Assembly (NCBI GenBank): GCA_002441285.1
Contig: DJVR01000064.1
Coordinates: 313 to 64,312 of the forward strand
Length of the DNA: 64,000 nt
From: Candidatus Atribacteria bacterium UBA6251
Lineage (GTDB): Bacteria > Atribacterota > Phoenicimicrobiia > Phoenicimicrobiales > Phoenicimicrobiaceae
Direction of reading: 5' to 3'
Shown here: in pieces, positions 1 to 64,000 of the stretch
Position numbering within the stretch: position 1 is the first letter of the stretch
Layout of the letters: every line of letters begins with the position of its first letter
Position numbers and translations under genes: made by a program
The notes under the pieces: generated by a model
Database searches by the model: none
Seen by the model: only the letters and a program-made list of their open reading frames with translations
Told to the model about the DNA's origin: nothing

Positions 1-3000
1 GTCTAAAATTAAATTAAGATCAGCCTTTCTTAAAATAGGATTAATTACCCTGCTTATCGGATTAATAGTTACTGGTGCTTACTTAACCATTCGAAGTAAT
101 CTAGCCAGAGAAGAGCTTAAAAGATTGATTGCTGTTCAATTAGAAAAGATTATGGAGCGGGGCATCTATATCGGGAAGATTAAAAATTATTCTCTGCACT
201 CTTTAACTATATCCGATTTTAGAATCTATAGAGATAAAAATTTACAAGCAGAAGATTTGATCTTTTCTGCTGATGAAATGATAGCTAATTATAACCTCGA
301 TCTTTTTTCTGCTCTAAAAAAAGAGACTGGTTTGTTGCTTGAAGATATTACTTTTAGACAAGCAGAAATGACTCTAATTAGGGATCAAAAAGGAGTTTTT
401 GATTTTCCAGAAAAATTTAACCTTCACCTGGATAAGTTTCCAGTATTTTATCAGGTAAAAAAGATTAATTTTCAGGATAGTACACTAAATTACTTAGATT
501 ATTTTACCACTAAGGAAGATGGACTTTGTATTTTAGCAGATTCGGTACAGGGATATTTTAATCTGAGTAATTTGCCCAGGATAGAATTTAATATTTCTGG
601 ATTAAGAAGGGAAGACCAAAGCCCTTTGACTATTGGTGGACAATTTTTTCTTAATTCCTCTAACTATTCTCTGGACTTTACCCTTAAAGAAGCAGAAATT
701 AGTCATTTTCAATATTATGTAAAAGATGCCAGTATATTAAATCTAGAAAAGGGAAAGTTTGACCTTAATTTACATCTTGTTCATAATGAAGAAAATACTC
801 CAGCAGAGCTTATGCAAACTGGAGAAGCTTCTTTTAGAGAAGTAGAATTCTCCCCTGCATTTTTTGGAGGATTAAATTTTCATCAAGCAGAAGGAAAACT
901 TACCTTAAATAATCAAAAGATAACTTTGCAGCAGCTTAAAACCTTCTATCAAGATTCTCCTTTGGTTTTAAGTGGAAAGATTAACTATGATGACCAGGGT
1001 ATAGATTATCATTTAAATCTTAGCTCTAATAATTTTTCTTTAAGCGATTTAGAAGAAGGTTTACAAGAAAATTTTGCTTTTAATTCTGAGCTTAATGTTG
1101 CCGGTACTTCTCATTTAAGGATGGAAATAATTGGTTCATCAGATACACTACAGTTTCAGGGTAGTCTATCCAGTGCGCAGCTAAAATTAGGTGGATATGA
1201 TCTCTTTAAGATGAATACTGACTTTTCTTATGCTCAAGATGTTTTCTATTTAAAAAATTTTGAGGCGGAAGTAGAAAATGGCAAAATAAATGGGAAAGGA
1301 AAGATAATTTCGCTGAACCATCTACCTCAATATAATCTTTCTTTTCATCTAGAAAAGATAGATTCTACCAACCGCTTAATTGCTAATCTTCCTTTAAGTC
1401 TTTTAAAACAAGGTTTATGTTCAGCTGAAGTTGAAATTAATGGTGGGTTGAATTGGGAAGAAAAAATTAATCTTTTCCTGAAAGGAGAAATAGCTAATTC
1501 TTCAGGGACAACCTCCCTTCTAGCTAATGGTTTTATTTTAGAGGGGAACCATCTTAATCTATATGTTGAATGTTCTGGAATTGATCTTAAGGAATGCGGT
1601 AAAATAATTCCTGAGCTTGAGCTTTTTGGAAAGGCTAATTTTAGCGGTGAAATTAAAGGTGTTCCAGAAGATCTAAAAATAAATGGTAATCTAAAAATTA
1701 AAGAGGCTCAAATAGCCAAAATTCCTCTTAATAACTTAGAGACCCGGATAGATTATCAAGCCCATCAAGTAGAATTACAGGATATATTTCTAAAGAATGA
1801 CGGCTTAATAGCAGATGGGAAGGGGAAAATTATTTTTATTGAAAATCAAGGTATCAAGACAGATCTTAATTTTCAAGTCGAAGAGCTGGGTTTAAATTAT
1901 CTTAACCAGTTTATAAGTAAGGAGAATCTCCCTTTAACTGGTAAGGCCAAGGGAGACCTTAAATTACAGGGAATTGATTCAGCCATTACTGCTCAGGGAA
2001 ACTTAGAAATTTGCGATTTTGCAATCGCAGATTTTAAATTTAATTCTGCAGACCTAACCTTTGATTATCAAGAGGGAAAGATAATACTAGATAAAGTTTT
2101 GCTTAATTCCCCAGGAGGTGCTCAATGTTATGCTCAAGGAGACTTAGATTTATCTTCCGAATCTCCCTTGAATTTAAGGATAAATTTCTTAAAGCAAGAT
2201 CTTACCGCTATAATTTCTAATTTTATTAATTTAAAAGAGTTACAAACGATAACTGGGCGGGCTACAGGTTCCCTGGAGATAAAAGGTGACTTAAAATCCC
2301 CTGATTTTACTCTAGCTTCTGTCGTTGATTTTGCTCGGGTAGGGGAAATTCCTTTAAATTCTATAGAGATAAAGGCAGAAAAGATCGGTGAGGTGATTAG
2401 CATAAATAATTTGACTCTGCATCAAAAAAAGGGTAAGTTTACTGCTCAGGGATGGATTGATTTAAGAGAAGATAGGCATAATCTAGGAATTTTACTTAAT
2501 GCTGACCAGGTAGATTTAAAACAATTAAATGATATCTTTGGTTTTACAGAAGAGATTGAGGGTTTAGTGAGCCTGCATGCAGAAATAAATGGTCCTTTTA
2601 ACTCTCCCTATATCTCTATCCAGGGAGATATAAAACAGGGCAAGGTTGCTGATTTTGGGTTTGAAAAATGCAGCATAGATGCCTTATATGAGCAAAATAT
2701 TTTACAGATTAAAAGTTTTAATTTAGAGAAGGAAGGGCATCTTATTCAAGGAACAGGAAGGATTCCTTATAAATTTTCTCCGGGAAATAAGGAAGAAACA
2801 GTTACCAGCCTTGCTGATCTTCCTCTGGATTTTAATTTACTGATGCAGAATATGGAATTAAGTCTATTGGAACTATTATTCCCTCAAGAAATTAAACAGA
2901 TTCAAGGAAGAGGTAATATTTCTTTACAGCTTTCTGGGAGCTTTAATCAACCCATCCTTAATGGAGTGATTTCCTTACAAGTAAGCGAAGCAGAATTTTA

Positions 3001-4147
3001 CTCTTTGTCTAAAAAAATAAATAATTTAAATGCCTCTCTAGAAATAAAAGATAACTTGGTTAAAGTAAAAGAAATGGATTTTTTGGTAGATAATTTTAAG
3101 CTAAATACTGCCGGTACTCTAGTTTTAGAAAAATGGAACCTTCAGGATATTAGTTTAGATCTCTGGACAGCTGAAGAAGCATTTGCCTGGCAGGATATCT
3201 TTCAGGCTCAGGTTAAACTCCAGGCCAGGATAGAAGGTTCCCTTAAGGCAGCCCATCTTTCTGGAAATTTAGTTATTGCCCAAGGGAAGATTAACTGGAC
3301 TACCATTAATCAGAATATTTCATTTCAACCGGATCAGCTTTTTACCCCTTTAGCTGGTTTATCGGGTGATGTTGATTTAGAGATAGAAATTGTTGATGAT
3401 CTTCAGGTAAGAACCTCTGATATTGATTTAAAATTAGGCGGTATTACCAAGCTGCAGGGTGATTTAACTTCTCCCCGTTTTAATGGGGAATTGAAAATTA
3501 AACAGGGATATGTCTCCTTTTTAGATAAGAGTTTCAGAATTTCCAGTGGTAGATTATTATTGGTTGATTCTACAGGAGATGATATGATATTAGATATCGA
3601 TGCACGAACTAAAATTGATGATATAGAGGTATTATTAAAAATAAGCGGTATTTTAGGACGACCAGTTATGACTTTGAGTTCTTCTCCTTCGCTAAGTGAA
3701 GGGGAGATTGTCGCTTTATTAATGTTTAATAAAAATTATGCCGGGCTTACTCAGGGAGAATTAGAAATAGTTTTACAGGAAGAATTAATCAATTTAATTG
3801 CTCAGGGGTTAAGTATAAGATTTTTGAACCAATTGGAAAATAGAATAGCAGAATCTTTAGGTTTGGATGAATTTAAAATAGAAACTATTTTCCAGAAAGA
3901 AGAAACAGATTCTAGTTTTAGCCTTTTTCCTGATTTTAGTTTACAATCTTTAGCTTTTAAATTAGGTAAATATTTTACTGATAATTTCTATTTCAGTTAT
4001 TCTATGCCTTTATTGGAAATGGGTTTGGGAGAGCTGGAACTAGAATTTAAATTAGATGAAGATCTAACTTTTAGCACTAAACTTGATTCTTTAGGTTTAC
4101 AAAAGAATGAATTTGAAGTAAAATTTGAGTTAAACTATGAGTTTTAA
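1..4147 (+). CDS. tamB: TamB-like translocation/assembly module protein (C-terminal DUF490-type), 5' end outside window
   Basis: The ORF track starts at 125, but the same frame stays open back to nt 2. There it encodes a hydrophobic N-terminal anchor (FLKIGLITLLIGLIVTGAYL), so the true start is at or left of the window edge. The protein is >1300 aa, repetitive and beta-rich. The C-terminal block LSSSPSLSEGEIVALLMFNK is typical of TamB. It lies directly upstream of bamA. Confidence 0.8.
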   Translation, partial: SKIKLRSAFLKIGLITLLIGLIVTGAYLTIRSNLAREELKRLIAVQLEKIMERGIYIGKIKNYSLHSLTISDFRIYRDKNLQAEDLIFSADEMIANYNLDLFSALKKETGLLLEDITFRQAEMTLIRDQKGVFDFPEKFNLHLDKFPVFYQVKKINFQDSTLNYLDYFTTKEDGLCILADSVQGYFNLSNLPRIEFNISGLRREDQSPLTIGGQFFLNSSNYSLDFTLKEAEISHFQYYVKDASILNLEKGKFDLNLHLVHNEENTPAELMQTGEASFREVEFSPAFFGGLNFHQAEGKLTLNNQKITLQQLKTFYQDSPLVLSGKINYDDQGIDYHLNLSSNNFSLSDLEEGLQENFAFNSELNVAGTSHLRMEIIGSSDTLQFQGSLSSAQLKLGGYDLFKMNTDFSYAQDVFYLKNFEAEVENGKINGKGKIISLNHLPQYNLSFHLEKIDSTNRLIANLPLSLLKQGLCSAEVEINGGLNWEEKINLFLKGEIANSSGTTSLLANGFILEGNHLNLYVECSGIDLKECGKIIPELELFGKANFSGEIKGVPEDLKINGNLKIKEAQIAKIPLNNLETRIDYQAHQVELQDIFLKNDGLIADGKGKIIFIENQGIKTDLNFQVEELGLNYLNQFISKENLPLTGKAKGDLKLQGIDSAITAQGNLEICDFAIADFKFNSADLTFDYQEGKIILDKVLLNSPGGAQCYAQGDLDLSSESPLNLRINFLKQDLTAIISNFINLKELQTITGRATGSLEIKGDLKSPDFTLASVVDFARVGEIPLNSIEIKAEKIGEVISINNLTLHQKKGKFTAQGWIDLREDRHNLGILLNADQVDLKQLNDIFGFTEEIEGLVSLHAEINGPFNSPYISIQGDIKQGKVADFGFEKCSIDALYEQNILQIKSFNLEKEGHLIQGTGRIPYKFSPGNKEETVTSLADLPLDFNLLMQNMELSLLELLFPQEIKQIQGRGNISLQLSGSFNQPILNGVISLQVSEAEFYSLSKKINNLNASLEIKDNLVKVKEMDFLVDNFKLNTAGTLVLEKWNLQDISLDLWTAEEAFAWQDIFQAQVKLQARIEGSLKAAHLSGNLVIAQGKINWTTINQNISFQPDQLFTPLAGLSGDVDLEIEIVDDLQVRTSDIDLKLGGITKLQGDLTSPRFNGELKIKQGYVSFLDKSFRISSGRLLLVDSTGDDMILDIDARTKIDDIEVLLKISGILGRPVMTLSSSPSLSEGEIVALLMFNKNYAGLTQGELEIVLQEELINLIAQGLSIRFLNQLENRIAESLGLDEFKIETIFQKEETDSSFSLFPDFSLQSLAFKLGKYFTDNFYFSYSMPLLEMGLGELELEFKLDEDLTFSTKLDSLGLQKNEFEVKFELNYEF

Positions 4148-4184
4148 GTAAAATATAAAAATAACCCTCCAGGAGGAATAAAGA

Positions 4185-5936
4185 ATGAAAAAGAAAAAGT
4201 TCAAGTGGTTTTTATGCTGTTTTATTTTAGTGAACGTATTTTTAGTTAGTATTGTTAATTCTACCTTAGCTCAAACCAATAATCAGGGCAAGATTACAGC
4301 TATAGTGGTAGAAGGAAATGAAAACGTTGCCAAGGATTTAATTATATCTCAAATATCTTCTAATCTGGGGGATGTTTTTTCTAAGGAAAATCTGGAAAAA
4401 GATATGAAGGCTATTTATGATCTGGGTTATTTTCAGGATGTGAAAATTAAATTAGAATCATTTAGAAATGGTTATAAAGTAGTATTTACAGTGATAGAGA
4501 ATGCTATTCTTAAAGATATAAAGTTTTCAGGTAATACTATAGTATCCGAAGAAGAGATGAGGGAAGTAATGATTGTGAAGGAAGGACAGATTCTTTCTTA
4601 TAAAATATTGAAGAATGATTTGGAACGTATCTCTCAACTTTATAAAGAGAGGGGTTACCTATTAATCGATTTTGCCAAGGTTGATTTTAGCCAGGAGGGA
4701 ATTTTAAGTATAGAACTTATCGAAGGGCGATTAGAGAAGGTAGCAGTAGAAGGAAATGACAAGACTAAAGAGAAGGTTATTACTAGAGAAATAAACCTGA
4801 AAACTGGTGATCTTTTTAATTTTGAAAAAGCAAAGAAGTCTCTTCAGAATATTTATAATCTGGGATTTTTTGAGGATGTGAGTATGAGGTTAGAGCCAGG
4901 AGAAGAGCCAGAATCTGTAATTTTGGTAATTAAGGTTATCGAAAAAGATACTGGTAAAATTGGAGTTGGAGTCGGATATAATACCGAAGAAGGATTAATG
5001 GGCTTTGCCGAATATGCTGAAGAGAATCTTTTTGGAGGAGGACAAAAACTACAAGCAAAACTGGAAATTGGGGGACGTACTACTTATAAATTTTATTTTT
5101 TAGAACCCTGGTTTGCCAATACTCCAACTTCGGTGGGGGTGGAGGCTTATGACAAGATTATCACCCGAGAAAACAAAGAAGGATCTACAGTAATTGGTGA
5201 ATATGATCTGGAGAGATTGGGAGGGAGACTAATTCTGGGTAGGAAGATAGGAGAATCCTTCAACTTAGGATTAGAATTAAAGAGTGAAAAGGTAACCTAT
5301 GAATTAGTTTCTGGAGAATTACCTGAAGATATTAATGAAGGATGGACTAATACCCTTACTCCGACCCTTTCTTATGATACGCGAGATAATGTATTCGAAC
5401 CTACTTCCGGATGGTTTCATAGTCTTTCTATAGAAAAAGCTGGTGATTTTTTAGGAGGAGATTATAGTTTTACTAAATATAATTTAACTTTACGGGCTTA
5501 TATTTCTACTAAATTTATTACTGATATATTTGATTTAAGAAGTTTAGAAAGCATTACCAACAAACTAAGCGAAGGAGTGTTAGCTCTGCGAGCAGCAGGT
5601 GGAATTGCCGATACCTCTTTACCTTCTTTTGCTGAGTATCAGGTAGGCGGGATGAATACTTTGAGGGGTTATGATTTTAATCAATTCTCCGGTGATAAAT
5701 CCCTGGTCTTTAATCTAGAATATAGGATTCCCTTGACGGATAGTTTTCAAGCAGTTATCTTTGCGGATTGGGGACAGGCTTGGGATTATTCAGAGGCTTT
5801 CAATCTGGAAGACCTAAAATTTGGGAGAGGATTAGGATTTCGTTATGAGACTCCTTTAGGACCGATTAGATTTGATTATGGCATCAATGAGGAAGGAGAA
5901 GGAAAGAGTTACTTTAGTATAGGTCATACTTTTTAA
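4185..5936 (+). CDS. bamA: Outer membrane protein assembly factor BamA (Omp85 family, POTRA repeats plus beta-barrel)
   Basis: Signal peptide, POTRA-like repeats (ITAIVVEGNENV..., LEKVAVEGNDKTKEKVI...), an Omp85 barrel and a terminal aromatic residue (...FSIGHTF). RBS ccaggagg lies upstream. Confidence 0.9.
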   Translation: MKKKKFKWFLCCFILVNVFLVSIVNSTLAQTNNQGKITAIVVEGNENVAKDLIISQISSNLGDVFSKENLEKDMKAIYDLGYFQDVKIKLESFRNGYKVVFTVIENAILKDIKFSGNTIVSEEEMREVMIVKEGQILSYKILKNDLERISQLYKERGYLLIDFAKVDFSQEGILSIELIEGRLEKVAVEGNDKTKEKVITREINLKTGDLFNFEKAKKSLQNIYNLGFFEDVSMRLEPGEEPESVILVIKVIEKDTGKIGVGVGYNTEEGLMGFAEYAEENLFGGGQKLQAKLEIGGRTTYKFYFLEPWFANTPTSVGVEAYDKIITRENKEGSTVIGEYDLERLGGRLILGRKIGESFNLGLELKSEKVTYELVSGELPEDINEGWTNTLTPTLSYDTRDNVFEPTSGWFHSLSIEKAGDFLGGDYSFTKYNLTLRAYISTKFITDIFDLRSLESITNKLSEGVLALRAAGGIADTSLPSFAEYQVGGMNTLRGYDFNQFSGDKSLVFNLEYRIPLTDSFQAVIFADWGQAWDYSEAFNLEDLKFGRGLGFRYETPLGPIRFDYGINEEGEGKSYFSIGHTF

Positions 5937-6026
5937 ATAAATCATTTAGTTAGTTGATTTAAGTTTAAACCTGAACCAACTAACCAGTTAAGAAAATAAT
6001 TAACCAAAAGAAATTTAAGGAATAAA

Positions 6027-6581
6027 ATGGAGGAAAATATGCAAACTTTGGGAAAAACATTAGTTAACAAAGTAGTAGTTATGGTATGGTTGTTAATTCT
6101 GACTATAGCTTTATGCTATAACGGAGCAGAAGCAGCGACCGCAAAAATTGGTTATGTAGATCTAACCGTAATATTAGCCCAACACCCCTATTCTCAAAAT
6201 ATCAAACAACTTACCCAGAATTTAGAAGAAGAACTAAAGAAGAGACAGGAGGAATTAAATAAACAGGGTAAAGGATTAGATGAAACAGAATTAAAAAAAT
6301 TAGAAGAGAAGTTTAACAGTGAATGGGAACCCATAAAACAAAAGATTTTATCCGAGATACAATCTTACCAGGCTGCCCGCTATGCTAATATCATAGAATC
6401 GATTAAAGCCGTAGGAGAAAACGGGAAATATGATTTAATATTAAGCAGCGAAATAAATGTTTCTTTGAGCAGTACTAGTCTGAATTATCCGATCATCCTC
6501 TATGGAGGAGAAAATATTACCCAGGATGTAATTAACGAAGTGTTAAAAAGGGTAGAAGAAGAACAGAAGGCAAAAAAATAA
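6027..6581 (+). CDS. skp: OmpH/Skp-like periplasmic chaperone
   Basis: 184 aa with an N-terminal signal/anchor and a lysine/glutamate-rich coiled coil, in the conserved position immediately after bamA. The start could instead be the internal ATG at 6039. Confidence 0.7.
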   Translation: MEENMQTLGKTLVNKVVVMVWLLILTIALCYNGAEAATAKIGYVDLTVILAQHPYSQNIKQLTQNLEEELKKRQEELNKQGKGLDETELKKLEEKFNSEWEPIKQKILSEIQSYQAARYANIIESIKAVGENGKYDLILSSEINVSLSSTSLNYPIILYGGENITQDVINEVLKRVEEEQKAKK

Positions 6582-6585
6582 ATTA

Positions 6586-7014
6586 ATGCAAATAAAATTA
6601 TCTATTCGGGAAATTGTAGATCTCTTACCCCATCGTTATCCTTTCTTGTTGGTAGATAAGATTATAGAACAAGAAAAGGATAAGATAGTGGGATTAAAAA
6701 ATGTAAGTAGTAATGAACCTTTTTTTTCAGGACATTTTCCGGGGTATCCAGTTATGCCGGGGGTACTGATTATTGAAGCTATGGCTCAGGTGGCTGGAGT
6801 ATTAATGTTTTCCCGGGAGGAAAATAAGGGAAGGATTCCTCTTTTAGTGGGCATCGATAATGCTCGCTTTAAGAAACAGGTCTTTCCGGGAGATCAATTA
6901 ATTCTGAAAGTTGAAATTATTAAGCAAGTAAAAGGTGTTGGTAAGGCTCGAGCAGAAGCTTTTGTAGATCAAACTTTGGTCGCCTCTGCCAATCTTATGT
7001 TTACTACTATGTAA
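6586..7014 (+). CDS. fabZ: 3-hydroxyacyl-ACP dehydratase FabZ
   Basis: Canonical hot-dog motifs: LPHRYPFLLVD and GHFPGYPVMPGVLIIEAMAQ. Confidence 0.95.
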   Translation: MQIKLSIREIVDLLPHRYPFLLVDKIIEQEKDKIVGLKNVSSNEPFFSGHFPGYPVMPGVLIIEAMAQVAGVLMFSREENKGRIPLLVGIDNARFKKQVFPGDQLILKVEIIKQVKGVGKARAEAFVDQTLVASANLMFTTM

Positions 7015-7043
7015 AAAAAAGTGCCAGGCACCTTTTTTTACAT
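7009..7043. repeat. Family A palindrome copy 1 (ATGTAAAAAAAAGTGCCAGGCACcTTTTTTTACAT), terminator-like
   Basis: 35-nt palindrome centred on 7026 with one mismatch. It contains the fabZ stop codon (7012-7014). Nearly identical copies sit at 17815, 18450 and 21963. Confidence 0.9.
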
Positions 7044-7054
7044 CTGGGGGGAAG

Positions 7055-7780
7055 TTGGTGCAGACTATTAAGACAGAAAGTTTAATTAAGGTTTACCGAA
7101 GAAGAAGGGTAGTTGATGAGGTAAACCTGGAGATAAAAAGAGGAGAAGTGGTAGGCCTTCTGGGACCAAATGGAGCTGGAAAGACCACCACTTTTTATAT
7201 CATTGTAGGTTTAATCAGTCCGGACAAAGGTAAGGTTTTTTTTAATAATAAAGAAATCACCAAAATTCCTATGTATCGACGAGCACGAATGGGTTTAGGT
7301 TATTTAGCCCAAGAACCCTCTATCTTTCGTAAACTTACGGTAGAAGAAAATCTCCTTCTCATTTTAGAATCTTTAGGTATAGAAAAGAGTGAACAAAAAG
7401 AGCTTTGTTATTCTATCTTAAAAGAATTACAGATAGAACATCTGGCTGACTACCGAGGTTATATGCTCTCAGGAGGAGAGAGGCGTCGGGTAGAGATTTC
7501 TCGCACCCTGGTTAGTTCTCCTTCTTTTATGTTGCTGGATGAACCATTTACCGGAGTAGATCCTATTGCTGTTTGTGATATTCAAGAGATTATCGCTTAC
7601 CTTAAAGAAAAAGGGTTAGGGATATTGATTACCGATCATAATGTTAGAGAGACTCTTAAGATTACTGATCGAGCTTATATTATGCACAATGGAAAAATCT
7701 TGACCCAGGGTACTCCTCAGCAGGTAGCTCATTGTGAGATTACGCGTAAAATCTACTTGGGAGAGAGGTTTAATCTTTGA
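7055..7780 (+). CDS. lptB: LPS export ABC transporter ATP-binding protein LptB
   Basis: Walker A GPNGAGKTT, signature LSGGERRR, Walker B MLLDEP, and an LptB-type C-terminal tail YLGERFNL. TTG start with the gggggaag RBS. Confidence 0.9.
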   Translation: MVQTIKTESLIKVYRRRRVVDEVNLEIKRGEVVGLLGPNGAGKTTTFYIIVGLISPDKGKVFFNNKEITKIPMYRRARMGLGYLAQEPSIFRKLTVEENLLLILESLGIEKSEQKELCYSILKELQIEHLADYRGYMLSGGERRRVEISRTLVSSPSFMLLDEPFTGVDPIAVCDIQEIIAYLKEKGLGILITDHNVRETLKITDRAYIMHNGKILTQGTPQQVAHCEITRKIYLGERFNL

Positions 7781-7821
7781 AATAGAATATTAATTAGTTA
7801 ATAAAGAGGGATTCAGAATAT

Positions 7822-8955
7822 ATGTATAGTTTAATTTTGATCCTTACTCTAATTATTGTTAGTGGTTTAATCGCCTCCATCGGTGATTATATAGGTTTAA
7901 AGATTGGAAAAAAAAGAGTATCTATTTTTGGTTTACGCCCTCATTATACTGCTATATTTATTACTATAATAACTGGAATTTTAATTGCAATTATCACTAT
8001 CACAGTGCTTACTATTACTTCTCAAGATGTTCGGACTGCTTTATTTGGAATGGAGGAATTGAAAAATCAGCTTTCCTATCTTTCTAAAGAAGTAGAAAGC
8101 CGAAATATACAGCTATCTTCCCTGCAGGGAGAATTAAAACAAAAATCCAATCAATTGCAGGAAATAGAAGAGCAATTCCAGCAGTTATCTCAGGAAATAC
8201 AGGATAAAACAGTACAACTTACTGATTTGTTATCAGTCAGAGAAGAATTAATTAAAGAAAAAGATAGACTAACTAAAGAAGTAGAAGAATTAAATAAAAC
8301 TATTAAAGCATTATATACTGGCATAACCCTGATGCGAGAAGGCGAGGTAATTTTTGAACCAGATGAACAGATTACTTTTACTGTTATTCAAGGAGGAAAA
8401 CCCAAAGAAGAAATTACTAAAGAATTAATTAAATTTTTAAATGATTCTTCAAGTGTAGCCTTATCTAAAGGAGCTAAATTAGATGAAAGAACCAATCAGG
8501 TGTTTATTATAGCTCAGCAAAATTATGATAATATTGTAGAAAACATCCATCATAGTGATAATAATAAGTATTGGGTAGTAAGACTTTTATCTGCCATTAA
8601 TATCCTGAAAGGAGAACCGGTATTAGCCTATTTTTCATTATTAGAGAATAAATTAATCTTCCAAAAAAACGAAGTAATTATTACCGAAGAAATTACGAGG
8701 TCTGGGGTATCTGAGGAAGTAGAGAAAAGTTTAATATCTCTATTGAGAAAAGTAAATCTTTTAGCGGTAGAAAAAGGGATTATTCCGGAACCAAAGACCA
8801 ATTTTGTAGGTTATGTTTCCGCGGTGAATCTCTATGATATAGTAAAAAAAATTGAGGAATCAAACTCTCCTATGCATGTCTCAATCATTTCTATAAATGA
8901 TACCTGGAGTACTAGCCCTTTAAGGGTAAGAATAGAGGCTGAGCCAGTTTCTTGA
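7822..8955 (+). CDS. Membrane-anchored coiled-coil protein (DUF3084-like architecture)
   Basis: Two N-terminal TM helices, a long heptad-rich coiled coil (QLSSLQGELKQKSNQLQEIEEQFQQLSQEIQDK...) and a C-terminal globular part. The family assignment is from memory of the architecture only. Confidence 0.5.
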   Translation: MYSLILILTLIIVSGLIASIGDYIGLKIGKKRVSIFGLRPHYTAIFITIITGILIAIITITVLTITSQDVRTALFGMEELKNQLSYLSKEVESRNIQLSSLQGELKQKSNQLQEIEEQFQQLSQEIQDKTVQLTDLLSVREELIKEKDRLTKEVEELNKTIKALYTGITLMREGEVIFEPDEQITFTVIQGGKPKEEITKELIKFLNDSSSVALSKGAKLDERTNQVFIIAQQNYDNIVENIHHSDNNKYWVVRLLSAINILKGEPVLAYFSLLENKLIFQKNEVIITEEITRSGVSEEVEKSLISLLRKVNLLAVEKGIIPEPKTNFVGYVSAVNLYDIVKKIEESNSPMHVSIISINDTWSTSPLRVRIEAEPVS

Positions 8956-9032
8956 ACCTAAATAAAGAAGATAAAGGTAGTTAACAAATATATATTTTAC
9001 TATTTTCTTTATGATCCTTGATTTATTTTTAC

Positions 9033-9062
9033 TTGACATACTATAATCATAATGCTTATAAT
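9033..9062 (+). promoter_or_regulatory. Sigma70-type promoter for the SLH porin gene
   Basis: TTGACA (9033-9038), 18-nt spacer, TATAAT (9057-9062). Implies a leader of about 350 nt before the ATG at 9421. Confidence 0.6.
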
Positions 9063-9420
9063 ATAATAAGGAAAAGTAAAGGATTTTAAGAAGAATTATA
9101 CAAGAGATTATTTGTTAAAAAATTAAAAAATTTTTCTAAAAAAAGAAGGATTTTTTTTACACCTTATAGTAATAATATCTAATGAATGAAATTAATTCAG
9201 CAAATAGACGTATCATCTCTAGAAGGTTAAAGTAGGAAGAAAGGAGGTGAAAAAATACTTGGATCTGCTTTAATTTAATGAGATGGTATTAAAACCAGTT
9301 AGTTTATTGATCAAAGGAAGTACTGATGAGGGAACTTTGGATACTCAAAAAGTATTTCCTCCAGATAGATAAGCTTACTGGTGAAATAAAAAATAAAAAC
9401 AAAAAACCAAGGAGGAAAAA

Positions 9421-11091
9421 ATGAAAAAATTACTTTTAGTACTAGTATTGGTCTTCGCTTTTGCACTTCCTGCATTAGCTAACCCCTTTGCCGATGTTCC
9501 ATTAAATCATTGGGCTTATGATGCTGTACAGTCTTTAGCAGCAAAAGGGGTCATTGTAGGTTATCCCGACGGAACCTTTGGTGGTGGGAAAAACCTAACT
9601 CGTTATGAATTTGCTGAAGCAGTAGCTAAAGCCTTAGCTTACGTAGAAGGTATGGATTTTGCCTCTGCTGAAGATGTAGCTATTCTGGAGAAATTAGCTA
9701 TTGAATTTGCAGATGAACTAGCAAATCTTGGGGTGACTGTTGCTGATTTAGAAGCTGCAGTTGGCGCAAATTCTGAAGCCATTGCAGCTTTAGAAGAGAA
9801 AGTAGCCAAACACGAGAAATTCTTTGAACCATTAACTATTACCGGTCAATTTAGAGTAACTTACGACAAGGACGTTCTCCCCACTTCAGCCACTGCTACT
9901 CTAGTAGATCGTACCAGACTATGGTTTAAAGCAGAAATTAATGATACCACTTCAGCAGGAATTAGACTACAGGCTCAGAATACTATTTATGGTACCCCTG
10001 CTATCACCTGGAGCAATTTCTGGCTTGAACACAATGGAGAAAATCTTTTCCTGAGAGTAGGAGATGTATTACCTGATGCCATCGGTTTAGGTTTAATTGC
10101 TTACTACGGAAAAGATGAATGCAGTTCCTACAACTTTGATGGATTTTTAGCCAAGTGGACCTGGGACGATGTTACTGATACTGATTTAGGTAACTGGACT
10201 TTCTTCGGCGATGTGGAAGATTACTATACTTTACACGTAGCCACCACTCTCGGTGAAAAAGATGAAGTCGATTTAGGTCTTACTGCTTCTTATGATTTAG
10301 CTGCTGGTGGTTATGCTGGTGGTGTAGACTTGGCTTTTGATCTCGGTGAAGAAGATGAAGTATCTATTGGTTTAGAAGGTGGAGTATTCTATGATCCTGT
10401 AGCTGCTGCCCTTTCTTATGCAGCTGCTGTTGATGTCGGAGCTTCCCTCGATGATCTAGCTCTTTCTTTAGGTGCATGGTATGTACTTCCTGGTTTTGCT
10501 CCTACTATGACCGATTATAGTGCAGATACATTAGGTGGCTATGTCCAGGCAAAATACCCCTTCGATGAAGAATTTACTGGAAAGGTAAAATTCACCTATG
10601 AGATGGATTCTGCCTTAACTGCTCCAACTACTCAGAAGGTAAGAGGTACTTTAAACTATGTTCCTGAGGATGGTGCTAAGGATGAAAAGGCAGAAGTCTA
10701 CTTAGAATACAACTTCTTAACTGCTGCTGTTACCGCCTTCGGAAAATATATGAACTATCCATTAGCTGATGACTTTGTATTGAGTGGCTTTGTAAAATAT
10801 GTCTATCCTACCAACAATTATGTAGGAGCAGCTACTTTAGAATATAAATTAGCTGATGATATGGATCTAATGGTTGAAGGTCGTGTAGATAGTGATGGAG
10901 CAGCCCTCTGGAGCGCTGAAGCACAAGTAACCTATGCTATTGCTACTAATACTAAGTTGACCTTTGGTTTTGAAATGAACGATTGGAGTGATAACCTCAA
11001 GGATTACGATCCGATAGATACTTGCGAAGATCAGACTACTATACTTGATAATGTTGGCACTCTGAAGGCTCAACTAACCGTAAGCTTCTAA
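9421..11091 (+). CDS. SLH-domain outer membrane porin (OmpM/Mep45/Slp-like OM-peptidoglycan tether)
   Basis: Signal peptide and an N-terminal SLH motif (FADVPLNHWAYDAVQSLAAKGVIVGYPDGTFGG...TRYEFA). Then a coiled-coil stalk and a long amphipathic beta-strand region ending ...LKAQLTVSF. Codon usage is visibly biased (GCT/GGT/GAT/ACT), with a strong RBS aaggagg. Confidence 0.85.
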   Translation: MKKLLLVLVLVFAFALPALANPFADVPLNHWAYDAVQSLAAKGVIVGYPDGTFGGGKNLTRYEFAEAVAKALAYVEGMDFASAEDVAILEKLAIEFADELANLGVTVADLEAAVGANSEAIAALEEKVAKHEKFFEPLTITGQFRVTYDKDVLPTSATATLVDRTRLWFKAEINDTTSAGIRLQAQNTIYGTPAITWSNFWLEHNGENLFLRVGDVLPDAIGLGLIAYYGKDECSSYNFDGFLAKWTWDDVTDTDLGNWTFFGDVEDYYTLHVATTLGEKDEVDLGLTASYDLAAGGYAGGVDLAFDLGEEDEVSIGLEGGVFYDPVAAALSYAAAVDVGASLDDLALSLGAWYVLPGFAPTMTDYSADTLGGYVQAKYPFDEEFTGKVKFTYEMDSALTAPTTQKVRGTLNYVPEDGAKDEKAEVYLEYNFLTAAVTAFGKYMNYPLADDFVLSGFVKYVYPTNNYVGAATLEYKLADDMDLMVEGRVDSDGAALWSAEAQVTYAIATNTKLTFGFEMNDWSDNLKDYDPIDTCEDQTTILDNVGTLKAQLTVSF

Positions 11092-11120
11092 TTAGAGAAG
11101 TTTTAAAAAGTTAAATTAAA

Positions 11121-11153
11121 TAACCCCCGAAAAATTTCGGGGGTTATTTTTTT
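11121..11153 (+). terminator. Rho-independent terminator of the porin gene
   Basis: TAACCCCCGAAA-aa-TTTCGGGGGTTA stem followed by a T7 run. Confidence 0.85.
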
Positions 11154-11360
11154 ATGGCTATTTCTATTGCGGAGATTCCCAAATTATATTATAATTTAAT
11201 TAGTTACTTGGTTAGATAGTTATCTAGTTAATCTGGTTAATTAGTTGGTAAATAAGTTCCCAGTTAATTAAATAATTACTAAACCAACCAAAACAGTCTC
11301 TATCTATTTTTTCTTAACCATTTAACCAACCAGCTAATTAACAGTTTTTAAATTTTTATA

Positions 11361-11409
11361 TTAACTAACTAATTAACTAACTAACCAGTTAACCATTTAA
11401 CTAACTAAC
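11361..11409. repeat. Octamer-periodic tract (CTAACTAA-like units x6)
   Basis: ttaactaa|ctaattaa|ctaactaa|ccagttaa|ccatttaa|ctaactaa, ending just before the RBS aaaggtgg. The complementary-type words (ttagttac ttggttag ...) lie at about 11201-11260. Confidence 0.8.
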
Positions 11410-11428
11410 AAAAAGGTGGTGGCTATAA

Positions 11429-12361
11429 ATGATATTTAAAAAATCATTTGCTCTTCTTTTGGTAATTATTTTTATCTTTACTTCAGTTTTAGCTAATTTT
11501 TCTTGGGCTGCTGAGGTATCTCAGAAGGCCTTGTTGGCAGATTTATCCCAGATAGAAAAGACTATCTATGGTACAATTTCTACTCAGCCTCTAGTCGAAC
11601 GAGTAGAATACTTAGAAAAAGAAATGGTAGGACGCACTCTTCCCGGAACTATTACCAATAGAGTTAAACAATTGAAAGATTTCGTTATTACTGGCACAAT
11701 GGAAGAACCTTCACTTATCTTCAAAATCAATACTTCCCAGTGGACTCTGGATAACCAGATTTCTAATCAACCTTTAATTACCAAGATTGAAAATTTAGAA
11801 AATTTATTATTTGGTAAAACCTCTGAAGATGTCCTAGCTATGAGAGCAGAAGCAATCTTTAGTCTTTGTTTCAAAGAAGGAAAACCACAATTTACCGAAG
11901 TCATTCTTCCGGCTGGGACCTTAATATTAATCAAGTTCCTTAATCAAGTAAGTTCAAATAAGAGCGAGGAAGGAGAAACTTTTAATTTCCAAGTGGCAGA
12001 AAATATTTTCATAGAAGAAAAACTGGTTATTCCAGCCAATACCCAGGGGGTCGGGAAGGTTTCGGAAGCCAAAAAAGCTACTTTATTGGCTCGTCCGGGG
12101 AAATTGACTCTGGAATTTGAAAAGATTTCTGCATTAGATGGTACTCCCTTACAATTAGTGTTAGGGGAGGAAGCCAAAGAAGAGAATAAAAGGATAGCAG
12201 TAGCAGTAGGAGTGGGTGTTTTGGGTTTAATTATCTTAAGTAATCCAGTGGGCTTAATTGCTGGAGCATTAGTTCCTGGTAAGAATGTGAAGATTGAGGA
12301 AGGGACTGAAATGTTCCTGCAAATTGAACAGGATACCCCAGTTATTGCCTTAGTGCCATAA
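11429..12361 (+). CDS. Hypothetical secreted/membrane protein with a glycine-zipper-like TM segment
   Basis: Signal peptide (FSWAAEV). The C-terminal region carries AVAVGVGVLGLIILSNPVGLIAGALVPG. No family recognised. Confidence 0.55.
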   Translation: MIFKKSFALLLVIIFIFTSVLANFSWAAEVSQKALLADLSQIEKTIYGTISTQPLVERVEYLEKEMVGRTLPGTITNRVKQLKDFVITGTMEEPSLIFKINTSQWTLDNQISNQPLITKIENLENLLFGKTSEDVLAMRAEAIFSLCFKEGKPQFTEVILPAGTLILIKFLNQVSSNKSEEGETFNFQVAENIFIEEKLVIPANTQGVGKVSEAKKATLLARPGKLTLEFEKISALDGTPLQLVLGEEAKEENKRIAVAVGVGVLGLIILSNPVGLIAGALVPGKNVKIEEGTEMFLQIEQDTPVIALVP

Positions 12362-12370
12362 TAAAAGAAT

Positions 12371-12442
12371 AAAAGAGGAAAGTCTACTTTTATATAATGC
12401 ATAAAAGTAATATAAGCACATAAAAGTATTCTGTCCCCTTTT
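12371..12442. repeat. Family B inverted-repeat element copy 1 (arms AAAAGAGGAAAGTCTACTTTTA / TAAAAGTATTCTGTCCCCTTTT)
   Basis: Fills the gap between the convergent stop codons at 12361 and 12453. Arms match the family consensus AAAAGGGGACAGGCTACTTTT. Confidence 0.8.
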
Positions 12443-12452
12443 ATTCTCCCAA

Positions 12453-13688
12453 TTAATATTCTACAATGGTGAAAGTTGAATCAGTAGGGTAAACTTGGAC
12501 TTCCTGGGTAATATCAATACTGGTTAATAGATTATCCAATTCTGTAACCCAGTTTTTTATATAGAGATAGGCTTCCTGCAAGCTGACCCTGGTATCCAGA
12601 TTAGTATCCGCTGGGTAACTACCAGAGTAACCGCAACCCTCACATAAAGCCATAGAAAAGACTGCGAAAGGATCGAAGGTTTCTGGTATTATTGGAGAAA
12701 TTTCCATACATTGTTGGTAGTAATGACAGGAAGTTAAGACTTGGTATTGATTTGTGGTAAGTAATCCTTTAGATGGAGCTTGATGAAAAACCTTAATGAG
12801 CTCATTATTAAATGAGTACAATTCTTCTTGAAGTTTTTTTATTTCCTGATATTTTTTACCGATAAAACCTCCAGAATGGCAGGCATCAATAAAGACTACT
12901 TTTATTCCTGGGATAGCGCTTAAAGCATTTTCTAATTCATTTACACTTATAGCTGTATTTACAAAAAAAGTCATATCCGCGGGACAAAGATAAGAAGTGT
13001 TTTTTAATAGCATTCCGTGTCCGCTAAAATAAAAATAGGAAATATCATTATTATCTGCACCTAAAAAACAGGAAGTAATATTCTGCAGGATATTTGATTT
13101 GGTAGCTTGCCAGTCCTTTAAATACCAAATATTAGAAAATAAAGTGTTTGAAGAACCAAAACTGCATTTACTAAGAATATAACACATTCTATCCACATCA
13201 TAAGGCGGGGAAGATAAGTCATTATCACTACCCCAAATATAATTACCTACTCCCACACAAAGAGCTCGATATACTACTTCATTTTGAGTGACAGCAACTG
13301 CCATTGTATCCGATTTGCTTATATTTCCTTCTGTGTAAGTGACTAAGATAATAGTTGTTCCTACTGATATTCCAGTAATTAATCCGTTTGAGTCAACACT
13401 GGTACAATCAGGGTTAGCACTGGAAAAAATACAATTGTTAAGCTTTATGTCTGCTGAGCTAAAATCAGAATAATAAGCAGTCACTGAGGTAATGTATTTT
13501 GATTCTCCCACCTTTAATTCTATAGTCTCAGGTTGAATCTCTATTTTAGTAAGGTAAGGGAGTAAAGTAGTGGAATTAGATGGATTAGGAGGATAGAGAT
13601 ATCTCCAGCAACCGACAAAACATATTAAAAAAGCCAGTAGAAAGAAAAAAATTAATAAATTTTGATTAAAGAATCTTTGTTTATACAT
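12453..13688 (-). CDS. Secreted caspase-family (peptidase C14) protein with N-terminal Big_2-like Ig domain
   Basis: Catalytic motifs YFYFSGHGMLL (His) and VVFIDACHSGGF (Cys). The N-terminal hydrophobic segment ends FVGC (lipobox-like). Big_2-like segment: IEIQPETIELKVGESKYITSVTAYY...GTTIILVTY. Confidence 0.85.
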   Translation of the reverse strand: MYKQRFFNQNLLIFFFLLAFLICFVGCWRYLYPPNPSNSTTLLPYLTKIEIQPETIELKVGESKYITSVTAYYSDFSSADIKLNNCIFSSANPDCTSVDSNGLITGISVGTTIILVTYTEGNISKSDTMAVAVTQNEVVYRALCVGVGNYIWGSDNDLSSPPYDVDRMCYILSKCSFGSSNTLFSNIWYLKDWQATKSNILQNITSCFLGADNNDISYFYFSGHGMLLKNTSYLCPADMTFFVNTAISVNELENALSAIPGIKVVFIDACHSGGFIGKKYQEIKKLQEELYSFNNELIKVFHQAPSKGLLTTNQYQVLTSCHYYQQCMEISPIIPETFDPFAVFSMALCEGCGYSGSYPADTNLDTRVSLQEAYLYIKNWVTELDNLLTSIDITQEVQVYPTDSTFTIVEY

Positions 13689-13791
13689 AACAAAAACTTC
13701 TAAATAAAGAATAAAGATAGTCTTTATACTATATATAATTATTCGATAAGGTTAAAAAAATCTTTTTACCTAAAAATTATTTATTTGATTA

Positions 13792-13852
13792 AAAAAGGGA
13801 CTGTTTACTTCTAAACTGAGATATAGTATAAAAGTAGCCTGTCCCCTTTAAA
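13792..13852. repeat. Family B inverted-repeat element copy 2
   Basis: Arms AAAAAGGGACTGTTTACTT and AAAAGTAGCCTGTCCCCTTTAAA. Lies downstream of the minus-strand lipoprotein gene and upstream of the caspase gene. Confidence 0.75.
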
Positions 13853-13887
13853 TAATTTTCATTATTAGATCCAGATTAAGTTAAAGA

Positions 13888-14208
13888 TTAAGGATAAAGA
13901 TACACATAGTTTACTCCAGCATGAATATATCTTGTGACATAATAATAGCCCCACCAATAACCATCGACATCAATTGCTTCAAAGAAGTGATTTCCTATTG
14001 GAACATTATATAAGACATAAGTCCCTGGTGCAACTCCCGAGAACTTTTGAGTGTAATCCATCCAAATGTTATAATACCAGGAACCTGATACCACTATATA
14101 AACTGTTCCTGTAGTCGGATAAGTTGGTACACATCCTGTAAATGCGAGTGACAAAAATGCAATTACTACTAATACCAGAATACCTTTTACTAAAACATTC
14201 TTTTTCAT
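13888..14208 (-). CDS. Small Tyr/Trp-rich lipoprotein (PEGA-like beta-sandwich?)
   Basis: Lipobox LAFTGC. 106 aa and very aromatic-rich (GYWWGYYYVTRYIHAGVNYVYLYP). Strong RBS (gaggaggtg on the minus strand). Confidence 0.7.
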   Translation of the reverse strand: MKKNVLVKGILVLVVIAFLSLAFTGCVPTYPTTGTVYIVVSGSWYYNIWMDYTQKFSGVAPGTYVLYNVPIGNHFFEAIDVDGYWWGYYYVTRYIHAGVNYVYLYP

Positions 14209-14513
14209 TAAAATTCACCTCCTCTCGGATCTTTATTAGTATTATACAGTATCTTCCTAAAAAAATCCTCTTTTTTGTGAAAAATATTTCGATTTCCCCT
14301 ACAAAATTAGAATCAAATATGGTTTTCCCAAGAATACTATCCAGGTTTTTAATAAAGTACTTAATTTTTAAGTGTTTAGACTTTATAGTTATAATATGTT
14401 ATATTATTATAAGTGATTTATTATATTAAATTTTTTACCATAAACAGAATTTTCAACTAAATAACAAAAGAACCAACTAACTAATTAACCAAAAAAGGAG
14501 TCCTCATAAATAA

Positions 14514-15746
14514 ATGCATAGTAAAAATATTTTAATTTTTTCCCTTATCTGTCTATTAATATTATCTATCAATCTAACTGGCTGTTATTTATTCCCTCCC
14601 TCTAATCTCCCTGAATGGACGGTAATGGTCTATCTTGATGCTGATAATGATTTAGAAAGTTATGGGATTAAGGATATCAATGAAATGGAAATGGTCGGTT
14701 CTAGTTCCCAGGTAAATATATTGGTACAAATAGACCGTATTCCTTATAATGTATTAAATTCTCTCTATATAGGGTATCTGGATGATTTTTCTAACAGCAA
14801 CTGGTCTACTACCCGTAGATATTATATTACTCAAGATATGGACCTCAATCTGATAAATTCCCCCTTACTGGCTGATTTAGGCGAATTAAATATGGGAGAT
14901 CCTCAAACCTTGATTGACTTTGTTAGTTGGGCAATTACTAACTATCCAGCCAGGAAGTATTTGCTGGTACTCTGGAATCATGGTGGTGGATTTAGGAGTG
15001 TATCTTTTACTACTAAAGATATTTGCTGGGATTATAGTAACGGTTTGGATAAAATTACTATGCCAGAATTGGCGGATGCTCTTTCAGTAATTAGCAGTCA
15101 GGCTGCTGGGAAAATAGATATATTAGGGATGGATGCCTGTCTTATGGCTATGACGGAAGTTGCTTATCAGGTGAAAGACTTTACCGAAATTATGGTAACT
15201 TCCCAGGAATATGTACCAGCTGAGGGCTGGCCTTATGAGGCTATTTTAGCTGAACTAATTGCCAATCCATCTATGTCTAAAGAAGAACTAGCTACTCAAA
15301 TTGTAGATAAATATATTTTATCTTATCCTTTTAAAAATGTTACCTGTTCAGCAACTGATTTAAGTCAGATGGATATTTTAGCTGGAGAAGTATCTGCACT
15401 GGCTCAAGCGGTAATAGCTGATAATTCTACTTCGAAAAATATATATTTACAATGTGGCCAGCAAAGTCAGTATTTTTCTGATCCTGATTTTGTAGATTTA
15501 TATGATCTTTGTCAACAGTTTTTAAATTATTCTAATAATATAGAGGTAAAAAATATAGCCACCAGCATTCAGCAGACTTTAAATTATGCACGCCTTAAAT
15601 CTGTAAATAATGGGGGAGCACTAAAAGATGCCAATGGTCTTTCCATCTATTTCCCCTGGTATCGTGGTTATTCCAGTTATTATAATTTAACTGATTTTGC
15701 TCAGGATACTACCTGGGATGAAATGCTTTTACATTTAGGGCTTTAA
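14514..15746 (+). CDS. Clostripain-family (peptidase C11) lipoprotein
   Basis: Lipobox LTGC, WTVMVYLDADNDLE, and the catalytic His/Cys context LVLWNHGGGF and LGMDACLMAMTEVAYQ. Confidence 0.85.
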   Translation: MHSKNILIFSLICLLILSINLTGCYLFPPSNLPEWTVMVYLDADNDLESYGIKDINEMEMVGSSSQVNILVQIDRIPYNVLNSLYIGYLDDFSNSNWSTTRRYYITQDMDLNLINSPLLADLGELNMGDPQTLIDFVSWAITNYPARKYLLVLWNHGGGFRSVSFTTKDICWDYSNGLDKITMPELADALSVISSQAAGKIDILGMDACLMAMTEVAYQVKDFTEIMVTSQEYVPAEGWPYEAILAELIANPSMSKEELATQIVDKYILSYPFKNVTCSATDLSQMDILAGEVSALAQAVIADNSTSKNIYLQCGQQSQYFSDPDFVDLYDLCQQFLNYSNNIEVKNIATSIQQTLNYARLKSVNNGGALKDANGLSIYFPWYRGYSSYYNLTDFAQDTTWDEMLLHLGL

Positions 15747-15761
15747 TGATATTATTATAAT

Positions 15762-16355
15762 ATGCGAAGAAGTAAAAATATTTGGTTGATAATAATTTTA
15801 ATCATTTTTCTATCTATAGGGGCATATTTTTATTTTTTTTCTAACCGAGAAAAAGATAAGGAGCTAGAACAGCCAAAGGAAGAAAAAAAAGAGATAGCTG
15901 AAGAAGAGGTCATCGTTAATGAAGCCCCGGTCAGGATTGAACAGGGAAGAGTAGTGGGAATGAAAGGCGGGGTAAAAGAGTGGGAGATAGAAGCAGAAAA
16001 GATCTCTTTAGCCCAGGACAGAAAAATGACTGTTTTTGAGAAGATTAACAAGGCGATTATCTTTAGAGACAATGAGCCTTACTGGAATATTCAATTAGAG
16101 AAATGTATTGCAGATATGGGTAGTAATAATATGGAATTAATAGGCGGAGTAATCTTTGAATCAAAAGAAGGAGATATTTTAAAGGGGAATAGATTTTACT
16201 GGAATTCACAAGACCAAACCTTATCCAGCTTAGAGCCTGTGGAACTGCTAGTAGAAGATAATTGGATAATCGCAGATTGGATGAGCACTGACATAGAATT
16301 AAATATGCTCGAATTGGAGGGAAAAGTAAAGGCAGTTTTTAAAATTAAAGGATAG
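15762..16355 (+). CDS. LptC-like bitopic protein (tentative)
   Basis: 197 aa with a single N-terminal TM helix followed by a beta-rich domain. Called from size, topology and position upstream of an OstA/LptA-like gene. No diagnostic motif could be checked by eye. Confidence 0.45.
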   Translation: MRRSKNIWLIIILIIFLSIGAYFYFFSNREKDKELEQPKEEKKEIAEEEVIVNEAPVRIEQGRVVGMKGGVKEWEIEAEKISLAQDRKMTVFEKINKAIIFRDNEPYWNIQLEKCIADMGSNNMELIGGVIFESKEGDILKGNRFYWNSQDQTLSSLEPVELLVEDNWIIADWMSTDIELNMLELEGKVKAVFKIKG

Positions 16356-16385
16356 AATATCTTATTTAAAAGAGATGGAAAGAGA

Positions 16386-16721
16386 ATGAATAAAGAGAGA
16401 TTAAAAAAATCTATTATATCTTTATACCAAAAAATAGATCCAGAAAGAATAATTCTGTTTGGTTCTTGGTGTAAAGCAGAACAAGATCAATACAGCGATG
16501 TAGACAGGATCATAATTTATGATACTAAAAAGAGGGTTTTAGATAGATTAAAAGAGCTTTACCTTTTATGGAATATCCCCATTGCCTTTGATTTGCTTGC
16601 TTATACCCCACAAGAATTTGAAAAGATGCTGAAAGAAAAAAATCCCTTTATTGAAAGAATAAAAAAAGAAGGAGAGGTTGTCTATGAAAGACTCGGACAA
16701 GAAAGCACTTCGCTGGTTTAA
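16386..16721 (+). CDS. Nucleotidyltransferase-domain protein (MNT-type antitoxin)
   Basis: The LFGSWCKAEQDQYSDVDRIIIY motif (GS...DxD), 111 aa, overlapping the start of a HEPN remnant. Confidence 0.8.
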   Translation: MNKERLKKSIISLYQKIDPERIILFGSWCKAEQDQYSDVDRIIIYDTKKRVLDRLKELYLLWNIPIAFDLLAYTPQEFEKMLKEKNPFIERIKKEGEVVYERLGQESTSLV

Positions 16722-17108
16722 GCACTCAGAAGATGACCTTGAAATGGTAAGATGGTTGAATGTTGAATAAAGAAAAAAATTTTTTAGATAAAGGATGTTT
16801 TATAGCTCAGCAAACTGGAAAAAAACATTGAAATCCGGACTTTATACTTAAGGAGAAAGAATAGTAATAAGGCATTCTTTTAAGAATTTTTTGAAAAAAT
16901 AAGAAATGAAGTTTTAGAATTTTAGGAAATTAGGGATGAATGTAGGAGGTTAGATCGTGATTATATTCCTACCAGATATCCTAATGGTTTACCTGGTGGA
17001 ATACCTTTTCAGTATTTTATGGAAAGTGATATAAAAAGTGCTTTAAAAGATAAGGAAAAGGTTTTAAATTTTTATAGGATATTTCTCCAGAAGAAAGGAG
17101 GGTTATAA
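16684..17108 (+). pseudogene. Decayed HEPN-domain toxin gene (partner of the MNT gene)
   Basis: ATG 16684 gives MKDSDKKALRWFKHSEDDLEMVRWLNVE, then TAA at 16768. Further HEPN-like pieces lie in other frames (CFIAQQTGKK...). The C-terminal fragment LDRDYIPTRYPNGLPGG... runs 16950-17108. Confidence 0.7.
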
Positions 17109-17113
17109 ATAAA

Positions 17114-17815
17114 TTGAAAAATATTCAAAAAACCTATTTTATTAAAATTATTGTTTTGCTTTTTAGCTTATTTTTAATAGTAACTTTATCTTCAGTGGTG
17201 GTTTTGGCACAAAAAGCAGAAAGCGAAGAAGGAAAAGAGGCAACAGAAACTACAGTAAGTATAGAGGCGGATAAGGTTCTTTATGATAAGAGTATGGATA
17301 AGATGAACTTTCAAGGAAATTTAAGAATTTTGCAGGAGGATATTGTTTTAACGGCAGAGGAAGCTGAATTTGATGTGAACCAGAAGATTGGGCAGATTAA
17401 GAACAATATTAAGTTGGTGCAGAAAGATATCACCATTACTGGTGAAGCTCTGGAAGCATTTCTTAATGATAAAAGATATATCTTCCAGGGAGAAGTAAAA
17501 CTAATTCAAGAACGCAAAGATGAAGAAGGAAAAGAAGATAATATTATCTGGAATGCCCCTCAATTGGAGATTTTGGCTGATAGCAAAGATATTACTGCTA
17601 CCGGAGGAGTAAAGATTTTAAAGAAGGACTATACTATTACAGCAGAGCAGGCAGTTTATAATGATCAGGAACAGAAGATAGAACTAAAAGGAAAAGTAAA
17701 GATAGAAGAAGAGGAAAGTAATCGCTGGATCTCCGGTGATCAAGCTATCTTTTTTATCGAATCTGAAAGATTAGAAGTCACCGGCAATGTACATAGCGGC
17801 CTCAAATTAGACTAA
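17114..17815 (+). CDS. LptA/OstA-like periplasmic protein
   Basis: Signal peptide and repeated OstA-like strands (IEADKVLYDKSMDKMNFQGNLRILQEDIVLTAEEAEFD...). TTG start after the RBS aaaggaggg. Confidence 0.65.
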   Translation: MKNIQKTYFIKIIVLLFSLFLIVTLSSVVVLAQKAESEEGKEATETTVSIEADKVLYDKSMDKMNFQGNLRILQEDIVLTAEEAEFDVNQKIGQIKNNIKLVQKDITITGEALEAFLNDKRYIFQGEVKLIQERKDEEGKEDNIIWNAPQLEILADSKDITATGGVKILKKDYTITAEQAVYNDQEQKIELKGKVKIEEEESNRWISGDQAIFFIESERLEVTGNVHSGLKLD

Positions 17816-17849
17816 TGTAAAAAAAAGTGCCAGGCACTTTTTTTTACAT
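17815..17849. repeat. Family A palindrome copy 2 (perfect)
   Basis: ATGTAAAAAAAAGTGCCAGGCACTTTTTTTTACAT, starting at the last base of the preceding stop codon. Confidence 0.9.
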
Positions 17850-17865
17850 CGAGAGGGAGAAGGAA

Positions 17866-18447
17866 ATGAAAGATTGCAGAAAATGGTTTATATTAATCAT
17901 TTTGGGAATAGTTTTATTGACGGGGGGATGTGCTCGCTGGCCTGATGGTTCAGATGAGCCTGGTGAAACTCAATATCAAGTACAAATTACCGTCCAGGTT
18001 CAAGGGCAAGTTAGTTCAGATTTAAATAAGGGAAAATATTATATAGTGCTAGATACAGATGAGAATACTGCTGATGGACCAGGGGCTAATATTTTGCTCT
18101 GGGATGATGAATTTTATTATATTATAAAGTATGAGGGTGGTTTCTTTGATTTTACTCAAGTAGGAGGAGTAGAATCTTTTACCGGTAGTGGAGAGGTAAT
18201 TGAGGAAGACGAAATAAGAGTTACTTTCGATTTGAATGATTTAGGTAATCCCGAAAGCCTGGATATTAATGTAGTAACTACCGACAAAGATAATAATACC
18301 TATGATTCTCTGGATGCAGGTTATTTTTCTATTTATACCAACCGACTTGGTGCTACTAATACTATAAATGATCGTTTTGATGATTCAGGAGAGGGAGGAG
18401 TAGATTTTGACATCATTAAAGTGACAACTTTAATCACTACTCCCTGA
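17866..18447 (+). CDS. Acidic lipoprotein of unknown family (candidate LptE analogue)
   Basis: The track ORF starts at 17827, inside the palindrome. The ATG at 17866 (MKDCRKWF...) follows the RBS gagggagaagg and gives the lipobox LLTGGC. The product is about 193 aa. Confidence 0.7.
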   Translation: MKDCRKWFILIILGIVLLTGGCARWPDGSDEPGETQYQVQITVQVQGQVSSDLNKGKYYIVLDTDENTADGPGANILLWDDEFYYIIKYEGGFFDFTQVGGVESFTGSGEVIEEDEIRVTFDLNDLGNPESLDINVVTTDKDNNTYDSLDAGYFSIYTNRLGATNTINDRFDDSGEGGVDFDIIKVTTLITTP

Positions 18448-18449
18448 TT

Positions 18450-18484
18450 ATGTAAAAAAAAGTGCCAGGCACTTTTTTTTACAT
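18450..18484. repeat. Family A palindrome copy 3 (perfect), bidirectional terminator position
   Basis: Fills almost exactly the 37-nt gap between the convergent stop codons at 18447 and 18485. Confidence 0.9.
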
Positions 18485-20764
18485 CTATTGTTGGCCGATG
18501 GTGATCTTTTCGGTGGGGAAGGCTTTGATGTAAAATTCTAACCAGAAAGATTGAGTGGCTTGTTTATAATTAAAACGAATTTCTCGGCAATGTAAATCTC
18601 TGGTAATACCGATTACACTATTTCTTACTTCCCAATCCTCTAAGTCGATTATACCTTTATAATTAACCTTCCAATTATCGCTCAGTTTAAGATCAAGGGT
18701 AGTATTTATCTCTTTGCTCCACTCTGAGGTATTTAAATTGTAAGAGGTATTAAAATTCATTTTCCAGTCTTCTTTAGGTTTATATGCTAATTTAGCTACC
18801 AGGCTGGCGAAGCTTTCCGCCACAAAATCATAATTAGTAGATAAATTTAAGTCGATTTTTTCAGTAGGAGTAAAAGCCAAAGTCCCTTTGATAAAATGTG
18901 TTAGGGGGTCAATATAATCAAACTTAAAAGGTGTTGGCCCTTCTGTCTTATTATAACTATAGTTCAAAGTAGCGGATAGATAAGGATTATAAGTAGTTTT
19001 TACCTCTATTTTTCCTCCGACTAAATAGCGTGCTTCACCGGTGAGATAGACATCCTGTCGGAAGATACCAGCTGGAGTAATACTGATATTATCTCCAAAT
19101 TTGAAAGGTCTTTTTAAATTAAAAATAAATTCACCACGCCAGTTATCCTCATCTGAGGAATATTCATAAAAATGAGCCACTGAGGTATTAATATCATAAG
19201 AAATCTTGGTTTCTCCCAGAAGGGCAGAGCTTTTTATAAAAGTAAATTCTGGTAAACGATCGATTATTTTGGAAACATTTTCTCCCGTGTAATCATCTTC
19301 ATCCAGGTCAAATCTCTTTTTTGCAACTACATTCACTTTATAGCCTTCGCCCTGAAATTTTAATTCCCACTCTGGAGTGAGCTCCAAATCAGCAAATTCC
19401 TGAGTAGAGGGATGATTTTGGGTAAAATATAGAGTAAGTATAGAATTTAATTGATCACTAATAGTATAGTCATATTTTGCCTTGATATTGCCATTAATAC
19501 CCAGATTATCTAAATCCTTTCCACTAAATTTATATTTTCCGGATAGTTGAAAAGTATAATTTTCTCCGGCTTTATCTAAAGTAAACTGGGAATTCAGGGT
19601 ATTACTGGCTAAAGTTCCATTTGGATTTCTAACCCCGGAATAATTTAAAATCATCTGAGTCGTCAAATCCTGCCCTTTGAATTCCTGCTGATATTTTAAT
19701 TCTCCGTTCAAACTGATCTTATCAGTATCCTTATTCTTAATCTGATAAAGATACAAAGAAGTCTCGCCAGGGTTATTATCTCCTCCAATTTCTAAAGTAT
19801 GAGTAAATCCCAATCCTAATCCCTTCTTCTGTAACCAGTCTGCATAAATGATACCATAAGATTTTTCGGTTATATAATAATTGAAATTAGTCTTTATATA
19901 CCAGCCGTCAGCACTGTTTTGTCCAATCTTAGGGAGGATGGGTTGTTGAGTTTTACGATCTAAAAAGATTATAAAATAGGGAAGGGTAATAATCTTCAAG
20001 TTTCCTTCGTACCAGGAGATATGGCGGGCAATGATTTTATCTTTAGGATAGATAATTAACTCTTTAGCTTCCAGGTGATAATGAGGTTCTGCCAGATCAC
20101 AGGTGGTGAAAGTCCCTCCAGTTATTTCCACTGTCTCCGGGAAGTTTTCCATCTTTTCTCCAGTAAAATAGATCTTCCCCTTTATTCCTTCACCAGTCAA
20201 TTCTCCTTTTAAGCGAATAAGGATTATCTTTTCTGTCTTCCAGTTGTAAGTGACTTCTTCACAATAAGTTTCTGTCTCTTCTTGCTTTAAAAAAACCTCT
20301 CCAGAAGCCCAGAATAAATTTTTATTTAGGTTAATCTTTAATTCCTGACTCTTTATTTCCGTATTATTATATTTTAATTCGACTCCTTCTCGGGCGACAA
20401 TAATATCTTCACCTTCCACCTTTTCATAGGTAATAGATTCTGCCTTTAAGGAAATTTCGTCCTCTGCTTCTTTCCCGGTTTCTTCACTTTTTGCTTCTGC
20501 CTGTTCTTCTCCGAGCTCAATTATTGTCGAGGAAGTTTCAGTTGAAAAGGTATTAGTAGAGGAAATTTCTGGTGATCCGGGGCCTTCTCCTTCTTCAGAG
20601 GCAGGTTCAATATCTGTAGTAGCTGGAGTCTCTTGAGCCCAGGCAGTGGAATCTATTAGCCATTTTCCATTAAAAATAAAGTTTGGTGAGCTTACTCCTA
20701 AAACCGTTGTTAGCACTATTATTAAATAAATTATTAATGGAAATATTTTTTTTGATTTTTGCAT
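18485..20764 (-). CDS. LptD-like outer membrane beta-barrel with N-terminal OstA-like domain
   Basis: 759 aa with a signal peptide and an acidic low-complexity linker. OstA-like segment (ISLKAESITYEKVEGEDIIVAREGVELKYNNTEIKSQELKINL...) followed by a long alternating beta-strand region. Lies adjacent to lptF/G. Confidence 0.6.
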   Translation of the reverse strand: MQKSKKIFPLIIYLIIVLTTVLGVSSPNFIFNGKWLIDSTAWAQETPATTDIEPASEEGEGPGSPEISSTNTFSTETSSTIIELGEEQAEAKSEETGKEAEDEISLKAESITYEKVEGEDIIVAREGVELKYNNTEIKSQELKINLNKNLFWASGEVFLKQEETETYCEEVTYNWKTEKIILIRLKGELTGEGIKGKIYFTGEKMENFPETVEITGGTFTTCDLAEPHYHLEAKELIIYPKDKIIARHISWYEGNLKIITLPYFIIFLDRKTQQPILPKIGQNSADGWYIKTNFNYYITEKSYGIIYADWLQKKGLGLGFTHTLEIGGDNNPGETSLYLYQIKNKDTDKISLNGELKYQQEFKGQDLTTQMILNYSGVRNPNGTLASNTLNSQFTLDKAGENYTFQLSGKYKFSGKDLDNLGINGNIKAKYDYTISDQLNSILTLYFTQNHPSTQEFADLELTPEWELKFQGEGYKVNVVAKKRFDLDEDDYTGENVSKIIDRLPEFTFIKSSALLGETKISYDINTSVAHFYEYSSDEDNWRGEFIFNLKRPFKFGDNISITPAGIFRQDVYLTGEARYLVGGKIEVKTTYNPYLSATLNYSYNKTEGPTPFKFDYIDPLTHFIKGTLAFTPTEKIDLNLSTNYDFVAESFASLVAKLAYKPKEDWKMNFNTSYNLNTSEWSKEINTTLDLKLSDNWKVNYKGIIDLEDWEVRNSVIGITRDLHCREIRFNYKQATQSFWLEFYIKAFPTEKITIGQQ

Positions 20765-20766
20765 CT

Positions 20767-21891
20767 TTATTTCTTTTCAGCTCCTAGCATAATAAATATG
20801 CCTAAAATGCCAAAGACTAGGTTCGGTAACCAAGCTGAAGTAATCGGGTCTATCATTCCACCTCGACCCATAGAGCGAGTAACGGATAAGAAAACATAAT
20901 AGGATAAGATTAAAACAATACTAATCACTATTCCAGTTGCCTTGCTACCTCTCTTAACTCTTAGACCCAGGGGTACACCCATTAAAACAAAGATTAGTCC
21001 TGAATAGGGTATAGAAAATTTCATATGGTAATCTACTTCAAAATTTTTGGTATCTGCCCCAGCTTGTTTCAAAATCTCTATCTGTTGACTTAACTCTTTA
21101 CTACTCATTTCCTGAGGGGTCCGTTGATTGGTAAAGAATTTTTGTAAATCTTCCTTTACTATAATATCCAGATTGATAAAGTCCATTTCATAAGTAATTT
21201 TACCATTTTCATCGTAATTGTAGATAGTTCCATTCTCCAGTTTCCAGGTATCTACTACCCAGACACCTCTTTTTGCTGTAATAACTCGAGGGAATTTTTC
21301 TCGAGTCATTTCATAAACCATAATATCTTGCATAATCATTCCATCTTCATCCAGTTTATTGATGTAAAAATAACGATTTTCTGCATCCCTAAAGAAGACA
21401 TTGCGCATGATATTGGGAGGACCCTTTTTTAAGACAATTTCGCGAATAATATTCTGGGAAATGTGGTTTGCTTCCGGAACTATGTAATCATTGATGTAAA
21501 AAGATAATATGCTGACTAATAGGGAGGCGACCAAGAAAGGAATCATAATCCGCCTTAGGCTTATTCCTCCAGCGCGCATAGCGGTAATCTCTCCATCGGT
21601 AGATAATCTAGCAATCGCAAATTCACTGGAGGCTAATAAGGACATAGGGAAGGTTACTACTAAGTAGGCAGGAAGACGGTAAATTAATAATTTAGCTACA
21701 TATTGCCAGGCTACCCTTTTATTAATCAATATATCCAGTAGTTCAAAAAGGGTTTGCATAATAAGCATAATAGTAAGGGCAGCAACTGCCAGTGCCACAA
21801 AACTTAACACCTCTTTGATAATATAGCGGTCTAATATCTTAGGCCACCATAAAAAACTTCTTCTCCTCTTTACCGACATCTCCATAGTCAT
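20767..21891 (-). CDS. LptF/LptG family permease (YjgP/YjgQ)
   Basis: 374 aa with 6 predicted TM segments and a periplasmic beta-jellyroll insert. The N-terminus ILDRYIIKEV is typical of the family. Confidence 0.85.
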   Translation of the reverse strand: MTMEMSVKRRRSFLWWPKILDRYIIKEVLSFVALAVAALTIMLIMQTLFELLDILINKRVAWQYVAKLLIYRLPAYLVVTFPMSLLASSEFAIARLSTDGEITAMRAGGISLRRIMIPFLVASLLVSILSFYINDYIVPEANHISQNIIREIVLKKGPPNIMRNVFFRDAENRYFYINKLDEDGMIMQDIMVYEMTREKFPRVITAKRGVWVVDTWKLENGTIYNYDENGKITYEMDFINLDIIVKEDLQKFFTNQRTPQEMSSKELSQQIEILKQAGADTKNFEVDYHMKFSIPYSGLIFVLMGVPLGLRVKRGSKATGIVISIVLILSYYVFLSVTRSMGRGGMIDPITSAWLPNLVFGILGIFIMLGAEKK

Positions 21892-21962
21892 TTTAGCTTC
21901 CTATTTTCCTGCTTATACTATTGTATTTTTATCCAGTATAACATATTTTCTTTTTTAACAAA

Positions 21963-21997
21963 ATGTAAAAAAAAGTGCCAGGCACTTTTTTTTACAT
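21963..21997. repeat. Family A palindrome copy 4 (perfect), in a divergent intergenic region
   Basis: Same 35-mer, lying between the starts of lptF/G (21891, minus) and the TPR gene (22063, plus). Confidence 0.9.
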
Positions 21998-22062
21998 TGA
22001 ACTAGCTGGGGAACTATTATATAATTATAAAGTTAAATGGAAGAAAAGAAAAGGTAGGAAAG

Positions 22063-22935
22063 ATGAAAAATATTGCCAATAATCTACCAAATCAGCAAAT
22101 AGACGTCTTCTGGCTAACTACAATTATAGTGTTAGTATTGGGACTTTTTTCTTTTTCGAGTATTTTTCTTTTTAGCTCGATCCAGGTAGCCGCAGATTCG
22201 ACGCCATCCCTCCCTGAAACATCACCACAGAAGTCTTTTAACGAGGGATTAGCCCTGTTTAGGCAAAGTAAATACGAACAGGCTATTCCTTATTTTAATA
22301 CAATGCTTCTCCAGGATCCTGAACATACTGAAAGTTATTACTATTTAGGACAATGTTATCTTCAATTGGGAATAATAGAATATAATCAAAAGAATATCTT
22401 TAAGGCTTATAGTCTATACCGTAAAGCCAATGAGATAGCCGAACAGGTGATTCCTCTTTACATAAAGGGAATTAAGCAGGATCCTGATGAACTAGATAAT
22501 TATATAAAGCTGGGTTATATTTACGAATTAAGGAGTGAGGTGCCTTTTAATGATGAATACAAAATTGCTTTAGAATACTATCTAAAAGGGTTAGAAGTAG
22601 TAAAAAGATTGGAAAATAATCTAATCTCTGATCCATCTATTTCTGCTTCTAATACTCAAAGGTATAGCCCTTATCGAGGAATAAAGATTTATTTTTTATC
22701 GAGAGCCGGATATATCTACTGGCTAAAAAAAGATTATACGGAAGCTATTGATTATTTAGAACAGGCAGTGGAATTATCCCCTGAGAATATTGAGGGAAAC
22801 TATTATTTAGGTTTATCTTATGTTAAAATAGGAGAAAAAGAAGAAGCTAAACCATATCTTTTACGGGTAATAGAACTGGTCCCTCAATCAGAATACGCTC
22901 AAGAAGCAGAAAAAATATTAAAGAAAATAGATTAG
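22063..22935 (+). CDS. TPR-repeat protein with N-terminal membrane anchor
   Basis: TM helix followed by several TPR-like units (YEQAIPYFNTMLLQDPEH, YTEAIDYLEQAVELSPEN). Confidence 0.75.
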   Translation: MKNIANNLPNQQIDVFWLTTIIVLVLGLFSFSSIFLFSSIQVAADSTPSLPETSPQKSFNEGLALFRQSKYEQAIPYFNTMLLQDPEHTESYYYLGQCYLQLGIIEYNQKNIFKAYSLYRKANEIAEQVIPLYIKGIKQDPDELDNYIKLGYIYELRSEVPFNDEYKIALEYYLKGLEVVKRLENNLISDPSISASNTQRYSPYRGIKIYFLSRAGYIYWLKKDYTEAIDYLEQAVELSPENIEGNYYLGLSYVKIGEKEEAKPYLLRVIELVPQSEYAQEAEKILKKID

Positions 22936-23204
22936 TTGATTAATTAATTTGCTAGTCGGTTGGCTGGCTGTTCAATTTTAATTAGTTACCTAATTAATTA
23001 GCTGGTTGTCTAATCTTTTTACCTATCTAATTAACTGGTTAGCCATTTTGTCTATTAAAATTAAAATTAAAACAGCATATAGTTTGTGCTACTTGGCTTT
23101 GGTTTTAAGGGTGGTATTAAATTTATTGATTAGATAAAAAAATAGGTATCAAACAAAAAAGATAAATTTTATTATTTTATTATTTCACTATTATTATTAT
23201 TATT

Positions 23205-24548
23205 ATGGTGAGACAAAAATACCTACTATATATCGGCGGAGGCATCAAGGATTTGAATCAATATAAAATAAAAGAAGCATTTAAAAAATTCAAAAGCAAA
23301 AAAAATGGATTAATAATCTTATTATTATTAGGCAGTCTCTTTTCTCTGTTGACTTTAAGTGGTTGCCTGTTTAATTCCTTCTATAAAGGTTCTGTAGAGG
23401 GATATATTTATGAACAGACTATTTTAGAACCACGCCCTCTTAAAGATGCCTTAATCAGCATAACTGGCTCAACCAATACTGCCTTAACCGATGAAGATGG
23501 ATACTTTCATCTTGATGAGGTAAGCATCGGAACAAGAACCCTAACTATAGCTAAAGAAGGTTATGTTACTACCAAAGTATTGAATGTAGTGATTACTAAA
23601 GATGAAACCACCTTATTAAATGATGGTAATCCCTTAATTATTTTTCCTACTGATGATAAATATCTCTTTGATAGCGGAGTAAGCTATTATAATTTAAAAG
23701 ACTATAATTCCTCCCTGTCCACTTTTAAAGAATTAGTTACTACTTATCCAGACAGTCCTTATGCGGATGATGCCCAGTATTATCTGGGCTATATCAATGA
23801 ATATAAGTTATACAATTATATTCAAGCCTTTCAAGAGTATCAATACTTAATTGATACTTATCCAGACAGTCCTTATGCGGATGATGCCCAGTTAGGTTTA
23901 GGAAACTGTTATTATGCTACTTATGATTATACTCACGCTATTGAGGCTTATCAGCAGTTACGCCAGGATTACCCTGATTCCAATCTTGCCCCCATGGCTC
24001 AGTATTATATTGGACATAGCTATCGAAAACTATATAATTTTAGTCAGGCTATTATTGAATATACTAAAGTACTTATAGATTTTCCGGAGAGTGAATATGC
24101 GGCTCCCGCCCAATACTATATTGCCTATACATATTATAGTGACAAACAATACGATCAAGCTATCTTAGAATTCCAAAATACAGTAAATAACTACCCCGAT
24201 TCTACCTGGCCAGGTGAACCAGACCGACTTATTGCCCCTTGTGCCCAATTTTATATCGGATTCTGCCTGATGAAAGCAAAAGATTATAATGAAGCTATTC
24301 GAGCCTTTCAGGTAGTAATTGATGATTATCCTGAAGATTCCTGGAATGACAATCGTATCATTGCACCGGAGGCTCAGTATTATATTGGGGATTGCTACCG
24401 ATTACAAGAACTCTGGACAGAAGCTTTAGAGGCTTATCAGAAAGTAATCGATAATTATCCCGAAAGTAAATGGTGGGATGGTACCTCAATCCCGGATTCT
24501 GCCCAATACTGGATTGACTGGATCAATGAAAAACATCCCCCAACTTAG
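23205..24548 (+). CDS. Lipoprotein with carboxypeptidase-regulatory-like domain and YbgF/BamD-type TPR repeats
   Basis: Lipobox LTLSGC. CarbopepD_reg-like segment: GYIYEQT...TDEDGYFHLDEVSIGTRTLTIAKEGY. Seven repeats of the ...YPDSPYADDAQYYLG... type. The start codon is uncertain. Confidence 0.7.
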   Translation: MVRQKYLLYIGGGIKDLNQYKIKEAFKKFKSKKNGLIILLLLGSLFSLLTLSGCLFNSFYKGSVEGYIYEQTILEPRPLKDALISITGSTNTALTDEDGYFHLDEVSIGTRTLTIAKEGYVTTKVLNVVITKDETTLLNDGNPLIIFPTDDKYLFDSGVSYYNLKDYNSSLSTFKELVTTYPDSPYADDAQYYLGYINEYKLYNYIQAFQEYQYLIDTYPDSPYADDAQLGLGNCYYATYDYTHAIEAYQQLRQDYPDSNLAPMAQYYIGHSYRKLYNFSQAIIEYTKVLIDFPESEYAAPAQYYIAYTYYSDKQYDQAILEFQNTVNNYPDSTWPGEPDRLIAPCAQFYIGFCLMKAKDYNEAIRAFQVVIDDYPEDSWNDNRIIAPEAQYYIGDCYRLQELWTEALEAYQKVIDNYPESKWWDGTSIPDSAQYWIDWINEKHPPT

Positions 24549-24971
24549 TAAATTAGTGCATAGTATTGATAATATATAATAATTTGTATCTAACCGTTAT
24601 GTTAGTATTATAGAGTATATTATCTTTAACCAGTAGAGATTGAATAGAAATTGAATTAAAAATTAGATGCTGAAAAATTTTTTATTTTATTATATCTTTT
24701 CCTAACTAAGTAACTATTTAATTAACCAAGATACTAACTAATAAAGCAACTAATCAGCTAATATAGCTAAGTAATATAATCGAGCAATCAATAAATTGAT
24801 TAATTGACAAATTAGAAAAGTAATAAATTAATAAATCACGCAATTGAATTATCGCTTACCAAAACAAATAGTTTCAACAGGACCAGCGGTAAGCATAAAC
24901 TGCAATAGTCTTTTTAATACTAATGATTATTTATTATACACTGACCATTAGAAAATCGGAGAATTTCCTAA

Positions 24972-25553
24972 ATGGATGAACTTAAAATTATTGAGCTTTG
25001 TCTTCTGGGAAAGACCCAATATTTTTCCCGGTTAATTGATAATTATCAACATATGATCTTTAACTTAGCTTATCGGATGAGTAATAATCTCCAAGAAGCG
25101 GAGGATATTGCCCAGGAAACTTTTATTAAAGCCTTTCAGCATCTGAACCATTTTAATCCTAACTATAAATTCTCTACCTGGCTTTACCAGATTGCCTTAA
25201 ATATTATGCGAGATAAATTTAAAAAAAAGGAAATACATCCTTATTCTCTGGACACTCCGAAAGAAGGAGCAGATACAGAATCTTTACCTCCCGAACCAGC
25301 AGACCATACCCATAATCCGGAATGTATTCTAACCCAAAAAGAAGAAACTGAACTAATTCAAAGGGCAATTAATGCCCTCCCTTTAAAATATAAAGAAGTA
25401 ATTATCCTGCGACATATTCAAGACTTATCTTATCTAGAAATTGCCCGTATTCTAAAATTGCCAGAAAGCACAGTAAAAATACGCCTCTTCCGTGCTCGTG
25501 AACAATTGAAGCAAGAGATTGAAAAAGAGGGGAGAGGCTGCTTTTTTGATTAA
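24972..25553 (+). CDS. ECF (group 4) sigma-70 family factor
   Basis: Region 2 (AEDIAQETFIKAF...FSTWLYQIALN) and region 4 (ILRHIQDLSYLEIARILKLPESTVKIRLFRAREQL). Confidence 0.9.
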   Translation: MDELKIIELCLLGKTQYFSRLIDNYQHMIFNLAYRMSNNLQEAEDIAQETFIKAFQHLNHFNPNYKFSTWLYQIALNIMRDKFKKKEIHPYSLDTPKEGADTESLPPEPADHTHNPECILTQKEETELIQRAINALPLKYKEVIILRHIQDLSYLEIARILKLPESTVKIRLFRAREQLKQEIEKEGRGCFFD

Positions 25554-25591
25554 TTTTAAAAAATAACCTCTACCCTTTTTTATCCTTTTTT

Positions 25592-25619
25592 TGTAACTTT
25601 TCTCTTAATTTTTCGTAAT
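25592..25619 (+). promoter_or_regulatory. ECF-type promoter candidate (TGTAAC-N16-CGTAAT) upstream of the anti-sigma gene
   Basis: tgtaac (25592-25597), 16-nt spacer, cgtaat (25614-25619). The 12-mer TGTAACTTTTCT is identical to that at 27717. Confidence 0.6.
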
Positions 25620-25715
25620 ATATGGTGAAGAGAAAAGGAACCCTAAAGCCAAAGAGGGAAGGGCAAAAAAATTTAAGTCTTTCCAAAGAATAAAAATTAG
25701 AAAAAAGATGAAAGA

Positions 25716-26405
25716 ATGAATACCAGAATGGATTGTATAAAAATTAAAACGCTACTAAATGAATATATAGAACAGCTTACTAATGAGGATTCTACTAATC
25801 AGATAAAAGAGCATCTTCGCTCCTGTCCATCTTGTCAACAGGAATATCAAAGGTTGCAAAAATTAATCTCATCCCTGCGCAGTTTTACTCCTCAGGAAGC
25901 ACCTGCAGACTTCACCGAAAAGGTGATGGCTAAGATTGCTCAAGAAAAAATAGAAATTGATCCTTCTTTCTGGAAGGAAATAAAAAGAAAGATTACGGTA
26001 CCTCTACCTTCTTTGCCTTCTTTGCGGGTTATGGGAGTATCTAGCGCTCTCATTGTTGTATTTTTATTTTTTGCTTTTAATTATCTCTTTAAACCAGTAG
26101 AAATAATCCCTCTCTGTTCAGCGGAAGTAAAGTTTTCTTTGCGGGTAGGGGATAACCAACAGATTCATACCATTGCGATTGCTGGTGATTTCAATAACTG
26201 GGATCCTCAGGCAAATATCTTGCAGGATTCCGATGGTGATGGCATCTGGACAGCTACCTTAAAACTACCTCCCGGTAGATATGAATATATGTTTGTTTTA
26301 AATGGAGAAAAGTGGTTGCCTGATCCCAATGCCCTACGTTACGTCAAAGATGGTTTTGGGAACAGGAATGCTATCTTAGAGGTAAATAATTGTAGCTCAA
26401 CTTAA
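25716..26405 (+). CDS. Anti-sigma factor: zf-HC2 N-terminus, one TM helix, extracytoplasmic CBM48/AMPK-beta-like glycogen-binding domain
   Basis: HLRSCPSCQQEY zinc-finger motif and TM helix VSSALIVVFLFFAFNYLF. C-terminal IAIAGDFNNWDP...GIWTATLKLPPGRYEYMFVLNGEKWLPDPNA is typical of E-set/CBM48 modules. Confidence 0.8.
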   Translation: MNTRMDCIKIKTLLNEYIEQLTNEDSTNQIKEHLRSCPSCQQEYQRLQKLISSLRSFTPQEAPADFTEKVMAKIAQEKIEIDPSFWKEIKRKITVPLPSLPSLRVMGVSSALIVVFLFFAFNYLFKPVEIIPLCSAEVKFSLRVGDNQQIHTIAIAGDFNNWDPQANILQDSDGDGIWTATLKLPPGRYEYMFVLNGEKWLPDPNALRYVKDGFGNRNAILEVNNCSST

Positions 26406-26478
26406 TCTCAATCTGAATAGGTAAGTTATTCGGTTATTTTGTTATGGTTATCTTGACTAAAAGAAATGGGTAAATAGA

Positions 26479-27483
26479 ATGACAAAAAAGATCCTTAAAG
26501 CTAACAACACAATAAAATTAACTTTAATAAATTCAATTATTTTAATCATTTTAGTCTCTTTGACTACCACTGTTCTTTCTGCTGCAACAGAAGGAGGAGA
26601 TCCAGTTATTGAACAACAATTAGCACAACTAAAAGATATTTTAGATAATTCCTCCTCTTATAGTGAATTCCAGAAGAATCAGATGCTTCTACCAACTTTG
26701 CAGAAGATCTTAGCCAGTGGTATTTCCTTTGAAGAGACTAATGAAATAGTGGAAAAAGGGGTAAACAATTCCTTTGATGCTTATAATATGAAAAAGATTC
26801 TAGATATCCTTCAGGAGACTAAAGAAGAAGATTTGCCAGTAGAACCCTTGATCAATAAAATAAACGAAGGATTAGCTAAAAATGTAAATAAGACTACCTT
26901 AATTTCAGTAATTTCTAAAAAGGCAGAAAATTTGAAAAAAGCTAATGAAATTTTAAGGGCAGCCGAGCAAGAAGGCTTAAAAATTGAAGATGGTGAGGAA
27001 GTCATCAGGATTATCGGGGATAGTCTGGAAAATGATGTCCCTGCCGAATCTTTATCCTGGCTAATTAAGACCGGATTAAAACAGGGGAAGAGCTTAGAAG
27101 AGATTACCGAAATTAGTGATGAACTGGGATATTTAAGTTTAATGGCTTATGATGCTGGCCTATCTTCTGATAAGATAAATCTCTTATTTAATCAATCCAT
27201 AGAAGGCAGTATATTAGTCGAAGAGATATGCGTAACTATTCAAAAGAATTTAGAAGCAGAAATTGCCTTAAATACTATGGGAGGGAATGGAACCAAACCT
27301 TCCTCTCCTGCCAGTGGAGGAGCAACTTTACCTACCTCACCCACTGAAGCAGTGAGTGGCTTTACTGATATGGGAGGAACACCTGCACAAGAGGCAGGAG
27401 AAGCCCCTACCGAAAGTGGTAGTGCTCCTATACCCTCTGAGCCATCTGAAGAGGAGAGCCCAACTCCACCACCGGAAAACTGA
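26479..27483 (+). CDS. Secreted all-helical protein with Pro/Ser/Thr/Gly-rich C-terminal tail
   Basis: Signal/anchor, repeated helical modules, and a C-terminal low-complexity tail (GTKPSSPASGGATLPTSPTEA...PSEPSEEESPTPPPEN). Confidence 0.6.
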   Translation: MTKKILKANNTIKLTLINSIILIILVSLTTTVLSAATEGGDPVIEQQLAQLKDILDNSSSYSEFQKNQMLLPTLQKILASGISFEETNEIVEKGVNNSFDAYNMKKILDILQETKEEDLPVEPLINKINEGLAKNVNKTTLISVISKKAENLKKANEILRAAEQEGLKIEDGEEVIRIIGDSLENDVPAESLSWLIKTGLKQGKSLEEITEISDELGYLSLMAYDAGLSSDKINLLFNQSIEGSILVEEICVTIQKNLEAEIALNTMGGNGTKPSSPASGGATLPTSPTEAVSGFTDMGGTPAQEAGEAPTESGSAPIPSEPSEEESPTPPPEN

Positions 27484-27716
27484 TTAATGAATGTGATTTT
27501 AATCACTATGTGCTCCTTGACAAAAGAATAACTAAGTCAATATCAGGAAAGATTTTAAATTAAAAACTTATCTTAGCACAAAGATAATTCGCTTATCTGG
27601 TGATCTTATAATAATCTTCTTTAAGCTTAATTAACCAGATACACTGTTTTATGGTTTAACATTGCCTGGTGATTATCTTAACAGCTAAATTAGTTAATCC
27701 ACTAACTAACTAATTA

Positions 27717-27744
27717 TGTAACTTTTCTTGACTTTTCTCGTACT
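27717..27744 (+). promoter_or_regulatory. ECF-type promoter candidate (TGTAAC-N16-CGTACT) upstream of the Cys-rich lipoprotein gene
   Basis: tgtaac (27717-27722), 16-nt spacer, cgtact (27739-27744), with the same TGTAACTTTTCT core as 25592. A sigma70-like alternative overlaps it (TTGACT 27728, 17 nt, TAGTAT 27751). Confidence 0.55.
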
Positions 27745-27870
27745 ATTTATTAGTATTTATTTAGTTACTTAGTTAAATAGTTAAAAATTTAATTAATTTC
27801 TTATATTAGGCAAGTTATCTTTATTTTAACTAATTAGTTAACCAATGACTAATAAATGATTATACAGTGG

Positions 27871-27967
27871 TAGTTTCTTCCCGTGCGAGGTCGACGTGCG
27901 GTAGGATTGCTTATGAAATAAAGCATAAAATAATAACTACTCATAAGCCAAGAGTTTAAAGAAACTA
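27871..27967 (+). ncRNA. Candidate structured 5' leader (three-way junction), class unknown
   Basis: P1: UAGUUUCUU (27871-27879) pairs with AAGAAACUA (27959-27967). P2: CCGUGCG-AGGUCGA-CGUGCGG (27881-27901). P3: GCUUAUGA (27909-27916) pairs with UCAUAAGC (27941-27948). A GC-rich patch in an otherwise very AT-rich spacer, about 90 nt upstream of the ATG at 28054. Confidence 0.45.
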
Positions 27968-28053
27968 TTAAAAAAAAAGAAATTAGATTAGTTAATTTCG
28001 CGAAATTAAATAATTAAAAGATAAATGACCTTAAAAAATGAAAGGAGAAAGAA

Positions 28054-28959
28054 ATGAAGAAACTATTCTTGTTGTTATTAGTTGTAGCCTTAGCCGCCTT
28101 CTTATTTGTCGGCTGTATTCCTGTAACTCCCGGAGAAGGTGAAGGAGAAGGTGAAGGAGAATTAGAAGTAACTATAACATTTGAGAATGAATATACTGAT
28201 GCTAAGGGGGTAACCTTTATACCATGTTCTGGCGAGGTAACAGTTACTTTATCGGCTCCTGTAGCTGTAGATAATGTCGTATATGTTGCATTGAAAGAAG
28301 ATGATGGAGACTATGATTGTTCTGAACCACTTACTCCTAATGCCGATCGGACAGTCTGGACTGGAGATTATACTCCAAACATATGCTCTCCTAGCATTGA
28401 TGAGTGCGAACCGTTCTGTGTAGTCGCCCTAGTCAAACATCCCTGCTGCCCCGGTGAAGAGGTTGCCCTAAAAGTAGTGAGAGCGGATTGCACACCACCT
28501 ACACTTGACCTTTTTGTTAAATTTTCAGATTGTACTGATCCTTGCGTAGATCCAGACCCTTGTGTCGAACCATTTGCGGGTGTATCTATGGAATGGACTA
28601 GCAGAACTACCAGTCTCTGCGAGACTACCGATTGTTGTGCAGATAACTGTTCCGGAGTTGGTGGCTGGAGCCTGGTGATAGATCCAGATGAGTGTGAAGG
28701 CCCATGTGATACTGTAGAAGGAACTGGTTGTCATGTAGAAGGAGAATTAGGGTGTGAATGTTTTGCCTATGCTGACACAGGTGAAGTCTGCTACATCATT
28801 GAATTCACTCTCGAAGATAATGTAGGAAATGCAGTTGAAAGCAAGTGGGAACTTTGCTTAGATACCGATTCCGTGGTTTCATTCTCTATAGTCGATGGAG
28901 ACACATTAACTGCAGATTCTGAAGGTTGGTACACAGTTTACAATGATTGTCAACCTTAA
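28054..28959 (+). CDS. Cysteine-rich acidic lipoprotein (24 Cys), unknown family
   Basis: Lipobox LFVGC followed by a (GE)4 linker. 23 further Cys occur in CxxxC, CC and CxC spacings (DECEPFC, HPCCPG, DCTDPCVDPDPC, DCCADNC, DECEGPC, GCEC). Visibly higher G+C and biased codons, with the strong RBS aaaggagaaag. Confidence 0.8.
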   Translation: MKKLFLLLLVVALAAFLFVGCIPVTPGEGEGEGEGELEVTITFENEYTDAKGVTFIPCSGEVTVTLSAPVAVDNVVYVALKEDDGDYDCSEPLTPNADRTVWTGDYTPNICSPSIDECEPFCVVALVKHPCCPGEEVALKVVRADCTPPTLDLFVKFSDCTDPCVDPDPCVEPFAGVSMEWTSRTTSLCETTDCCADNCSGVGGWSLVIDPDECEGPCDTVEGTGCHVEGELGCECFAYADTGEVCYIIEFTLEDNVGNAVESKWELCLDTDSVVSFSIVDGDTLTADSEGWYTVYNDCQP

Positions 28960-29019
28960 CCATTTTAACTGTAATAAATCAAAATAAATAATAGAATAAT
29001 CTTTAAATAGGCAATTGAT

Positions 29020-29053
29020 ACTAAAGGGATATCCAATAGGGTATCCCTTTAGT
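29020..29053 (+). terminator. Terminator-like hairpin after the Cys-rich lipoprotein gene
   Basis: 12-bp stem ACTAAAGGGATA / TATCCCTTTAGT with a 10-nt loop. There is no clean T-run. Confidence 0.5.
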
Positions 29054-29149
29054 ATATATAAATAAAAAATATACTCTTTATTATTATGATTTATACGAAT
29101 TTGATATTCAATAAACAAAATAGCCAAAGATGATAGAAAGCTAATTTAA

Positions 29150-29178
29150 TTGACATCTAAAAACAAGCCCTTTATAAT
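29150..29178 (+). promoter_or_regulatory. Sigma70-type promoter
   Basis: TTGACA (29150-29155), 17-nt spacer, TATAAT (29173-29178). Confidence 0.65.
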
Positions 29179-29245
29179 TAAAAAGAACATAAAATTTAAA
29201 AGAATTGATTTTCAATTAACAATTAAAGACAAAGGGGTAAAATAA

Positions 29246-30040
29246 ATGCAAAAAAAATTATGGGCTATTTCATTTTTATTAATATTATCGTTAGGTTTAT
29301 TTGCGGGCTGCGCTCCTGGGATTACACCTGAACCAGACGAGCCAGAGCCGGAACCAGAACTACCAACCACTGACAATAGGGTGGTAATGGTAGAATTGTT
29401 TGTTGCACCTGGTTGCAGTAGATGTCCTAGTGCTAAATCAGATATGGCACAGTTATTAGATGAATACGGTCTTGATAAAATAGTAGTTTTAGAAGAATAC
29501 GCCTGGAATTATCCGCTTTCCTCAGGATGGGCCACTCCTGAAACTATTAGTAGATATTCTATGTATACTTCCGATACCGCTACTCCCGATGCTTATTTTA
29601 ATGGTTTAAACCAATCTGTTCATCAGGATGATTCAAGTTATAATAATTATAAAAATGCAATTAACCAGGAATTGGAAAAATTAACACAAATTACCATTAT
29701 AGCTTCAGCGTCTAAAGATAATTCTATTAATTCAATTAACATTTCCGGAAGCATTAAAAATATTGGGATTAACACCTTTTATAATATCGAAATAGGAGCA
29801 ATGATTTACGAAGATTCAGTTCAATTAGGAAATAGTATTGCTAATCATGTAGTTAGAGATATTTTAACCCCTGTTCAGGTAGAAAGTTTATTTTCGGGGG
29901 AAACTTATGATTTTTCCTTTACTTCCAGATCAGAAGATTTAAAATGGGTCAGTAATTTTAATAATTTACATATAGTGGTTTATGTTCAATCTCCCAATAG
30001 TTTGACAAAAGAAATCTTACAAGCTTTGTATGTTGAATAA
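29246..30040 (+). CDS. DUF1223-like thioredoxin-fold CxxC lipoprotein, paralogue 1
   Basis: Lipobox LFAGC. VVMVELFVAPGCSRCPSAKSDM...VVLEEYAW...GW...TPDAYFNG parallels the DUF1223 pattern (VELFTSQGCSSCPPAD...HVDYW..GW...TPQ.VVNG). C-terminus ILQALYVE. Confidence 0.7.
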   Translation: MQKKLWAISFLLILSLGLFAGCAPGITPEPDEPEPEPELPTTDNRVVMVELFVAPGCSRCPSAKSDMAQLLDEYGLDKIVVLEEYAWNYPLSSGWATPETISRYSMYTSDTATPDAYFNGLNQSVHQDDSSYNNYKNAINQELEKLTQITIIASASKDNSINSINISGSIKNIGINTFYNIEIGAMIYEDSVQLGNSIANHVVRDILTPVQVESLFSGETYDFSFTSRSEDLKWVSNFNNLHIVVYVQSPNSLTKEILQALYVE

Positions 30041-30160
30041 ATTTATTCTATGATATAAAAACCGCTTTTAAATAAAAATATATTAAGGAAAATATTGATC
30101 GGTGGAGATCAAATTGTAGTTGTAAAAAAAATTAGGAACATTTTTAAATAGGTTATTTAC

Positions 30161-30943
30161 ATGCTAAAAAAATTTTATTTATTTATAGTGATGGTAATAT
30201 TGATTTATTCTTTTATTGGTTGTTTTTCTACTAATCCTATAGAAGAAACGGAAAGCGATAATGGAGAAATACCGGATTCTATAAAAAGGGTAGTTATGTT
30301 AGAGTTATTTGTAGCTCCAACCTGCAGTCGTTGTCCTTCTGCAAAATTAGCAGCGAAATCTTTATCAAATAAATATGGTCTTGACCAATTAGTAATATTA
30401 GAGGAATATGCTTGGGATGATCCTAATGGTGTATATACTGGCTGGTCAACTTACGAAATTTTTAATAGATTTAAATGGTACAGTAAATCTACTAAGACTC
30501 CTCATGCTTTTTTTAATGGCTTAAATCAAAATATCCCTTATTATGAATTTTCACTTTTTAATTATGAAGAAGCTATTAAAGCAGAATTGAATCGTTCTCC
30601 AAAAGTATCTATTTCAGCTTCTTATGATATTTTTGCACAAAAAATTACTATAAATGGGAAGATATATAATATTAGTTCTGGTAATCTAAACAAAATTGTT
30701 ATTGGAGCAATGATTTACGAAGATTCAGTTCAATTAGGAAATAGTATTGCTAATCATGTAGTTAGAGATATTATTGTTTCTGATACAATTGATATTTTAA
30801 CTGAAGGATCTAATATAACTTTTTATTTAGAGTCAGAAAATTTGAGCAATGTCAAAAATATGGATAATATACATATAGTAGTATATGTGCAAGAACCTTT
30901 TATTGAAAACAAGGAAATACTACAGGCATTGTATATAGAATAA
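30161..30943 (+). CDS. DUF1223-like thioredoxin-fold CxxC lipoprotein, paralogue 2
   Basis: Lipobox FIGC, VVMLELFVAPTCSRCPSAKLA...ILEEYAW, C-terminus ILQALYIE. Shares a 69-nt identical block with paralogue 1. Confidence 0.7.
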   Translation: MLKKFYLFIVMVILIYSFIGCFSTNPIEETESDNGEIPDSIKRVVMLELFVAPTCSRCPSAKLAAKSLSNKYGLDQLVILEEYAWDDPNGVYTGWSTYEIFNRFKWYSKSTKTPHAFFNGLNQNIPYYEFSLFNYEEAIKAELNRSPKVSISASYDIFAQKITINGKIYNISSGNLNKIVIGAMIYEDSVQLGNSIANHVVRDIIVSDTIDILTEGSNITFYLESENLSNVKNMDNIHIVVYVQEPFIENKEILQALYIE

Positions 30944-31346
30944 ATTAAATATAATTAAATGTATGATAATATTAATCTGATTAACTGATACAGCATATAA
31001 ATGTGCACTTATACAATAAAGCTTAATAATTGATTTATTAAAATGAAAGAATATTGGCTTTTAGAAATATTTAATAATGAGATGAAATAGAAGAACTAAA
31101 TGAAAGTGTAAAAACGAATAAAAATATTATCTATAATAATCAATATCTTTTTAGTTATATCTTTCTGTGTTCTTTAACTTTTACTACTAAGGAAACTCAA
31201 TTAAATAGATTGAAAAAATAATAAAAAAAACTATAAATGATAAAGATATAGATTTATTTATCTATAACATATCTTATAATTATATTAATTCCAAACGTTA
31301 TATAAGATAATTATTTAATAATTTATTGAACTGGAGCTCAATATAA

Positions 31347-33491
31347 GTGGAGCAAAAAGAAATAATTTCATCTCATATATTTAGCGGAAAATCAATTTAT
31401 ACAAAGGCCATTGAGGTAATAATTATCGCTCTCCTTATTTTAATCCCAATTGCGTTTTACCCTTATTTACTTCGAATATTTAATCCACCTAAAGAACTGA
31501 TTTTTAATTTTTTAGTAATTGCAGGTCTAATGTTCTGGGGATTCAAGATGGTCGATGAAGAAAAAATAAAGGTTATTTCCACTCCTTTAAATCTTCCCAT
31601 TTTTGCCTTTATAATTATTGGTCTTCTCTCCTTACTTTGGTCTAATAGCCCCAAGGTAAGTCTTTTAGAATTACCTCTATTTCTAGTAGGTCCTTTATTA
31701 TTTTTTATAGTTGCTAATAATATTAGTGAAGAACGTCAAATCAATTGTCTGCTTTATACTGCCCTTATAGTTAGTAGCATTCTGGGCGTATATGGTATCC
31801 TGCAATATAATGGTATAGATTTTTACTTCTGGAAGGCTAATATTGGTAGGCATATGGTATTTGGTCTTTTTGGAAATGTCAATTATTTTGCCGAATACCT
31901 GATTGTACCCTTACCCCTTGCTATATCTTTATTCTTTACCACTCGAAACCGCACTAATAAAATTTTACTCCTGATTGGAATATTGACAATGGGAGGAAGT
32001 TTAATTCTTACTTTTACCCGGGGATCTTATCTAGCCATAGGAATTTCATCCTTCTTTATGCTCTTCCTTTATCTGGTCACTCGAGGTAAAGGCTTTATTA
32101 AAGAGCATAAAAAAATCTTTATCTTTATCCTTTCTCTTATCATCTTAGCAACATTTCTCTTTGCTTTGCCTAATCCACTAAATGAACCAGGAACTGTTAT
32201 CTCTAAAATAAAGAGTCGAATTTCTATTTCTCAACTTACTAAAGATACCTCTCTTAAAAGGAGAGAAGCTATTTGGGGATTTACCACCCTGATGATCAAG
32301 GATCACCCTATACTTGGCTCGGGACTGGGAACTTTTAAATATAATTCTTTATCCTATCAAGCAAAATTTTTTAACCTGGGTGAAAATCGCCACCTTTATC
32401 CTTACGGAATTGCCGATAAAGCTCATAATGAATATTTGCAGCTTTGGGCGGAATTAGGGTTAATCGGCTTAGGTATTTTTATCTGGATTATCATTGTATA
32501 TTTCAGGTCTGGAATAAAGTATTTAAAAAGGATAAAAGATAGATATAAACAAGGAATAATAATTGGCTTAATGGGTGGGGTAATAGCCGTATTGATTGAT
32601 GCTATTTTCGGTTTTCCTCTTCATTTACCAGCTACTATTTGTTTATTTTGGTTGAGTCTAGGGGTTACTTTTTCTATTGGTAGAATAGAAACAAAAAGTA
32701 TTGTAAATGTTTTTGGTAAAAAAGAAAAGATAGATATTCCACCGGACAAAAAAGATAATAAAAAAACTAAAAAATCCAAAAATAATTTAAGGGACGATTC
32801 AATTTTCAAGTGGAAGCCACTTTTATACCTTATAATTATTTTATTTTGCACTATTTTAGTAATAATAACCTACAGACCCTTTATAGCTCAAGTTTATGAA
32901 TTTTTAGGAATTCAAGCAGCAGTAAAAAGAGACTATAATACTGCTACTAGCTATTTTCATTTAGCTTTAAAATGGAATCCTTATTTTGGAAATATATACT
33001 ATAATCTTGGACAAATAGTATATCAAAAAGGTATTTATAATAAATCTATAGAATATTTTGAAAAAGCGGAAAAATTTATAGATCATCCTAATTTGCCTTC
33101 GAAATTAGCTTATCTTTATTTGAAGAAGGGTGAGATAGAAAAAGGAATAAGTTATTTAAAAAAAGCAATTTCCTATCAAGAAGATGAAAAAGATACGATT
33201 CCCTTACTTACTGATTTAGGCAATAACTATATGAGATTAAAAAAATATAAACTTGCAGAAGAAGCTTTCAAAGATGCTTTAGATATAAATCCTGATTTTA
33301 TAAATGCCCACTATGGTCTGGCGGGGGCTTATTTAAAACAAAATCTAATAAATAAAGCTCAGATTGAGTTACAAAAAATAATCGAACTTGCTCCGGATAG
33401 TCCAGAAGCTCAATATGCTAGAAATATGTTACAGCAAATAGCTCAAGAAAAACTATCTAAGGAAGAGCAGGAAGAAGAAAAATCTCCTTGA
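31347..33491 (+). CDS. O-antigen ligase/polymerase-like (Wzy_C) membrane protein fused to a C-terminal TPR domain
   Basis: About 11 TM segments and the Wzy_C signature AHNEYLQLWAELGLIGLGIF. Then a Lys-rich linker, a further TM helix and TPR units (NYNTATSYFHLALKWNPYF...). Confidence 0.8.
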   Translation: MEQKEIISSHIFSGKSIYTKAIEVIIIALLILIPIAFYPYLLRIFNPPKELIFNFLVIAGLMFWGFKMVDEEKIKVISTPLNLPIFAFIIIGLLSLLWSNSPKVSLLELPLFLVGPLLFFIVANNISEERQINCLLYTALIVSSILGVYGILQYNGIDFYFWKANIGRHMVFGLFGNVNYFAEYLIVPLPLAISLFFTTRNRTNKILLLIGILTMGGSLILTFTRGSYLAIGISSFFMLFLYLVTRGKGFIKEHKKIFIFILSLIILATFLFALPNPLNEPGTVISKIKSRISISQLTKDTSLKRREAIWGFTTLMIKDHPILGSGLGTFKYNSLSYQAKFFNLGENRHLYPYGIADKAHNEYLQLWAELGLIGLGIFIWIIIVYFRSGIKYLKRIKDRYKQGIIIGLMGGVIAVLIDAIFGFPLHLPATICLFWLSLGVTFSIGRIETKSIVNVFGKKEKIDIPPDKKDNKKTKKSKNNLRDDSIFKWKPLLYLIIILFCTILVIITYRPFIAQVYEFLGIQAAVKRDYNTATSYFHLALKWNPYFGNIYYNLGQIVYQKGIYNKSIEYFEKAEKFIDHPNLPSKLAYLYLKKGEIEKGISYLKKAISYQEDEKDTIPLLTDLGNNYMRLKKYKLAEEAFKDALDINPDFINAHYGLAGAYLKQNLINKAQIELQKIIELAPDSPEAQYARNMLQQIAQEKLSKEEQEEEKSP

Positions 33492-33524
33492 TCATCTACT
33501 TGATATCATTATTGGAGGCAGAAA

Positions 33525-34025
33525 ATGTCCTTAAAAAAGAAGATCCTATCCCTTGTATTAGTTATCAGCTGGTTAGTATTGTTGCTACTACTTGAAGGTT
33601 GTAACCTTCTATCTTCTGATAAAACGCAGATTAATCAGATTGCGGAAAATATTCAAAAAGCTCTGGAAGAGAAAGATGTAGATCTATTTATGGAGAATAT
33701 CTCTTCTAATTATTCTGATGAAGAGGGTGGCACTTACGATAATCATATTAATAGTTTACCAGAACAGTTAATCTCCCAAATACAAGATGCTGAAGATTTA
33801 ATAGGTAATTTTCCATTATTGAAGATAGAGACAAAAGTTACTATTCCGGAAGCTGATTTAACCATTTTAGATACCCTTGCTACTGGAAAGATGAAGATTG
33901 AAATTACCCTTAAAGCTTGTGTGGCTTGGGTAATATGTTCAGATTTATACCACGATAATATAGAATATAATGTTGATTTTATCAAAGAAGATGAAGATTG
34001 GAAGATTATCTCTCTGGCAGAATAA
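33525..34025 (+). CDS. Small lipoprotein, unknown function
   Basis: Lipobox LLEGC, 166 aa, acidic. Confidence 0.65.
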   Translation: MSLKKKILSLVLVISWLVLLLLLEGCNLLSSDKTQINQIAENIQKALEEKDVDLFMENISSNYSDEEGGTYDNHINSLPEQLISQIQDAEDLIGNFPLLKIETKVTIPEADLTILDTLATGKMKIEITLKACVAWVICSDLYHDNIEYNVDFIKEDEDWKIISLAE

Positions 34026-34095
34026 AAGGGAACCGGCTACTTTTTCTTTACTTTTTATTTTTAGAATCCTAAAAAAGTAACTTTACCCTTTTTAG
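34024..34095. repeat. Family B inverted-repeat element copy 3
   Basis: Arms AAAAGGGAACCGGCTACTTTTT and AAAAAAGTAACTTTACCCTTTTT. The left arm begins in the stop codon of the preceding gene. Confidence 0.8.
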
Positions 34096-34113
34096 AAAAG
34101 GAAGAAAATTCTT

Positions 34114-36217
34114 ATGAATTTGATGGAAAATGATAAAATAGTTTTGAAGAATAATGAAGAAACAGTATATTTAAAAATAATTGAATTGGTCATTTTAGCA
34201 TTGATTTTCTTGGTACCCCTGGTCTTTTATCCTTATTGTATTACTGTTTTCTTGCCGGCGAAGGAACTTGTAGTAGAATTTTTGACTTTAATTGCTTTGA
34301 TGTTTTGGGGATTACGAATAGTAAGTCTAAAGAGATTTAGTTTTCAATCTTCTCCCCTCAATCTACCCATTTTAAGCTTTATGATGATAGGAATTTTTTC
34401 CCTAATCTGGTCTTCTAGTTTTTTTATTAGCTTAAAAGGACTACTTCTGTTCTTATCTGGACCTTTATTATACTTTGTAGTAATTAATAATATTAAAGAA
34501 GAAAAACAAATTTATCGGTTTCTCAATTTTTTAATATTATTAGGAGGCTTTTTTGGAATATACGGTATTTTACAATATAATGGTATAGATTTTTCTTTCT
34601 GGATTCGCAATATTGGTAGACAACAAGTTTTTGGGCTCTTTGGTAATATTAATTACTTTGCAGAATACTTAATAATTCCTCTTCCAGTGGCAATTGCTTC
34701 TTTCTTTATATTTCGCAATAAATTGTATAAAACTTTTGTATTCTTTTCTATTATAACTATGGGTTTAAGCCTTATCTTTACCTTTACTCGTGGCTCTTAT
34801 CTTGCTTTAGGGGGTTTCCATAAGTGTAATGTTTTTGCTTTTTCTATCCTTGCAAGGTAAAGAATTTTTAAAGAAGAATAGAAAAATATTTATCTTCATT
34901 ATTATATTAATGGTTATTATCTCAATTTTATTTATTGTACCCAATCCCTTAAATCAAACCGGAACAGTTTTATCAAAAATAAAAGGAAGAGTTGCTCTAA
35001 CCCAATTAATTACAGATAATTCTTTAAGGGCAAGATTAGCTACTTGGAAATCTGCCTTAATAATGATTAAAGAAAGACCTTGGTTAGGTTTAGGAATAGG
35101 AACCTTTAAATATAATTCTTTACGCTATATAGCTAAATTTTTAGAACAGGGAGAGAATCGTTCTTTTTATCCTACCCTTGCTTCTACTGAAGCTCACAAT
35201 GAATATTTACAATTTTGGGCAGAAATCGGAATAATCGGTTTATTGATTTTTATTTGGTTTATCATTAGTTATTTTAAATATTGTCTAAAAATGATAAAAA
35301 AGATTAAGGATGAATATGCTCGAGGAATCTTAATAGGTATGATAGGAGTAGCGGTTGCTATGGTAGTGGATTCTATCTTTGGTTTTCCTTTACATTTGCC
35401 TGCCTCGGTTAGCTTGTTCTGGTTAATAATTGCTCTCAGCATAACTTTAATTAGAATAAAAGTTTATGCCCAAGAGAACAAAAAATTTGTAAAAAAGATA
35501 GATAAATCAGGCAAAAAAGATGAAAAAGCACTATTGCTTAGTACAAAAAATTTATTATCTATAGCAATAATCCTTTTTACTGTTTTTTTGAGTACGCTTA
35601 TCATTCGTCCATTTATGGCTCGAACCTATTGGTTTTCGGGAAATAAAGAGTTAAATGCTAAGAGAGTGGATAATGCCATAAAAAATTACCAACAAGCATT
35701 AAGATGGGATCCTTATTTAGGTGAAGTATATTATCAAATAGGCAAAATTTTACAGAATAAAAATTTAAATAATGTTGCCTTACAATATTTTGAAAAAGCA
35801 GAAAAATATGTCGATCATCCTGATTTATCTCAGGATCTTGCCAGGATCTATCCGTTAAATAAATCTTACGATCTAGCTATTTTGAAATTGAAACAAGCGA
35901 TTACCTATCAATCTGATCTGAAATCAATGCTGCCTTTAATGTATCAATTAGGTTCAGTATATATTATCAAAAAAGATTATGATCAAGGCGAAATAATATT
36001 TAAGAAAGCCTTAAATATAGACCCTTCTTATTACAAAGCTAATTATGGATTAGCTACCATCTATCTTAATCAGAATAAAATCGAAGAAGCACTGGTTGAA
36101 TTAAAAAAGGTAATCGAACTTGCCCCGGACAGCCTGGAAGCAAATTATGCCCGGAATATTATGCAACAAATCGCTCAGGAAAAGCTAAAATCCCAACCAA
36201 CGGAAACAGACAACTGA
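34114..36217 (+). pseudogene. Second Wzy_C-TPR paralogue, interrupted by a +1 frameshift in a G5 run
   Basis: The track splits it into 34114..34860 and 34829..36217. Removing one G from GGGGG (34810-34814) restores LALGVSISVMFLLFLSLQGKEF, collinear with LAIGISSFFMLFLYLVTRGKGF of the upstream paralogue. Confidence 0.75.
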
Positions 36218-36232
36218 AATGATTGGTAGGAT

Positions 36233-36276
36233 GGTTACCCAGTTGCCCGGTTATCCGGTTTGCCAGTCTGCCATTT
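36233..36276. repeat. Octamer-periodic tract (GTTNCCNG units)
   Basis: ggttaccca|gttgcccg|gttatccg|gtttgcca|gtctgcca. Bases 36250-36272 recur with one mismatch at 61537-61559. Confidence 0.75.
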
Positions 36277-36427
36277 GGAATCAGTTAAGCTATTTATCAG
36301 TGAGTTAGCTGACTATATAATTGTAAATCTCCTCCTCTCTATTATTGCAAACCAGAGTTGACAAATAATCAATTATAATGTAAACTATAGTTAGCAATAT
36401 CACAGTAAAATAGTAAAAGGAAACAGA

Positions 36428-37900
36428 ATGGCAAAAAATATAGAAGGCAAAGAAAAATTGAAAAAACTTTTATATTTCCATAACCCTTGGTGGATAGGCC
36501 ATAGAGTTCCAGACTCCCTCAAGCTAACTTACCGAAGGCCGGTATTAAAAAAGCTCCTCGAGTATTTTAAATTAGATAGGGCTATCCTTATTAAGGGACC
36601 GCGAAGGACAGGGAAGACTACCCTTCTTTACCAAATTATTGATGAATTAATAACTAAAAGAGAAATGCCAGCCCAAAATATAATTTATCTTTCCTGTGAT
36701 GACCCTGAATTAAAATTGCTCACCAGCTCTCCCTCAGATTCACGGATAAACCTGTCTGATATATTAGATGTTTATGAACAGCTAAGAGAAAAAACTATAA
36801 AAGAATTAAAACCCAATGAGAAGATTTATCTTTTTTTAGATGAAGTTCACTTCTGGGAAGGATGGCAGTTTGAAATAAAAAAATATTTTGATAAAAAATA
36901 TCCTCTTAAATTTATATTATCAGGTTCCTCAGCTTCTCTTATCAAGAGAGGGTCTGAATCATTAATGGGCAGGACCATAGAAGAGCTTATATTGCCCTTT
37001 AGTTTTTATGAGTTTTTATCCTGCCAGTTAAAAGATAAAAGATTAGATAAAATTATTCTTAATTTGCAGAAGGATTTTACCCCTTCTAATTTACTTAAAG
37101 GGGTAACCGGTCTTTTTTCGGACAGGGATAGTATATCGCCAATCGACCAGCTGATTCCCTATCAAAATAAAATTAAAATTCTTTTTGCCGAATATCTTAA
37201 TCGGGGAGGATTTCCCCATCTTCTAGAGGTAGAAAATCCTATTCTGTGGCAGAGGCTTCTTCGAGAAGATGTTATTGAAAAAGTTATTTATCGAGACCTG
37301 GTAGACCTTTACGAAATAAAAAAACCGCAGGTTCTGGAAAAATTTTTCCTCTATCTGGCCGGTCACTCTTCTGATATTATGAACATTACTAATATAGCTA
37401 ATTCCCTCTGCCTGAGCAGAGAATATACCCTAAAATATTTAAATTACCTTATCGAATCATTTTTAGTTTTTGGGATAAAAAAGTATTCTCCCTCGGTAGA
37501 AAAGCAGATTCGTAGTAATCAGAAGGTTTATCTTATCGATAGCGGTTTAATTACTGTCTTTGGAGGGGGAAATAACGAGAATAGGGTAGATGGCCAAAAA
37601 GTAGAGAGCTTGGTTGGCAGGTGTTTCTTAAAAGATAAAGTTTTTTATTGGAGGGAAAGAGAAGAAGTTGACTTTGTGCTTGATATAGATGGAGTCGGCA
37701 GTAATTCTCTTCTGCCTGTCGAAGTTAAATATCGTAATACTATTTTGCCAGGAGACCTGAAAGGGATAGTCAAATTTATGGGAAGGTATGGAGTTAGAGA
37801 AGGGGTGGTGGTTAGTAAAGATTTGTTGCAGAAGAGGGAACAGGATGATAAAATATTATGGCTAATCCCCGCCTGGCTAATTTTATTGTTAATAAGTTAA
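36428..37900 (+). CDS. AAA+ ATPase (AAA_14 plus DUF4143 architecture)
   Basis: Walker A GPRRTGKTTLL and Walker B LFLDEVH. The C-terminal VDFVL...PVEVKY block is typical of DUF4143 ATPases. Confidence 0.8.
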   Translation: MAKNIEGKEKLKKLLYFHNPWWIGHRVPDSLKLTYRRPVLKKLLEYFKLDRAILIKGPRRTGKTTLLYQIIDELITKREMPAQNIIYLSCDDPELKLLTSSPSDSRINLSDILDVYEQLREKTIKELKPNEKIYLFLDEVHFWEGWQFEIKKYFDKKYPLKFILSGSSASLIKRGSESLMGRTIEELILPFSFYEFLSCQLKDKRLDKIILNLQKDFTPSNLLKGVTGLFSDRDSISPIDQLIPYQNKIKILFAEYLNRGGFPHLLEVENPILWQRLLREDVIEKVIYRDLVDLYEIKKPQVLEKFFLYLAGHSSDIMNITNIANSLCLSREYTLKYLNYLIESFLVFGIKKYSPSVEKQIRSNQKVYLIDSGLITVFGGGNNENRVDGQKVESLVGRCFLKDKVFYWREREEVDFVLDIDGVGSNSLLPVEVKYRNTILPGDLKGIVKFMGRYGVREGVVVSKDLLQKREQDDKILWLIPAWLILLLIS

Positions 37901-37959
37901 ATAGAATTATAGTTTCAAGCCTCTTTGCTCTTTGTGAGTAAAAATTAAATCAATATATC

Positions 37960-37995
37960 TCCTCCCCCTTGAGGGGGGAGGATTAAGGTGGGGGT
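37960..37995. repeat. GC-rich hairpin repeat (TCCTCCCCC-ttgag-GGGGGAGGA-TTAAGGTGGGGG), copy 1
   Basis: 9-bp perfect stem. A reverse-complement copy (roughly 85% identity by eye) is at 62655-62697. Confidence 0.8.
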
Positions 37996-38065
37996 GAGAG
38001 AATATTTGATTGTATTTCTCTTACACTTGTAGCCAGCGCCTATACGCTAAACGTTGTATGCTAAC

Positions 38066-38083
38066 TAAATACTAACGACTAAA
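38066..38083 (-). repeat. TAGTCGTTAGTATTTAGT 18-mer (heptamer TAGTATT-type), minus orientation
   Basis: The reverse complement of actaaatactaacgacta. The same 16-18-mer is on the plus strand at 61442-61459 and 62638-62653. Confidence 0.8.
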
Positions 38084-38102
38084 AAAACAGGAGGTTTTTT
38101 AA

Positions 38103-39329
38103 ATGCCGGAAATACAGGAAGAAGAAATTGATTTACGAGAATACATTAATGTCTTACTAAAAAGAAAAGGAATTATTATCTTAATTTTTCTAATTGCGGT
38201 GATTACTGCCGCAGTGGTGAGCTATTTTGTTTTAAAACCTGTCTATGAGGCAAATGTAGTTATAACAGTTTCAACACCCAAGATTAAAAATTCACTTATA
38301 GACGAGATTTCTATAGAAGATTACAAAAACTTAATTAAAGATATTGAAATCGAAGAAGAACTAATACAAAAATTAAATTTAGACAAGGCTCCCTTCGAAC
38401 TAACCCCTTACGATTTAGATCAAATGCTTACCATAGAACTGCCAAAAGGTACTAATCTTATAAAAATAAGTTTACAGGCCTCTAATCCCAAGTTAACTAA
38501 AGATATAATTAATAACTGGGCAACTTTATTTGTAGAGAAAAACAAAAAATTATATTTCGATAAAGTAAAAAAAACTAAAATTAGCGTTGAAGATAGATTA
38601 AAATATGCTGAAAAGGATTATTTTGAAATTGAAGAGAAATTAATGAAATTTAATGAAACTGATAATGTGGAAACAATAGAAAATGAAATTAAATATAAAA
38701 CAACAAAAATATCAAATTTTAAATCAAGATTGATTGATATTCAATTATCTTTAGAAAAAGAAAAGGTAAAAAAAGAACAAATTGTTAAAGCAATAAGTGA
38801 GCAGGAAAAAATATTAAAATTAAATAAATCAATAGTTGATGACCTATTTTTCCAACAGTTAATATCTGACATTACAGATACTAATCTTGAAGTTGCTAAT
38901 CTGACCTATATTAGCGAAGTAACAAACCCAATTTATTATAATTTAGCTCAACAGTTAATTTCTACAGATATTTTAGTTAATTGTTTAATAGCAGAAGAGA
39001 ATCAATTGAAAAAATATATTAATGATTTTAATGCAAGTTTAGAAGATTTAAAAAAAGAATTAACTGAAAAAAAATTAATTCTATCCCAATTGAATAGAGA
39101 ATATAGTGTGAAAGAAAAATTGTATAATAATCTTCACAAGCAAGCTGAAGAAATTTGGCTTACCGAAACTGCCGAAAAAGATTTATTGAAGATTGCCAGT
39201 TTAGCTTATGAACCAAAATATCCTATTAAACCAAACAAAAAATTAAATATCTTAATCGCTGGAGTGCTTGGTCTATTCGTAGGTATATTTGCGGCTTTCT
39301 TCCTCGAATTCTGGCAAAAAGGAAAATAG
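38103..39329 (+). CDS. wzz: Wzz-type polysaccharide chain-length determinant (PCP family)
   Basis: N-terminal IDLREYINVLLKRKGIIILIFLIAVITAAVVSYF, a long coiled-coil periplasmic region, and a C-terminal TM helix LNILIAGVLGLFVGIFAAFFLEF. Confidence 0.75.
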   Translation: MPEIQEEEIDLREYINVLLKRKGIIILIFLIAVITAAVVSYFVLKPVYEANVVITVSTPKIKNSLIDEISIEDYKNLIKDIEIEEELIQKLNLDKAPFELTPYDLDQMLTIELPKGTNLIKISLQASNPKLTKDIINNWATLFVEKNKKLYFDKVKKTKISVEDRLKYAEKDYFEIEEKLMKFNETDNVETIENEIKYKTTKISNFKSRLIDIQLSLEKEKVKKEQIVKAISEQEKILKLNKSIVDDLFFQQLISDITDTNLEVANLTYISEVTNPIYYNLAQQLISTDILVNCLIAEENQLKKYINDFNASLEDLKKELTEKKLILSQLNREYSVKEKLYNNLHKQAEEIWLTETAEKDLLKIASLAYEPKYPIKPNKKLNILIAGVLGLFVGIFAAFFLEFWQKGK

Positions 39330-39336
39330 AAAATAT

Positions 39337-39360
39337 GTCATTCCTGCGCAAGCAGGAATC
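39337..39360. repeat. GTCATTCCTGC-GCAA-GCAGGAATC hairpin element (family D)
   Basis: 6-8 bp stem with a GNRA loop. A half copy gtcattcctg is at 39425. A related reverse copy is at 61604-61650. Confidence 0.7.
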
Positions 39361-39530
39361 TATTATTATTTTTTCTTATACCACAGGAAAAGGGTCCTGT
39401 GTTTTTACTGGAGTAGGCTTGCTTGTCATTCCTGAAATATAGGGGTTCAATGCATCGAGCTTGCGATAAACTTTTATGACCGCTGAAATTATTGCAAAAT
39501 GTAAAGTAATATACTTTATAATTGTAAATA

Positions 39531-39559
39531 TTGACAATTGTTTTACTTATTATTATAAT
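39531..39559 (+). promoter_or_regulatory. Sigma70-type promoter of vapBC with overlapping inverted repeat
   Basis: TTGACA (39531-39536), 17-nt spacer, TATAAT (39554-39559). An ATTGT-N8-ACAAT dyad overlaps the -35 box. Confidence 0.6.
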
Positions 39560-39596
39560 TAAGATGAATAATAGTATAGTAAAAGAAGGTGTAAAA

Positions 39597-39836
39597 ATGA
39601 AGACAATGATAACGATCAGCAGTAAATATCAAATTGTTATTCCTCGAGAGGTAAGGGAAAAATTAGATCTCAAAGCCGGAGACAAGCTAATAATAAAGAC
39701 CAATAAGGAAAAAATAATTATCTACCCCCAACCAAAAAGTTATGCAAAATACGCCTTAGGATTAGGAAAAGAAATTTGGCAAGGTATTGATGCAACTGAA
39801 TATGTGCGAAAGGAAAGGGAAACGTGGAAGACCTAA
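39597..39836 (+). CDS. vapB: AbrB/MazE/SpoVT-family antitoxin (VapB-like)
   Basis: ISSKYQIVIPREVREKLDLKAGDKLII motif. The ATG at 39597 is preferred over the track start at 39531 because of the RBS gaaggtg. Confidence 0.8.
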   Translation: MKTMITISSKYQIVIPREVREKLDLKAGDKLIIKTNKEKIIIYPQPKSYAKYALGLGKEIWQGIDATEYVRKERETWKT

Positions 39837-40258
39837 AAGGAAAGATAGTAGGTCTGGATACTATGGTTTTTATTTATCACTTTGAAGAGAATCAGCTATA
39901 TTCTCCTTTAACTTTTTCTATTTTTGAAAGCTTAGAAAAAGGAAATTTTAATGCCGTTACTTCTATACTTACTTTGTTAGAAATTTTGGTTAAACCCAAA
40001 AGAGAGAACAATTCAATTCTTACTGAAAGATATAAATTATTATTTGAAACCTTCCCTAATTTACAGGTGAAATCTCTTGATGAAAACATCGCCGATATTG
40101 CTTCCAGTTTAAGAGCTAACTATAATATTAATGTTCCCGATGCTATTCAGATAGCTAATTCCTTAGAAGCAAAAGCTGATATATTTATTACCAATGATGC
40201 AACTTTGAAAAAAATAACAGAAATAAAAGTTTTGTTATTAGATGAAATGTTAAAATAG
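39824..40258 (+). CDS. vapC: PIN-domain toxin (VapC-like)
   Basis: GLDTMVFIY (first acidic residue) ... FITNDATL (last Asp). The GTG start overlaps the antitoxin end. Confidence 0.8.
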   Translation: MEDLKGKIVGLDTMVFIYHFEENQLYSPLTFSIFESLEKGNFNAVTSILTLLEILVKPKRENNSILTERYKLLFETFPNLQVKSLDENIADIASSLRANYNINVPDAIQIANSLEAKADIFITNDATLKKITEIKVLLLDEMLK

Positions 40259-40297
40259 TCCATCTAGTTCTACCTAAAAACCGAAGGTTTTTATATT

Positions 40298-41092
40298 ATG
40301 AAAATAAACCAAAAAATATTTATATGGATATCTGTTATAATATTTTTATCAGCCAGTAATGTCTTTACTCTTGAAGTTTTTACCCAGAATCAGAATAATG
40401 AGTCTACACCCAAAACTGTTCCCCAAACTGTCCTGGTGGAATTATTTGTGCAATCGACTTGTACTACCTGTCCAACTGCTGAATTCTGTTTGGAAGATTT
40501 AGCCTGGGAATATGGCACCTCAAAATTTATCCTGGTGCAGGAACATCTCTGGGGAGATGGATATGATACCCCGGAAACTAATGCTCGTTATGATTGGTAT
40601 GTCGGAGAGGGAGATAAGGGAACTCCTGATGTATTTATAAATGGTTTAACCAAAAGATATCTGGGATTATTTTGTGAATGTGCGGAAGAGAATTATGAAT
40701 GTTATAAAAAGGCAATTGATGAAGAATTAGACAAACCATCTTTTCTTCAGATTTCTGCTACCTGGAGGCAAGAGGGGTCTGCTCTGATTATTGAAGGCAC
40801 AGTAAAAAATTTAAGTGATCAACCTTTAGAGAATCTAGCGGTAAGTGGTATGTTAGGTAGGGAGGAGAATGAACCAGGTCTCTATAATTACATTCAGGAC
40901 ATCTTTGCCTTTCAGGAAATACCAACTTTTTCTCCTGGAGCTATCTTTTCTTTCACTTTTTATCCCGAAATTAATTTTCCGCTTAATACTGATAGGGAAG
41001 AAAAAGAGGATATCTCTGAAGTTTTACACCTGGTGGTCTTTGTTCAGAATTTAGAGACCAAAAAAATTTTACAATCTTTTTATATAGAATAA
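40298..41092 (+). CDS. DUF1223-like thioredoxin-fold CxxC protein, paralogue 3
   Basis: TVLVELFVQSTCTTCPTAEF...LVQEHLWGDGY...TPDVFINGL and C-terminus ILQSFYIE. Has a signal peptide without a lipobox Cys. Confidence 0.7.
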   Translation: MKINQKIFIWISVIIFLSASNVFTLEVFTQNQNNESTPKTVPQTVLVELFVQSTCTTCPTAEFCLEDLAWEYGTSKFILVQEHLWGDGYDTPETNARYDWYVGEGDKGTPDVFINGLTKRYLGLFCECAEENYECYKKAIDEELDKPSFLQISATWRQEGSALIIEGTVKNLSDQPLENLAVSGMLGREENEPGLYNYIQDIFAFQEIPTFSPGAIFSFTFYPEINFPLNTDREEKEDISEVLHLVVFVQNLETKKILQSFYIE

Positions 41093-41167
41093 AAGAGAAC
41101 AGGCTACTTTTTATAACTATTATTCCGGATAATATAAAATCTATAAAAAAGTAACTTGTCCCTTTTT
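41091..41167. repeat. Family B inverted-repeat element copy 4
   Basis: Arms AAAAGAGAACAGGCTACTTTTT and AAAAAAGTAACTTGTCCCTTTTT. The left arm starts in the stop codon. Confidence 0.8.
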
Positions 41168-41191
41168 ATCTAAGGGAGGAAAACTTAAAAG

Positions 41192-43012
41192 ATGGATTAT
41201 TTAGAAAAATATAAATTTTGGTTAGAGAATGAATACTTTAGTGAGGAAGCAAAGGCTGAATTACGTGCTATTGCCGCTGATGAAGAGGAAATAAAGGATC
41301 GCTTTTATAAAGAATTGGAGTTTGGTACTGGAGGCTTGCGAGGTAAAATTGCAATAGGTACTAATCGAATGAATATCTACACTGTTTCTCGGGTTACCCA
41401 AGGGCTTGCCAATTATCTTATTGAAAAAGCCCAGGAAGAAATCCGAAAAGAAGAAAATATTCCTCCCTTAGAGTACCTACAGAAAGGTGTAGTTATTGCC
41501 TATGATTGCCGTCATCAATCTCGGGAATTTGCCGAAACTACCGCTTTAGTCCTTGCCGCCAACCACATTAAAGTTTATCTTTTTTCCGATATTCGTCCTA
41601 CTCCTGAACTTTCTTTTGCCGTAATCCATCTTAAAGCTATTGCCGGTATAGTAATTACTGCCAGTCATAATCCACCAGAGTATAATGGTTATAAAGTTTA
41701 TGGACCTGATGGCGGACAGGTGATCCCGGAGATCGCCAACCGCATTACTGCTCATATCAATCGAATTACAGATTATTCCTTGATTCAGAAAATAGAACGT
41801 CCTACTGCCCTTCAACAAGGACTTCTAAAAATAATAGGAGAAGAAGTAGATTCTCAGTATTTAAAAAAAGTTCAAGGGCTTGCCATTCGCTCCCATTTTC
41901 CCGGTGAAATAGATCCGTCTATAAAAATCGTTTATACTCCCCTCCATGGGGCAGGGTATCAGCCCATTAGTACTATTTTAAAACAACAAGGCTTTACCCA
42001 TCTCTATTTCGTTAAAGAACAAATTCCTCCTGATCCTGAATTCTCTACCGTAGAATCACCCAATCCGGAAAATCCCGCTGCCTTTAAGTTAGCTATTCAG
42101 TTAGCTCAAAAAGTTGAGGCCGAAATTATTCTAGCTACCGATCCTGATGCAGATAGACTGGCTTTAGCCGTGAAATCTCCATCCTCTTCTAACTCTCCTT
42201 CTACCTCTAACCCTCCTTTTTCCTATACTATCCTTAATGGCAATCAGGTAGGGGTTCTTCTACTTCACTATATCTTAAGTAGTAAACAAGAAAAACAACA
42301 GCTCCCCCCAAATAGTTTTATAGTGAAAACAGTAGTAACCAGTGATATGTCCCGGGTAATTGCGGCAGATTTTGGCGTAGAAACCTACGAAACTCTCACT
42401 GGATTTAAATTTATCTGTAATAAAGCTATTCAGGTGGAAGAAAAGGAGAAAAAGAATTTTCTTTTTGGTTATGAAGAAAGTATCGGATATTTAACCGGAA
42501 CCTTTGTTCGGGATAAGGATGCGATTATTTCTGCCCTCTTAATCAGTGAGATGGCTGCCTATTATTTCCGGCAAAAAAAGAATTTATTTCAGGTCTTACA
42601 GGAACTTTATCAAAAATACGGATACTATCAGGAAGAAGGACATTCGGTCTATCTGGAAGGAATGGAAGGGGAACAAAAGATGGCTCAGATTATGGAAACC
42701 TTTAGAAAGGAACTTCCTCCCATTCCAGGAATGGAAATCCTTCGCTATGAGGATATTCTTACTGGCACCAGCTATAATCTAAAAACTCAGCAAACCAAAA
42801 GCCTCGACTTACCTTCTTCCAATGTCTTAAAGATTGTCTTTACTGATGGCTCCTGGTATTGCCTTCGTCCCTCTGGCACAGAACCTAAAATCAAATTCTA
42901 TTTTTCTTTTTCTGCTCCGACTCAGAAGGAAGCCCAGCAAAAACTAAACCTTACCAAATCCATCATCTTAAAAAAGATAGATTCTTTGATCGGGGAGACC
43001 GAAAAAATCTAA
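41192..43012 (+). CDS. Alpha-D-phosphohexomutase (phosphoglucomutase/phosphomannomutase)
   Basis: Active-site loop TASHNPPEYNGYKVY, metal loop DPDADR and sugar loop GYEESIG. Contains a Ser/Pro low-complexity insert (SPSSSNSPSTSNPP). Confidence 0.9.
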   Translation: MDYLEKYKFWLENEYFSEEAKAELRAIAADEEEIKDRFYKELEFGTGGLRGKIAIGTNRMNIYTVSRVTQGLANYLIEKAQEEIRKEENIPPLEYLQKGVVIAYDCRHQSREFAETTALVLAANHIKVYLFSDIRPTPELSFAVIHLKAIAGIVITASHNPPEYNGYKVYGPDGGQVIPEIANRITAHINRITDYSLIQKIERPTALQQGLLKIIGEEVDSQYLKKVQGLAIRSHFPGEIDPSIKIVYTPLHGAGYQPISTILKQQGFTHLYFVKEQIPPDPEFSTVESPNPENPAAFKLAIQLAQKVEAEIILATDPDADRLALAVKSPSSSNSPSTSNPPFSYTILNGNQVGVLLLHYILSSKQEKQQLPPNSFIVKTVVTSDMSRVIAADFGVETYETLTGFKFICNKAIQVEEKEKKNFLFGYEESIGYLTGTFVRDKDAIISALLISEMAAYYFRQKKNLFQVLQELYQKYGYYQEEGHSVYLEGMEGEQKMAQIMETFRKELPPIPGMEILRYEDILTGTSYNLKTQQTKSLDLPSSNVLKIVFTDGSWYCLRPSGTEPKIKFYFSFSAPTQKEAQQKLNLTKSIILKKIDSLIGETEKI

Positions 43013-43237
43013 CTATAAATAAAAAATAGTATTTACAAAATATTTTTGTTTTTATAAAATTAATAAATACAAAACTTTTTAAATCTGTTATTTTTAAAAC
43101 CTCAAAGCTTAATTAAAATTTTTTATTAAAACCTAATATTATTTTTATTAGCTAATTTCCTTCCAAACTAAGGCGGTAGAAGGGGTTTAAATTAAAAGTA
43201 AGGGTAAAGAGCGTAAATAAGAGACTCGGGAGATAAA

Positions 43238-44161
43238 ATGTTTTCATTAAAAAATAAAAAAAATCTTAGCAATAAAATCTTTCTCTTTTCAATCTTAATT
43301 TACTTATTCACTACTATTTTATGGCTTTCCTACTTTGAAATCAAAGACCCTTCTTCCTACGATATGGAAGATATATTTTTTGAGGGAATGTATCTATCTA
43401 TTGCTGGTATTTGCTTTTTCTTTATCAATAAACTAAAATCTGCTTCCTTTAATCTAGGCTGGGGTTTATATGTCTGGGGATTAGTGATCAATATTCTTGA
43501 TGAGTTTACTTCAGAACCTGGCTTTTATGATACTGTATTAGAAGGGATGATTGTTATTGCTGGATTAGTAGTAATTACCTACCATATCTATACTTTCTAT
43601 TTTCAACAACAGAAATTGGGAAAAAGATTAATCTACTTAGCTACTCATGACCCCATAACTAACTCTTATAATCGCCGCTATTTAAAGATATTGATTCGCG
43701 AAGAAGAAAAACGTTCTAAAAGATATAATCACCAGATAGGATTGATGATGATGGATATTGATAGATTCAAAGAACTTAACGATAAGTTTGGTCATCAAAT
43801 GGGGGATAAAGTTTTGCGTCGGGTGGCTAAATTTTTGGAAACTCAATTCCGAGTAGTGGATAGGGTTATTCGCTATGGGGGAGATGAATTTCTGATTGTC
43901 CTACCTGAAACTCAAAGCCTTAAAGACCTTAATCAACTTAAAGAACGACTAAAGGAAAAATTTAAAGAGGAGAAATTTGAGGAGCTTCCTACCGATTTTA
44001 GTTTCTCTCTTTCTATTGGTTGCGCCCTATGGAACCCCACTCAGGCTGCTTCCGTAGAAAATATGATTGATCAAGCCGACAAACAGATGTATCAAGAAAA
44101 GGAAAAGGGGAAAAACAATTATTCCCTCTCTCCTTCTTCCAACTTCCACTCTAAAACCTAA
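43238..44161 (+). CDS. Membrane-anchored diguanylate cyclase (GGDEF) with intact I-site
   Basis: Several N-terminal TM helices. RYGGDEF is preceded by RVVD five residues upstream (RxxD I-site). Confidence 0.85.
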   Translation: MFSLKNKKNLSNKIFLFSILIYLFTTILWLSYFEIKDPSSYDMEDIFFEGMYLSIAGICFFFINKLKSASFNLGWGLYVWGLVINILDEFTSEPGFYDTVLEGMIVIAGLVVITYHIYTFYFQQQKLGKRLIYLATHDPITNSYNRRYLKILIREEEKRSKRYNHQIGLMMMDIDRFKELNDKFGHQMGDKVLRRVAKFLETQFRVVDRVIRYGGDEFLIVLPETQSLKDLNQLKERLKEKFKEEKFEELPTDFSFSLSIGCALWNPTQAASVENMIDQADKQMYQEKEKGKNNYSLSPSSNFHSKT

Positions 44162-44581
44162 AAAATCTTAAAAATTCTAAATCCTAATTTTGTTCAATTT
44201 TAGAATAATTATAATCTATCTTCTGCATATTATTTTTTTATTAGTCTGCCCCCCATATCTATTGGTTATTTCATTATATATTGTGGTAATAGGTAATAAG
44301 ATATAAAACATAAACAGGCCAAGGCTAAAAAAGAGATGAATCTTTTTCTACTATTTAATTAATATTATTTGTTCTTTAGCAAAATCCTGAGTTTTTAATA
44401 TGAAATATTAAATTTTTAAGCTTATAATAACCATAGGAAGAATGAAAAAATATAAAGATAAAAGTAAATAAAATTTGCAACTAAAAATAGATCGAGAATT
44501 AAAAAACATTACACTTAGAACATTAAAAACTCTTCCTGCAATTCTATTTACCGCTTTACTTCAATCATAAATTTAAATAAA

Positions 44582-44642
44582 TTGACTTTTCTTTCTTTCC
44601 ATTTTATAATGGTAAAGGTACTAAGTTCACATCTTGAACATT
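44582..44642 (+). promoter_or_regulatory. Sigma70-type promoter plus AAGTTCA-N5-TGAACATT operator (site 1)
   Basis: TTGACT (44582-44587), 17-nt spacer, TATAAT (44605-44610). The palindrome is at 44623-44642. Confidence 0.65.
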
Positions 44643-44789
44643 AATGAGCAGGCTGGTAAGCTAACCAATTAATTAGGGGACTCTTAAATTGGTTGATTAG
44701 TAATTATTGCTTAGCCATTATCGATTAGCAATTGCTGTTTGCCTTTTGCCTTGGTTGATTGATACACCGTATAATTGAAAGGACTCCTT

Positions 44790-45425
44790 ATGATGCAAAA
44801 AGATGAACTAAATACCCTTTTAGAAATAAAAGAAAATCCATCAACCACTCAAAGATCACTATCTCGTAAACTTAACATCTCCTTAGGTCTTACCAATGCC
44901 ATTTTAAAGAACCTGATTGAGCGTGGCTGGATTAAGGTACAAAAATTAACCGGTCGTAAAATCCTTTATCTTATCACTCCTAAAGGAATGATGCGGGTAA
45001 CTAACTTGCTCTACGAACGGTTTCACGAAACCCAGCACTACTGTCAGCATACCAAGGATTTAATCAACCATTATTTTATAGAACTCTACCAGCAGGGGAT
45101 TCGGGAAGTAGCCCTCTACGGCATCAATCAGCTCTCGGAAATAACCTATCTTGCCCTCCTGGATAGCCCTCTGAAATTGCACTCCATCCTCAATAATGAC
45201 CCTTCATCCCCTAAAAAGAAATTCCTGGGTCATGAGGTGCTAACTTTATCCGACTTTTTTCAAAGAATATCCGATACACCAAATCCCGAAAACTTAATCA
45301 TACTTTCTACCGTCAATTATGAAGGTAATAAAATCCTGAATGCTGAAAGAAAAAAATGGGAAAACATATCCCAAAAGATTAAAATATTCAATCTCGAAGA
45401 TCTCTTAAAAAATAATACCCAATAA
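44790..45425 (+). CDS. EPS-associated MarR-type winged-helix regulator with C-terminal Rossmann-like domain
   Basis: LNTLLEIKENPSTTQRSLSRKLNISLGLTNAILKNLIERGWIKVQKLTGRKILYLITPKG resembles the EPS-associated MarR subfamily. The track start at 44775 is TTG. The ATG at 44790/44793 is preferred. Confidence 0.7.
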   Translation: MMQKDELNTLLEIKENPSTTQRSLSRKLNISLGLTNAILKNLIERGWIKVQKLTGRKILYLITPKGMMRVTNLLYERFHETQHYCQHTKDLINHYFIELYQQGIREVALYGINQLSEITYLALLDSPLKLHSILNNDPSSPKKKFLGHEVLTLSDFFQRISDTPNPENLIILSTVNYEGNKILNAERKKWENISQKIKIFNLEDLLKNNTQ

Positions 45426-45437
45426 CAGAGGGGTAAA

Positions 45438-45492
45438 TTGACAGGCCATTCTTTCTATGGTATATTTTATATAAGTTCATATTATGAACATT
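45438..45492 (+). promoter_or_regulatory. Sigma70-type promoter plus AAGTTCA-N5-TGAACATT operator (site 2)
   Basis: TTGACA (45438-45443), 17-nt spacer, TATATT (45461-45466). The palindrome is at 45473-45492. Confidence 0.65.
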
Positions 45493-45494
45493 CT

Positions 45495-45532
45495 GTCATT
45501 GCCAGGGGGGCTTTAGCAACCGAAACAATCTC
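45495..45532. repeat. GTCATTGC...CAATCTC element (family E), intergenic copy
   Basis: gtcattgccaggggggctttagcaaccgaaacaatctc. It shares its termini with the copy inside ugd. Confidence 0.6.
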
Positions 45533-46032
45533 TACTTACAACCTAAAAAGATATAAATTATCTCATTACCTTGCACTTTGAAATGCTTAATATACAAGGG
45601 TTTCAGAACCCTCTTAAAATTATAAAAAATATTCATCACGAAAATCGTCTCCAAAGCAAGTAAAAGAGTGCCATAAATAGCCTTTTGAGCTCTTGAAAGG
45701 GTTGCTATATAAGGCTTTCAAGTGATATTCGCGTATAACGCGTATAATGCATTTTTTTGAAGTCCATAAGGTAAAACCCTTTAAATTTCAAAAAAATGCT
45801 TAATATGAGCGTTCTATTAGATCTAGCCCAAAAGGCTTTTATGATAAGGGTTTCCGACAGCTCAATAATGAAATAATTAACTAATGCTTAGCTTAGTGGG
45901 ATAGATAATCGTTCACTGTTTCAGGAAAATTAAATATTAGAAATAATTGGTCAATTGAATAACCTGGCAACTTTTTTAAAACTGTAAACTTTACATTTGC
46001 AACTTGCATCTAACTTTTCATCCTGAATTTTT

Positions 46033-46104
46033 AACCGGTAAATCGGGTAACTGGTTAACTGGTGAACTGAGTCTGACCGCTAGACTGGAAGACTGGGAGA
46101 CTAA
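46033..46104. repeat. Octamer-periodic tract (ACTGGNNA units x8)
   Basis: aaccggta|aatcgggta|actggtta|actggtga|actgagtctg|accgctag|actggaag|actgggag|acta, immediately upstream of the ugd RBS. Confidence 0.75.
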
Positions 46105-46127
46105 ATTTTATAAACGGAAGGAATAAA

Positions 46128-47489
46128 ATGAATATATGTATTATCGGTACTGGCTATGTTGGCCTGGTCACAGGCACTTGCCTTGCTGACTTTGGTCTTT
46201 CTGTAACCTGTGTTGATCAAGACGAAACAAAAATTTCTCTTCTAAACTCCGGTGGCGTTCCCATTTACGAACCGAATTTAGAAGCGTTAATCCAAAAGAA
46301 CATCTCAGCTGGCCGTCTTACCTTTACCACTGACCTTGAAAAAGCAGTCCAACAATCCAAAGTAATCTTTATTGCTGTTGGAACTCCTCCCAATCACGAT
46401 GGATCCACAAATTTAGAGCAGATTGAAAAGGTAGCCCAGCAAATTGCCGCCTCTCTAAATGAATATAAAGTTATAGTAAACAAAAGCACTGTCCCCATCG
46501 GCACCGCCACCAAAATCAAAGAAATAATAAATAAAAATGTCATTGCGAGGAGCGAAGTAAGCCTGCCCCAGCGAAAGCAGGGGAAGCAATCTCACCCTCA
46601 ATTAAAACCAATTGAATTTGACGTCGTCGCCAACCCTGAATTCCTTCGGGAGGGCTCAGCAGTCTATGACTTTACCCATCCCGATAAAATAGTAATCGGC
46701 ACCGAAAGCCCCAAGGCTCTAAAGATAATGCAGGAAATTTACCGCCCTCTCTACCTTATCGATACACCCTTTGTGATTACCAATCCCGAAACTGCAGAAT
46801 TAATTAAATATGCCTGTAATGCCTTTTTGGCTACCAAGATTACCTTTATTAATGAAATTGCCAACCTCTGTGACAAAGTAGGAGCAGATGTGCATCAGAT
46901 AGCCAAAGCTATGGGTTTGGATGGCCGTATCAGTCCTAAATTTCTCCATCCCGGTCCTGGTTATGGTGGCTCCTGTTTCCCTAAAGATACCGAAGCCCTT
47001 TATCATTTTGCATCAACTTGCGGATATGATTTTAAACTCCTAAAAGGGGTAATCTCTGCCAACAATCGCCAAAGAGAACTGATGGTAGAAAAAATTAAAC
47101 ATCATCTTGGCAATCTTAAAGGAAAAACCATCGGCATCTTAGGCCTGGCCTTCAAACAAAATACTGATGATATTCGAAAATCCCCTGCAATTGATATTAT
47201 CCAACTATTACTTAAAGAAGGCGTGCGTATCAAATGCTTCGACCCTCTGGCAATGGATAATACTAAAAAAATCCTTCCCAACTTAACCTATTGCCAGGAT
47301 GAATACGAAACTGCTCAAGATAGTGATGCCCTGGTAATTGCTACTGAATGGAATCAATTCCGTAATCTGGACCTACTTAAAATAAAAAAACTATTAAAAT
47401 CTCCCACCTTACTTGACCTAAGAAACTTATACGACCCAGAAAAAGTAAAACTCTTAGGCTTTATCTATGAGGGAGTAGGAAGGAAATAA
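46128..47489 (+). CDS. ugd: UDP-glucose 6-dehydrogenase
   Basis: N-terminal ICIIGTGYVGLVTGTCLADFG, NPEFLREG and catalytic GGSCFPKD. Carries a 19-codon in-frame insert at 46539-46595. Confidence 0.9.
   Translation: MNICIIGTGYVGLVTGTCLADFGLSVTCVDQDETKISLLNSGGVPIYEPNLEALIQKNISAGRLTFTTDLEKAVQQSKVIFIAVGTPPNHDGSTNLEQIEKVAQQIAASLNEYKVIVNKSTVPIGTATKIKEIINKNVIARSEVSLPQRKQGKQSHPQLKPIEFDVVANPEFLREGSAVYDFTHPDKIVIGTESPKALKIMQEIYRPLYLIDTPFVITNPETAELIKYACNAFLATKITFINEIANLCDKVGADVHQIAKAMGLDGRISPKFLHPGPGYGGSCFPKDTEALYHFASTCGYDFKLLKGVISANNRQRELMVEKIKHHLGNLKGKTIGILGLAFKQNTDDIRKSPAIDIIQLLLKEGVRIKCFDPLAMDNTKKILPNLTYCQDEYETAQDSDALVIATEWNQFRNLDLLKIKKLLKSPTLLDLRNLYDPEKVKLLGFIYEGVGRK
46539..46595. repeat. Family E hairpin element inserted in-frame in ugd
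   Basis: gtcattgcgaggagcgaagtaagcctgccccagcgaaagcaggggaagcaatctcac. Terminal ATTGC/GCAAT inverted repeat and an internal CCCC-a-GC-GAAA-GC-a-GGGG hairpin. Translated as VIARSEVSLPQRKQGKQSH. Confidence 0.7.
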
Positions 47490-47505
47490 CAAATATTTTT
47501 TTAAT

Positions 47506-48978
47506 ATGAACACAGTCCAAAGAATTGCAAAAAATACAGCAGTTTTACTTGCTGCTACTATAATTAGTAGAGTGTTAGGCTTTTTTTATGTACTGTATAC
47601 TGCCCGTTATTTAGGGGCAGAAGGTTTTGGAATTTTATCTTTTGCCCTTGCTTTCACTGGAATATTTGGCGTTTTCACCGACCTCGGTCTTGGATCATTG
47701 ACAGTGAGGGAAGTTGCCCGGGATAAATCATTGGCAGTTAAATATCTTGACAACATTACAGTAATAAAAATAATTTTAGTTACTTTCACATTTGGATTAA
47801 TTGCTTTAGCCATAAATGTTTTAGGTTACCCGGAGCAAACAATCAAGGTTGTTTATCTTATTGCTTTATCTGTTGTGTTTAATGAGTTTGCTATGATGTT
47901 TTATTCGATATTTCAGGCATTTGAAAAAATGGAATATCAGTCATTGGGACAGATTTTAAGTAGTGCTTTAATGTTCTCAGGAGTTATACTTGCTATAAAA
48001 TATAATTTTACTATCGTTGTCTTTGCGTCTTTATATCTTATAATTAGTGTTATAATTTTAGGGTATAATATTGTCGTTTTAAGATGGAAGTTTTCCAATC
48101 CGTTCCTTGCCTGGTCTCCAAGAAATATAAAAATAGATTGGAGTTTTTGGAGCCCTACAATTAAGGAGGCATTACCCTTTGGGTTGAGTGGAATTTTCAT
48201 TACAATTTATTATCATATTGATACTGTCATGCTTTCTTTAATGATACCTAATGCGAATGAAATTGTTGGTTGGTATAATGCAGCGTATAAAATAGTTTTT
48301 GTTTTAATGTCTATACCACATATGTATGTTATAGTAATTTTTCCTATTATGTCAAGATTTTTTAAAACTTCGGAGAAATCCTTGAAATTTATTTTCGCTC
48401 GTTCTATTAGATATATACTACTTATAAGCATTCTAATTGTGGTTGGAATAACATTACTGTCGGATAGGATAATTTTATTAGTTTTCGGATCAGATTATAT
48501 TCCATCAATAATTGCACTTCAAATTTTGGTTTGGTCGTTTCTTTTTGCAGCTATCGGAGGTGTTTTCGGATACTTATTAAATTCTATAAATAGACAAGCA
48601 ACATTGACTAAGATTGTTGGATGTGGTATGGCCTTAAATTTAGTTTTAAATGCTCTTTTAATACCGAATTATAGTTACATTGGTGCGAGTATTGCAACAG
48701 ATTTAACTAGATTTTTTGTAATCTTAATAGAATTTATTATACTTTCAAAAATTGGTTTTAACCTGCAGAATAGCATGTTTTTTGCTGTGGTGCTGAAAAT
48801 AATTGCTTCAAGTTTAATAATGGCAGGCTTTATTGAATATTTCAGAAATATAAATCTTTTATTGCTGATAATTTTATCTGCGTTTCTATATTTTATAGCA
48901 TTTTATTTAATGGGGGGATTGGATAAAGGTGATATTTCTTTAGTTAGGAGGCTATTGCATGGAAGAATTGAAAGCTAA
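47506..48978 (+). CDS. wzx: Wzx-type polysaccharide flippase (MOP superfamily)
   Basis: 490 aa with about 14 TM helices. The N-terminus KNTAVLLAATIISRVLGFFYVLYTARYLGAEGFG is typical of the family. Confidence 0.8.
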   Translation: MNTVQRIAKNTAVLLAATIISRVLGFFYVLYTARYLGAEGFGILSFALAFTGIFGVFTDLGLGSLTVREVARDKSLAVKYLDNITVIKIILVTFTFGLIALAINVLGYPEQTIKVVYLIALSVVFNEFAMMFYSIFQAFEKMEYQSLGQILSSALMFSGVILAIKYNFTIVVFASLYLIISVIILGYNIVVLRWKFSNPFLAWSPRNIKIDWSFWSPTIKEALPFGLSGIFITIYYHIDTVMLSLMIPNANEIVGWYNAAYKIVFVLMSIPHMYVIVIFPIMSRFFKTSEKSLKFIFARSIRYILLISILIVVGITLLSDRIILLVFGSDYIPSIIALQILVWSFLFAAIGGVFGYLLNSINRQATLTKIVGCGMALNLVLNALLIPNYSYIGASIATDLTRFFVILIEFIILSKIGFNLQNSMFFAVVLKIIASSLIMAGFIEYFRNINLLLLIILSAFLYFIAFYLMGGLDKGDISLVRRLLHGRIES

Positions 48979-50743
48979 CAAAGAAGAGGCAAATCGAAAA
49001 TGGCATTTATCAGAATTCCAATATGAAAAAGAGAGTGGAATTTATTTATCGGAGAAGTCACATACAATTTGCTATTCAGATGGAGCAAGTGTCGAAAATT
49101 ACATTTTACAATCTATAAAAAAAGCTAAAGATATTACGGATGACTCGGAAGAGCTTATGAAAATGGCAAAAGACTGGCCCTCTTATTATCATTTAGGGAT
49201 AGGAAGATCAAATATCTTAAAAACCCTTAATTTGCTTCCTAACGCTAAAGTTTTAGAACTTGGTTCTGGGTGTGGAGCCTTAACAAGATATTTAGGCGAA
49301 AATTTTGAGTCGGTTGATGGTATTGAAGGAAGCCCTCAACGCGCACAAATAGCACACGAAAGATGTAGAGATTTAAAAAATGTTAAAATATTTTGTTCGG
49401 ATTTTAATAGAGTAAAATTTAACAATAATTATGATATTGTTACTTTAATAGGTGTCCTGGAATATTCTCCTAAATATTGCTTAAATCAATTAGATACAAC
49501 AGATGCCTGCTTAATGCTTTTAAATCTTGCAAAAACTGCCCTAAAAAAAAATGGTATTTTACTAATAGCAATAGAAAATAGAATTGGAATTAAATATTGG
49601 AGTGGCTGTCCGGAGGATCATACGGGAAAAATATTTAGTAGTATTTACGGATATCCCGAAGGAAAGGGCGTAATAACTTTTTCTAAAAAAGAATTAAATT
49701 CTTTATTGGAAAAGGCAGGTTTTTTAAATAATTCTTTTTATTCTTGTTTTCCTGATTATAAATTTGCATCTACTATATTTAGTGATATTGAGGATGAAAA
49801 AGATTTTTATCTTCATAATTGGGTAGAAATTCCTTTTCGTACATATAGTGTTCCAAGAAGTTATACTTTTCATGAAGGTCTAGCAATTAAGACATTATCT
49901 AAATCAGGATTATTGAGAGAATTTGCAAATTCTTTTTTAGTTATAGCAAGTAAAAGTGAAAATAATATAGTTAATAAACCGGATTGGATTGCAAAAAGAT
50001 TCTCCACACAAAGGCGAAAGGAATTTCAATGTATAACTACATTAAAGATAAATCCTAAAATTTATATAGAGAAAAAAAAGATAATTAATGATAAAAATTA
50101 TATAATAAAAAAGAATAATTACAAAATAAAACAAAAAGCTATAAATTCTCCTTGGTATGATGGTGATTTATTAATATTTGATATATATAAAATGTCTATT
50201 TGTAAGGATTATAAAAAAAAGTTATTAAAAATATTTAATTTGTATTACCAAGAACTATTTAAGCGCTATTATATAGGGAGCAATGACAAGGAAGGTTATC
50301 CTCTTTTGAAGGGTGAGTCAATCGATTTTATTTTTAGAAATATAATAAAAGCAAATAACAAAATTTTACCTATAGACAATGAATGGTTTATAGAAAATTC
50401 TATTCCTGCAGACTATGTTATGTATAGAACTGTAATAACTGATATTGTGGGATCACAATTTCCTTGGATTGATAAAAAAATTAAAAATGTTGATAAATTT
50501 ACAGTTGAATTAATAAAATCAATTTTTCCAAATTATGGGAATAGAAGAAACAATAAAAACAAACTGATTGAAAAATCTTTCCAGGATGGTGTAACAAATG
50601 GATTAAATCAAATAAATTTATTACCAAATTACTATTTTTTAAGAAATAAAATAATTAGGAGTCTAACTTTAAAAGTATGGAGTAAAATATTGCCTAGAAG
50701 AATAAAAACCGTAATAAAAAAGATTATTTTTAAAAAACAGTAA
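48959..50743 (+). CDS. Class I SAM-dependent methyltransferase fused to a kinase-like domain and basic C-terminal tail
   Basis: Motif I VLELGSGCGALTRYL. Downstream DFIFRNIIKANNKILPIDNEWF resembles the DxxxxN...(I)DxE catalytic loops of APH/choline-kinase-like folds. Tail: RRIKTVIKKIIFKKQ. Confidence 0.65.
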   Translation: MEELKANKEEANRKWHLSEFQYEKESGIYLSEKSHTICYSDGASVENYILQSIKKAKDITDDSEELMKMAKDWPSYYHLGIGRSNILKTLNLLPNAKVLELGSGCGALTRYLGENFESVDGIEGSPQRAQIAHERCRDLKNVKIFCSDFNRVKFNNNYDIVTLIGVLEYSPKYCLNQLDTTDACLMLLNLAKTALKKNGILLIAIENRIGIKYWSGCPEDHTGKIFSSIYGYPEGKGVITFSKKELNSLLEKAGFLNNSFYSCFPDYKFASTIFSDIEDEKDFYLHNWVEIPFRTYSVPRSYTFHEGLAIKTLSKSGLLREFANSFLVIASKSENNIVNKPDWIAKRFSTQRRKEFQCITTLKINPKIYIEKKKIINDKNYIIKKNNYKIKQKAINSPWYDGDLLIFDIYKMSICKDYKKKLLKIFNLYYQELFKRYYIGSNDKEGYPLLKGESIDFIFRNIIKANNKILPIDNEWFIENSIPADYVMYRTVITDIVGSQFPWIDKKIKNVDKFTVELIKSIFPNYGNRRNNKNKLIEKSFQDGVTNGLNQINLLPNYYFLRNKIIRSLTLKVWSKILPRRIKTVIKKIIFKKQ

Positions 50744-51000
50744 TAGAAGTTCATTTATACCTAAATTATAAATCCATATAAACTTATATTTTCTGTTATT
50801 TTAATTGTTTTATAACAAAAATAATACCAATAACATAGTGTGATTTGATATAGAGGGGTTATAAAGTTTTTATTCATCTATAGTGTTTAACTAAATAGAA
50901 AAAAATTACTCCAATACTGTTTTTAAAAGAATGTTTTTCTTTAATTAGGTATAACTAAGACAGATAATATATAAAATTTTTTATAATGGAGATAAGAATA

Positions 51001-51882
51001 ATGAAAGGCATAATATTAGCCGGTGGGGCGGGGACCAGACTCAATCCCTTAACCAAAGCAATAAGTAAACAATTAATTCCAGTGTATGATAAACCGATGA
51101 TATATTATCCCTTATCTACTTTGATGCTAGCGGGGATCAAAGATATTTTAATTATTTCTACTCCTCAGGATTTACCGAAATTTAGAGATTTATTTGAGGA
51201 TGGTAAAGAAATTGGACTTAAAATTACCTATAAAGAACAGCCCAGGCCAGAGGGGATTGCCCAGGCCTTTATTATTGGAGAGGAATTTATTGGAGAAGAT
51301 TCAGTATGCTTGATACTGGGGGATAATATATTCTATGGGCATAATTTGTCAATGACTTTGCAGAAGATGGCAGGACTAAAAGAAGGAGCTTGTATCTTTG
51401 GTTACTGGGTAGCTAATCCGCAAAGATATGGGATAGTGGAATTTAATGAAGGTAATGAAGTTGTAAGCATAGAGGAAAAACCGAAGGTTCCTAAATCCAA
51501 TTATGCTGTTCCTGGACTTTATTTTTATGATAATGAGGTTGTGGATATAGCTAAAAAATTAAAGCCCTCTGGCAGAGGGGAACTGGAGATAACTGATGTA
51601 AACTTAGCTTACTTAGAGAAAGGGAGTCTTAAGGTAGAACTTTTGGGTCGAGGTTATGCCTGGTTGGATACCGGAACACCGGACAGTTTGCTTGATGCTT
51701 CAAATTATATTGCTACTATGGAGAGAAGACAGGGCCTAAAGATTGGCTGTATAGAAGAGGTAGCTTTCAGGATGGGTTATATTAATAAGAATCAGTTTGA
51801 GGGAATAATTGAGCGATTACCGGCAAATGATTACAGAAAATATCTGGAAATGATTTTAAAAGAAGAACAAAAGATAAAGTAG
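51001..51882 (+). CDS. rfbA: Glucose-1-phosphate thymidylyltransferase
   Basis: [18 protein letters not shown]... The track start at 50986 is also possible. Confidence 0.95.
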
Positions 51883-51891
51883 AGGGTGGCT

Positions 51892-52386
51892 ATGGAATTT
51901 AAAAAAGGTGAAATCGAAGGGGTAGTAATAGAAAAATTAATTAAATTTTCTGATGAGAGAGGTTTTTTGATAGAGACCTTCAGGATAGATAATCTGCCGG
52001 ATAATTTACAGCCAATAATGAGCTATGTCTCTTATACCAGGCCAGGAGTCGCTCGAGGACCTCATGAACATAAGGAGCAGACTGATATCTTTTGTTTTAT
52101 GGGGCCGGGTAATTTTAAGATAAAACTGTGGGATAATCGAAAAGAGAGTAAGACTTATAGATGTTGTATGGAGATAATTGGAGGGAAAGATAATTCCATC
52201 AGGGTAGTTGTTCCTCCCGGGGTAGTTCATGGTTATAAAAATATCTCTAAAGAGGTAGATGGAATGGTGTTAAATTATCCCGATAAATTATATCGAGGTT
52301 GGGGCAAAAAAGAAGAAGTTGATGAAATAAGACACGAAGATAAAGAGGATGAATTTTATTTAGATTTTATTAAAGAGGATAAATAG
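51892..52386 (+). CDS. rfbC: dTDP-4-dehydrorhamnose 3,5-epimerase-like cupin (short form)
   Basis: FSDERGFLIETFR and HEHKEQTDIF motifs, positioned between rfbA and rfbD. Confidence 0.8.
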   Translation: MEFKKGEIEGVVIEKLIKFSDERGFLIETFRIDNLPDNLQPIMSYVSYTRPGVARGPHEHKEQTDIFCFMGPGNFKIKLWDNRKESKTYRCCMEIIGGKDNSIRVVVPPGVVHGYKNISKEVDGMVLNYPDKLYRGWGKKEEVDEIRHEDKEDEFYLDFIKEDK

Positions 52387-52389
52387 TCT

Positions 52390-53289
52390 ATGATCTGGCT
52401 TATCGGAAATAAAGGAATGCTGGGTAATGATGTAGAAAAATTATTAAAAGAGCGAGGGCTTACTTATTGGGCCAGTGATAAGGAAGTCGACATTAGCGAT
52501 TATAAAGCGATGGAGAAATTTGGAAAAGACAAGAAGATTAAATGGATAATCAATTGTTCAGGATATACCAAAGTAGATAAGGCAGAAGAAGAAGTAGATG
52601 AGGCCTTCAGAATAAACAAAGATGGGGTTAGGAATATTGCCTTATTTTCGGCAAAGAGGCAGATCAAATTAATTCATATTTCCACAGATTATGTATTTGA
52701 TGGTAGTCAAGAGGGCGGTGGGGGTGTCGTTGCTTACAGTGAAGATGATAAAACTAATCCTATAAATATATATGGTAAGAGCAAATTAGCTGGGGAAGAG
52801 GAGATAAAAAAGATATTAGAGGAATATTTTATCATCCGCACCGCCTGGCTCTATGGATTACAGGGGAATAATTTTGTCTATACTATGTTAAGATTATTCA
52901 AGGAAAGAGATTTGGTAAAGGTAGTAGAAGACCAGTGGGGCTCTCCTACTTATACGGTGGATTTAGCGAGAGCTATTTTAAAGATAATAGAAGATGATTC
53001 AGTTAGTTATGGGATATATCATTTTACCAATGAGGGAGTAACCAATTGGTATGAATTTGCTAAGGCAATTTATAATAGAGCTAAAAGATTAGGATTGATT
53101 GATGACAATAAAAAAGTAGAGATACAACCTATCAAGACTGAGGATTATCCTACAGCTGCCAGGAGACCAAGATATTCAGTTTTATCTAAAGAGAAAATAA
53201 AGAAAGAATTTAATATTGAAATTCCTTATTGGAGAGAGTCTTTAGAGAAATACTTGAAGAGGATTTTGGATGAAGGATATAGGATTTAG
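52390..53289 (+). CDS. rfbD: dTDP-4-dehydrorhamnose reductase
   Basis: HISTDYVFDG, YGKSKLAGE and RPRYSVL motifs. Confidence 0.9.
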   Translation: MIWLIGNKGMLGNDVEKLLKERGLTYWASDKEVDISDYKAMEKFGKDKKIKWIINCSGYTKVDKAEEEVDEAFRINKDGVRNIALFSAKRQIKLIHISTDYVFDGSQEGGGGVVAYSEDDKTNPINIYGKSKLAGEEEIKKILEEYFIIRTAWLYGLQGNNFVYTMLRLFKERDLVKVVEDQWGSPTYTVDLARAILKIIEDDSVSYGIYHFTNEGVTNWYEFAKAIYNRAKRLGLIDDNKKVEIQPIKTEDYPTAARRPRYSVLSKEKIKKEFNIEIPYWRESLEKYLKRILDEGYRI

Positions 53290-53291
53290 TT

Positions 53292-53648
53292 ATGAATTAT
53301 GAAGAGCTAAATGTATTCAAAGAATCTCATAAGTTTGTTTTAGAGATTTATAAAATAACTGAGACCTTTCCAAATGAGGAGAAATTTAGGTTAGTTGATC
53401 AACTAATAAGAGCGTCATATTCTATTCCGTCAAATATTGTTGAAGGAAACAGCAGAAATACGACAAAAGATTATATAAACTTTTTATATAATGCAAGGAG
53501 TAGTGCAAATGAGATTAAATATTTTTTACTTTTATCAAAAGATTTAGGATATATCAGTATGGAAAGATATTTGGAACTGAAAACTAAAATAGAAGATATT
53601 ATTAAAATGTTAAATGGATTAATAAATTCATTGAAAAGGAAAATATGA
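53292..53648 (+). CDS. Four-helix-bundle protein (23S rRNA intervening-sequence protein family)
   Basis: LIRASYSIPSNIVEGNSRNTTKDYINFLYNARSSANEIKYFLLLSKDLGYI is diagnostic of the family. Wedged between rfbD and rfbB with an ATGA stop/start overlap. Confidence 0.85.
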   Translation: MNYEELNVFKESHKFVLEIYKITETFPNEEKFRLVDQLIRASYSIPSNIVEGNSRNTTKDYINFLYNARSSANEIKYFLLLSKDLGYISMERYLELKTKIEDIIKMLNGLINSLKRKI

Positions 53649-54886
53649 TGAAGAAAGAAAAGAACACTAATGATTTACAAAATCACAAATCCCCAATCCT
53701 AAATCCCAAATCCATCCCCCTACATCCTAAATCCATCTTAGTTACCGGGGGAGCAGGATTTATCGGCTCAAACTTTATTCATTATGTTTTTAAGGAAACT
53801 AAATTTGATGGGAAAATTATCAATGTAGATAAACTAACCTATGCTGGTAATTTAGAGAATTTAGTAGAGATTGATAATAAATATGGTGGAGAGAGATATT
53901 TTTTTGAGAGAGTAGATATATGTGATTTTAATGAGATTAAAAGGATATTTGAGAAATATGATATTGATACCGTGGTTAATTTTGCCGCAGAATCACATGT
54001 AGATAGGTCTATCTTTGGGCCTAAAGATTTTGTGCAGACTAATATTATGGGAACATTTAATCTTTTGGAAGTAGCATATAAATACTGGATGGAGAAGCCA
54101 TTCAAGTATAAAGCCAGATACTTGAATGGAGGGAACATAGGATTTAGGGGTAAGGGTTTAGAAAGTAACGAAATCCAAAATCCAAAATCCAAAATTCATT
54201 TTCCTCGCTTCCATCATATCAGTACTGATGAAGTCTATGGTTCGATTGAGAAGGGAGGATATTTTTATGAGGATACTGCTTATAAACCAAATAGCCCTTA
54301 TTCTGCCTCTAAAGCTTCTTCTGATCATCTAGTAAGAGCTTACCATAAGACTTATGGCCTGCCCGTTACTATTTCTAATTGTTCTAACAATTATGGTCCT
54401 TATCAATTTCCGGAGAAATTAATTCCTTTGATGATTTTAAACATTTTAGAAGAAAAGGCTCTGCCGGTATATGGTGATGGGAAAAATGTGCGGGATTGGC
54501 TGTATGTGGAAGACCACTGTTCGGCAATTTGGGAGATATTAAATAAGGGAAGGGTAGGCGAGACCTATAATATCGGTGGAGAGAATGAGTGGGAAAATAT
54601 AAAGCTGGTTAATTCTCTTTGTGAGAAGATAGCGAAGATAAAAGGAAAAGATAAAGATTATTATAAAAAATTAATTACCTTTGTCAAAGATAGACCTGGA
54701 CATGACCGACGATATGCCATTAATTGTGATAAGATAAAGCGTGAGCTGGGCTGGAATAGGCAATATGATTTTGAAAAAGGATTAGATTATACCATCAAAT
54801 GGTATATAAATAATCAAGACTGGGTAGATAGAGTAAGAAGTGGGGAGTACAGGAAGTGGATTGAGAGGAATTATAATAGGAGATAA
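53645..54886 (+). CDS. rfbB: dTDP-glucose 4,6-dehydratase with repeat-derived N-terminal extension and internal insert
   Basis: ILVTGGAGFIGSNF, HISTDEVYGS and YSASKASSDHL. The extra segments coincide with heptamer repeats at 53687-53737 and 54140-54198. Confidence 0.9.
   Translation: MMKKEKNTNDLQNHKSPILNPKSIPLHPKSILVTGGAGFIGSNFIHYVFKETKFDGKIINVDKLTYAGNLENLVEIDNKYGGERYFFERVDICDFNEIKRIFEKYDIDTVVNFAAESHVDRSIFGPKDFVQTNIMGTFNLLEVAYKYWMEKPFKYKARYLNGGNIGFRGKGLESNEIQNPKSKIHFPRFHHISTDEVYGSIEKGGYFYEDTAYKPNSPYSASKASSDHLVRAYHKTYGLPVTISNCSNNYGPYQFPEKLIPLMILNILEEKALPVYGDGKNVRDWLYVEDHCSAIWEILNKGRVGETYNIGGENEWENIKLVNSLCEKIAKIKGKDKDYYKKLITFVKDRPGHDRRYAINCDKIKRELGWNRQYDFEKGLDYTIKWYINNQDWVDRVRSGEYRKWIERNYNRR
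53687..53737. repeat. Heptamer tandem repeat (AAATCCN) translated as the rfbB N-terminal extension
   Basis: aaatccc|caatcct|aaatccc|aaatcca|tccccct|acatcct|aaatcca. Confidence 0.75.
54140..54198. repeat. Palindromic heptamer-repeat element inside rfbB
   Basis: ggattta|ggggtaa|gggttta ... aaatcca|aaatcca|aaatcca|aaattca. The two halves are mutually complementary. Confidence 0.75.
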
Positions 54887-54959
54887 ATTAAAATTTAAAA
54901 AATCTAGAATTAGCAGTAATTTATTGATTAATTTACTATAGAGGAATAAATAAAATATT

Positions 54960-55976
54960 ATGAATGAACCTTTAATTTCTATAATTTCTCCTACTTATAA
55001 TCATAGATTGTATATAGGTAAGTGCATAGAAAGTGTTTTAAAACAGACTTATATAAATTGGGAAATGATTATTATTGATGATTTTTCCAGTGACGGAACA
55101 CCAGAAATTATTGAGAAATATATTAAAAAAGATAAAAGAATAAAAACTATTAGACATACAGAGAATTATGGAATTTATCGATTATCTGATAGTTATAACG
55201 AGGCTTTAAAAATTGCAACTGGTGAATTTATTGCAATTTTAGAAGGCGACGATTATTGGCCCAAAGATAAGTTAGAAAAACAAATAATATTTTTTAATAA
55301 TGATAAAGTTATACTTGTATGGGGGAAAGGAGCTTATATTAATGCAAAAGGAAAAATTATCAGATTAATGTCTTTCCCTAGAATATCTTTAAGGTCTAAA
55401 TCAATCTATTATAATAAACCAATTGGTATGGCATTAAAAAAGTTATTATTTGAAAATTTCATCGTTCCTACAGCAAGTATAATGGTAAAAAAAAGCGCTC
55501 TTTTATCAATAGGTGGTTTTAAACAGCCTTCAAATATTTCCTATGTAGATTATCCAACCTGGCTTGAACTTTCGTTAAAAGGTGAATTTTGTTTTTCAAA
55601 TGATATTCTTGGTTATTGGAGGATACATTCTTCTCAAGCAACAGCCACTTTTTTGAATGAGCAAATATTTAGTCGTTCAAAAATAGCTTTTGAATTTTGC
55701 AAGTCTTTACCTGACGATTTCAAGAAATCTTTAGAAATAAATGATAGAACTATTGAGGTAAGATATTATTGGTTCGAAGGAAGATCAAATTTATTAATAA
55801 AAAATTGGAGTGATTCTCGAAACGATTTCATTAAAGTATTTTTAAAAGGATCGCTATTTATGAAGATAAAAGGGATAATTGGATTATTTAGTAGTTATTT
55901 AAAAAAAGATATTATTAAGTATTTAGCAAAGATAATCAATCGAAAATTATATAATGGTATAGAAAATGAAAATTAA
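54960..55976 (+). CDS. Family 2 glycosyltransferase
   Basis: ISIISPTYNH...IIIDDFSSDGT...LEGDDYW. Confidence 0.85.
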   Translation: MNEPLISIISPTYNHRLYIGKCIESVLKQTYINWEMIIIDDFSSDGTPEIIEKYIKKDKRIKTIRHTENYGIYRLSDSYNEALKIATGEFIAILEGDDYWPKDKLEKQIIFFNNDKVILVWGKGAYINAKGKIIRLMSFPRISLRSKSIYYNKPIGMALKKLLFENFIVPTASIMVKKSALLSIGGFKQPSNISYVDYPTWLELSLKGEFCFSNDILGYWRIHSSQATATFLNEQIFSRSKIAFEFCKSLPDDFKKSLEINDRTIEVRYYWFEGRSNLLIKNWSDSRNDFIKVFLKGSLFMKIKGIIGLFSSYLKKDIIKYLAKIINRKLYNGIENEN

Positions 55977-57183
55977 TGGAGTTAAAAAAGTATTATTTTC
56001 TTTATTTATATTAGCAATTCCATTTGATAATTATAATATATTTTCACAATTTTCTACTTCTGATATATTTTTAATTTTTTTATTGTTTTTCTTGTTAATA
56101 AATATTCTACTTGGGAAAAGTAAATTTGAATGGAATAATGTAAATACTTTATTAATAATATTATTATTTTGGTTTATTTTGTCTTTTTTTAATTCAGAAA
56201 ATTTGGATATATCTTTACGTACATTAATAACAAGTATTATGGTAATCCTTGTAGTTTATATTACTATATATTATAATGATTCACAAAAAGCATTAAGAAA
56301 TATTTATTGGATTATCATAGTTACTGGAATAATTTCAGCTACAACAGGTATATTACAATTTTTATTATATAAAAATCTGGGTATTATATTATGGCATCCA
56401 AGATTTTATTATAGTGATTTAACGAATAGTAGTATTTTTAGAATAACAGGAAGTTATTTCGATCCCAATTATTATACTTTATATTTAATTATTCCAATGA
56501 TATTATCATTAATGATAATTGTTGAAAAGAAATTTTTTACACATCGGGAAAGAATATATGCTTTTTTTTCTTTAATAATAATAACGATACCTTATATTTT
56601 GAGTTTTTCCAGAGCAGGTTGGCTAGTTTTAGCGGTATTCTCTTTTTGCTTTGTTTTTAGAAGATTAAAAATTACAGGAAGATTTTTTTTATTTAGTTTA
56701 GTTATTGTAATTTTAATTACTGGAATAATTCCAAAACTATTTTATAATTTAGTAAATTTTAACTATGAATCGATAATGCAACGTTTTACCATTGCAATTT
56801 ACAGTTTACGAACAATTTTTAGTCATCCAATAAATGGCATTGGTTTAGGAGTAAGGATTTTCAATCCATATACTGGATATAGGATGGAAACACATAATAC
56901 ATTTCTCCAAGTAGGGACATATGCGGGTCTTTTTGCTTTAATTGTTTTTATCGCAATCGTAATATATATTTTTTATTGCGGAAGTAAAACTTATAAAAAA
57001 ATAAAAGGCACACAAGATGGAGTAATTTTAGAGGGATATATATGGGCATTTAGTAGCTGTCTTCTGGGAATGTTAACCTTGAATGGATTGTTTTTGAAAC
57101 ACTTTTGGGTACTTAGCGGTTTAGTAATGTCTTATTATTTACTAATTGGGAAAGGCAAGTATAATATTGAAAGTATTAAATGA
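55966..57183 (+). CDS. wzy: O-antigen polymerase (Wzy)/O-antigen ligase-like membrane protein
   Basis: About 10-11 TM helices, a SRAGWLVL loop and ETHNTFLQVGTYAGLFAL (Wzy_C-type). Confidence 0.75.
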   Translation: MKINGVKKVLFSLFILAIPFDNYNIFSQFSTSDIFLIFLLFFLLINILLGKSKFEWNNVNTLLIILLFWFILSFFNSENLDISLRTLITSIMVILVVYITIYYNDSQKALRNIYWIIIVTGIISATTGILQFLLYKNLGIILWHPRFYYSDLTNSSIFRITGSYFDPNYYTLYLIIPMILSLMIIVEKKFFTHRERIYAFFSLIIITIPYILSFSRAGWLVLAVFSFCFVFRRLKITGRFFLFSLVIVILITGIIPKLFYNLVNFNYESIMQRFTIAIYSLRTIFSHPINGIGLGVRIFNPYTGYRMETHNTFLQVGTYAGLFALIVFIAIVIYIFYCGSKTYKKIKGTQDGVILEGYIWAFSSCLLGMLTLNGLFLKHFWVLSGLVMSYYLLIGKGKYNIESIK

Positions 57184-58357
57184 TAAATTAATAAATATTC
57201 TTTATTTTGAAAATGTTGCTATTTTAGGTGGAGCAGCAATTGTTTTAAGGAATCTTATAAAAGAAATTAAAAAAGAAGAGGGAATAAATCTTATTGTAGT
57301 TTGTCCGGAAGGAGAATTAGCAAAAGCCTTTAGAGAAGATGGTATAAAAGTTGAGGTTGTTAATTCTAAAAGAATTGTAAAAACTTTAAACCCTTTAAAA
57401 TTGCTATTTTATTTTTATAATTTTTTACAAGTAAATTTGAAGCTAATAAAAATAATCCGAAAATACAATATTGATATTTTACATTCCAATTCTTTGGGAG
57501 CACATATTTATAGTTTTTTTGCTGCAAAAATATCAGGTATTCCTAATATTTGGCATTTACACGATATTTTAAAAAAAAGAATATCTAACCAATTATTATG
57601 TGTTTTTTTAAGTAAGATGGCTACCCAAATTATTGTTGTTTCTTGTGCTGTTAAAAAATCTTTAGTCAATTTTGGTATTAATTCGAATAAGATAAAAGTT
57701 ATTTATAATGGATTAGATTTAAAATTTTGGAAATCGCACGTTTATACTCAAAATTATTTGTTAAGAGAATTCAATATAGATAAAAATAATTTTATTAAAA
57801 TAGGAATTATTGGGCAATTAACTAAATGGAAAGGGCAAGATGTTTTTTTAGATTCTGTAACAAATTTAATAAGAATAGGAAATACTAACCTAAAGTTTTT
57901 TATCATAGGTGATGAACTTTTTAAAGAGGAAAATGAATATAAAAATAGCCTTTATAAACAAGTTCAGGTTAATCATATTGGGGATTATGTAATATTTACA
58001 GGCTGGAGAAATGACATACCAAATATTATGGCTTTTTTAGATATTGTTATTGTTTGTTCTTGCTATCCTGATTCTTTACCGACAGTTGTATTAGAGGCAA
58101 TGGCGATGGGTAAAGTTGTGATTGGTACAAATATTGGAGGTATACCAGAAATGATATTAAATGATGAAACTGGGATATTAATACCGCCAAACGATCCAAA
58201 AGCTTTGGCAAAAGCCATTTTAGGTTTAATTAACCAACCTGATAAAATCAAAGAAATGGGATTTAAATCAAGAGAAAGATTAAAATCAAATTTTACAATA
58301 GAAAAAAATGTTGAGATGGTTAAAGATTTATATCAAGAAATACTAAAAAAACAATAA
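57146..58357 (+). CDS. Family 4 (GT-B) glycosyltransferase
   Basis: SLPTVVLEAMAMGKVVIGTNIGGIPE. The TTG at 57167 (MKVLNDKLINILY...) is a plausible alternative start. Confidence 0.85.
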   Translation: MGKASIILKVLNDKLINILYFENVAILGGAAIVLRNLIKEIKKEEGINLIVVCPEGELAKAFREDGIKVEVVNSKRIVKTLNPLKLLFYFYNFLQVNLKLIKIIRKYNIDILHSNSLGAHIYSFFAAKISGIPNIWHLHDILKKRISNQLLCVFLSKMATQIIVVSCAVKKSLVNFGINSNKIKVIYNGLDLKFWKSHVYTQNYLLREFNIDKNNFIKIGIIGQLTKWKGQDVFLDSVTNLIRIGNTNLKFFIIGDELFKEENEYKNSLYKQVQVNHIGDYVIFTGWRNDIPNIMAFLDIVIVCSCYPDSLPTVVLEAMAMGKVVIGTNIGGIPEMILNDETGILIPPNDPKALAKAILGLINQPDKIKEMGFKSRERLKSNFTIEKNVEMVKDLYQEILKKQ

Positions 58358-58410
58358 TAATTTTTATAAGTATAAGTTATAAAAAAAGACAAATATAAAG
58401 GAACATAATT

Positions 58411-59568
58411 ATGCGTATAGCAATTGACCTTACTTCGCTTCCTACCCAACTGGTGGGAGTTGGGAGTTATGCAAAAAACCTTATTACTTCACTAAAAAAA
58501 TTTGATACAGAAAATCAATATTTTATTTTTGTAAAGAGAGAACATTCTAATGTTTTTAGCATAAATCAAAATAACATAAATATTATTTATCAAAAAAATA
58601 TACTAAGAAATAAAATATTAAGAGTTTTATGGGAACAAATTATTTTACCACTTTATATTAAGAGGTTAAAGATTGATCTCTTACATTCAATTCATTATAC
58701 TATTCCTTTATTTGCAGGATGTAAAGTAGTAGCAACTTTTCATGATATGACTTTCTTTCTTTATCCCCAAAAACATATTTTTATAAAAAGGATATTTTTT
58801 AAGTTGTTTATTCGCATTTCTAGTTGGAAGGCGAATAGAATAATTGCTGTTTCAGAAAGTACAAAAAAGGATATAATTAAATTTTTAGGTGTTAGTAATA
58901 AGATAGATGTAGTTTATGAAGCCGTAGATTCTAAATACCATCCCTTTAAGAATGAATCTATGGCTTCAATTATTATGAGGAAATATGGAATTTTTAATAA
59001 ATTTATTCTTTACGTAGGTACTCTTGAGCCTCGAAAAAATATAGTACGATTGATTCAAGCCTATTATAATTTAATTTTTAAAAATAATATAACTCACCAA
59101 TTAGTTATTGTTGGGAAAAAAGGATGGTATTATCAAGAAATATTCAAAATCGTAGACGAATTAGGTTTAAACAAAGAAAAACAAAGAGTAATTTTCACAG
59201 GATATGTACCAGATGATGAATTACTATTTTTGTATAATGCAGCAGATTTTTTTGTATATCCGTCTTTATATGAAGGATTTGGGATTCCCCCCTTAGAAGC
59301 CTTGGCATGTGGAGTTCCTGTTATTTCTTCAAATATATCTTCTCTACCAGAAGTTATAGGAGATGCAGGTATGCTTATAGACCCATATAATGTTCAGGAA
59401 ATAAGTCAAGCGATGTTCGAAATGTTAAAAAATCATAAAAAGAAAGTACAATTTAAGATTAAAGGTTTAAAAAGAGCAGAAAAATTTTCAAATGAAAAAA
59501 TAGCAGAGGGAACAATTAAAGTATATAAAAAGACGATGCAAGAAGGTAATAAATTATATGAAACATAG
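58411..59568 (+). CDS. Family 4 (GT-B) glycosyltransferase
   Basis: YEGFGIPPLEALACGVPVISSNISSLPEV. Confidence 0.85.
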   Translation: MRIAIDLTSLPTQLVGVGSYAKNLITSLKKFDTENQYFIFVKREHSNVFSINQNNINIIYQKNILRNKILRVLWEQIILPLYIKRLKIDLLHSIHYTIPLFAGCKVVATFHDMTFFLYPQKHIFIKRIFFKLFIRISSWKANRIIAVSESTKKDIIKFLGVSNKIDVVYEAVDSKYHPFKNESMASIIMRKYGIFNKFILYVGTLEPRKNIVRLIQAYYNLIFKNNITHQLVIVGKKGWYYQEIFKIVDELGLNKEKQRVIFTGYVPDDELLFLYNAADFFVYPSLYEGFGIPPLEALACGVPVISSNISSLPEVIGDAGMLIDPYNVQEISQAMFEMLKNHKKKVQFKIKGLKRAEKFSNEKIAEGTIKVYKKTMQEGNKLYET

Positions 59569-60343
59569 TATTGATATTTCAATTGCTATAGTAACTTATA
59601 ATAATAGTAAAATTATAAAAAAATGCTTAAATAGCATATTTAAAAATATAAATAATACTAATTTTGAAATAATCATTGTTGATAATGGTTCCTCTGATAA
59701 TACTGTTGAAATTATAGAAAATAATTTTAAAAATATAAAATTAATACAAAACAATAAAAATATTGGATTTGGTGCTGCTCATAATATAGCTATTAAACTA
59801 GGGAGAGGGAAGTATCATTTAGTTCTAAATCCTGATGTTATTTTTACAGAAAACTCTGTTGAAAAACTTGTTAATTTTATGGAAGAAAATCTAGATGTTG
59901 GATTAGTGTCTCCAAAAATAGTATATCCTGATGGAACAACGCAATATTTATGCAAGAGATTACCCTGTCTTTTTGATTTAGCTATAAGAAGATTTACTCC
60001 AAGATTTATCCAAAACTTATTTAAAAAAAGAATAGATTACTTTGAAATGAGAGAAACAGGTTATAATAAAATTATGGAAGTACCATACTTATCTGGTTCG
60101 ATTATGTTATTTAGAAAAAATATATTAGCAAAAATCGGTGGTTTTGATGAAGATTATTTTATGTATTTTGAAGATGCGGATATAACGCGAAAAATTAGCG
60201 AGATCTCAAGAGCAGTATTTTATCCGCATACAAGTGTAATTCATTTATGGCAACGTGATTCACACAAAAATATTAAATTATTTTTTGTTAGTCTTATATC
60301 CACTATTAAATATTTCAATAAATGGGGATGGAAAATAGTTTAA
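59558..60343 (+). CDS. Family 2 glycosyltransferase
   Basis: ISIAIVTYNN...IIIVDNGSSDNT...FMYFEDAD. Confidence 0.85.
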   Translation: MKHSIDISIAIVTYNNSKIIKKCLNSIFKNINNTNFEIIIVDNGSSDNTVEIIENNFKNIKLIQNNKNIGFGAAHNIAIKLGRGKYHLVLNPDVIFTENSVEKLVNFMEENLDVGLVSPKIVYPDGTTQYLCKRLPCLFDLAIRRFTPRFIQNLFKKRIDYFEMRETGYNKIMEVPYLSGSIMLFRKNILAKIGGFDEDYFMYFEDADITRKISEISRAVFYPHTSVIHLWQRDSHKNIKLFFVSLISTIKYFNKWGWKIV

Positions 60344-60422
60344 AGAATTATAGAATTAAAATAATTTTAGTATAGGAAATTTTTAATAGAATAATTTTAA
60401 AAAGTAGAAGGATGAAAAGTAT

Positions 60423-61107
60423 ATGGTATTTTTAATTTTTATAGTATCATTCATAGTTAGTTTTGCGGGATTTCCCATAGTTATACCTCGACTTAAGAGT
60501 GCGGGAATTGTAGGCAAGAATATGAATAGCGAGAAAGAGGAAGAGATTGCAGAGATGGGTGGATTGCTGATAGCAGCTGGTGTTGGTGCCTCTGGGAATT
60601 ACCGGGGCAGCTAATGCCGTTAATATACTGGCCGGTTTTAATGGCCTGGAAGTTGGCATGGGAATGGTAGCGGTTGGGTCATTGGCTGTTATTGCTTATT
60701 TGATTGGGCAGACCACTGCTCTTATAATTTTAATGGCAGCTTTGGGAGCATTGGTGGCAACTCTACATTATAATTGGTATCCGGCCAGGATTTTGGTGGG
60801 AGATGTAGGAACTTTAAGTATTGGGGCGGTTATTGCCTGTGCGGTGATTGTGGGAAATTATGAGACGGCTGGAGTTATTATTATAATACCTTATGTGGTG
60901 GATTTTTTAATTAAGGCGAGAAATCGTTTTCCCTATAGTTTTGGGATTTGTAGAGAGGGGAAATTGTATTGCCCGGATAGCGGTCCGGTAGGATTAGCAC
61001 AATTAATTATGAAGGTGTGTGGCGGAATCAGCTAGCGTAATCTGGTGTTGGTGTTGATGGGGATTGAGGCAGTTTTTGGAGTAGTGGCGATATTGCTTTA
61101 TGTATAG
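60423..61107 (+). pseudogene. Decayed WecA/MraY-superfamily (archaeal/eukaryote-like GT4) initiating phosphoglycosyl transferase
   Basis: N-terminal piece 60423..60614 (..KNMNSEKEEEIAEMGGLLIAAG..). Frameshift into 60580..61035 (AANAVNILAGFNGLEVG motif). In-frame TAG at 61033-61035, then 23 further sense codons (RNLVLVLMGIEAVFGVVAILLYV) up to 61107. The total of about 228 codons is roughly 100 short of typical family members. Confidence 0.75.
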
Positions 61108-61186
61108 TTAGTCAAGTCTTTAGATGAATTAGAAGAAATATTAGATAAGAATAGTAGAAAATAACTTGTGTTAAAGGAGATAGGAA

Positions 61187-61387
61187 ATGAGTCTTTATGA
61201 TTATGAAGAGTCGAAGAAAATAGCAGCAGAAGGTCAGTTATTTGCATCTTTGATAATGGCAGCCGCCTGGAAAGCTGATACTTTAAAATTTGGCAAACTA
61301 AAATCAGCATTCCCAGAGATTATAAAGGAGTTTGAAAAGAGATATTTCACGGGTGGAGCTTATCACGAGGATAAAAGAGAAGATTAA
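61187..61387 (+). CDS. Small hypothetical protein (66 aa)
   Basis: RBS aaggagatagg followed by ATG. No family recognised. Followed by a half family-B arm at 61397-61418. Confidence 0.35.
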   Translation: MSLYDYEESKKIAAEGQLFASLIMAAAWKADTLKFGKLKSAFPEIIKEFEKRYFTGGAYHEDKRED

Positions 61388-61433
61388 TTTTGGAAAAGAA
61401 AAACGGGGACTACTTTTTAAATCCAAGATGTGT

Positions 61434-61468
61434 TTAGTATTTAGTCGTTAGTATTTAGTATTTAGTGA
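61434..61468. repeat. Heptamer tandem repeat (TAGTATT x5, degenerate)
   Basis: tagtatt|tagtcgt|tagtatt|tagtatt|tagtgag. Contains the 18-mer TAGTCGTTAGTATTTAGT (61442-61459). Confidence 0.8.
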
Positions 61469-61603
61469 GGAAAAGATTATTTAATTTACCAATTGACCGA
61501 TTAAAGATACAAGTTACAAGATAATTCAGTTAGCCTGTTATCCGGTTTACCAGTCTGCCGGTCTACGATTCTGAATAAATTCATATATGTGGGTATAAGT
61601 GTT

Positions 61604-61650
61604 CTGGATTCCCGCTTTCGTAGGAATGAAAAGAAGAGTGCGGGAATGAC
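61604..61650 (-). repeat. Family D element (GTCATTCCCGC ... CATTCCTAC-GAAA-GCGGGAATCC), reverse orientation
   Basis: The reverse complement reads gtcattcccgcactcttcttttcattcctacgaaagcgggaatccag. Confidence 0.65.
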
Positions 61651-61703
61651 AATTAGTTAAGAAGTGATGAAATTAATAACGGGGTATGGGGTGGTGCATA
61701 ATC

Positions 61704-62441
61704 ATGAAGTCTTATATTATAAAAATCGAACTACTTAATTCAGATCCACTAATATGGAGAAGAGTGATCCTACCAGCAGGTGCTACTTTTAACCGGCTTC
61801 ATGAGGTGATTCAGTCGGTGACAAACTTTAAAAGCGGATACCCTGTTGGGGATTATCATCTTTATGAGTTTGATCTAAAAGAAGAGAACATTAGGGTAAC
61901 CAATGATGAAAAGGTATACCAGGAACATCTTCATTTCAAGCAAAATAGAAAAGCATATGAAGAAAGACTGAGGACAATGCCTCCCGACATCGCTGAGTTT
62001 GAGATAGCACATCAAGAAAGCCTTAAAGTTGAAGTACGCAAACCTAAAGGACTGAAGATCGATGAATACATCGAAAAGCATAAAGAGATTATTTACAATT
62101 ACGATTTTGGTGATAATTGGCAGTTCATCGTGAGGCTTGAGGACATTGTAGATGATTATTACTTTGGTTATCCAACATTACTTGATGGGGCAGAGACCGC
62201 GCCGCCAGAAGATGCAGGTGGACTATCTGGATTCTATGAATTCTTGAAAGTTTACCAGGATGAGAAGCATCCAGAGCATAACGAAATTAAGGCATGGGCA
62301 AAAGAGCAGGGTTTCGAAGAATATGATCCTGAAAGGATTAATGATATTATAAAGAACCTTAGCTACAAGAAAACAGAATGGGATAAAATCAATCATAATA
62401 GATATAGGATTATTGAGGATAAGTATCGCAAGAACCATTAG
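61704..62441 (+). CDS. Plasmid pRiA4b ORF-3 family (PRiA4_ORF3) protein
   Basis: YIIKIELLNSDPLIWRRVILPAGATFNRLHEVIQ...HLYEF...YNYDFGDNWQFIVRLE...DGAETAPPEDAGGLSGFYEFL is the family signature. The track start at 61686 is also possible. Confidence 0.85.
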   Translation: MKSYIIKIELLNSDPLIWRRVILPAGATFNRLHEVIQSVTNFKSGYPVGDYHLYEFDLKEENIRVTNDEKVYQEHLHFKQNRKAYEERLRTMPPDIAEFEIAHQESLKVEVRKPKGLKIDEYIEKHKEIIYNYDFGDNWQFIVRLEDIVDDYYFGYPTLLDGAETAPPEDAGGLSGFYEFLKVYQDEKHPEHNEIKAWAKEQGFEEYDPERINDIIKNLSYKKTEWDKINHNRYRIIEDKYRKNH

Positions 62442-62645
62442 GGACGGTTCTGTAAAGTTTATTCAACTATCAGTTTTCGTGACTTTGGTAATTATGATGC
62501 TGTAAAAGGAAAGCTACTCCGTGTTGCATGTGGATTCTATAAACTTTCTGAATACAGTGAATTCTTAGGAGAAGAAATCGCTGTAGATCCAGCTGAGGTC
62601 GCTAAGGCTTATGCCTGTGCAAATCAATGGACTAATGGTCGTTAG
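62442..62645 (+). other. 67 sense codons continuing in-frame after the TAG stop of the PRiA4_ORF3 gene
   Basis: GRFCKVYSTISFRDFGNYDAVKGKLLRVACGFYKLSEYSEFLGEEIAVDPAEVAKAYACANQWTNGR, then TAG. An open stretch this long is unlikely by chance in such AT-rich DNA, so it may be a former C-terminal domain cut off by a nonsense mutation. Confidence 0.45.
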
Positions 62646-62654
62646 TATTTAGTA

Positions 62655-62697
62655 AAATCCCCACCTTAGTCCTCCCCCTGCAAGGGGAAGGAAATAA
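62655..62697 (-). repeat. GC-rich hairpin repeat, copy 2 (reverse complement of 37960-37995)
   Basis: The reverse complement reads ttccttcccc-ttgca-gggggagga-ctaaggtgggga. Directly abuts the GTCGTTAGTATTTAGT 16-mer (62638-62653). Confidence 0.8.
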
Positions 62698-62705
62698 GAA
62701 GTAGA

Positions 62706-62762
62706 CAGGCGAGACGCCTGTCCAACAGATGCTGATGATAACAGGTGAGACGTCTGTTTTAT
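62706..62762. terminator. Two tandem hairpins (GACAGGCG-aga-CGCCTGTC; AACAGGTG-aga-CGTCTGTT followed by TTTTA)
   Basis: Located between the ends of the plus-strand fragment (62645) and the minus-strand wHTH remnant (62769). Confidence 0.55.
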
Positions 62763-62768
62763 TAATTA

Positions 62769-63589
62769 CTAATTTATTTTCAGTTCCTTATCATTTATAT
62801 TTAGCATTACCACTCTTCCCGATACTACTTTAAAGATATCTTTAACTTTTTCTTTATTTGCTTTGTTATTGCCAATTGCATCTAAAATATCTCTTCTGAA
62901 TTTATGTATATGCTGTATTATTCGAGTATAGATAGCATCTTCATCATCTTTTTTCCAAATTTCATCTAATATATTATCATAACTTACTATTTTTTTCTAT
63001 GTTGGGCTAAAAGATAGAGTAGGGAAAACCCTTTGGCGGTAACTTTTATCTCTTGCCCTTGAAAGATGACTCGGTCGGGGCGGTGTCGGTCGATTTCTAA
63101 GATGGTTTTCGGTTGTCGGTTTCTAGTTTTTGGTTTGTTGTTTTTTGTTGGAGATAGGTTAGAGAAGAGATCAAGTTTTTGTTTAATTCTTTTTATTAAT
63201 TTTTCCGGAAGCATATGTTTTAAGTCTTCCTCTGACAATTGCCTTAAACATTCTTCGTTGGTGAAACCTTCTCTTACTAAGATTCTTATATAATTCCTAT
63301 TTAATCCTCTTATATATAGTTACGCTAATTCTAAACCTTCTTCTTCTACACCTATATCTAATCTTTTAGAAAGTATTTTAATTTTTTCTAAACCCTTGGG
63401 ATTGTCTTTAGCCCAACCTATGCTCTCCACAACTGCTGCTAAGCTATCTGCTAACCAGGAAAAGCTCTTTCCTAATCTCTGGATAGAATTAGCCTGAAGG
63501 CCATATTTTTGTTGAATGCTTTTAATTTCTCTATTTTCTATCCAATCATAAAGAGAAGAGATAGCTGAGAAAATAAAATTGCTAAGAAA
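62769..63589 (-). pseudogene. Remnant of a Hel308/Ski2-like helicase C-terminus fused to an OmpR/PhoB-type winged-helix domain
   Basis: The minus frame is open from 63589 with no start codon. Hel308-like segment: IQQKYGLQANSIQRLGKSFSWLADSLAAVVESIGWA...ILSKRLDIGVEEEGLELA. Then an in-frame TAA (63320-63322) followed by LYIRGLNRNYIRILVREGFTNEECLRQL (HhH-like). Next VIFQGQEIKVTAKGFSLLYLLAQHRKK and a -1 shift at the A7 run (62990-62996). Finally IVSYDNILDEIWKKDDEDAIYTRIIQHIHKFRRDI...VVSGRVVML (trans_reg_C-like), with the stop at 62769-62771. Confidence 0.6.
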
Positions 63590-64000
63590 TCATGGACGGA
63601 TAAGCAAGAAATATGAGCATGAAATAGAGGGTTACAGTAGTAGATTGGATAATTTGCAGGCAGCAATATTAAGAGTTAAGTTAAGGCATTTAAATAAGTG
63701 GAATGAGAGTCGAAGAAGAAATGCTAAAAAATATAATGAATTATTAAATAATATAGACGGGATTATTACTCCTTATGAAGCTGATTATGCTAAACATGTC
63801 TATCACTTGTATGTTATAAGGACAGATAAAGGGCGAGATAAGCTAAGAGAAGAACTTAAGTCCAAGGGTGTAGCTACCGGAATACATTATCCCATTCCTC
63901 TACATCTACAGCCTGCTTATAAATATTAGGGACATAAAAGAGGAGATTTTCCTGTTACCGAAGAGTGCAGCCAAAAGATTTTGTCTCTGCCAATGTTTGC
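63552..64000 (+). pseudogene. 5'-truncated DegT/DnrJ/EryC1/StrS-family aminotransferase fragment with in-frame TAG, running off the window
   Basis: Only the C-terminal third is present ([35 protein letters not shown]...HVYHLYVIR...[16 protein letters not shown]). TAG at 63927-63929 is followed by GHKRGDFPVTEECSQKILSLPMF, which matches the family C-terminus. Confidence 0.8.

Follow-up and report, generated by a model that had tools for sequence, protein, structure and literature searches.

Palindromes at gene junctions of the lpt/bam region

The window analyzed here, a stretch of 64,000 nucleotides from the Atribacterota draft genome UBA6251 (designated G000), contains an lpt/bam region of envelope genes in which a 35-nt palindrome recurs at four gene junctions. 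A search of the window with the 35-mer located the following copies:

Copy 1, 7009-7043, no strand assigned: variant with one mismatch (T24C), one arm being changed to GGCACC, which gives an A.C mismatch on the + strand
Copy 2, 17815-17849, no strand assigned: perfect
Copy 3, 18450-18484, no strand assigned: perfect
Copy 4, 21963-21997, no strand assigned: perfect

This search confirmed the four positions, the single mismatch in copy 1 and the stop-codon relations that had been given in the original prediction. None of 100 shuffled controls yielded any match to the 35-mer, and the core GTGCCAGGCAC is present in the window only within the four copies. No Rfam family was detected in the window.

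The last codon (ATG, 7009-7011) and the stop codon (TAA, 7012-7014) of fabZ are supplied by copy 1, after which the Shine-Dalgarno sequence GGGGGGAAG and the start codon (GTG, 7058) of lptB follow within 15 nt. Copy 2 begins on the final A of an LptC/LptA-like gene's TAA (17813-17815); 3-16 nt past the copy, a lipoprotein gene follows with its Shine-Dalgarno sequence GAGGGAGAAGG and its ATG (17866). Copy 3 takes up 35 of the 37 nt between two convergent stop codons (18445-18447 and 18485-18487), which belong to this lipoprotein gene and to a 759-aa gene that had been labeled lptD in the original prediction and for which no NCBIfam match was found. Copy 4 is situated between the divergent lptF/G (start at 21891, - strand) and TPR (start at 22063, + strand) genes; a promoter-like TTGAAC-17-TATAAT sequence (21997-22025) adjoins its right end, and its central base is A in G000 and T in the sister species.

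Genome-wide distribution of the palindrome

When the genome-wide count proposed in the original prediction was carried out on the whole of G000 (1.705 Mb in 67 contigs, 78.7% complete), 22 copies were found on 10 contigs, corresponding to approximately 13 per Mb. The claim that the palindrome is confined to the lpt/bam region thus holds inside the window but not in the genome, where copies also flank purN/purM, argD/argG, argC, udk/mltG, lexA, rsmA, psu, and an acyl-CoA ligase gene. All 22 copies are intergenic or overlap the 3' end of a gene by no more than 26 nt (chance P ~5e-19). The 16-mers of the element are the commonest 16-mers in the genome, and the element represents its only multi-copy palindrome family of any size. 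All other hairpins of at least 10 bp, including terminator-like ones, are different from each other and essentially unique, which agrees with the earlier remark that ordinary terminators are idiosyncratic in sequence.

A strong preference for one type of junction is evident. In thirteen of the 22 cases the copy precedes the next operon gene's Shine-Dalgarno sequence by 0-7 nt and its start codon by 9-25 nt, which leaves no room for a promoter; five copies are located between divergent genes and three between convergent genes, and two are found in long tandem spacers. Copies are also clustered, as contigs C15 and C19 (8% of the genome) hold 13 of the 22 (p 1e-9), and clustering was likewise observed on the transposase-bearing contigs of other genomes (G015:C34, G009:C23, and G004:C4).

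The flanks of the copies contain neither a convincing target-site duplication nor a fixed target word. AAG is found beside one end in about 8 of the 22 copies. The orientation of the central base relative to transcription is unbiased (approximately 7 against 7 in tandem contexts), and none of the contig ends of G000 terminates in the element. A possible connection with CCWGG (Dcm/EcoRII-type) sites was dropped because these sites are not avoided in the genome (observed/expected 0.95).

A single-copy Y1/HUH gene bracketed by the palindrome

On a contig other than that of the window, a single-copy Y1/HUH gene (G000:C19:4598-5503) has perfect palindromes 39 nt upstream and 6 nt downstream. Although seven Y1_Tnp matches were identified in G000, abundant 16-mers flank only this one (36 occurrences, the highest count in the genome, vs 1-16 for the others); it is the only repeat-bracketed gene of the genome, and the other six matches have no abundant flanking palindromes.

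The product, a protein of 301 aa with an HTH-like C-terminal tail, matches Pfam Y1_Tnp at 41 bits (cut-off 23). Its only NCBIfam match is NF047646 (REP-associated tyrosine transposase; 63.9 bits over positions 3-146 of 146, below the 80-bit cut-off). The structure 4ER8, in which E. coli TnpA-REP is complexed with a REP hairpin, is both the only PDB sequence match and the top fold match (Foldseek E 3e-5, target TM 0.62), and fold matches 2-25 all have the IS200/IS605-type Y1/HUH fold. The HxH residues (H62 and H64) and Y121 are invariant in 32 homologs, Y121 being aligned with Y115 of TnpA-REP. Further motifs of the protein are THFH, FQ, SY[IL]xLNP, and WSS.

Orthologs of this gene (50-60% identity) were detected in 17 of 24 genomes of the same family and in none of 16 sister-family genomes, with one per genome in nearly all cases. 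Their locus is fixed, with an amidohydrolase gene on one side and a large Omp85 gene on the other wherever it extends to these neighbors, and in each of the 18 ortholog loci examined the gene is flanked on at least one side by a palindrome whose 11-nt tip is identical throughout. The distribution of the element is similar: the 17-mer AARGTGCCWGGCACYTT occurs in 20 of the 24 same-family genomes (1-21 copies) and in none of the 16 sister-family genomes, and its reversed control was not found at all. The element was present with no detected ortholog in G002, G010, G017, and G023, all of which are drafts in many contigs. When 185,579 species genomes were scanned with an exact 23-mer, matches were obtained in one Atribacterota genome and in four stretches from Spirochaetales, Oligoflexia, and Bacillota contigs; the latter were treated as unrelated hairpins, as their palindromes are shorter, their outer arms differ, and no RAYT lies in the stretch. 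A scan of metagenomes retrieved only four related loci, and a scan of viral contigs with the core 19-mer gave no match.

Covariation of the stem and turnover of sites

The element forms a perfect palindrome. Its stem spans 16-20 bp and is AT-rich, with A/T at the base and the conserved GT paired to AC. In every palindrome flanking an ortholog, an invariant tip (GTGCC-W-GGCAC) is combined with a lineage-specific, perfectly compensated outer stem. Among 30 distinct copies, 88.6% of cells pair, compared with 38-57% in slid controls, and 16 stem pairs change on both sides, some of these pairs occurring as three, or even all four, of the Watson-Crick types. On four of five covariation measures, no shuffle out of 500 attained the observed value; on the remaining measure a single shuffle did. 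Within one genome that has one protein, several outer-stem subfamilies coexist, all of them with full compensation.

Comparison of orthologous sites, also proposed in the original prediction, reveals that sites 1 and 2 are filled or empty depending on lineage and that copy 3 is limited to close relatives. The site of copy 1 is filled in the sister species (L079 2705-2739) and empty in G003, G004, and other genera; in G003 and G004 the fabZ stop codon is followed by 11 nt and the lptB GTG. At the site of copy 2, lineage-specific variants are present in G015, G012, G002, and G008, and the site is empty in G001. Copy 3 was found only in G000, the sister species, and a related metagenome lineage (L052-L055), and not in other genera. 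Its site in the sister species (L079 13614-14591) holds two copies with a 908-nt MNT/HepT toxin-antitoxin cassette between them, for which no homolog was found in G000. The site of copy 4 is filled in G014, G015, G002, and G007.

At closer range, a 99.98%-identical contig from another sample carries the same four copies, and all 10 comparable copies are present in the sister species (86-94% nucleotide identity). The elements are far better conserved than their flanks, with 339 of 340 paired positions identical and a flank divergence of 6-14%. A selfish element would fit this pattern, but gene conversion or a function at the level of the host would fit it equally well.

A probable REP/RAYT-type system

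We consider it highly probable that the palindrome is a REP-type hairpin of this Atribacterota family and that its cognate enzyme is the single-copy, vertically inherited, RAYT-like Y1/HUH transposase with an HTH-like tail, which is bracketed by two copies in a REPtron-like arrangement. A REP/MITE-like mobile hairpin was among the possibilities originally raised, and it is the REP/RAYT form of that idea that is supported by the flanked Y1 gene, NF047646, 4ER8, and the orthologs.

With regard to catalysis, the mechanism of mobility and effects at the RNA level, we infer the following scheme. On single-stranded DNA the element would fold into a hairpin of 16-20 bp, whose invariant tip would be recognized by the Y1 enzyme and whose outer stem would need only to pair. 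The enzyme would cut and rejoin at the hairpin foot and may in this way seed, maintain, and occasionally flip copies, mostly near its own locus; gene cassettes could be bracketed by paired copies. Surviving copies are located precisely where a stop codon is followed by the next Shine-Dalgarno sequence. By analogy with the REPs of E. coli, transcribed copies are probably partial terminators or stabilizers of mRNA 3' ends rather than full terminators, and termination would be a side effect at most.

Target-site duplications are not expected of Y1 enzymes, so their absence here is what such an enzyme would predict. The coexistence of fully compensated stem subfamilies with one protein suggests base pairing rather than sequence read-out, and the clustering of copies would follow from the position of the transposase gene close by. 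On the other hand, no direct sign of recent movement was found, the same copies being present in the near-identical contig and in the sister species; the sub-cut-off score of NF047646, the low number of about 20 copies, the missing GTAG/GTGG tag and GC-rich foot by which classical REPs are defined, the occurrence of the copies as singletons, the four draft genomes with the element but no detected ortholog, and the conservation of the elements beyond that of their flanks also count against the REP/RAYT reading.

With the palindrome and its RAYT, the known REP/RAYT kind of element gains a new host, in which its form is somewhat unusual. As in the REPtrons of E. coli (REP and TnpA-REP, 4ER8) and in Pseudomonas REPIN-RAYT systems, a single-copy, syntenic and vertically inherited Y1/HUH gene is flanked by a dispersed extragenic hairpin, stem subfamilies show compensatory changes, and orthologous sites persist across species. 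However, the element is fully symmetric and has no unpaired 5' GTAG/GTGG (or CGTC) tag and no GC-rich foot, and hence no such polarity; its 22 copies in G000 are all singletons with no inverted doublets (adjacent pairs occur only in G004, beside its RAYT gene), unlike BIME or REPIN doublets; and the RAYT, with its HTH-like tail, has 301 aa instead of about 165 aa. Classical REP families comprise more than 100 copies, compared with about 20 here. The donation of stop codons to neighboring genes is a further shared property, as it is also known for GTAG REPs (PMC3733652).

The closest form of the hairpin is found in the 'double-foot' REPs of TnpA-REP subclass 2.4, which are symmetric, begin with GT at the 5' side and end with the complementary AC at the 3' side. 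Quentin et al. (2018, PMC6006769) point out that loss of the central part of an inverted REP dimer could give rise to such a form. These REPs have the foot GT[AG]G and hosts mainly among Cyanobacteria and Bacteroidetes, and their enzymes show the motifs NH[IFV]H, WQ, and YIxNNP, in contrast to the THFH, FQ, SY[IL]xLNP, and WSS found here. By its motifs rather than by a phylogeny, the Y1 protein fits TnpA-REP subclass 2.1, or RAYT group 1 (which includes TIRYTs and TIRtrons), with which it shares an xH[YF]H-type HuH (here THFH), FQ, a Y-x-x-LNP resembling Y[IV]HLNP, an SS tail, and an HTH-type C-terminal extension. The 16-mers flanking group 1 genes are only modestly abundant (approximately 12; Bertels et al. 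2017), which is similar to the copy number observed here. The sequences that flank TIRYTs are half-sites (terminal inverted repeats, GGGG[AT][CG]A[CG]), whereas complete palindromes lie on each side of the present gene, and subclass 2.1 genes have been reported without adjoining REP-like sequences (Quentin et al., PMC6006769). The Y1/HUH fold, subterminal hairpins, lack of target duplication, and single-stranded DNA chemistry are also features of IS200/IS605 elements (IS608, ISDra2); in the present case, however, the single gene copy remains at its fixed locus rather than moving together with the hairpins, which are dispersed alone, and there is no tnpB.

Alternative explanations

The copies might instead be first of all bidirectional intrinsic terminators that are kept identical by selection, the neighboring transposase being incidental. 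The symmetric succession of A-tract, GC stem, and T-tract is that of such terminators, and the predicted RNA folds reach -17 to -19 kcal/mol on both strands (-14.3 kcal/mol for copy 1, with its mismatch), but the nucleating inner GC stem that directly precedes the U8 in both directions is just 4-5 bp (variants in other genera have stems of 16-20 bp followed by U4-6). A consensus terminator scan flags copies 2 and 3, and the three convergent copies together with the two in long tandem spacers would fit ends of transcription units; the five divergent copies do not, and if transcription ended completely at the operon-internal copies, each just ahead of a downstream cistron's Shine-Dalgarno sequence, then lptB, an Omp85 gene, purN, argG, and other genes would be silenced. 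Partial termination is known for the REPs of E. coli (bioRxiv 10.64898/2026.03.23.713779). Termination alone would leave unaccounted for the invariant tip, the tie to one Y1 gene in all 18 loci examined, and the flipping of the central base, and it is difficult to reconcile with an element identical at 22 mostly operon-internal or divergent sites in a genome whose other hairpins of this size are all different. We therefore regard this explanation as quite improbable, and the proposal of dedicated bidirectional terminators of the envelope region, with which the original prediction started, is not supported as the identity of an element whose copies are not specific to envelope genes.

It is very improbable that the copies are double-stranded operators through which a dimeric regulator, possibly the Y1 protein's own HTH tail, co-regulates envelope biogenesis genes. 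The invariant 5-1-5 core does resemble a dimer operator, and the helical C-terminal domain of the Y1 protein is confidently predicted (pLDDT ~88) with weak matches to HTH_7, HTH_29, and GerE; yet the stem subfamilies, each compensated, coexist with one protein. The concentration of copies around lpt/bam/LPS genes is accounted for by proximity to the transposase locus, and although two sites are conserved across genera, most copies follow stop codons rather than adjoin promoters. The purN/purM, argD/argG, argC, udk/mltG, lexA, rsmA, psu, and acyl-CoA ligase neighbors elsewhere in the genome likewise do not fit an envelope regulator, as had also been suggested. An origin as a MITE of a DDE-type insertion sequence or a role as a DNA-uptake sequence is hardly credible for this short, dispersed palindrome, in which AAGTGC presumably resembles the Haemophilus uptake sequence only superficially: there is no target-site duplication, the sole repeat-flanked gene is the Y1 gene, viral contigs gave no matches, and uptake sequences occur roughly once per kb, coding DNA included, whereas only 22 strictly intergenic copies exist in 1.7 Mb and none lies inside a gene.

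Implications

The REP/RAYT interpretation implies that a lineage of uncultured anaerobes in the Atribacterota/Caldatribacteriota carries an AT-rich REP family, and that the motifs of its partner enzyme are those of the HTH-tailed TnpA-REP subclass for which the large survey cited above found no REPs (PMC6006769). Repeat searches in which a GTAG tag and a GC-rich stem are obligatory will therefore miss such systems. The invariant 11-nt tip, the covarying stem, the flipping of the central base, and the strong preference for stop-to-Shine-Dalgarno junctions make the family a good model for RAYT recognition, and it is also suited to asking whether REPs are kept for the benefit of the host. In this respect, a further and rather unlikely proposal is that the HTH-tailed RAYT and its approximately 20 hairpins form a domesticated host system rather than a selfish one, in which the enzyme, by cleavage and rejoining or gene conversion, would keep a vertically inherited set of hairpins letter-perfect and also flip the central base; it would place them precisely where a ribosome-binding site follows a stop codon, the hairpins might there tune the relative expression of neighboring cistrons, and gene cassettes, for instance the toxin-antitoxin pair of the sister species, could dock at pairs of hairpins. 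For genome annotation and assembly, the element matters in that it supplies stop codons to genes, gives rise to false GTG starts that translate as VPGTF, and breaks short-read assemblies.

A dispersed palindromic repeat in the genome

The 35-nt palindrome (ATGTAAAAAAAAGTGCCAGGCACTTTTTTTTACAT) was matched again at all four window positions where it had been noticed, in the gene context originally described: skp, fabZ, lptB, LptC/LptA-like genes, a lipoprotein gene, a 759-aa gene (lptD in the original prediction, without an NCBIfam match), lptF/G, and a TPR gene. Shuffled versions of the window gave zero matches to the 35-mer, and the 11-nt core does not occur in the window beyond these four copies.

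Copy 1, 7009 (one change, T24C): fabZ takes its final codon and its stop from the element (ATG-TAA)
Copy 2, 17815: one-base overlap with a TAA
Copy 3, 18450: occupies 35 of the 37 nt separating convergent stops
Copy 4, 21963: between divergent gene starts

The repeat had been thought to be confined to the lpt/bam region; however, a search of the whole draft genome (1.705 Mb, 33.5% GC, 78.7% complete), in which the window spans C15:313-64312, detected 22 copies on 10 contigs. Its 16-mers are the commonest in the genome, above those of a 22-repeat CRISPR array, and none of the approximately 180 other hairpins with stems of at least 10 bp belongs to a family exceeding three copies. Every one of the 22 copies is either intergenic or reaches at most 26 nt into the 3' end of a gene, in a genome that is 85% coding (P ~5e-19). 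An envelope-specific role is not supported, because neighbors outside the window contig (C15) and contig C19 include purM|purN, argD|argG, argC, mltG|udk, lexA, rsmA, and an acyl-CoA ligase gene.

Several sequence features accompany the copies in the window. Read outward, both ends of the element give TTTACA, which resembles a -35 hexamer, and a promoter-like TTGAAC-17-TATAAT (window 21997-22025) adjoins the right end of copy 4. A GTG in the core (GTG CCA GGC ACT TTT, giving VPGTF) is taken as an ORF start by gene callers, which generates false N-terminal extensions at window 17827-17865 and in three public proteins (P0032, P0058, and P0059); the true start codon of the lipoprotein gene is the ATG at 17866, downstream of a good Shine-Dalgarno sequence. 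In the interval 16386-16965 of the window, an MntA-like nucleotidyltransferase ORF (111 aa) lies between two LptC-type genes, and approximately 320 nt (16647-16965) are without an equivalent in the sister species, GCA_054682955.1.

A RAYT-like gene flanked by the repeat

Scanning the genome with the Pfam Y1_Tnp profile yielded seven hits, one of which lies between two element copies:

C19:4557-4591, element copy
C19:4598-5503, minus strand, Y1_Tnp gene
C19:5543-5577, element copy

Among the seven Y1 genes, abundant flanking 16-mers, the RAYT criterion of Bertels et al. (2017), were found only at this one. Its 301-aa product contains the motifs DTHFHLL (HUH motif) and SYLALNPV and scores above the Pfam Y1_Tnp cut-off; the sole NCBIfam match, over the full profile, is NF047646 'REP-associated tyrosine transposase' (63.9 bits, below the 80-bit equivalog cut-off). 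Some homologs are labeled 'REP element-mobilizing transposase RayT' by JGI. The sole PDB sequence match is Escherichia coli TnpA-REP (4ER8, E 0.39), in which H62/H64 align with the HxH of the enzyme and Y121 with Tyr115, its catalytic residue. The AlphaFold model (mean pLDDT 65) also has 4ER8 as its best fold match (E 3e-5, target TM 0.62), followed by the IS608, ISDra2, and IS200 transposases, and its residues 220-300 are confidently modeled as a helical domain (pLDDT 77-92, mostly 87-92) that weakly matches HTH_7, HTH_29, and GerE.

Contigs C15 and C19 hold 13 of the 22 copies yet represent 8% of the genome (p 1e-9), and copies in relatives are also clustered on the transposase contig. We read this clustering as the result of copies being seeded locally by the RAYT locus, itself situated in an envelope-biogenesis neighborhood, which would explain the concentration in the lpt/bam region that was originally noticed.

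Conservation of the gene and covariation of the hairpin stem

Full-length orthologs (50-60% identity) are present in 17 of the 24 genomes of the same family but in none of 16 sister-family genomes. At all 11 ortholog loci checked, an amidohydrolase gene, a >1000-aa Omp85-family gene, or both occupy conserved positions; such a fixed locus is the behavior of a domesticated, vertically inherited RAYT and not of an insertion sequence. A palindrome lies approximately 100 nt upstream and/or 45 nt downstream of the gene in 18/18 loci examined, and all share the tip GTGCC-W-GGCAC. Its central base is A or T in all 22 copies of the window's genome (in a search allowing any base) and in every relative's copy searched with the center left free. 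The remaining stem is lineage-specific and perfectly complementary (ATGTAAAAAAAA, AAATGTAAACAAAG, AAAAGTTAACCAAAG, AAAAGTGTCCTAAAG, AAAAGGGAAACAAAG, and AAAAGGTAAACTTTA). The 17-mer AARGTGCCWGGCACYTT occurs in 20 of the 24 family genomes (1-21 copies each) and in none of the 16 sister-family genomes, and its reversed control gave zero; in an apparent exception (G006), the 11-nt tip is identical and the adjoining bases are different. Single genomes carry several stem subfamilies side by side, with chimeric copies now and then.

Among 30 distinct copies, pairing cells reached 88.6% versus 38-57% in slid controls, and 16 of 22 pairs changed on both sides, some showing three or all four Watson-Crick pair types. 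Mirrored changes in both arms were likewise observed in two copies of the window's genome, C2:11589 (A8C + T28G) and C56:15097 (A5C + T31G). On four of five measures, no shuffle out of 500 attained the observed value, and on the fifth a single shuffle did so. Because the 30 copies are related to one another, these shuffle figures overstate significance, and the slid controls are the fairer comparison. In our reading, the protein may recognize the tip, whereas the outer stem would need only to pair, which points to a single-stranded hairpin and not a double-stranded operator.

Two further arrangements were noted. In G004, a relative, adjacent element pairs (L004 772-834 and 7588-7650) flank the RAYT gene at 6697-7578, each consisting of a full palindrome plus a second copy with outer arm ATGACAAATTT, and are thus doublet-like. 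Palindromes in the Spirochaetales MAG JAISAF01 (46-52% GC; L005 5614-5648 and L009 1554-1582) have the same 23-nt center AAAAAAGTGCCTGGCACTTTTTT with different GC-rich outer arms; the stretches fetched contain no RAYT, and these palindromes could be due to chance or be distant relatives of the family.

Placement and history of individual copies

Before insertion, the gene junctions now occupied by 15 of the 22 copies measured no more than 40 nt; junctions of this size contribute only 2.6% of all intergenic bases (p 3e-19) and represent 37.5% of the spacers (p 0.003), although the crude gene calls used (longest ORF of at least 90 aa) if anything inflate the short-spacer share. The Shine-Dalgarno sequence of the next gene starts 0-7 nt past the element in 13 copies, with the start codon 9-25 nt away, and at nine copies the upstream gene terminates in the element's own ATG-TAA. 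Donation of stop codons is known for GTAG REPs (PMC3733652).

Comparison of orthologous intergenic regions, as originally suggested, revealed both occupied and empty sites. In the sister species (86-94% nucleotide identity), 10/10 comparable copies are present; at the 34 paired positions per copy, 339/340 are identical, whereas flanks diverge by 6-14%. Four of these ten copies have a flipped central base (A to T or T to A). Together with the restriction of the center to A or T noted above, this fits inversion of a perfect palindrome, or its gene conversion irrespective of orientation, better than point mutation. The copy 2 and copy 4 sites are filled in several genera by each lineage's own variant, and copy 3 was found only in the window's genome, the sister species, and a related metagenome lineage among the genera examined. 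In G003 and G004, the copy 1 site holds no element: the fabZ stop is separated from the lptB GTG by just 11 nt, which include a ribosome-binding site. Other genera also lack an element there. These histories indicate that turnover exists but is slow, a pattern also described for REPIN populations. A contig from another sample (99.98% identical) has the same four copies, and two short-read contigs end inside the element.

Where copy 3 lies, the sister species (L079 13614-14591) has a REP, a 908-nt MNT/HepT toxin-antitoxin cassette, and a second REP, versus a single REP in the window's genome, which contains no homolog of the cassette; it was either mobilized by the repeat pair or deleted via recombination between two copies. 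Downstream of fabZ in other genera (G015, G008, G005, G001, and G014; L059, L060, L062, L063, and L065), lptB is not adjacent and runs of short tandem words take the place of copy 1 (TAGTATA, AGTCGTT, GTTACCCA, and AGTTACTT/AGTTAGAT).

Possible effects on transcripts

RNA folding of either strand gave -17 to -19 kcal/mol (-14.3 kcal/mol for copy 1), and the DNA hairpins gave -10 to -20 kcal/mol. The copies had been proposed to act as bidirectional intrinsic terminators, but strong termination is excluded at copies 1 and 2, which leave no promoter room before lptB and the lipoprotein gene and must therefore be read through. By analogy, partial termination with 3'-end protection would be the likeliest side effect of the element; both have been shown for E. 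coli REP325 (bioRxiv 10.64898/2026.03.23.713779). It could also interfere with terminating ribosomes. REPs within approximately 15 nt of a stop codon are reportedly the ones that matter. Such interference by REPs is attributed to Liang, Rudd and Deutscher (2015), as cited in PMC6006769.

Comparison with known REP/RAYT systems and other repeats

The system has the features of a REPtron: a Y1/HUH enzyme encoded by a syntenic single-copy gene, flanks of that gene carrying the repeat that is dispersed through the genome, and an extragenic location of the copies. However, the element lacks the unpaired GTAG tag, GC-rich foot, and doublet organization of classical REPs; the nearest shape is the 'double-foot' REPs of TnpA-REP subclass 2.4. 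Motifs of the protein (THFH, FQ, SY[IL]xLNP, WSS, and HTH tail) fit subclass 2.1/RAYT group 1, a motif-based and not phylogenetic assignment that we infer tentatively. Quentin et al. (PMC6006769) reported no REPs for subclass 2.1, and Bertels et al. (2017) only modest flanking repeats for group 1. Our literature search turned up no publication that connects Atribacterota with RAYT, REPIN, or palindromes of this type.

A second repeat, ACA(A/C)GGGGACGGTTCTCTGTG, has six occurrences, some as inverted pairs:

C34:25317/25365
C34:30756/33254
C34:36964
C17:68163

TIRYT/TIRtron elements have similar terminal repeats, GGGG[AT][CG]A[CG]. One copy of this second repeat adjoins the Y1 paralog C34:37016-37777, and the Y1 paralog C28:108-908 has a related GGGGACGGTCC word next to it. 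The sequence GTTATTTAAGAATTAAAAGTG(AAC) is found at 15 contig ends (e.g., the starts of C2, C3, C14, and C19 and the ends of C16, C18, C29, and C30) and at C34:37859, mostly with a GTCAA-like word approximately 20 nt upstream; being present in multiple copies, it interrupts the assembly. In a CRISPR-like array at C33:15799-17385, a 37-nt repeat (GTTGGAAAACTAGACCCGATTTATAGGGGATTGAGAC) recurs 22 times with a spacing of approximately 75 nt.

What the first reader, a model, noticed from the sequence alone, without database searches (positions are those of the whole stretch)
11201..11425. Octamer-periodic TAAC/GTTA word tracts fill many intergenic regions (STRR-like)
Many spacers consist of degenerate tandem 8-mers:
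- 11361-11409: ttaactaa|ctaattaa|ctaactaa|ccagttaa|ccatttaa|ctaactaa.
- 36233-36276: ggttaccca|gttgcccg|gttatccg|gtttgcca|gtctgcca.
- 46033-46104: actggtta|actggtga|...|actggaag|actgggag.

Similar word-rich tracts lie at about 5941-6010, 14455-14500, 22936-23050, 24700-24830, 27640-27860, 44645-44770 and 61480-61570.

In 11201-11425 a T/G-type half is followed by its A/C-type complement, forming a long imperfect dyad. Several tracts end right at the RBS.

A 23-mer (GTTATCCGGTTTGCCAGTCTGCC, 36250-36272) recurs with one mismatch at 61537-61559.

Short tandem heptamer repeats (STRR) are known in heterocystous cyanobacteria. An 8-nt analogue concentrated in 5' regions is not something I recognise. 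Possible roles are unstructured leaders, curved promoter DNA, nucleoid-protein sites or slippage-driven expression variation.
Basis: partly seen in the sequence, partly recalled or inferred. Interest (0 to 1): 0.5.

Follow-up and report, generated by a model that had tools for sequence, protein, structure and literature searches.

The report
Mosaic octamer repeat arrays between genes
The flagged tracts are real: an uncultured Atribacterota family fills the untranslated gaps between its genes with fast-changing arrays of 8-base TAAC units (and 7-base relatives), an 8-base cousin of the unexplained cyanobacterial STRR and Beggiatoa TAACTGA repeats, with function still unknown.

Summary
Observation confirmed. 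In this 1.7-Mb Atribacterota MAG, period 8 is the strongest local periodicity in intergenic DNA: 145 windows against 24 in dinucleotide shuffles.

- TAAC-to-TAAC distances peak at 4, 8, 16 and 24 bases.
- All 23 strict arrays lie outside ORFs.

In 27 of 29 genomes of the same family the arrays are sharp: about five TAACYRRN units. They usually come as a GTTA-type arm, a variable core and a TAAC-type arm. That order was seen 37 times and the reverse order never.

The TAAC-sense end stops right at the Shine-Dalgarno site (28 of 63 arrays against 6 expected). Three loci place arrays inside transcribed 5' leaders.

The arrays behave as dispersed mosaic repeats:
- Whole 165-base composites recur at 92% identity within one genome.
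- Between congeneric genomes with 91-99% identical genes, every array-bearing spacer compared is deleted or replaced by other 7- or 8-base arrays.
- The two arms show no covariation and no G-U bias.
- The arrays are no less structured than random spacer.

Best reading: STRR-like, copy-pasted non-coding modules tolerated only in untranslated spacer, decayed in this genome. A leader or translation role is not excluded. The closest published analogue is the TAACTGA heptamer repeat (MacGregor 2015). Verdict: a new variant of a known, unexplained kind.

The parts
11118..11149 (+). Intrinsic terminator of the upstream porin-like gene (9421-11091). It lies upstream of the repeat dyad.
   Evidence: 14-bp stem, 6 G-C pairs, T run. 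The terminator is conserved in the family relatives.
11167..11195 (+). Predicted promoter of gene 11429-12361: -35 TTGCGG (11167-11172), 17-nt spacer, -10 TATAAT (11190-11195). The inferred start of transcription is near 11202.
   Evidence: Sequence read. The same hexamers are kept in all family-f1 orthologous loci and are invariant in the 3-genus alignment. The simple consensus scan did not list it because the -35 matches only 3 of 6. The start site is inferred, not mapped.
11199..11258 (-). GTTA-type arm (TAAC units on the minus strand): about six 8-nt units beginning at the predicted transcription start.
   Evidence: (chain at C15 11515-11541, which is window 11203-11229). The first three units are invariant in genera g1, g2 and g3.
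11285..11333 (+). Decayed internal TAAC-type units within the core of the dyad.
11361..11409 (+). TAAC-type arm: about 6 octamers with 4-nt sub-period. It ends 5 nt before the Shine-Dalgarno GGTGGTGG (11415-11422). The start codon is at 11429.
   Evidence: It pairs with the GTTA arm in the predicted fold.
14453..14494 (+). Solo TAAC-type array of 5 units ending at the SD of the clostripain-like lipoprotein gene (14514-15746).
   Evidence: (C15 14767-14801).
36233..36276 (-). Solo array of the AACYGGNN subtype. It reads GTTA on the + strand and starts 17 nt after the stop of the upstream gene. It contains the 23-mer 36250-36272.
46031..46104 (+). AACYGGNN-subtype array upstream of ugd (46128-47489).
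61513..61563 (-). AACYGGNN-subtype array with the second copy of the 23-mer (61537-61559, one mismatch).
5937..6026 (.). Weaker, decayed TAAC/GTTA tract. Similar tracts lie at 22936-23060, 24690-24840 and 27630-27870.
   Evidence: lag-8 self-identity 0.41-0.54.
61433..61466 (+). Heptamer array TTTAGTA x 4.9, a co-resident 7-nt family.

Best explanation
**What it is**
The tracts belong to a lineage-specific family of short tandemly repeated, dispersed, non-coding modules. They are STRR-like in composition and MITE/BIME-like in behaviour.

**The basic module**
- About five 8-nt units, TAAC-Y-A/G-R-N.
- A second subtype is (T/A)AAC-Y-G-G-N.
- The outer unit is typically TAACTAAW.
- Modules are usually joined as GTTA-arm, variable core (itself built of heptamer arrays), TAAC-arm, often with a heptamer tail.

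**How it behaves**
- *Shown:* whole composites and single modules are copied between spacers.
- *Unknown:* whether the copying is transposition or ectopic recombination / template switching between arrays.
- *Shown:* the modules turn over far faster than the flanking genes.
- *Inferred:* they survive only in untranslated DNA because the TAAC strand closes all three reading frames. The hypervariable block therefore runs from the stop codon of one gene to the Shine-Dalgarno site of the next.
- *Shown at three loci:* the arrays lie downstream of the promoter, so they are carried in 5' leaders or intercistronic RNA.
- *Inferred:* the hairpin potential of a dyad follows from two inverted copies of one periodic motif. 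It is not a selected structure.

**In this genome**
The family is sparse and decayed. Its survivors sit almost all next to the SD. That leaves room for a secondary, generic leader role.
For: **Real, periodic and non-coding:** (0 of 131 arrays in ORFs across three genomes).

**Family-wide, with very uneven abundance**
- Found in 24 of 24 and 27 of 29 f1 genomes.
- Counts range from 1 to 270 pattern matches within a single genus.
- Found in 3 of 22 sister-family genomes and 0 of 34 in the rest of the phylum.

**Discrete architecture**
- Modal number of units is 5, with fixed inner and outer flanks.
- Neighbouring arrays are ordered minus-then-plus 37 times and plus-then-minus 0 times.

**Dispersal of whole composites:** three loci in one genome align over about 165 nt at 92% column identity, covering arms, a 72-nt core and the heptamer tail.

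**Turnover between congeneric G002 and G007 (genes 91-99% identical)**
- One element is a clean presence/absence.
- The others are replaced by different 7- or 8-nt arrays.
- Homology resumes exactly at the SD.

**Interchangeable modules:** the ychF leader carries either the TAAC x5 array or a CGAGATA-type heptamer array in different genomes. The flagged leader behaves the same way.

**No selection for pairing**
- Cognate arms are not more complementary than non-cognate arms (0.71 against 0.74).
- On the sense strand, G-U pairs number 80 and A-C pairs 81.

**Frame closure:** 84% of TAAC-sense arrays close all three frames, against 22% of random spacer 40-mers.
Against: - No transposase or other mobilising enzyme was found, and no target-site duplication. 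Y1-transposase gene counts do not track array abundance.
- SD adjacency is far stronger than random placement within the same spacer: 28 of 63 against 6.1 expected, and 10 of 12 in this genome. A purely selfish model needs targeted insertion or selection to explain this.
- T1 and A6 of the unit stay at 86-97% while positions 5, 7 and 8 vary freely. This could reflect recognition by a factor rather than concerted evolution.
- Part of the flagged dyad is conserved across three genera.
- Gene calls are crude (longest ORFs). Arrays were ascertained by requiring AAC. The G002 contigs were chosen because they had hits.
Confidence: 0.5

Rival explanations
1. The TAAC-sense arrays are generic cis-acting RNA elements of 5' leaders. 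Placed just 5' of the SD, they would be bound by a component of the translation apparatus or an abundant RNA-binding protein (S1, cold-shock protein or similar). They would act as enhancer, standby site or translational insulator, as proposed for TAACTGA repeats. Dispersal would be the way the element is recruited.
For: - Strict sense orientation next to start codons: solo arrays have the outer end near a start 13 times and the inner end once.
- The end of the array sits 12-28 nt from the start codon far more often than chance allows.
- Arrays lie in transcribed leaders, downstream of conserved promoters and of a cobalamin riboswitch.
- In the array-poor genome the survivors are SD-adjacent (10 of 12).
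- The analogous TAACTGA arrays sit directly before start codons in other phyla (PMC4679880).
- Among TAAC-octamer arrays from other phyla, 32 of 121 end within 30 nt of an ORF start.
Against: - At the same orthologous leader the TAAC array is replaced by unrelated arrays (AATTGG octamers, CGAGATA or CTATTCA heptamers) or is absent, with no sign of cost.
- Half of all arms abut stop codons in the antisense orientation.
- The downstream genes form no class.
- The arrays are no less structured than random spacer.
- Abundance differs 100-fold within one genus.
Confidence: 0.25
2. The arrays are DNA-level operator-like sites. An oligomerising DNA-binding protein would bind successive 8-bp boxes on both arms and structure or insulate inter-operon DNA. 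The model is the ribbon-helix-helix proteins that bind tandem 8-bp met boxes, 4+4-bp ParG boxes or 7-bp omega heptads.
For: - Strict 8-bp phase.
- Conserved TAAC plus A6 with free positions 5, 7 and 8.
- A fixed number of boxes (5) in two inverted sets.
- No RNA-pairing signature.
- The comparison with MetJ, ParG and omega rests on my own knowledge and was not tested here.
Against: - No candidate protein was identified.
- The arrays lie downstream of the promoters rather than over them.
- A hundred-fold variation in site number among congeners and free replacement by other repeat families argue against a dedicated regulator.
- The unit is not palindromic, unlike a met box.
Confidence: 0.1
3. 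The tracts are contingency loci: slipped-strand mispairing changes the number of units and so switches expression of the downstream gene.
For: - Tandem short units lie between promoter and start codon.
- Unit number differs between orthologues: 6 against 5 units in the flagged GTTA arm of G000 and G002.
Against: - Neighbouring units are not identical.
- The modal number is fixed at 5.
- Downstream genes are housekeeping genes (ychF, dapA, mreB, dnaB, pfkA) rather than surface-variation genes.
- Orthologous differences are replacements, not unit steps.
Confidence: 0.05
4. The tracts are chance products of AT-rich composition or of plain neutral slippage, with nothing shared between loci.
For: The genome has 33.5% G+C and its spacers are A/T-rich.
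Against: - The excess over dinucleotide-preserving shuffles is 6- to 100-fold.
- Shared flanks and cores, fixed polarity and family-restricted distribution all point to a common origin.
Confidence: 0.02

Closest known systems
TAACTGA heptamer direct repeats of marine Beggiatoaceae, some Cyanobacteria and Bacteroidetes (MacGregor 2015, Front Microbiol, PMC4679880)
   Same: - Short tandem units beginning with TAAC.
- 2-6 copies per set and more than 100 sets per genome.
- Almost all intergenic.
- 'Forward' orientation pointing at the start codon.
- Stop codons in the forward frames.
- Downstream genes form no functional class.
- Patchy taxonomic distribution.
- Function unknown.
   Different: - The unit here is 8 nt and degenerate (TAACYRRN). 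No tandem TAACTGA occurs in this genome.
- The arrays stop at a canonical SD 13-20 nt before the start, instead of replacing the RBS about 1 nt before it.
- Most arrays in the rich genomes are paired with an inverted arm, whereas one inverted set was reported there.
- They are embedded in a mosaic with several other 7- and 8-nt families.
STRR, the short tandemly repeated repetitive heptamers of heterocystous cyanobacteria (Mazel et al. 1990; recalled from memory, not read here)
   Same: - Several families of short tandem units dispersed through intergenic DNA.
- Species-specific abundance.
- Intergenic regions that vary highly between close relatives yet remain 'structured'.
- Function unresolved for decades.
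   Different: - A different phylum (Atribacterota).
- The dominant family has an 8-nt unit.
- About five units in inverted pairs with fixed polarity.
- A sharp boundary at the SD.
MITEs and mosaic intergenic repeats (BIMEs / REP, Correia, RUP)
   Same: - Non-coding and dispersed.
- Inverted arms.
- Whole-element copies at 92% identity.
- Presence/absence between close genomes.
- Carried inside transcripts.
   Different: - The arms are internally periodic arrays rather than unique terminal repeats.
- No target-site duplication and no cognate transposase were found.
- No arrays lie next to the Y1/RAYT-like genes.
- The arms change faster than the core.
Tandem operator boxes of ribbon-helix-helix proteins (MetJ 8-bp met boxes, ParG 4+4-bp boxes, omega 7-bp heptads; from memory)
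   Same: Tandem 7- or 8-bp boxes, 2-10 per site, in direct or inverted sets.
   Different: - Those number a handful of sites per replicon, overlapping promoters, each with a known protein.
- Here there are up to hundreds of sites, downstream of promoters, with no protein known.

Membership tests
TAACTGA repeats (MacGregor 2015) | The unit is the heptamer TAACTGA in direct tandem. | tested here: not met
   0 tandem TAACTGA in G000. The units are 8 nt, TAACYRRN.
TAACTGA repeats (MacGregor 2015) | Forward orientation immediately upstream of start codons; intergenic. | tested here: met
   The gap to the start codon is 13-20 nt and holds an SD, unlike the roughly 1 nt with no RBS reported in the paper.
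Cyanobacterial STRR | Tandem heptamer units. | tested here: not met
   The flagged family has period 8. Heptamer families do co-occur.
Cyanobacterial STRR | Many dispersed intergenic copies whose abundance and content vary between close relatives. | tested here: met
MITE | Terminal inverted repeats flanking a short non-coding core. | tested here: met
MITE | Target-site duplication at the insertion. | tested here: inconclusive
   One clean filled/empty pair and three aligned copies show no clear duplication.
MITE | A related autonomous element encoding a transposase with the same ends. | tested here: not met
   no gene bracketed by minus-then-plus arms that looks like a transposase. This covers only G000 and about 400 kb of two relatives.
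REP / RAYT (REPIN) system | A Y1 (RAYT) transposase gene flanked by the repeats, with repeat abundance tied to it. | tested here: not met
   none of 6 PF01797 loci in G000 is flanked by arrays; a single 3-unit chain lies near one of them; gene counts are similar in f1 and f2 and do not track array counts.
Contingency-locus simple sequence repeats | Identical units whose number varies by slippage. | tested here: not met
   Units differ within an array and the modal number is 5. Orthologues differ by replacement.
Known RNA families (Rfam 15) | A match to a curated covariance model. | tested here: not met
   no Rfam match at gathering score anywhere in the window.

The most novel reading that the evidence does not exclude
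TAAC-anchored 7- and 8-nt tandem arrays placed in sense orientation just before translation starts would form a cross-phylum class of leader element. The phyla are Atribacterota here, Beggiatoaceae, Cyanobacteria and Bacteroidota in the literature, and the same in my genome scan. A conserved part of the initiation machinery, such as S1 or another single-strand binder, would read them. The dispersed modules would then be a mobile way of installing that signal.
Probability: 0.12. Interest if true: 0.8.

Novelty: new variant of a known kind. Interest (0 to 1): 0.5.

Why it matters
**The open question**
Short tandemly repeated intergenic arrays have been known since 1990 (STRR) and 2015 (TAACTGA). 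Neither their function nor their mechanism of spread has been established.

**What this lineage adds**
- It is a third, unrelated lineage showing the phenomenon.
- The array is unusually regular: five 8-nt units in fixed-polarity inverted pairs.
- Turnover is measurable between congeneric genomes.
- There is a statistically sharp boundary at the ribosome-binding site.

**What becomes testable**
- Does the TAAC array act in the leader?
- What copies the modules?

**Practical consequences**
- These arrays fragment MAG assemblies.
- They make spacers unalignable.
- They can mimic regulatory hairpins in annotation.

Tried and rejected
**Selected RNA hairpin: rejected**
- Cognate arms are not more complementary than non-cognate arms.
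- The sense strand shows no G-U over A-C bias.

**Unstructured or G-poor leader: rejected**
- MFE equals that of random spacer.
- Ordinary leaders in this genome have more G than C.

**RAYT/REP association: rejected**.

**Autonomous parent element:** none found in the DNA I held.

**Rfam:** no match in the window.

**Transcript evidence**

**Strain-level variation**
- An exact-word scan of metagenome contigs with the locus promoter found nothing.

**Pairing of TAACC(C) to the conserved 16S GGGUUAA segment**
- I considered this from memory and did not test it against rRNA.
- In other phyla, position 5 of the unit is pyrimidine in 82 of 121 arrays, with no strong CCC preference, so I dropped it.

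**Literature**
- Searches for Atribacterota repeats found no prior description.
- The STRR primary papers are not in the library.

Full report
**Source and setting.** The window is C15:313-64312 of a 1.705-Mb, 67-contig, 33.5% G+C assembly. Earlier notes of this scan call it an uncultured Atribacterota MAG. A GTDB record titled Atribacterota carries the same arrays before the same gene (L124). I called genes crudely as longest non-overlapping ORFs of at least 80 aa, which leaves 14.5% of the genome intergenic.

- The flagged stretch has 6 GTTA and 0 TAAC in 11195-11300. It has 12 TAAC and 1 GTTA in 11301-11425. About 0.5-0.6 of each is expected.
- Tandem Repeats Finder reports period 4/12/16 at 11360-11409 and period 8 at several other listed tracts.
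- Genome-wide, 40-nt windows of spacer DNA with lag-8 self-identity of at least 0.6, 0.65 and 0.7 number 145, 44 and 19. Dinucleotide-preserving shuffles give 23.8, 2.8 and 0.0. Lag 7 is second and all other lags are far weaker.
- Same-strand TAAC-TAAC distances peak at 4, 8, 16 and 24. AGTA and TAGT peak at 7, 14 and 21.
- Chains of at least four AAC at 8/16-nt steps number 23, and none lies in an ORF.
- The 23-mer recurrence is exact to one mismatch.
- Of the listed tracts only 44640-44775 is weak.
- 'Many intergenic regions' is generous for this genome: strict arrays sit in 20 of 885 spacers. The window's contig holds 6 of the 23 strict arrays.

**Anatomy, seen best in relatives.**
- The strict pattern TAAC(N4) x4 occurs in 24 of 24 genomes of the same family (f1), with 1 to 270 matches per genome. 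It occurs in only 4 of 16 genomes of the sister family.
- The x5 pattern occurs in 27 of 29 f1 genomes, 3 of 22 f2 genomes and 0 of 34 genomes of five other families of the phylum.
- I fetched 244 kb of G002 and 156 kb of G019. There the arrays are sharply bounded.
- The modal array has five units of T(91-97%)-A-A-C-Y(C 56, T 41)-A(88%)-R-N.
- There is a weak position-specific consensus. The second unit is often TAACCAGG and the outer unit TAACTAAW. The inner flank is T-rich.
- A second subtype, (T/A)AACYGGN, corresponds to the window tracts at 36233, 46031 and 61513.
- Arrays within 300 bp of each other are always ordered minus then plus: 37 cases against 0. On either strand a GTTA-type arm therefore precedes a TAAC-type arm.
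- The core between arms is 7-195 nt and is often itself made of heptamer arrays.
- The outer flanks frequently carry further short arrays: CGAGATA- and ACGCTNN-type heptamers and NNAATTGG octamers.
- In the unbiased G019 sample, 24 of 90 spacers of at least 60 nt hold an array. No array lies in an ORF in any of the three genomes.

**Position relative to genes.**
- The 3' end of the TAAC strand always faces outward, toward a gene boundary.
- Where it faces a start codon, the last unit ends 13-20 nt upstream, directly against the SD. Where it faces a gene end, it lies 0-28 nt from the stop codon.
- Solo arrays have the outer end within 40 nt of a start 13 times and the inner end once.
- I compared this with uniform placement inside each array's own spacer. 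Of 63 start-facing arrays, 28 end 12-28 nt from the start against 6.1 expected (P < 5e-6 by simulation). In this genome the figure is 10 of 12 against 1.0.
- The downstream genes are ordinary: ychF, dapA, mreB, dnaB, pfkA, relA, ruvA, rsfS, lptB and L25, besides the secreted proteins of the window.

**Are the arrays transcribed?** Three loci say yes, by inference from conserved signals.
- *The flagged locus.*
  - The porin-like gene ends in an intrinsic terminator at 11118-11149.
  - A promoter follows (-35 at 11167-11172, -10 at 11190-11195). It is kept in every f1 orthologue and is invariant in a three-genus alignment.
  - The GTTA arm begins at the predicted start near 11202, so the whole dyad would be a 5' leader of about 225 nt.
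- *ychF.* All f1 genomes share a TGnTATAAT promoter, and the arrays lie between it and the SD.
- *A btuF-like gene on contig C44.* A cobalamin riboswitch (RF00174, 93.7 bits) lies upstream of a TAAC array that abuts the SD.

**Turnover and dispersal.**
- Three loci of G002 align over about 165 nt at 92% column identity. The alignment covers the GTTA arm, a 72-nt core, the TAAC arm and a heptamer tail. Homology ends abruptly at both sides. Whole composites are therefore copied between loci.
- G002 and its congener G007 have flanking genes 91-99% identical, yet every array-bearing spacer I compared differs.
  - One 97-nt dyad is cleanly absent.
  - Others are replaced by different mosaics: AATTGG octamers, CTATTCA, GTAACNN or TACGCTN heptamers, and GC-rich hairpins.
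  - Some spacers gain or lose 70-230 nt.
  - In each case alignment resumes a few bases before the SD and stops just after the stop codon.
- In the ychF leader, four genomes carry the TAAC array, decayed in G000. Nine carry instead one particular heptamer array with the same idiosyncratic second unit. That points to copying, not independent slippage.
- In the flagged leader, the dyad is shared by G000 and G002 and is truncated to three GTTA units in G001. It is replaced by other modules in six further f1 genomes. Sister-family genomes carry CTAAAAA- or ACTAAAK-type heptamers there.

**Tests of mechanism.**
- *A selected hairpin is not supported.*
  - Cognate arms pair no better than arms taken from different loci: Watson-Crick fraction 0.71 against 0.74.
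  - On the sense strand of co-directional genes, non-canonical positions are G-U 80 times and A-C 81 times.
  - The -43 kcal/mol fold of the flagged leader (z = -2.1) follows from two inverted copies of one periodic motif.
- *An unstructured-leader role is not supported.*
  - TAAC-sense arrays fold at -2.9 kcal/mol against -3.3 for random spacer 40-mers.
  - Ordinary leaders here have more G than C.
- *Frame closure is real.* The TAAC strand closes all three reading frames in 84% of arrays against 22% of controls. This explains their absence from ORFs and echoes the argument made for TAACTGA.
- *No mobilising gene was found.* Y1-transposase-like genes occur equally in array-rich, array-poor and sister-family genomes and are not flanked by arrays. 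No target-site duplication is evident.

**Interpretation.** The evidence fits dispersed, rapidly exchanged, non-coding modules that fill whatever DNA between a stop codon and the next SD is not under selection. The copying mechanism is unknown. Candidates are transposition by an unidentified enzyme, or ectopic recombination / template switching between arrays that share 8-nt periodic microhomology.

Two results keep a functional reading alive:
- the excess of arrays ending exactly at the SD, strongest in the array-poor genome;
- the constancy of T1 and A6 beside freely varying positions 5, 7 and 8.

I therefore give 0.5 to selfish or neutral mosaic repeats carried in transcripts, 0.25 to a generic leader element, 0.1 to DNA-level protein-binding arrays, and little to phase variation or chance.

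**Comparison with what is known.**
- The nearest published case is the TAACTGA heptamer repeat of marine Beggiatoaceae, also seen in Cyanobacteria and Bacteroidetes. It has 169 sets of 2-6 copies, forward orientation directly before start codons, no gene class and unknown function (PMC4679880). A later Thiomargarita paper only notes its presence.
- The present family shares the TAAC start, the orientation rule and the frame-closing property.
- It differs in unit length and degeneracy. It also stops at a canonical SD, is paired in fixed polarity, and is embedded in a mosaic.
- Cyanobacterial STRR heptamers (from memory) share the dispersed, multi-family, hypervariable character.
- I found no description for Atribacterota.

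**A wider hint.**
They came from many phyla, above all Bacteroidota.
- Of 121 arrays, 32 end within 30 nt of an ORF start, against 18 on the reverse side.
- One Parabacteroides locus shows GGTTA-arm / TAACC-arm dyads.
- The scan had no control tetramer, so this is a lead only.

**Limits.**
- Gene calls are crude.
- AAC was required for detection, so its conservation is not evidence.
- The G002 contigs were chosen by hits.
- All genomes are MAGs.
- Promoters and start sites are inferred from sequence conservation.

**Verdict.** This is a new 8-nt, dyad-forming variant of a known but unexplained kind of bacterial repeat.

Noticed in passing
G000 contig C44:6569-6751 (locus L224:1170-1352, minus strand): A cobalamin riboswitch (RF00174, 93.7 bits) behind a TGnTATAAT-like promoter. 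It controls a btuF-like periplasmic binding protein gene. A four-unit TAAC array sits between the riboswitch's terminator-like stem and the SD.
   Followed up: partly
L159 (Parabacteroides faecalis NZ_JAKZMM010000027.1), around matches 1805-3815: A Bacteroidales genome carries long GGTTA-type octamer arrays followed by TAACC-type arrays. The polarity is the same as in the Atribacterota dyads, and the arrays lie next to gene starts. Many other Bacteroidota have TAACNNNN arrays ending a few bases before ATG.
   Followed up: partly
L044-L057 and L002/L008/L011 (relatives): A specific heptamer module (CGAGATA, CGATTCA, CGAGATA, CGAGATA) with the same odd second unit recurs at many loci and in several genera. 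It is often the outer tail of the TAAC arm or lies alone before an SD.
   Followed up: partly
L098-L101 (sister-family f2 orthologues of window gene 11429-12361): Genomes that lack TAAC octamers still have CTAAAAA / CCAAAAA or ACTAAAG / ACTAAAT heptamer runs directly before the SD of this gene. Short tandem arrays in this leader therefore reach beyond family f1.
   Followed up: no
window 1-64000 (contig C15): 6 of the genome's 23 strict TAAC arrays lie on this one 72-kb contig, which is about 4% of the assembly. The contig carries the outer-membrane assembly and polysaccharide gene clusters.
   Followed up: no
L092 (G014) and G007:C67 22476-22607: A GC-rich hairpin repeat (GGCAGACnnnAGGTCTGCCC-type) sits in relatives at spacers that hold TAAC dyads in G002. 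It appears to be a separate small mobile repeat family competing for the same sites.
   Followed up: no
window 61433-61466: A heptamer array TTTAGTA x 4.9 lies just upstream of the AACYGGNN-type array at 61513-61563. This is one example of the octamer/heptamer mosaics inside this window.
   Followed up: no

Follow-up and report, generated by a model that had tools for sequence, protein, structure and literature searches.

An aromatic-rich small lipoprotein gene between C14 and C11 peptidase genes in a variable slot of an Atribacterota lpt cluster

We analyzed a window of 64,000 nucleotides from a contig of an Atribacterota MAG (Candidatus Atribacteria bacterium UBA6251, contig DJVR01000064.1), in which three predicted lipoprotein genes, here called A, S, and B, lie among genes of outer-membrane biogenesis (Table 1). 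The surrounding genes encode an SLH porin, LptC, an LptA-like protein, an LptD-like protein, and LptB, bearing out the setting given in a sequence-only reading of this DNA. The cluster runs in the order lptB, SLH porin, a 310-aa exported protein, the slot, and lptC-lptA-lipoprotein, with the lptD-like gene opposite. Judging from their sequences, all three genes are predicted to encode lipid-anchored envelope proteins.

Table 1. Coordinates of genes and putative signals in and around the slot
Feature	Position in window	Strand	Description
Inverted repeat	12366-12447	.	28-nt arms, 86% complementary; lying where the 310-aa gene and A converge at their 3' ends
A	12453-13688	(-)	411 aa; lipobox, Big_2, and C14 (ORF list, Pfam)
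Long hairpin followed by UUUUUU	13791-13846	(-)	42 nt past the S stop codon
S	13888-14208	(-)	106 aa; lipobox LAFTGC (ORF list, homologue alignment)
S expression signals	14214-14248	(-)	TG + TATAAT box at 14248-14241; Shine-Dalgarno GAGGAGGTGA at 14223-14214
B	14514-15746	(+)	410 aa; C11 clostripain-type lipoprotein, lipobox LTGC (ORF list, Pfam)
lptC	15762-16355	(+)	TIGR04409 at 58.8 bits (cut-off 38); starts 15 nt past B

Putative signals in the window would divide the three genes rather than join them. S is co-directional with A and upstream of it, and the 199-nt gap between them holds the hairpin and T-run of Table 1, which look like an intrinsic terminator that would part S from A; in folding, this spacer gives z = -2.8 against shuffles. 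A simple terminator scan missed the hairpin because its loop exceeds 8 nt. The inverted repeat beyond A looks like a bidirectional terminator, and one half of it is 91% identical to an arm of the hairpin after S. A strong Shine-Dalgarno sequence, GAGGAGGTGA, can be read 5 nt ahead of the S ATG, and the TG + TATAAT box farther upstream is a resemblance to consensus only, with no -35 box at canonical spacing. B is divergent from S and lies on the same strand as lptC, just upstream of it, so that co-transcription with lptC is probable and B is probably its operon partner; the identical 15-nt gap is found in five family-f1 relatives (G001, G003, G008, G023, and G079). The earlier reading had placed A, S, and B in one divergent unit forming a periplasmic or surface module. 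The single unit falls away, since B belongs with the probable lpt operon and S has its own ribosome-binding site and terminator-like hairpin, while the envelope part of the idea holds in that all three are predicted envelope lipoproteins and the peptidase dyads are kept.

B is a clostripain-family lipoprotein, as had been proposed, with a lipobox and a match to Pfam Peptidase_C11 (PF03415; E 3.9e-61, 208 bits, cut-off 25.8) that covers profile positions 1-356 of 359. Its dyad is intact, with H156 in WNHGGG and C209 in MDACLM, and D207 lies two residues before the Cys; across 17 orthologues drawn from five families within the phylum, conservation extends to both motifs, D207, and the lipobox Cys. 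In clostripain of Hathewaya histolytica (PDB 9cip), NHGGG aligns with the H156 region of B and DAC with D207-A-C209. The likeness takes in the full-length C11 match, the dyad, the Asp before the Cys, and the basic linker-excision positions: R160 and K168 of B lie on either side of a 7-residue linker, where clostripain has its two linker-excision sites, and these candidate self-processing sites are conserved among B orthologues (R/K after GG[GS][FV] and K/R before D/N-I). We infer from these alignments that B would excise the short linker to activate itself and would then cleave after Arg or Lys. B falls outside clostripain proper and its orthologues, since it scores 113.5 bits on the NCBIfam clostripain equivalog TIGR02806, far under the cut-off of 550. 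The Bacteroidales surface C11 enzymes (PmC11, 3uws/4yec; fragipain; DpnB; and the thetapain type, 6n9j) are lipoproteins, as B is predicted to be (PMC11169675). Unlike these enzymes and clostripain, B is encoded within a probable lpt operon and in a different phylum.

A was described from sequence alone as a caspase-family protein with a Big_2 domain, and both Pfam matches exceed their cut-offs (Peptidase_C14, PF00656, E 2.4e-14, 54 bits, cut-off 21.4; Big_2, PF02368, E 2.3e-5, 24.7 bits, cut-off 22.8). One Ig-like Big_2 domain at about residues 45-135 precedes an orthocaspase/metacaspase-type p20 domain at about 140-290. The SGHG and DACHSG dyad is also intact, located at H224 (FSGHG) and C270 (IDACHSG); across 31 homologues neither H224 nor D268 varies, conservation of C270 is at least 90%, and G26-C27 of the lipobox, FVGC, are invariant. 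PDB Big_2-type repeats match A at E 1e-12, and an AF2 model built with 31 homologues is confident for this domain only (mean pLDDT 54 overall; residues 45-135, all beta, 86-96). The PF00656 match spans just profile positions 3-146 of 233, residues 269-411 are modeled at pLDDT below 50, PDB similarity was found up to residue 286 and none beyond it, and no p10-like region was recognizable in the C-terminal 120 residues by AF2 or PDB comparison.

With bacterial orthocaspases and plant metacaspases (PF00656; AtMC4, 6w8s; AtMC9, 8a53), A has in common the p20-type domain and the SGHG and D-x-CHSG motifs, and its profile matches AtMC4 at E 1e-6. In contrast to those proteins, A is predicted to be exported and lipid-anchored on a Big_2 stalk, to which relatives also add PEGA. 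Many homologues of A have the architecture lipobox, PEGA, Big_2, and C14, and family f2 has a second, PEGA-fused C14 paralogue. Of four copies of it that were examined, three have a recognizable lipobox; PEGA in these paralogues was assigned by reading N-terminal sequences, without an HMM match. A reading of A as a defense-system caspase was set aside because its PADLOC match is to a generic caspase only and A is predicted to be exported; A scores 38.5 bits on NF047832 (Caspase, EACC1-associated type), under the cut-off of 140.

The small Tyr/Trp-rich lipoprotein of the earlier reading is likewise upheld: S is an open reading frame whose lipobox has invariant G25-C26 in 26 homologues, and its mature part of 80 residues is 27.5% Tyr+Trp+Phe and 2.5% Lys+Arg. 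Mature proteins of the S family average 1.2% Lys+Arg (range 0-3.7%), compared with 10.8 +/- 3.5% for the ORFs of the window and 5.2-5.5% for A and B; other envelope proteins of the window are low in these residues to a lesser degree (porin 6.1%, Cys-rich lipoprotein 3.7%). By eye, S and the Cys-rich lipoprotein at 28054 show no similarity that would indicate a common leader or signal-peptide cassette. The composition of S bears on the earlier suggestion that S could be a substrate, considered here as a pro-protein that A or B would mature. A precedent exists in the surface C11 lipoproteins of Bacteroides, which activate toxins whose genes lie elsewhere or close by; fragipain and DpnB of Bacteroidales activate secreted proteins by cutting after Arg or Lys (PMC11169675). 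However, the family conserves neither K55 nor R92, the only Lys and the only Arg in the window's S, and S is modeled as a single compact domain without a pro-region. S is therefore an unlikely substrate of either peptidase on sequence grounds, and we consider maturation by A or B a highly improbable explanation.

The S family is an orphan, with just 84 representatives among 1.84 billion proteins. For the window's S, Pfam returned nothing at E <= 10, searches of NCBIfam, PADLOC, and PDB sequences gave nothing meaningful, and the one PDB sequence match at E <= 10, FliQ, arose through the signal peptide. The AF2 model is a 7-strand beta-sandwich (pLDDT 91), for which Foldseek finds generic small sandwiches (best E 1.4e-3, TM 0.5), the top PDB fold matches including transthyretin-like domains of carboxypeptidases N and D. 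The most distant profile matches of S are to proteins built of PEGA, DUF2846, or CarboxypepD_reg repeats. S is far more aromatic than these modules, and it has in common with PEGA-type modules the pattern 'G-x-H-x-hydrophobic ... G-Y', read by eye from the sequence. A PEGA profile match, for which a check had been suggested, did not materialize: none of 26 family members matches PF08308 at E <= 1, and aligning S by hhalign with a canonical PEGA domain, taken from the C14 protein of a relative, yields a probability of 3%. We also rejected a fusion/fission origin in which S is the PEGA module split off A, because relatives with PEGA fused to A keep S upstream and hhalign finds no S-PEGA homology. 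In a profile search of genome contigs restricted to a narrow pattern, S had five loci, four of them in Atribacterota. The fifth lies on a contig in a Flavobacteriaceae MAG and is probably mis-binned.

A lack of co-occurrence of the three genes in any related genome had been set beforehand as refuting the grouping, and the triad is in fact found in relatives: in a first search of 41 genomes (G000 and 40 relatives), A, S, and B are together on one contig in 7. S adjoins A, B, or the slot flanks on the same contig in 23 of the 26 S-matching genomes, the exceptions being G017, G026, and G040. Of the 13 slots assembled on both sides, every one contains S, 11 contain B, 8 contain A, and 6 contain the full triad. 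S is kept in the slot without A in G039, G032, G079, G075, and G084 and without B in G037 and G025, and further copies lie elsewhere without a nearby peptidase (G031, contig C26; G083, contig C249); at locus L050, S and A are just 35 nt apart. Across the order (families f1 and f2), 36 of 51 genomes have S, while 34 genomes of other families gave two weak matches only, and A was found in none of five outgroup genomes, four of which are complete single-contig assemblies. Thus, among the genomes searched, A and S are found only in one order. In all families of the phylum that were examined, B adjoins lpt genes, also without A or S, and in outgroup families f3, f4, and f6 the C11 gene is downstream of the lptA, lptD-like, and lipoprotein string, at 8 nt (G070), 13 nt (G059), or 371 nt (G045) from the lipoprotein gene. 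On our reading, B is the old resident of the cluster, and A and S were added later within one order.

The earlier reading had also offered inhibitor and anchor as candidate roles for S. Small inhibitors paired with cysteine peptidases are known from staphopain-staphostatin, the C10 pair Bfp-Bfi of Bacteroides, and chagasin/ICP. There, as with S, a small beta-rich protein, sometimes a lipoprotein, adjoins an exported cysteine peptidase, so that S could be a dedicated inhibitor or chaperone that silences clan-CD peptidases until they are sorted, much as staphostatins act on staphopains. S is small, stable-looking, encoded beside the peptidases, and so poor in Lys/Arg that it is likely cleavage-resistant, and its strong Shine-Dalgarno sequence suggests production in excess. 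However, the known inhibitors act on clan CA peptidases, 1:1 within one operon, whereas S varies in copy number from 1 to 5, including tandem fusions, occurs without A, without B, or distant from both, and in the window is predicted from its signals not to be co-transcribed 1:1 with either peptidase. S also has no similarity to known inhibitor families in the Pfam and PDB sequence searches, and no staphostatin, chagasin/ICP, or other known inhibitor fold is among its 50 best PDB fold matches. Moreover, C11 enzymes such as clostripain and PmC11 are already restrained by their own uncleaved linker. We therefore regard an inhibitor or chaperone role for S as very unlikely.

A second small-lipoprotein family, S2, adjoins C11 in the slot of L050, G077, G014, G023, and G034. 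In family f3, S2 is upstream of a C11 paralogue away from lpt, with 47 nt between the ORFs in G045 and 240-290 nt by match coordinates in G041, G042, and G044; in families f4 and f6 (about nine genomes) S2 does not adjoin C11. Small lipoproteins P0121-P0123 of G045 were tried as S homologues and not accepted, as two of them reach 70-74% in hhalign, partly driven by the signal peptide, which is insufficient.

The ~15-kb region from lptB to the lptD-like gene is collinear in families f1 and f2, and S sits in the slot regardless of A or B, so that conservation is confounded and the adjacency of S to the peptidases may be plain inherited synteny. S, A, and B would then be functionally unlinked lipoprotein genes in a recombination-prone slot, and we give this explanation considerable weight without favoring it. 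It agrees with the existence of S+B, S+A, and S-alone slots, with the copies of S away from any peptidase, with the three separate transcription signals in the window, and with the IS200/RAYT-like ORFs and contig breaks located at the slot. It sits less well with the persistence of S beside A or B in most S-bearing genomes despite rearrangements, as in G001, where a break in the cluster falls at the slot and leaves S with B. The matching order-restricted distributions of S and A, the placement of S2, in another family, beside a C11 paralogue away from lpt, and the recurrence of PEGA-C14 fusions also argue against it. The genes are real and recurrent in relatives, and any functional tie of S to the peptidases is hypothetical.

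The interpretation we prefer, at a probability of roughly 0.45, is a lipid-anchored envelope trio in a variable slot, in which S is a non-catalytic partner or coat module beside Arg/Lys-type peptidases. S would be a PEGA/transthyretin-like beta-sandwich that stands by itself on a lipid anchor, built to withstand the Arg/Lys-type peptidases next to it, and perhaps an unfused equivalent of the PEGA module located between lipid anchor and C14 in the fusions of many relatives. Physical contact of S with A or B may be part of such a role.

Two further explanations concern the peptidases. A and B could be scavenging surface peptidases of a peptide-fermenting organism, the lpt position being irrelevant to outer-membrane biogenesis. 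Predicted lipoproteins with adhesin-like stalk domains (Big_2, PEGA) in variable number would suit such enzymes, and several near-complete relatives dispense with A or B (G025, 98% complete, has no B). However, the C11-lpt linkage is phylum-wide, the genes lying 8-15 nt apart in several lineages, and scavenging leaves S unexplained; we find it rather unlikely. Alternatively, the clostripain-type lipoprotein could be a built-in component of Lpt/outer-membrane assembly, with the orphan, Lys/Arg-free beta-sandwich lipoproteins S and S2 as dedicated partners regulating or positioning clan-CD peptidases, a proposal that we hold to be unlikely. C11 might then mature or trim the LptD-like protein or the SLH porin, or attach proteins to the envelope in PorU fashion. 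PorU and the gingipains of the type IX secretion system are clan CD cysteine peptidases at the outer membrane, with LPS-linked cargo, and, like B, have a genetic or functional tie to outer-membrane/LPS machinery; the comparison is an analogy only, and no T9SS genes, C-terminal sorting domains, or evidence of transpeptidation were found here.

To our knowledge, almost nothing is known of how the Atribacterota envelope is constructed, and a phylum-wide lpt-attached clostripain-type gene is no feature of textbook Lpt systems that we know of. If B is functional at lpt, this would suggest that proteolysis takes part in outer-membrane assembly or in the maturation of surface proteins, and if the clostripain-type lipoprotein is a built-in component, the enzyme and its partners would make up a peptidase-plus-adaptor module not described before in diderm envelope biogenesis. 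With plain synteny, the finding would be an ordinary one, a lineage-specific lipoprotein beside peptidases of two familiar families. Atribacterota abound in the subsurface and have an unusual, multilayered envelope (PMC7736352), of which S and related-looking small-lipoprotein families may be major components. RT761_00907, a top-10 expressed lipoprotein of Atribacter laminatus, lies outside this system, being ~283 aa (by reads/RPKM) and, by position, ~30 kb from the lpt-C11 locus. Homologues of one small-lipoprotein family are highly expressed in this species, the only cultured one: in strain RT761 the S2 gene and two neighboring small-lipoprotein genes rank 103-155 in expression, and the clostripain gene adjoining S2 ranks 425 (PMC7736352, supplementary file 5).

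The slot, a stretch of variable content within an outer-membrane biogenesis cluster, holds three ORFs in the window. All three lie where the sequence-only reading had placed them, and every motif it quoted is found in the translations. Protein A, with a lipobox, matches Peptidase_C14 (E 2.4e-14) and Big_2 (E 2.3e-5) in Pfam; B, a clostripain-type lipoprotein, matches nearly the entire Peptidase_C11 profile (E 3.9e-61); and S, the small aromatic lipoprotein, matches no Pfam family even at E <= 10. Across 31 aligned homologues of A, H224 and the lipobox G26-C27 are invariant and C270 is at least 90% conserved; S also has a lipobox, with G25-C26 invariant in 26 homologues. Clostripain (PDB 9cip) aligns with B at E 9e-29, with NHGGG on NHGGG and DAClM on DAClM. 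The lipobox Cys, H156 and D207-x-C209 of B are kept in 17 C11 orthologues drawn from five of the phylum's families, which carry a basic residue at both positions that we take, by the 9cip alignment, to be those of clostripain linker excision; in B these are R160 and K168, after which self-processing cuts are predicted. The proposal that the neighbors are outer-membrane biogenesis genes holds, since an SLH porin, LptC, an LptA-like and an LptD-like protein were found. The divergent layout holds in part, S being co-directional with A, and the earlier picture lacked the detail that B ends 15 nt upstream of lptC.

Coordinates of the features discussed, in the window or in loci cut out from related genomes (L numbers)
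Feature	Location	Coordinates	Strand	Length
A (C14)	window	12453-13688	-	411 aa
S	window	13888-14208	-	106 aa
B (C11)	window	14514-15746	+	410 aa
Exported protein bordering the slot	window	11429-12361	+	310 aa
D2 repeat tracts	window	11363-11413; 14455-14501		
Palindrome, four copies	window	7009-7043; 17815-17849; 18450-18484; 21963-21997		35 nt
Nucleotidyltransferase gene	window	16386-16721		
Stretch with the 145-aa HEPN partner	L050	2441-3176		
IS200/RAYT-like ORFs	L017; L018; L026; L039	6319-7122; 14330-15118; 3742-4542; 2005-2796		262-267 aa
Second C14 paralogue	L057; L058; L059; L060	5734-6870; 5392-6531; 5464-6612; 5115-6245		376-382 aa
Small-lipoprotein cluster	L037 (G045, RT761_02137 to RT761_02141); L054 (G070)	6254-10261; 5413-6501		

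We searched 40 relatives from the two families of the window's order (f1 and f2) with each protein, and more than 25 loci were cut out and annotated. Across the order, lptB, a 377-aa gene, the SLH porin, a 310-aa exported protein, the slot, lptC, lptA and a lipoprotein gene are collinear, with the lptD-like gene on the opposite strand, and the slot is the sole variable part of this region. It contains one to four S genes, some tandem-fused, while A, B and S2 (a second small-lipoprotein family, distinct from S) are each optional. Among the 13 slots with both flanks assembled, S is present in all, B in 11 (missing from G037 and G025), A in 8, and all three genes in 6. Because the complete triad recurs in these six slots, the three genes do co-occur in related genomes, and this part of the sequence-only reading stands. 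Such conservation is confounded by the synteny of the whole region, and plain synteny in place of any coupling of S to the peptidases is a strong competing reading, if a somewhat less likely one. The constant element of the slot is S and the variable elements are the peptidases; S copies also occur at sites without a nearby peptidase (contig C26 of G031 and C249 of G083).

The slot is a plastic spot. Contig ends are frequent there, and IS200/RAYT-like ORFs lie inside or beside it; together they mark a plastic, assembly-breaking region. These ORFs, which start MPRLPRKYSETGIYHIMVRGN, are found inside or beside the slot or lpt genes in four f2 genomes. The 310-aa protein, which has a C-terminal hydrophobic Gly-rich segment and no Pfam family, borders the slot in all f1 and f2 loci examined, at 49-72% identity.

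The three genes have separate histories. A profile search of 86 genomes of the phylum detected S in 36 of the 51 genomes of the order, with two weak matches in the remaining five families (34 genomes), and searches of five outgroup genomes, of which four are complete assemblies on a single contig, gave no A. The C11 family of B is phylum-wide (57 of 86 genomes), and in the outgroups (families f3, f4 and f6) it follows a string of lptA, lptD-like and lipoprotein genes, after a gap of 8 nt (G070), 13 nt (G059) or 371 nt (G045); the 15-nt spacing between B and lptC is shared by five f1 relatives. Given the limited distribution of S and A against the phylum-wide, lpt-linked C11, the "pair of clan-CD peptidases" is a composite of an old lpt-linked C11 and a younger, order-specific C14 and S. 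What is new here is genuine, though modest: linkage of C11 to lpt genes throughout a phylum, and an order-specific slot with a C14 peptidase and orphan lipoproteins nearly devoid of Lys and Arg.

S had 162 matches among 5.8 billion proteins, all Atribacterota-named or unnamed, and an exhaustive profile search gave 84 among 1.84 billion representatives, the distant matches including long PEGA-, DUF2846- or CarboxypepD_reg-repeat proteins. Database homologues of S and A are named Atribacterota or Caldatribacteriota; the MAG carrying the window, which is its contig 15, is 1.7 Mb and 79% complete. One S homologue, 68% identical, is on a 3.2-kb contig binned to a Flavobacteriaceae MAG (L032, DFBO01000183.1), probably a mis-binned Atribacterota contig. 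The AF2 model of S (26 homologues) is a seven-strand sandwich with pLDDT 91, and Foldseek against the PDB returned weak, generic sandwich matches only (best 6hif_Y, E 1.4e-3), including CnaB and the transthyretin-like domains of carboxypeptidases N and D, with no inhibitor fold among them. S does not pass as a PEGA member by profile; the most apt description is an orphan family of PEGA/transthyretin-like lipoproteins.

Lys and Arg make up 2.5% of the window's mature S (Tyr, Trp and Phe 27.5%) and on average 1.2% (range 0-3.7%) of the mature family (aromatic residues 23.6%), compared with 10.8 +/- 3.5% (aromatic 11.3%) for the 45 ORFs of the window and 5.2-5.5% (aromatic 11.9-12.5%) for mature A and B. 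The sole Lys (K55) and sole Arg (R92) of the window's S are not conserved across the family. C11 enzymes, through an S1-pocket Asp, and metacaspase-type C14 enzymes cut after basic residues, and the S1-pocket Asp is present in the C11 protein. Because of this specificity and the near-absence of Lys and Arg, S would be a very poor substrate for its neighbors, so its composition argues against the substrate role that had been proposed. The scarcity would fit a protein meant to persist beside peptidases; other envelope proteins of the window are also somewhat Lys/Arg-poor.

The sequence-only interpretation is supported in part. That S works together with the peptidases is a tentative reading, at a probability of roughly 0.45. 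In many homologues of A, a canonical PEGA domain is placed between Big_2 and the lipid anchor, and f2 has a second C14 paralogue elsewhere, adjoining an mntP-like gene and near plsX in all four loci, with an apparent N-terminal PEGA, read from the N-terminal sequences, fused directly to C14. This paralogue has a detected lipobox in three of four copies, is without Big_2, and has no separate small lipoprotein gene beside it in the four loci. Because of these two architectures, a PEGA-type sandwich by the membrane appears to be a recurrent companion of C14 peptidases. A simple fission of S from a PEGA-bearing A was rejected, since PEGA-fused A proteins keep S 35 nt upstream; S has no detectable homology to the PEGA domain of A homologues.

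S2 (members P0327 and P0121, 49% identical) adjoins C11 within the slot in five genomes. In f3 it lies upstream of a C11 paralogue away from the lpt genes; the two ORFs are 47 nt apart in G045, and the two matches, by their coordinates, 240-290 nt apart in G041, G042 and G044. Three different small lipoproteins, each of about 110-116 aa (S2, P0122-like and P0123-like), are encoded in a cluster conserved in both f3 and f6; the f3 version has the C11 paralogue inserted beside S2, the f6 version is without C11, and in f4 S2 is not near C11. From these arrangements, the S2-C11 juxtaposition arose at least twice and is not universal. The gene order in G045 corresponds to RT761_02136 to RT761_02141 of Atribacter laminatus RT761, where S2 is RT761_02137 and the adjoining C11 gene RT761_02138. 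In the transcriptome of that strain, ranks 103-155 among the genes listed go to the three small-lipoprotein genes and rank 425 to the adjoining "Clostripain" gene (PMC7736352, supplementary file 5). By these ranks, the small lipoproteins of this cluster are abundant messages, a level compatible with a structural or stoichiometric-excess role.

Among known systems, B is a genuine member of C11, yet at 113 vs 550 bits it does not qualify as an orthologue of clostripain proper. Its closest functional precedent is the surface-anchored Bacteroidales C11 lipoproteins, which process secreted proteins after Arg/Lys (PMC11169675). A is a p20-type C14 peptidase with an exported, stalked architecture, for which the fold model and PDB comparison gave no confirmation of a p10-like part, and the likeness of the triad to the peptidase/inhibitor pairs of staphostatin, Bfi and chagasin is limited to gene arrangement.

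Upstream of S are a strong Shine-Dalgarno site (GAGGAGGTGA) and a TG+TATAAT box, and 42 nt past its stop codon a long hairpin is followed by U6, all resemblances at consensus level; the spacer with this hairpin folds at z = -2.8 vs shuffles. Half of the hairpin recurs past A, within an inverted repeat between the convergent ends of A and the 310-aa gene. Given these signals, S, A and B-lptC each appear to form a unit of their own. Tracts of degenerate 8-nt words of TAAC/GTTA type (repeat family D2) precede two genes: B, where they occupy the spacer, and the 310-aa gene. A perfect-stem palindrome, ATGTAAAAAAAAGTGCCAGGCAC(T/C)TTTTTTTACAT, sits at gene ends in the lpt/bam region, with none of its four copies within the slot. 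Between lptC and lptA, the nucleotidyltransferase gene is the only ORF of at least 60 aa across 16386-17108, and in a close relative it has an intact HEPN partner.
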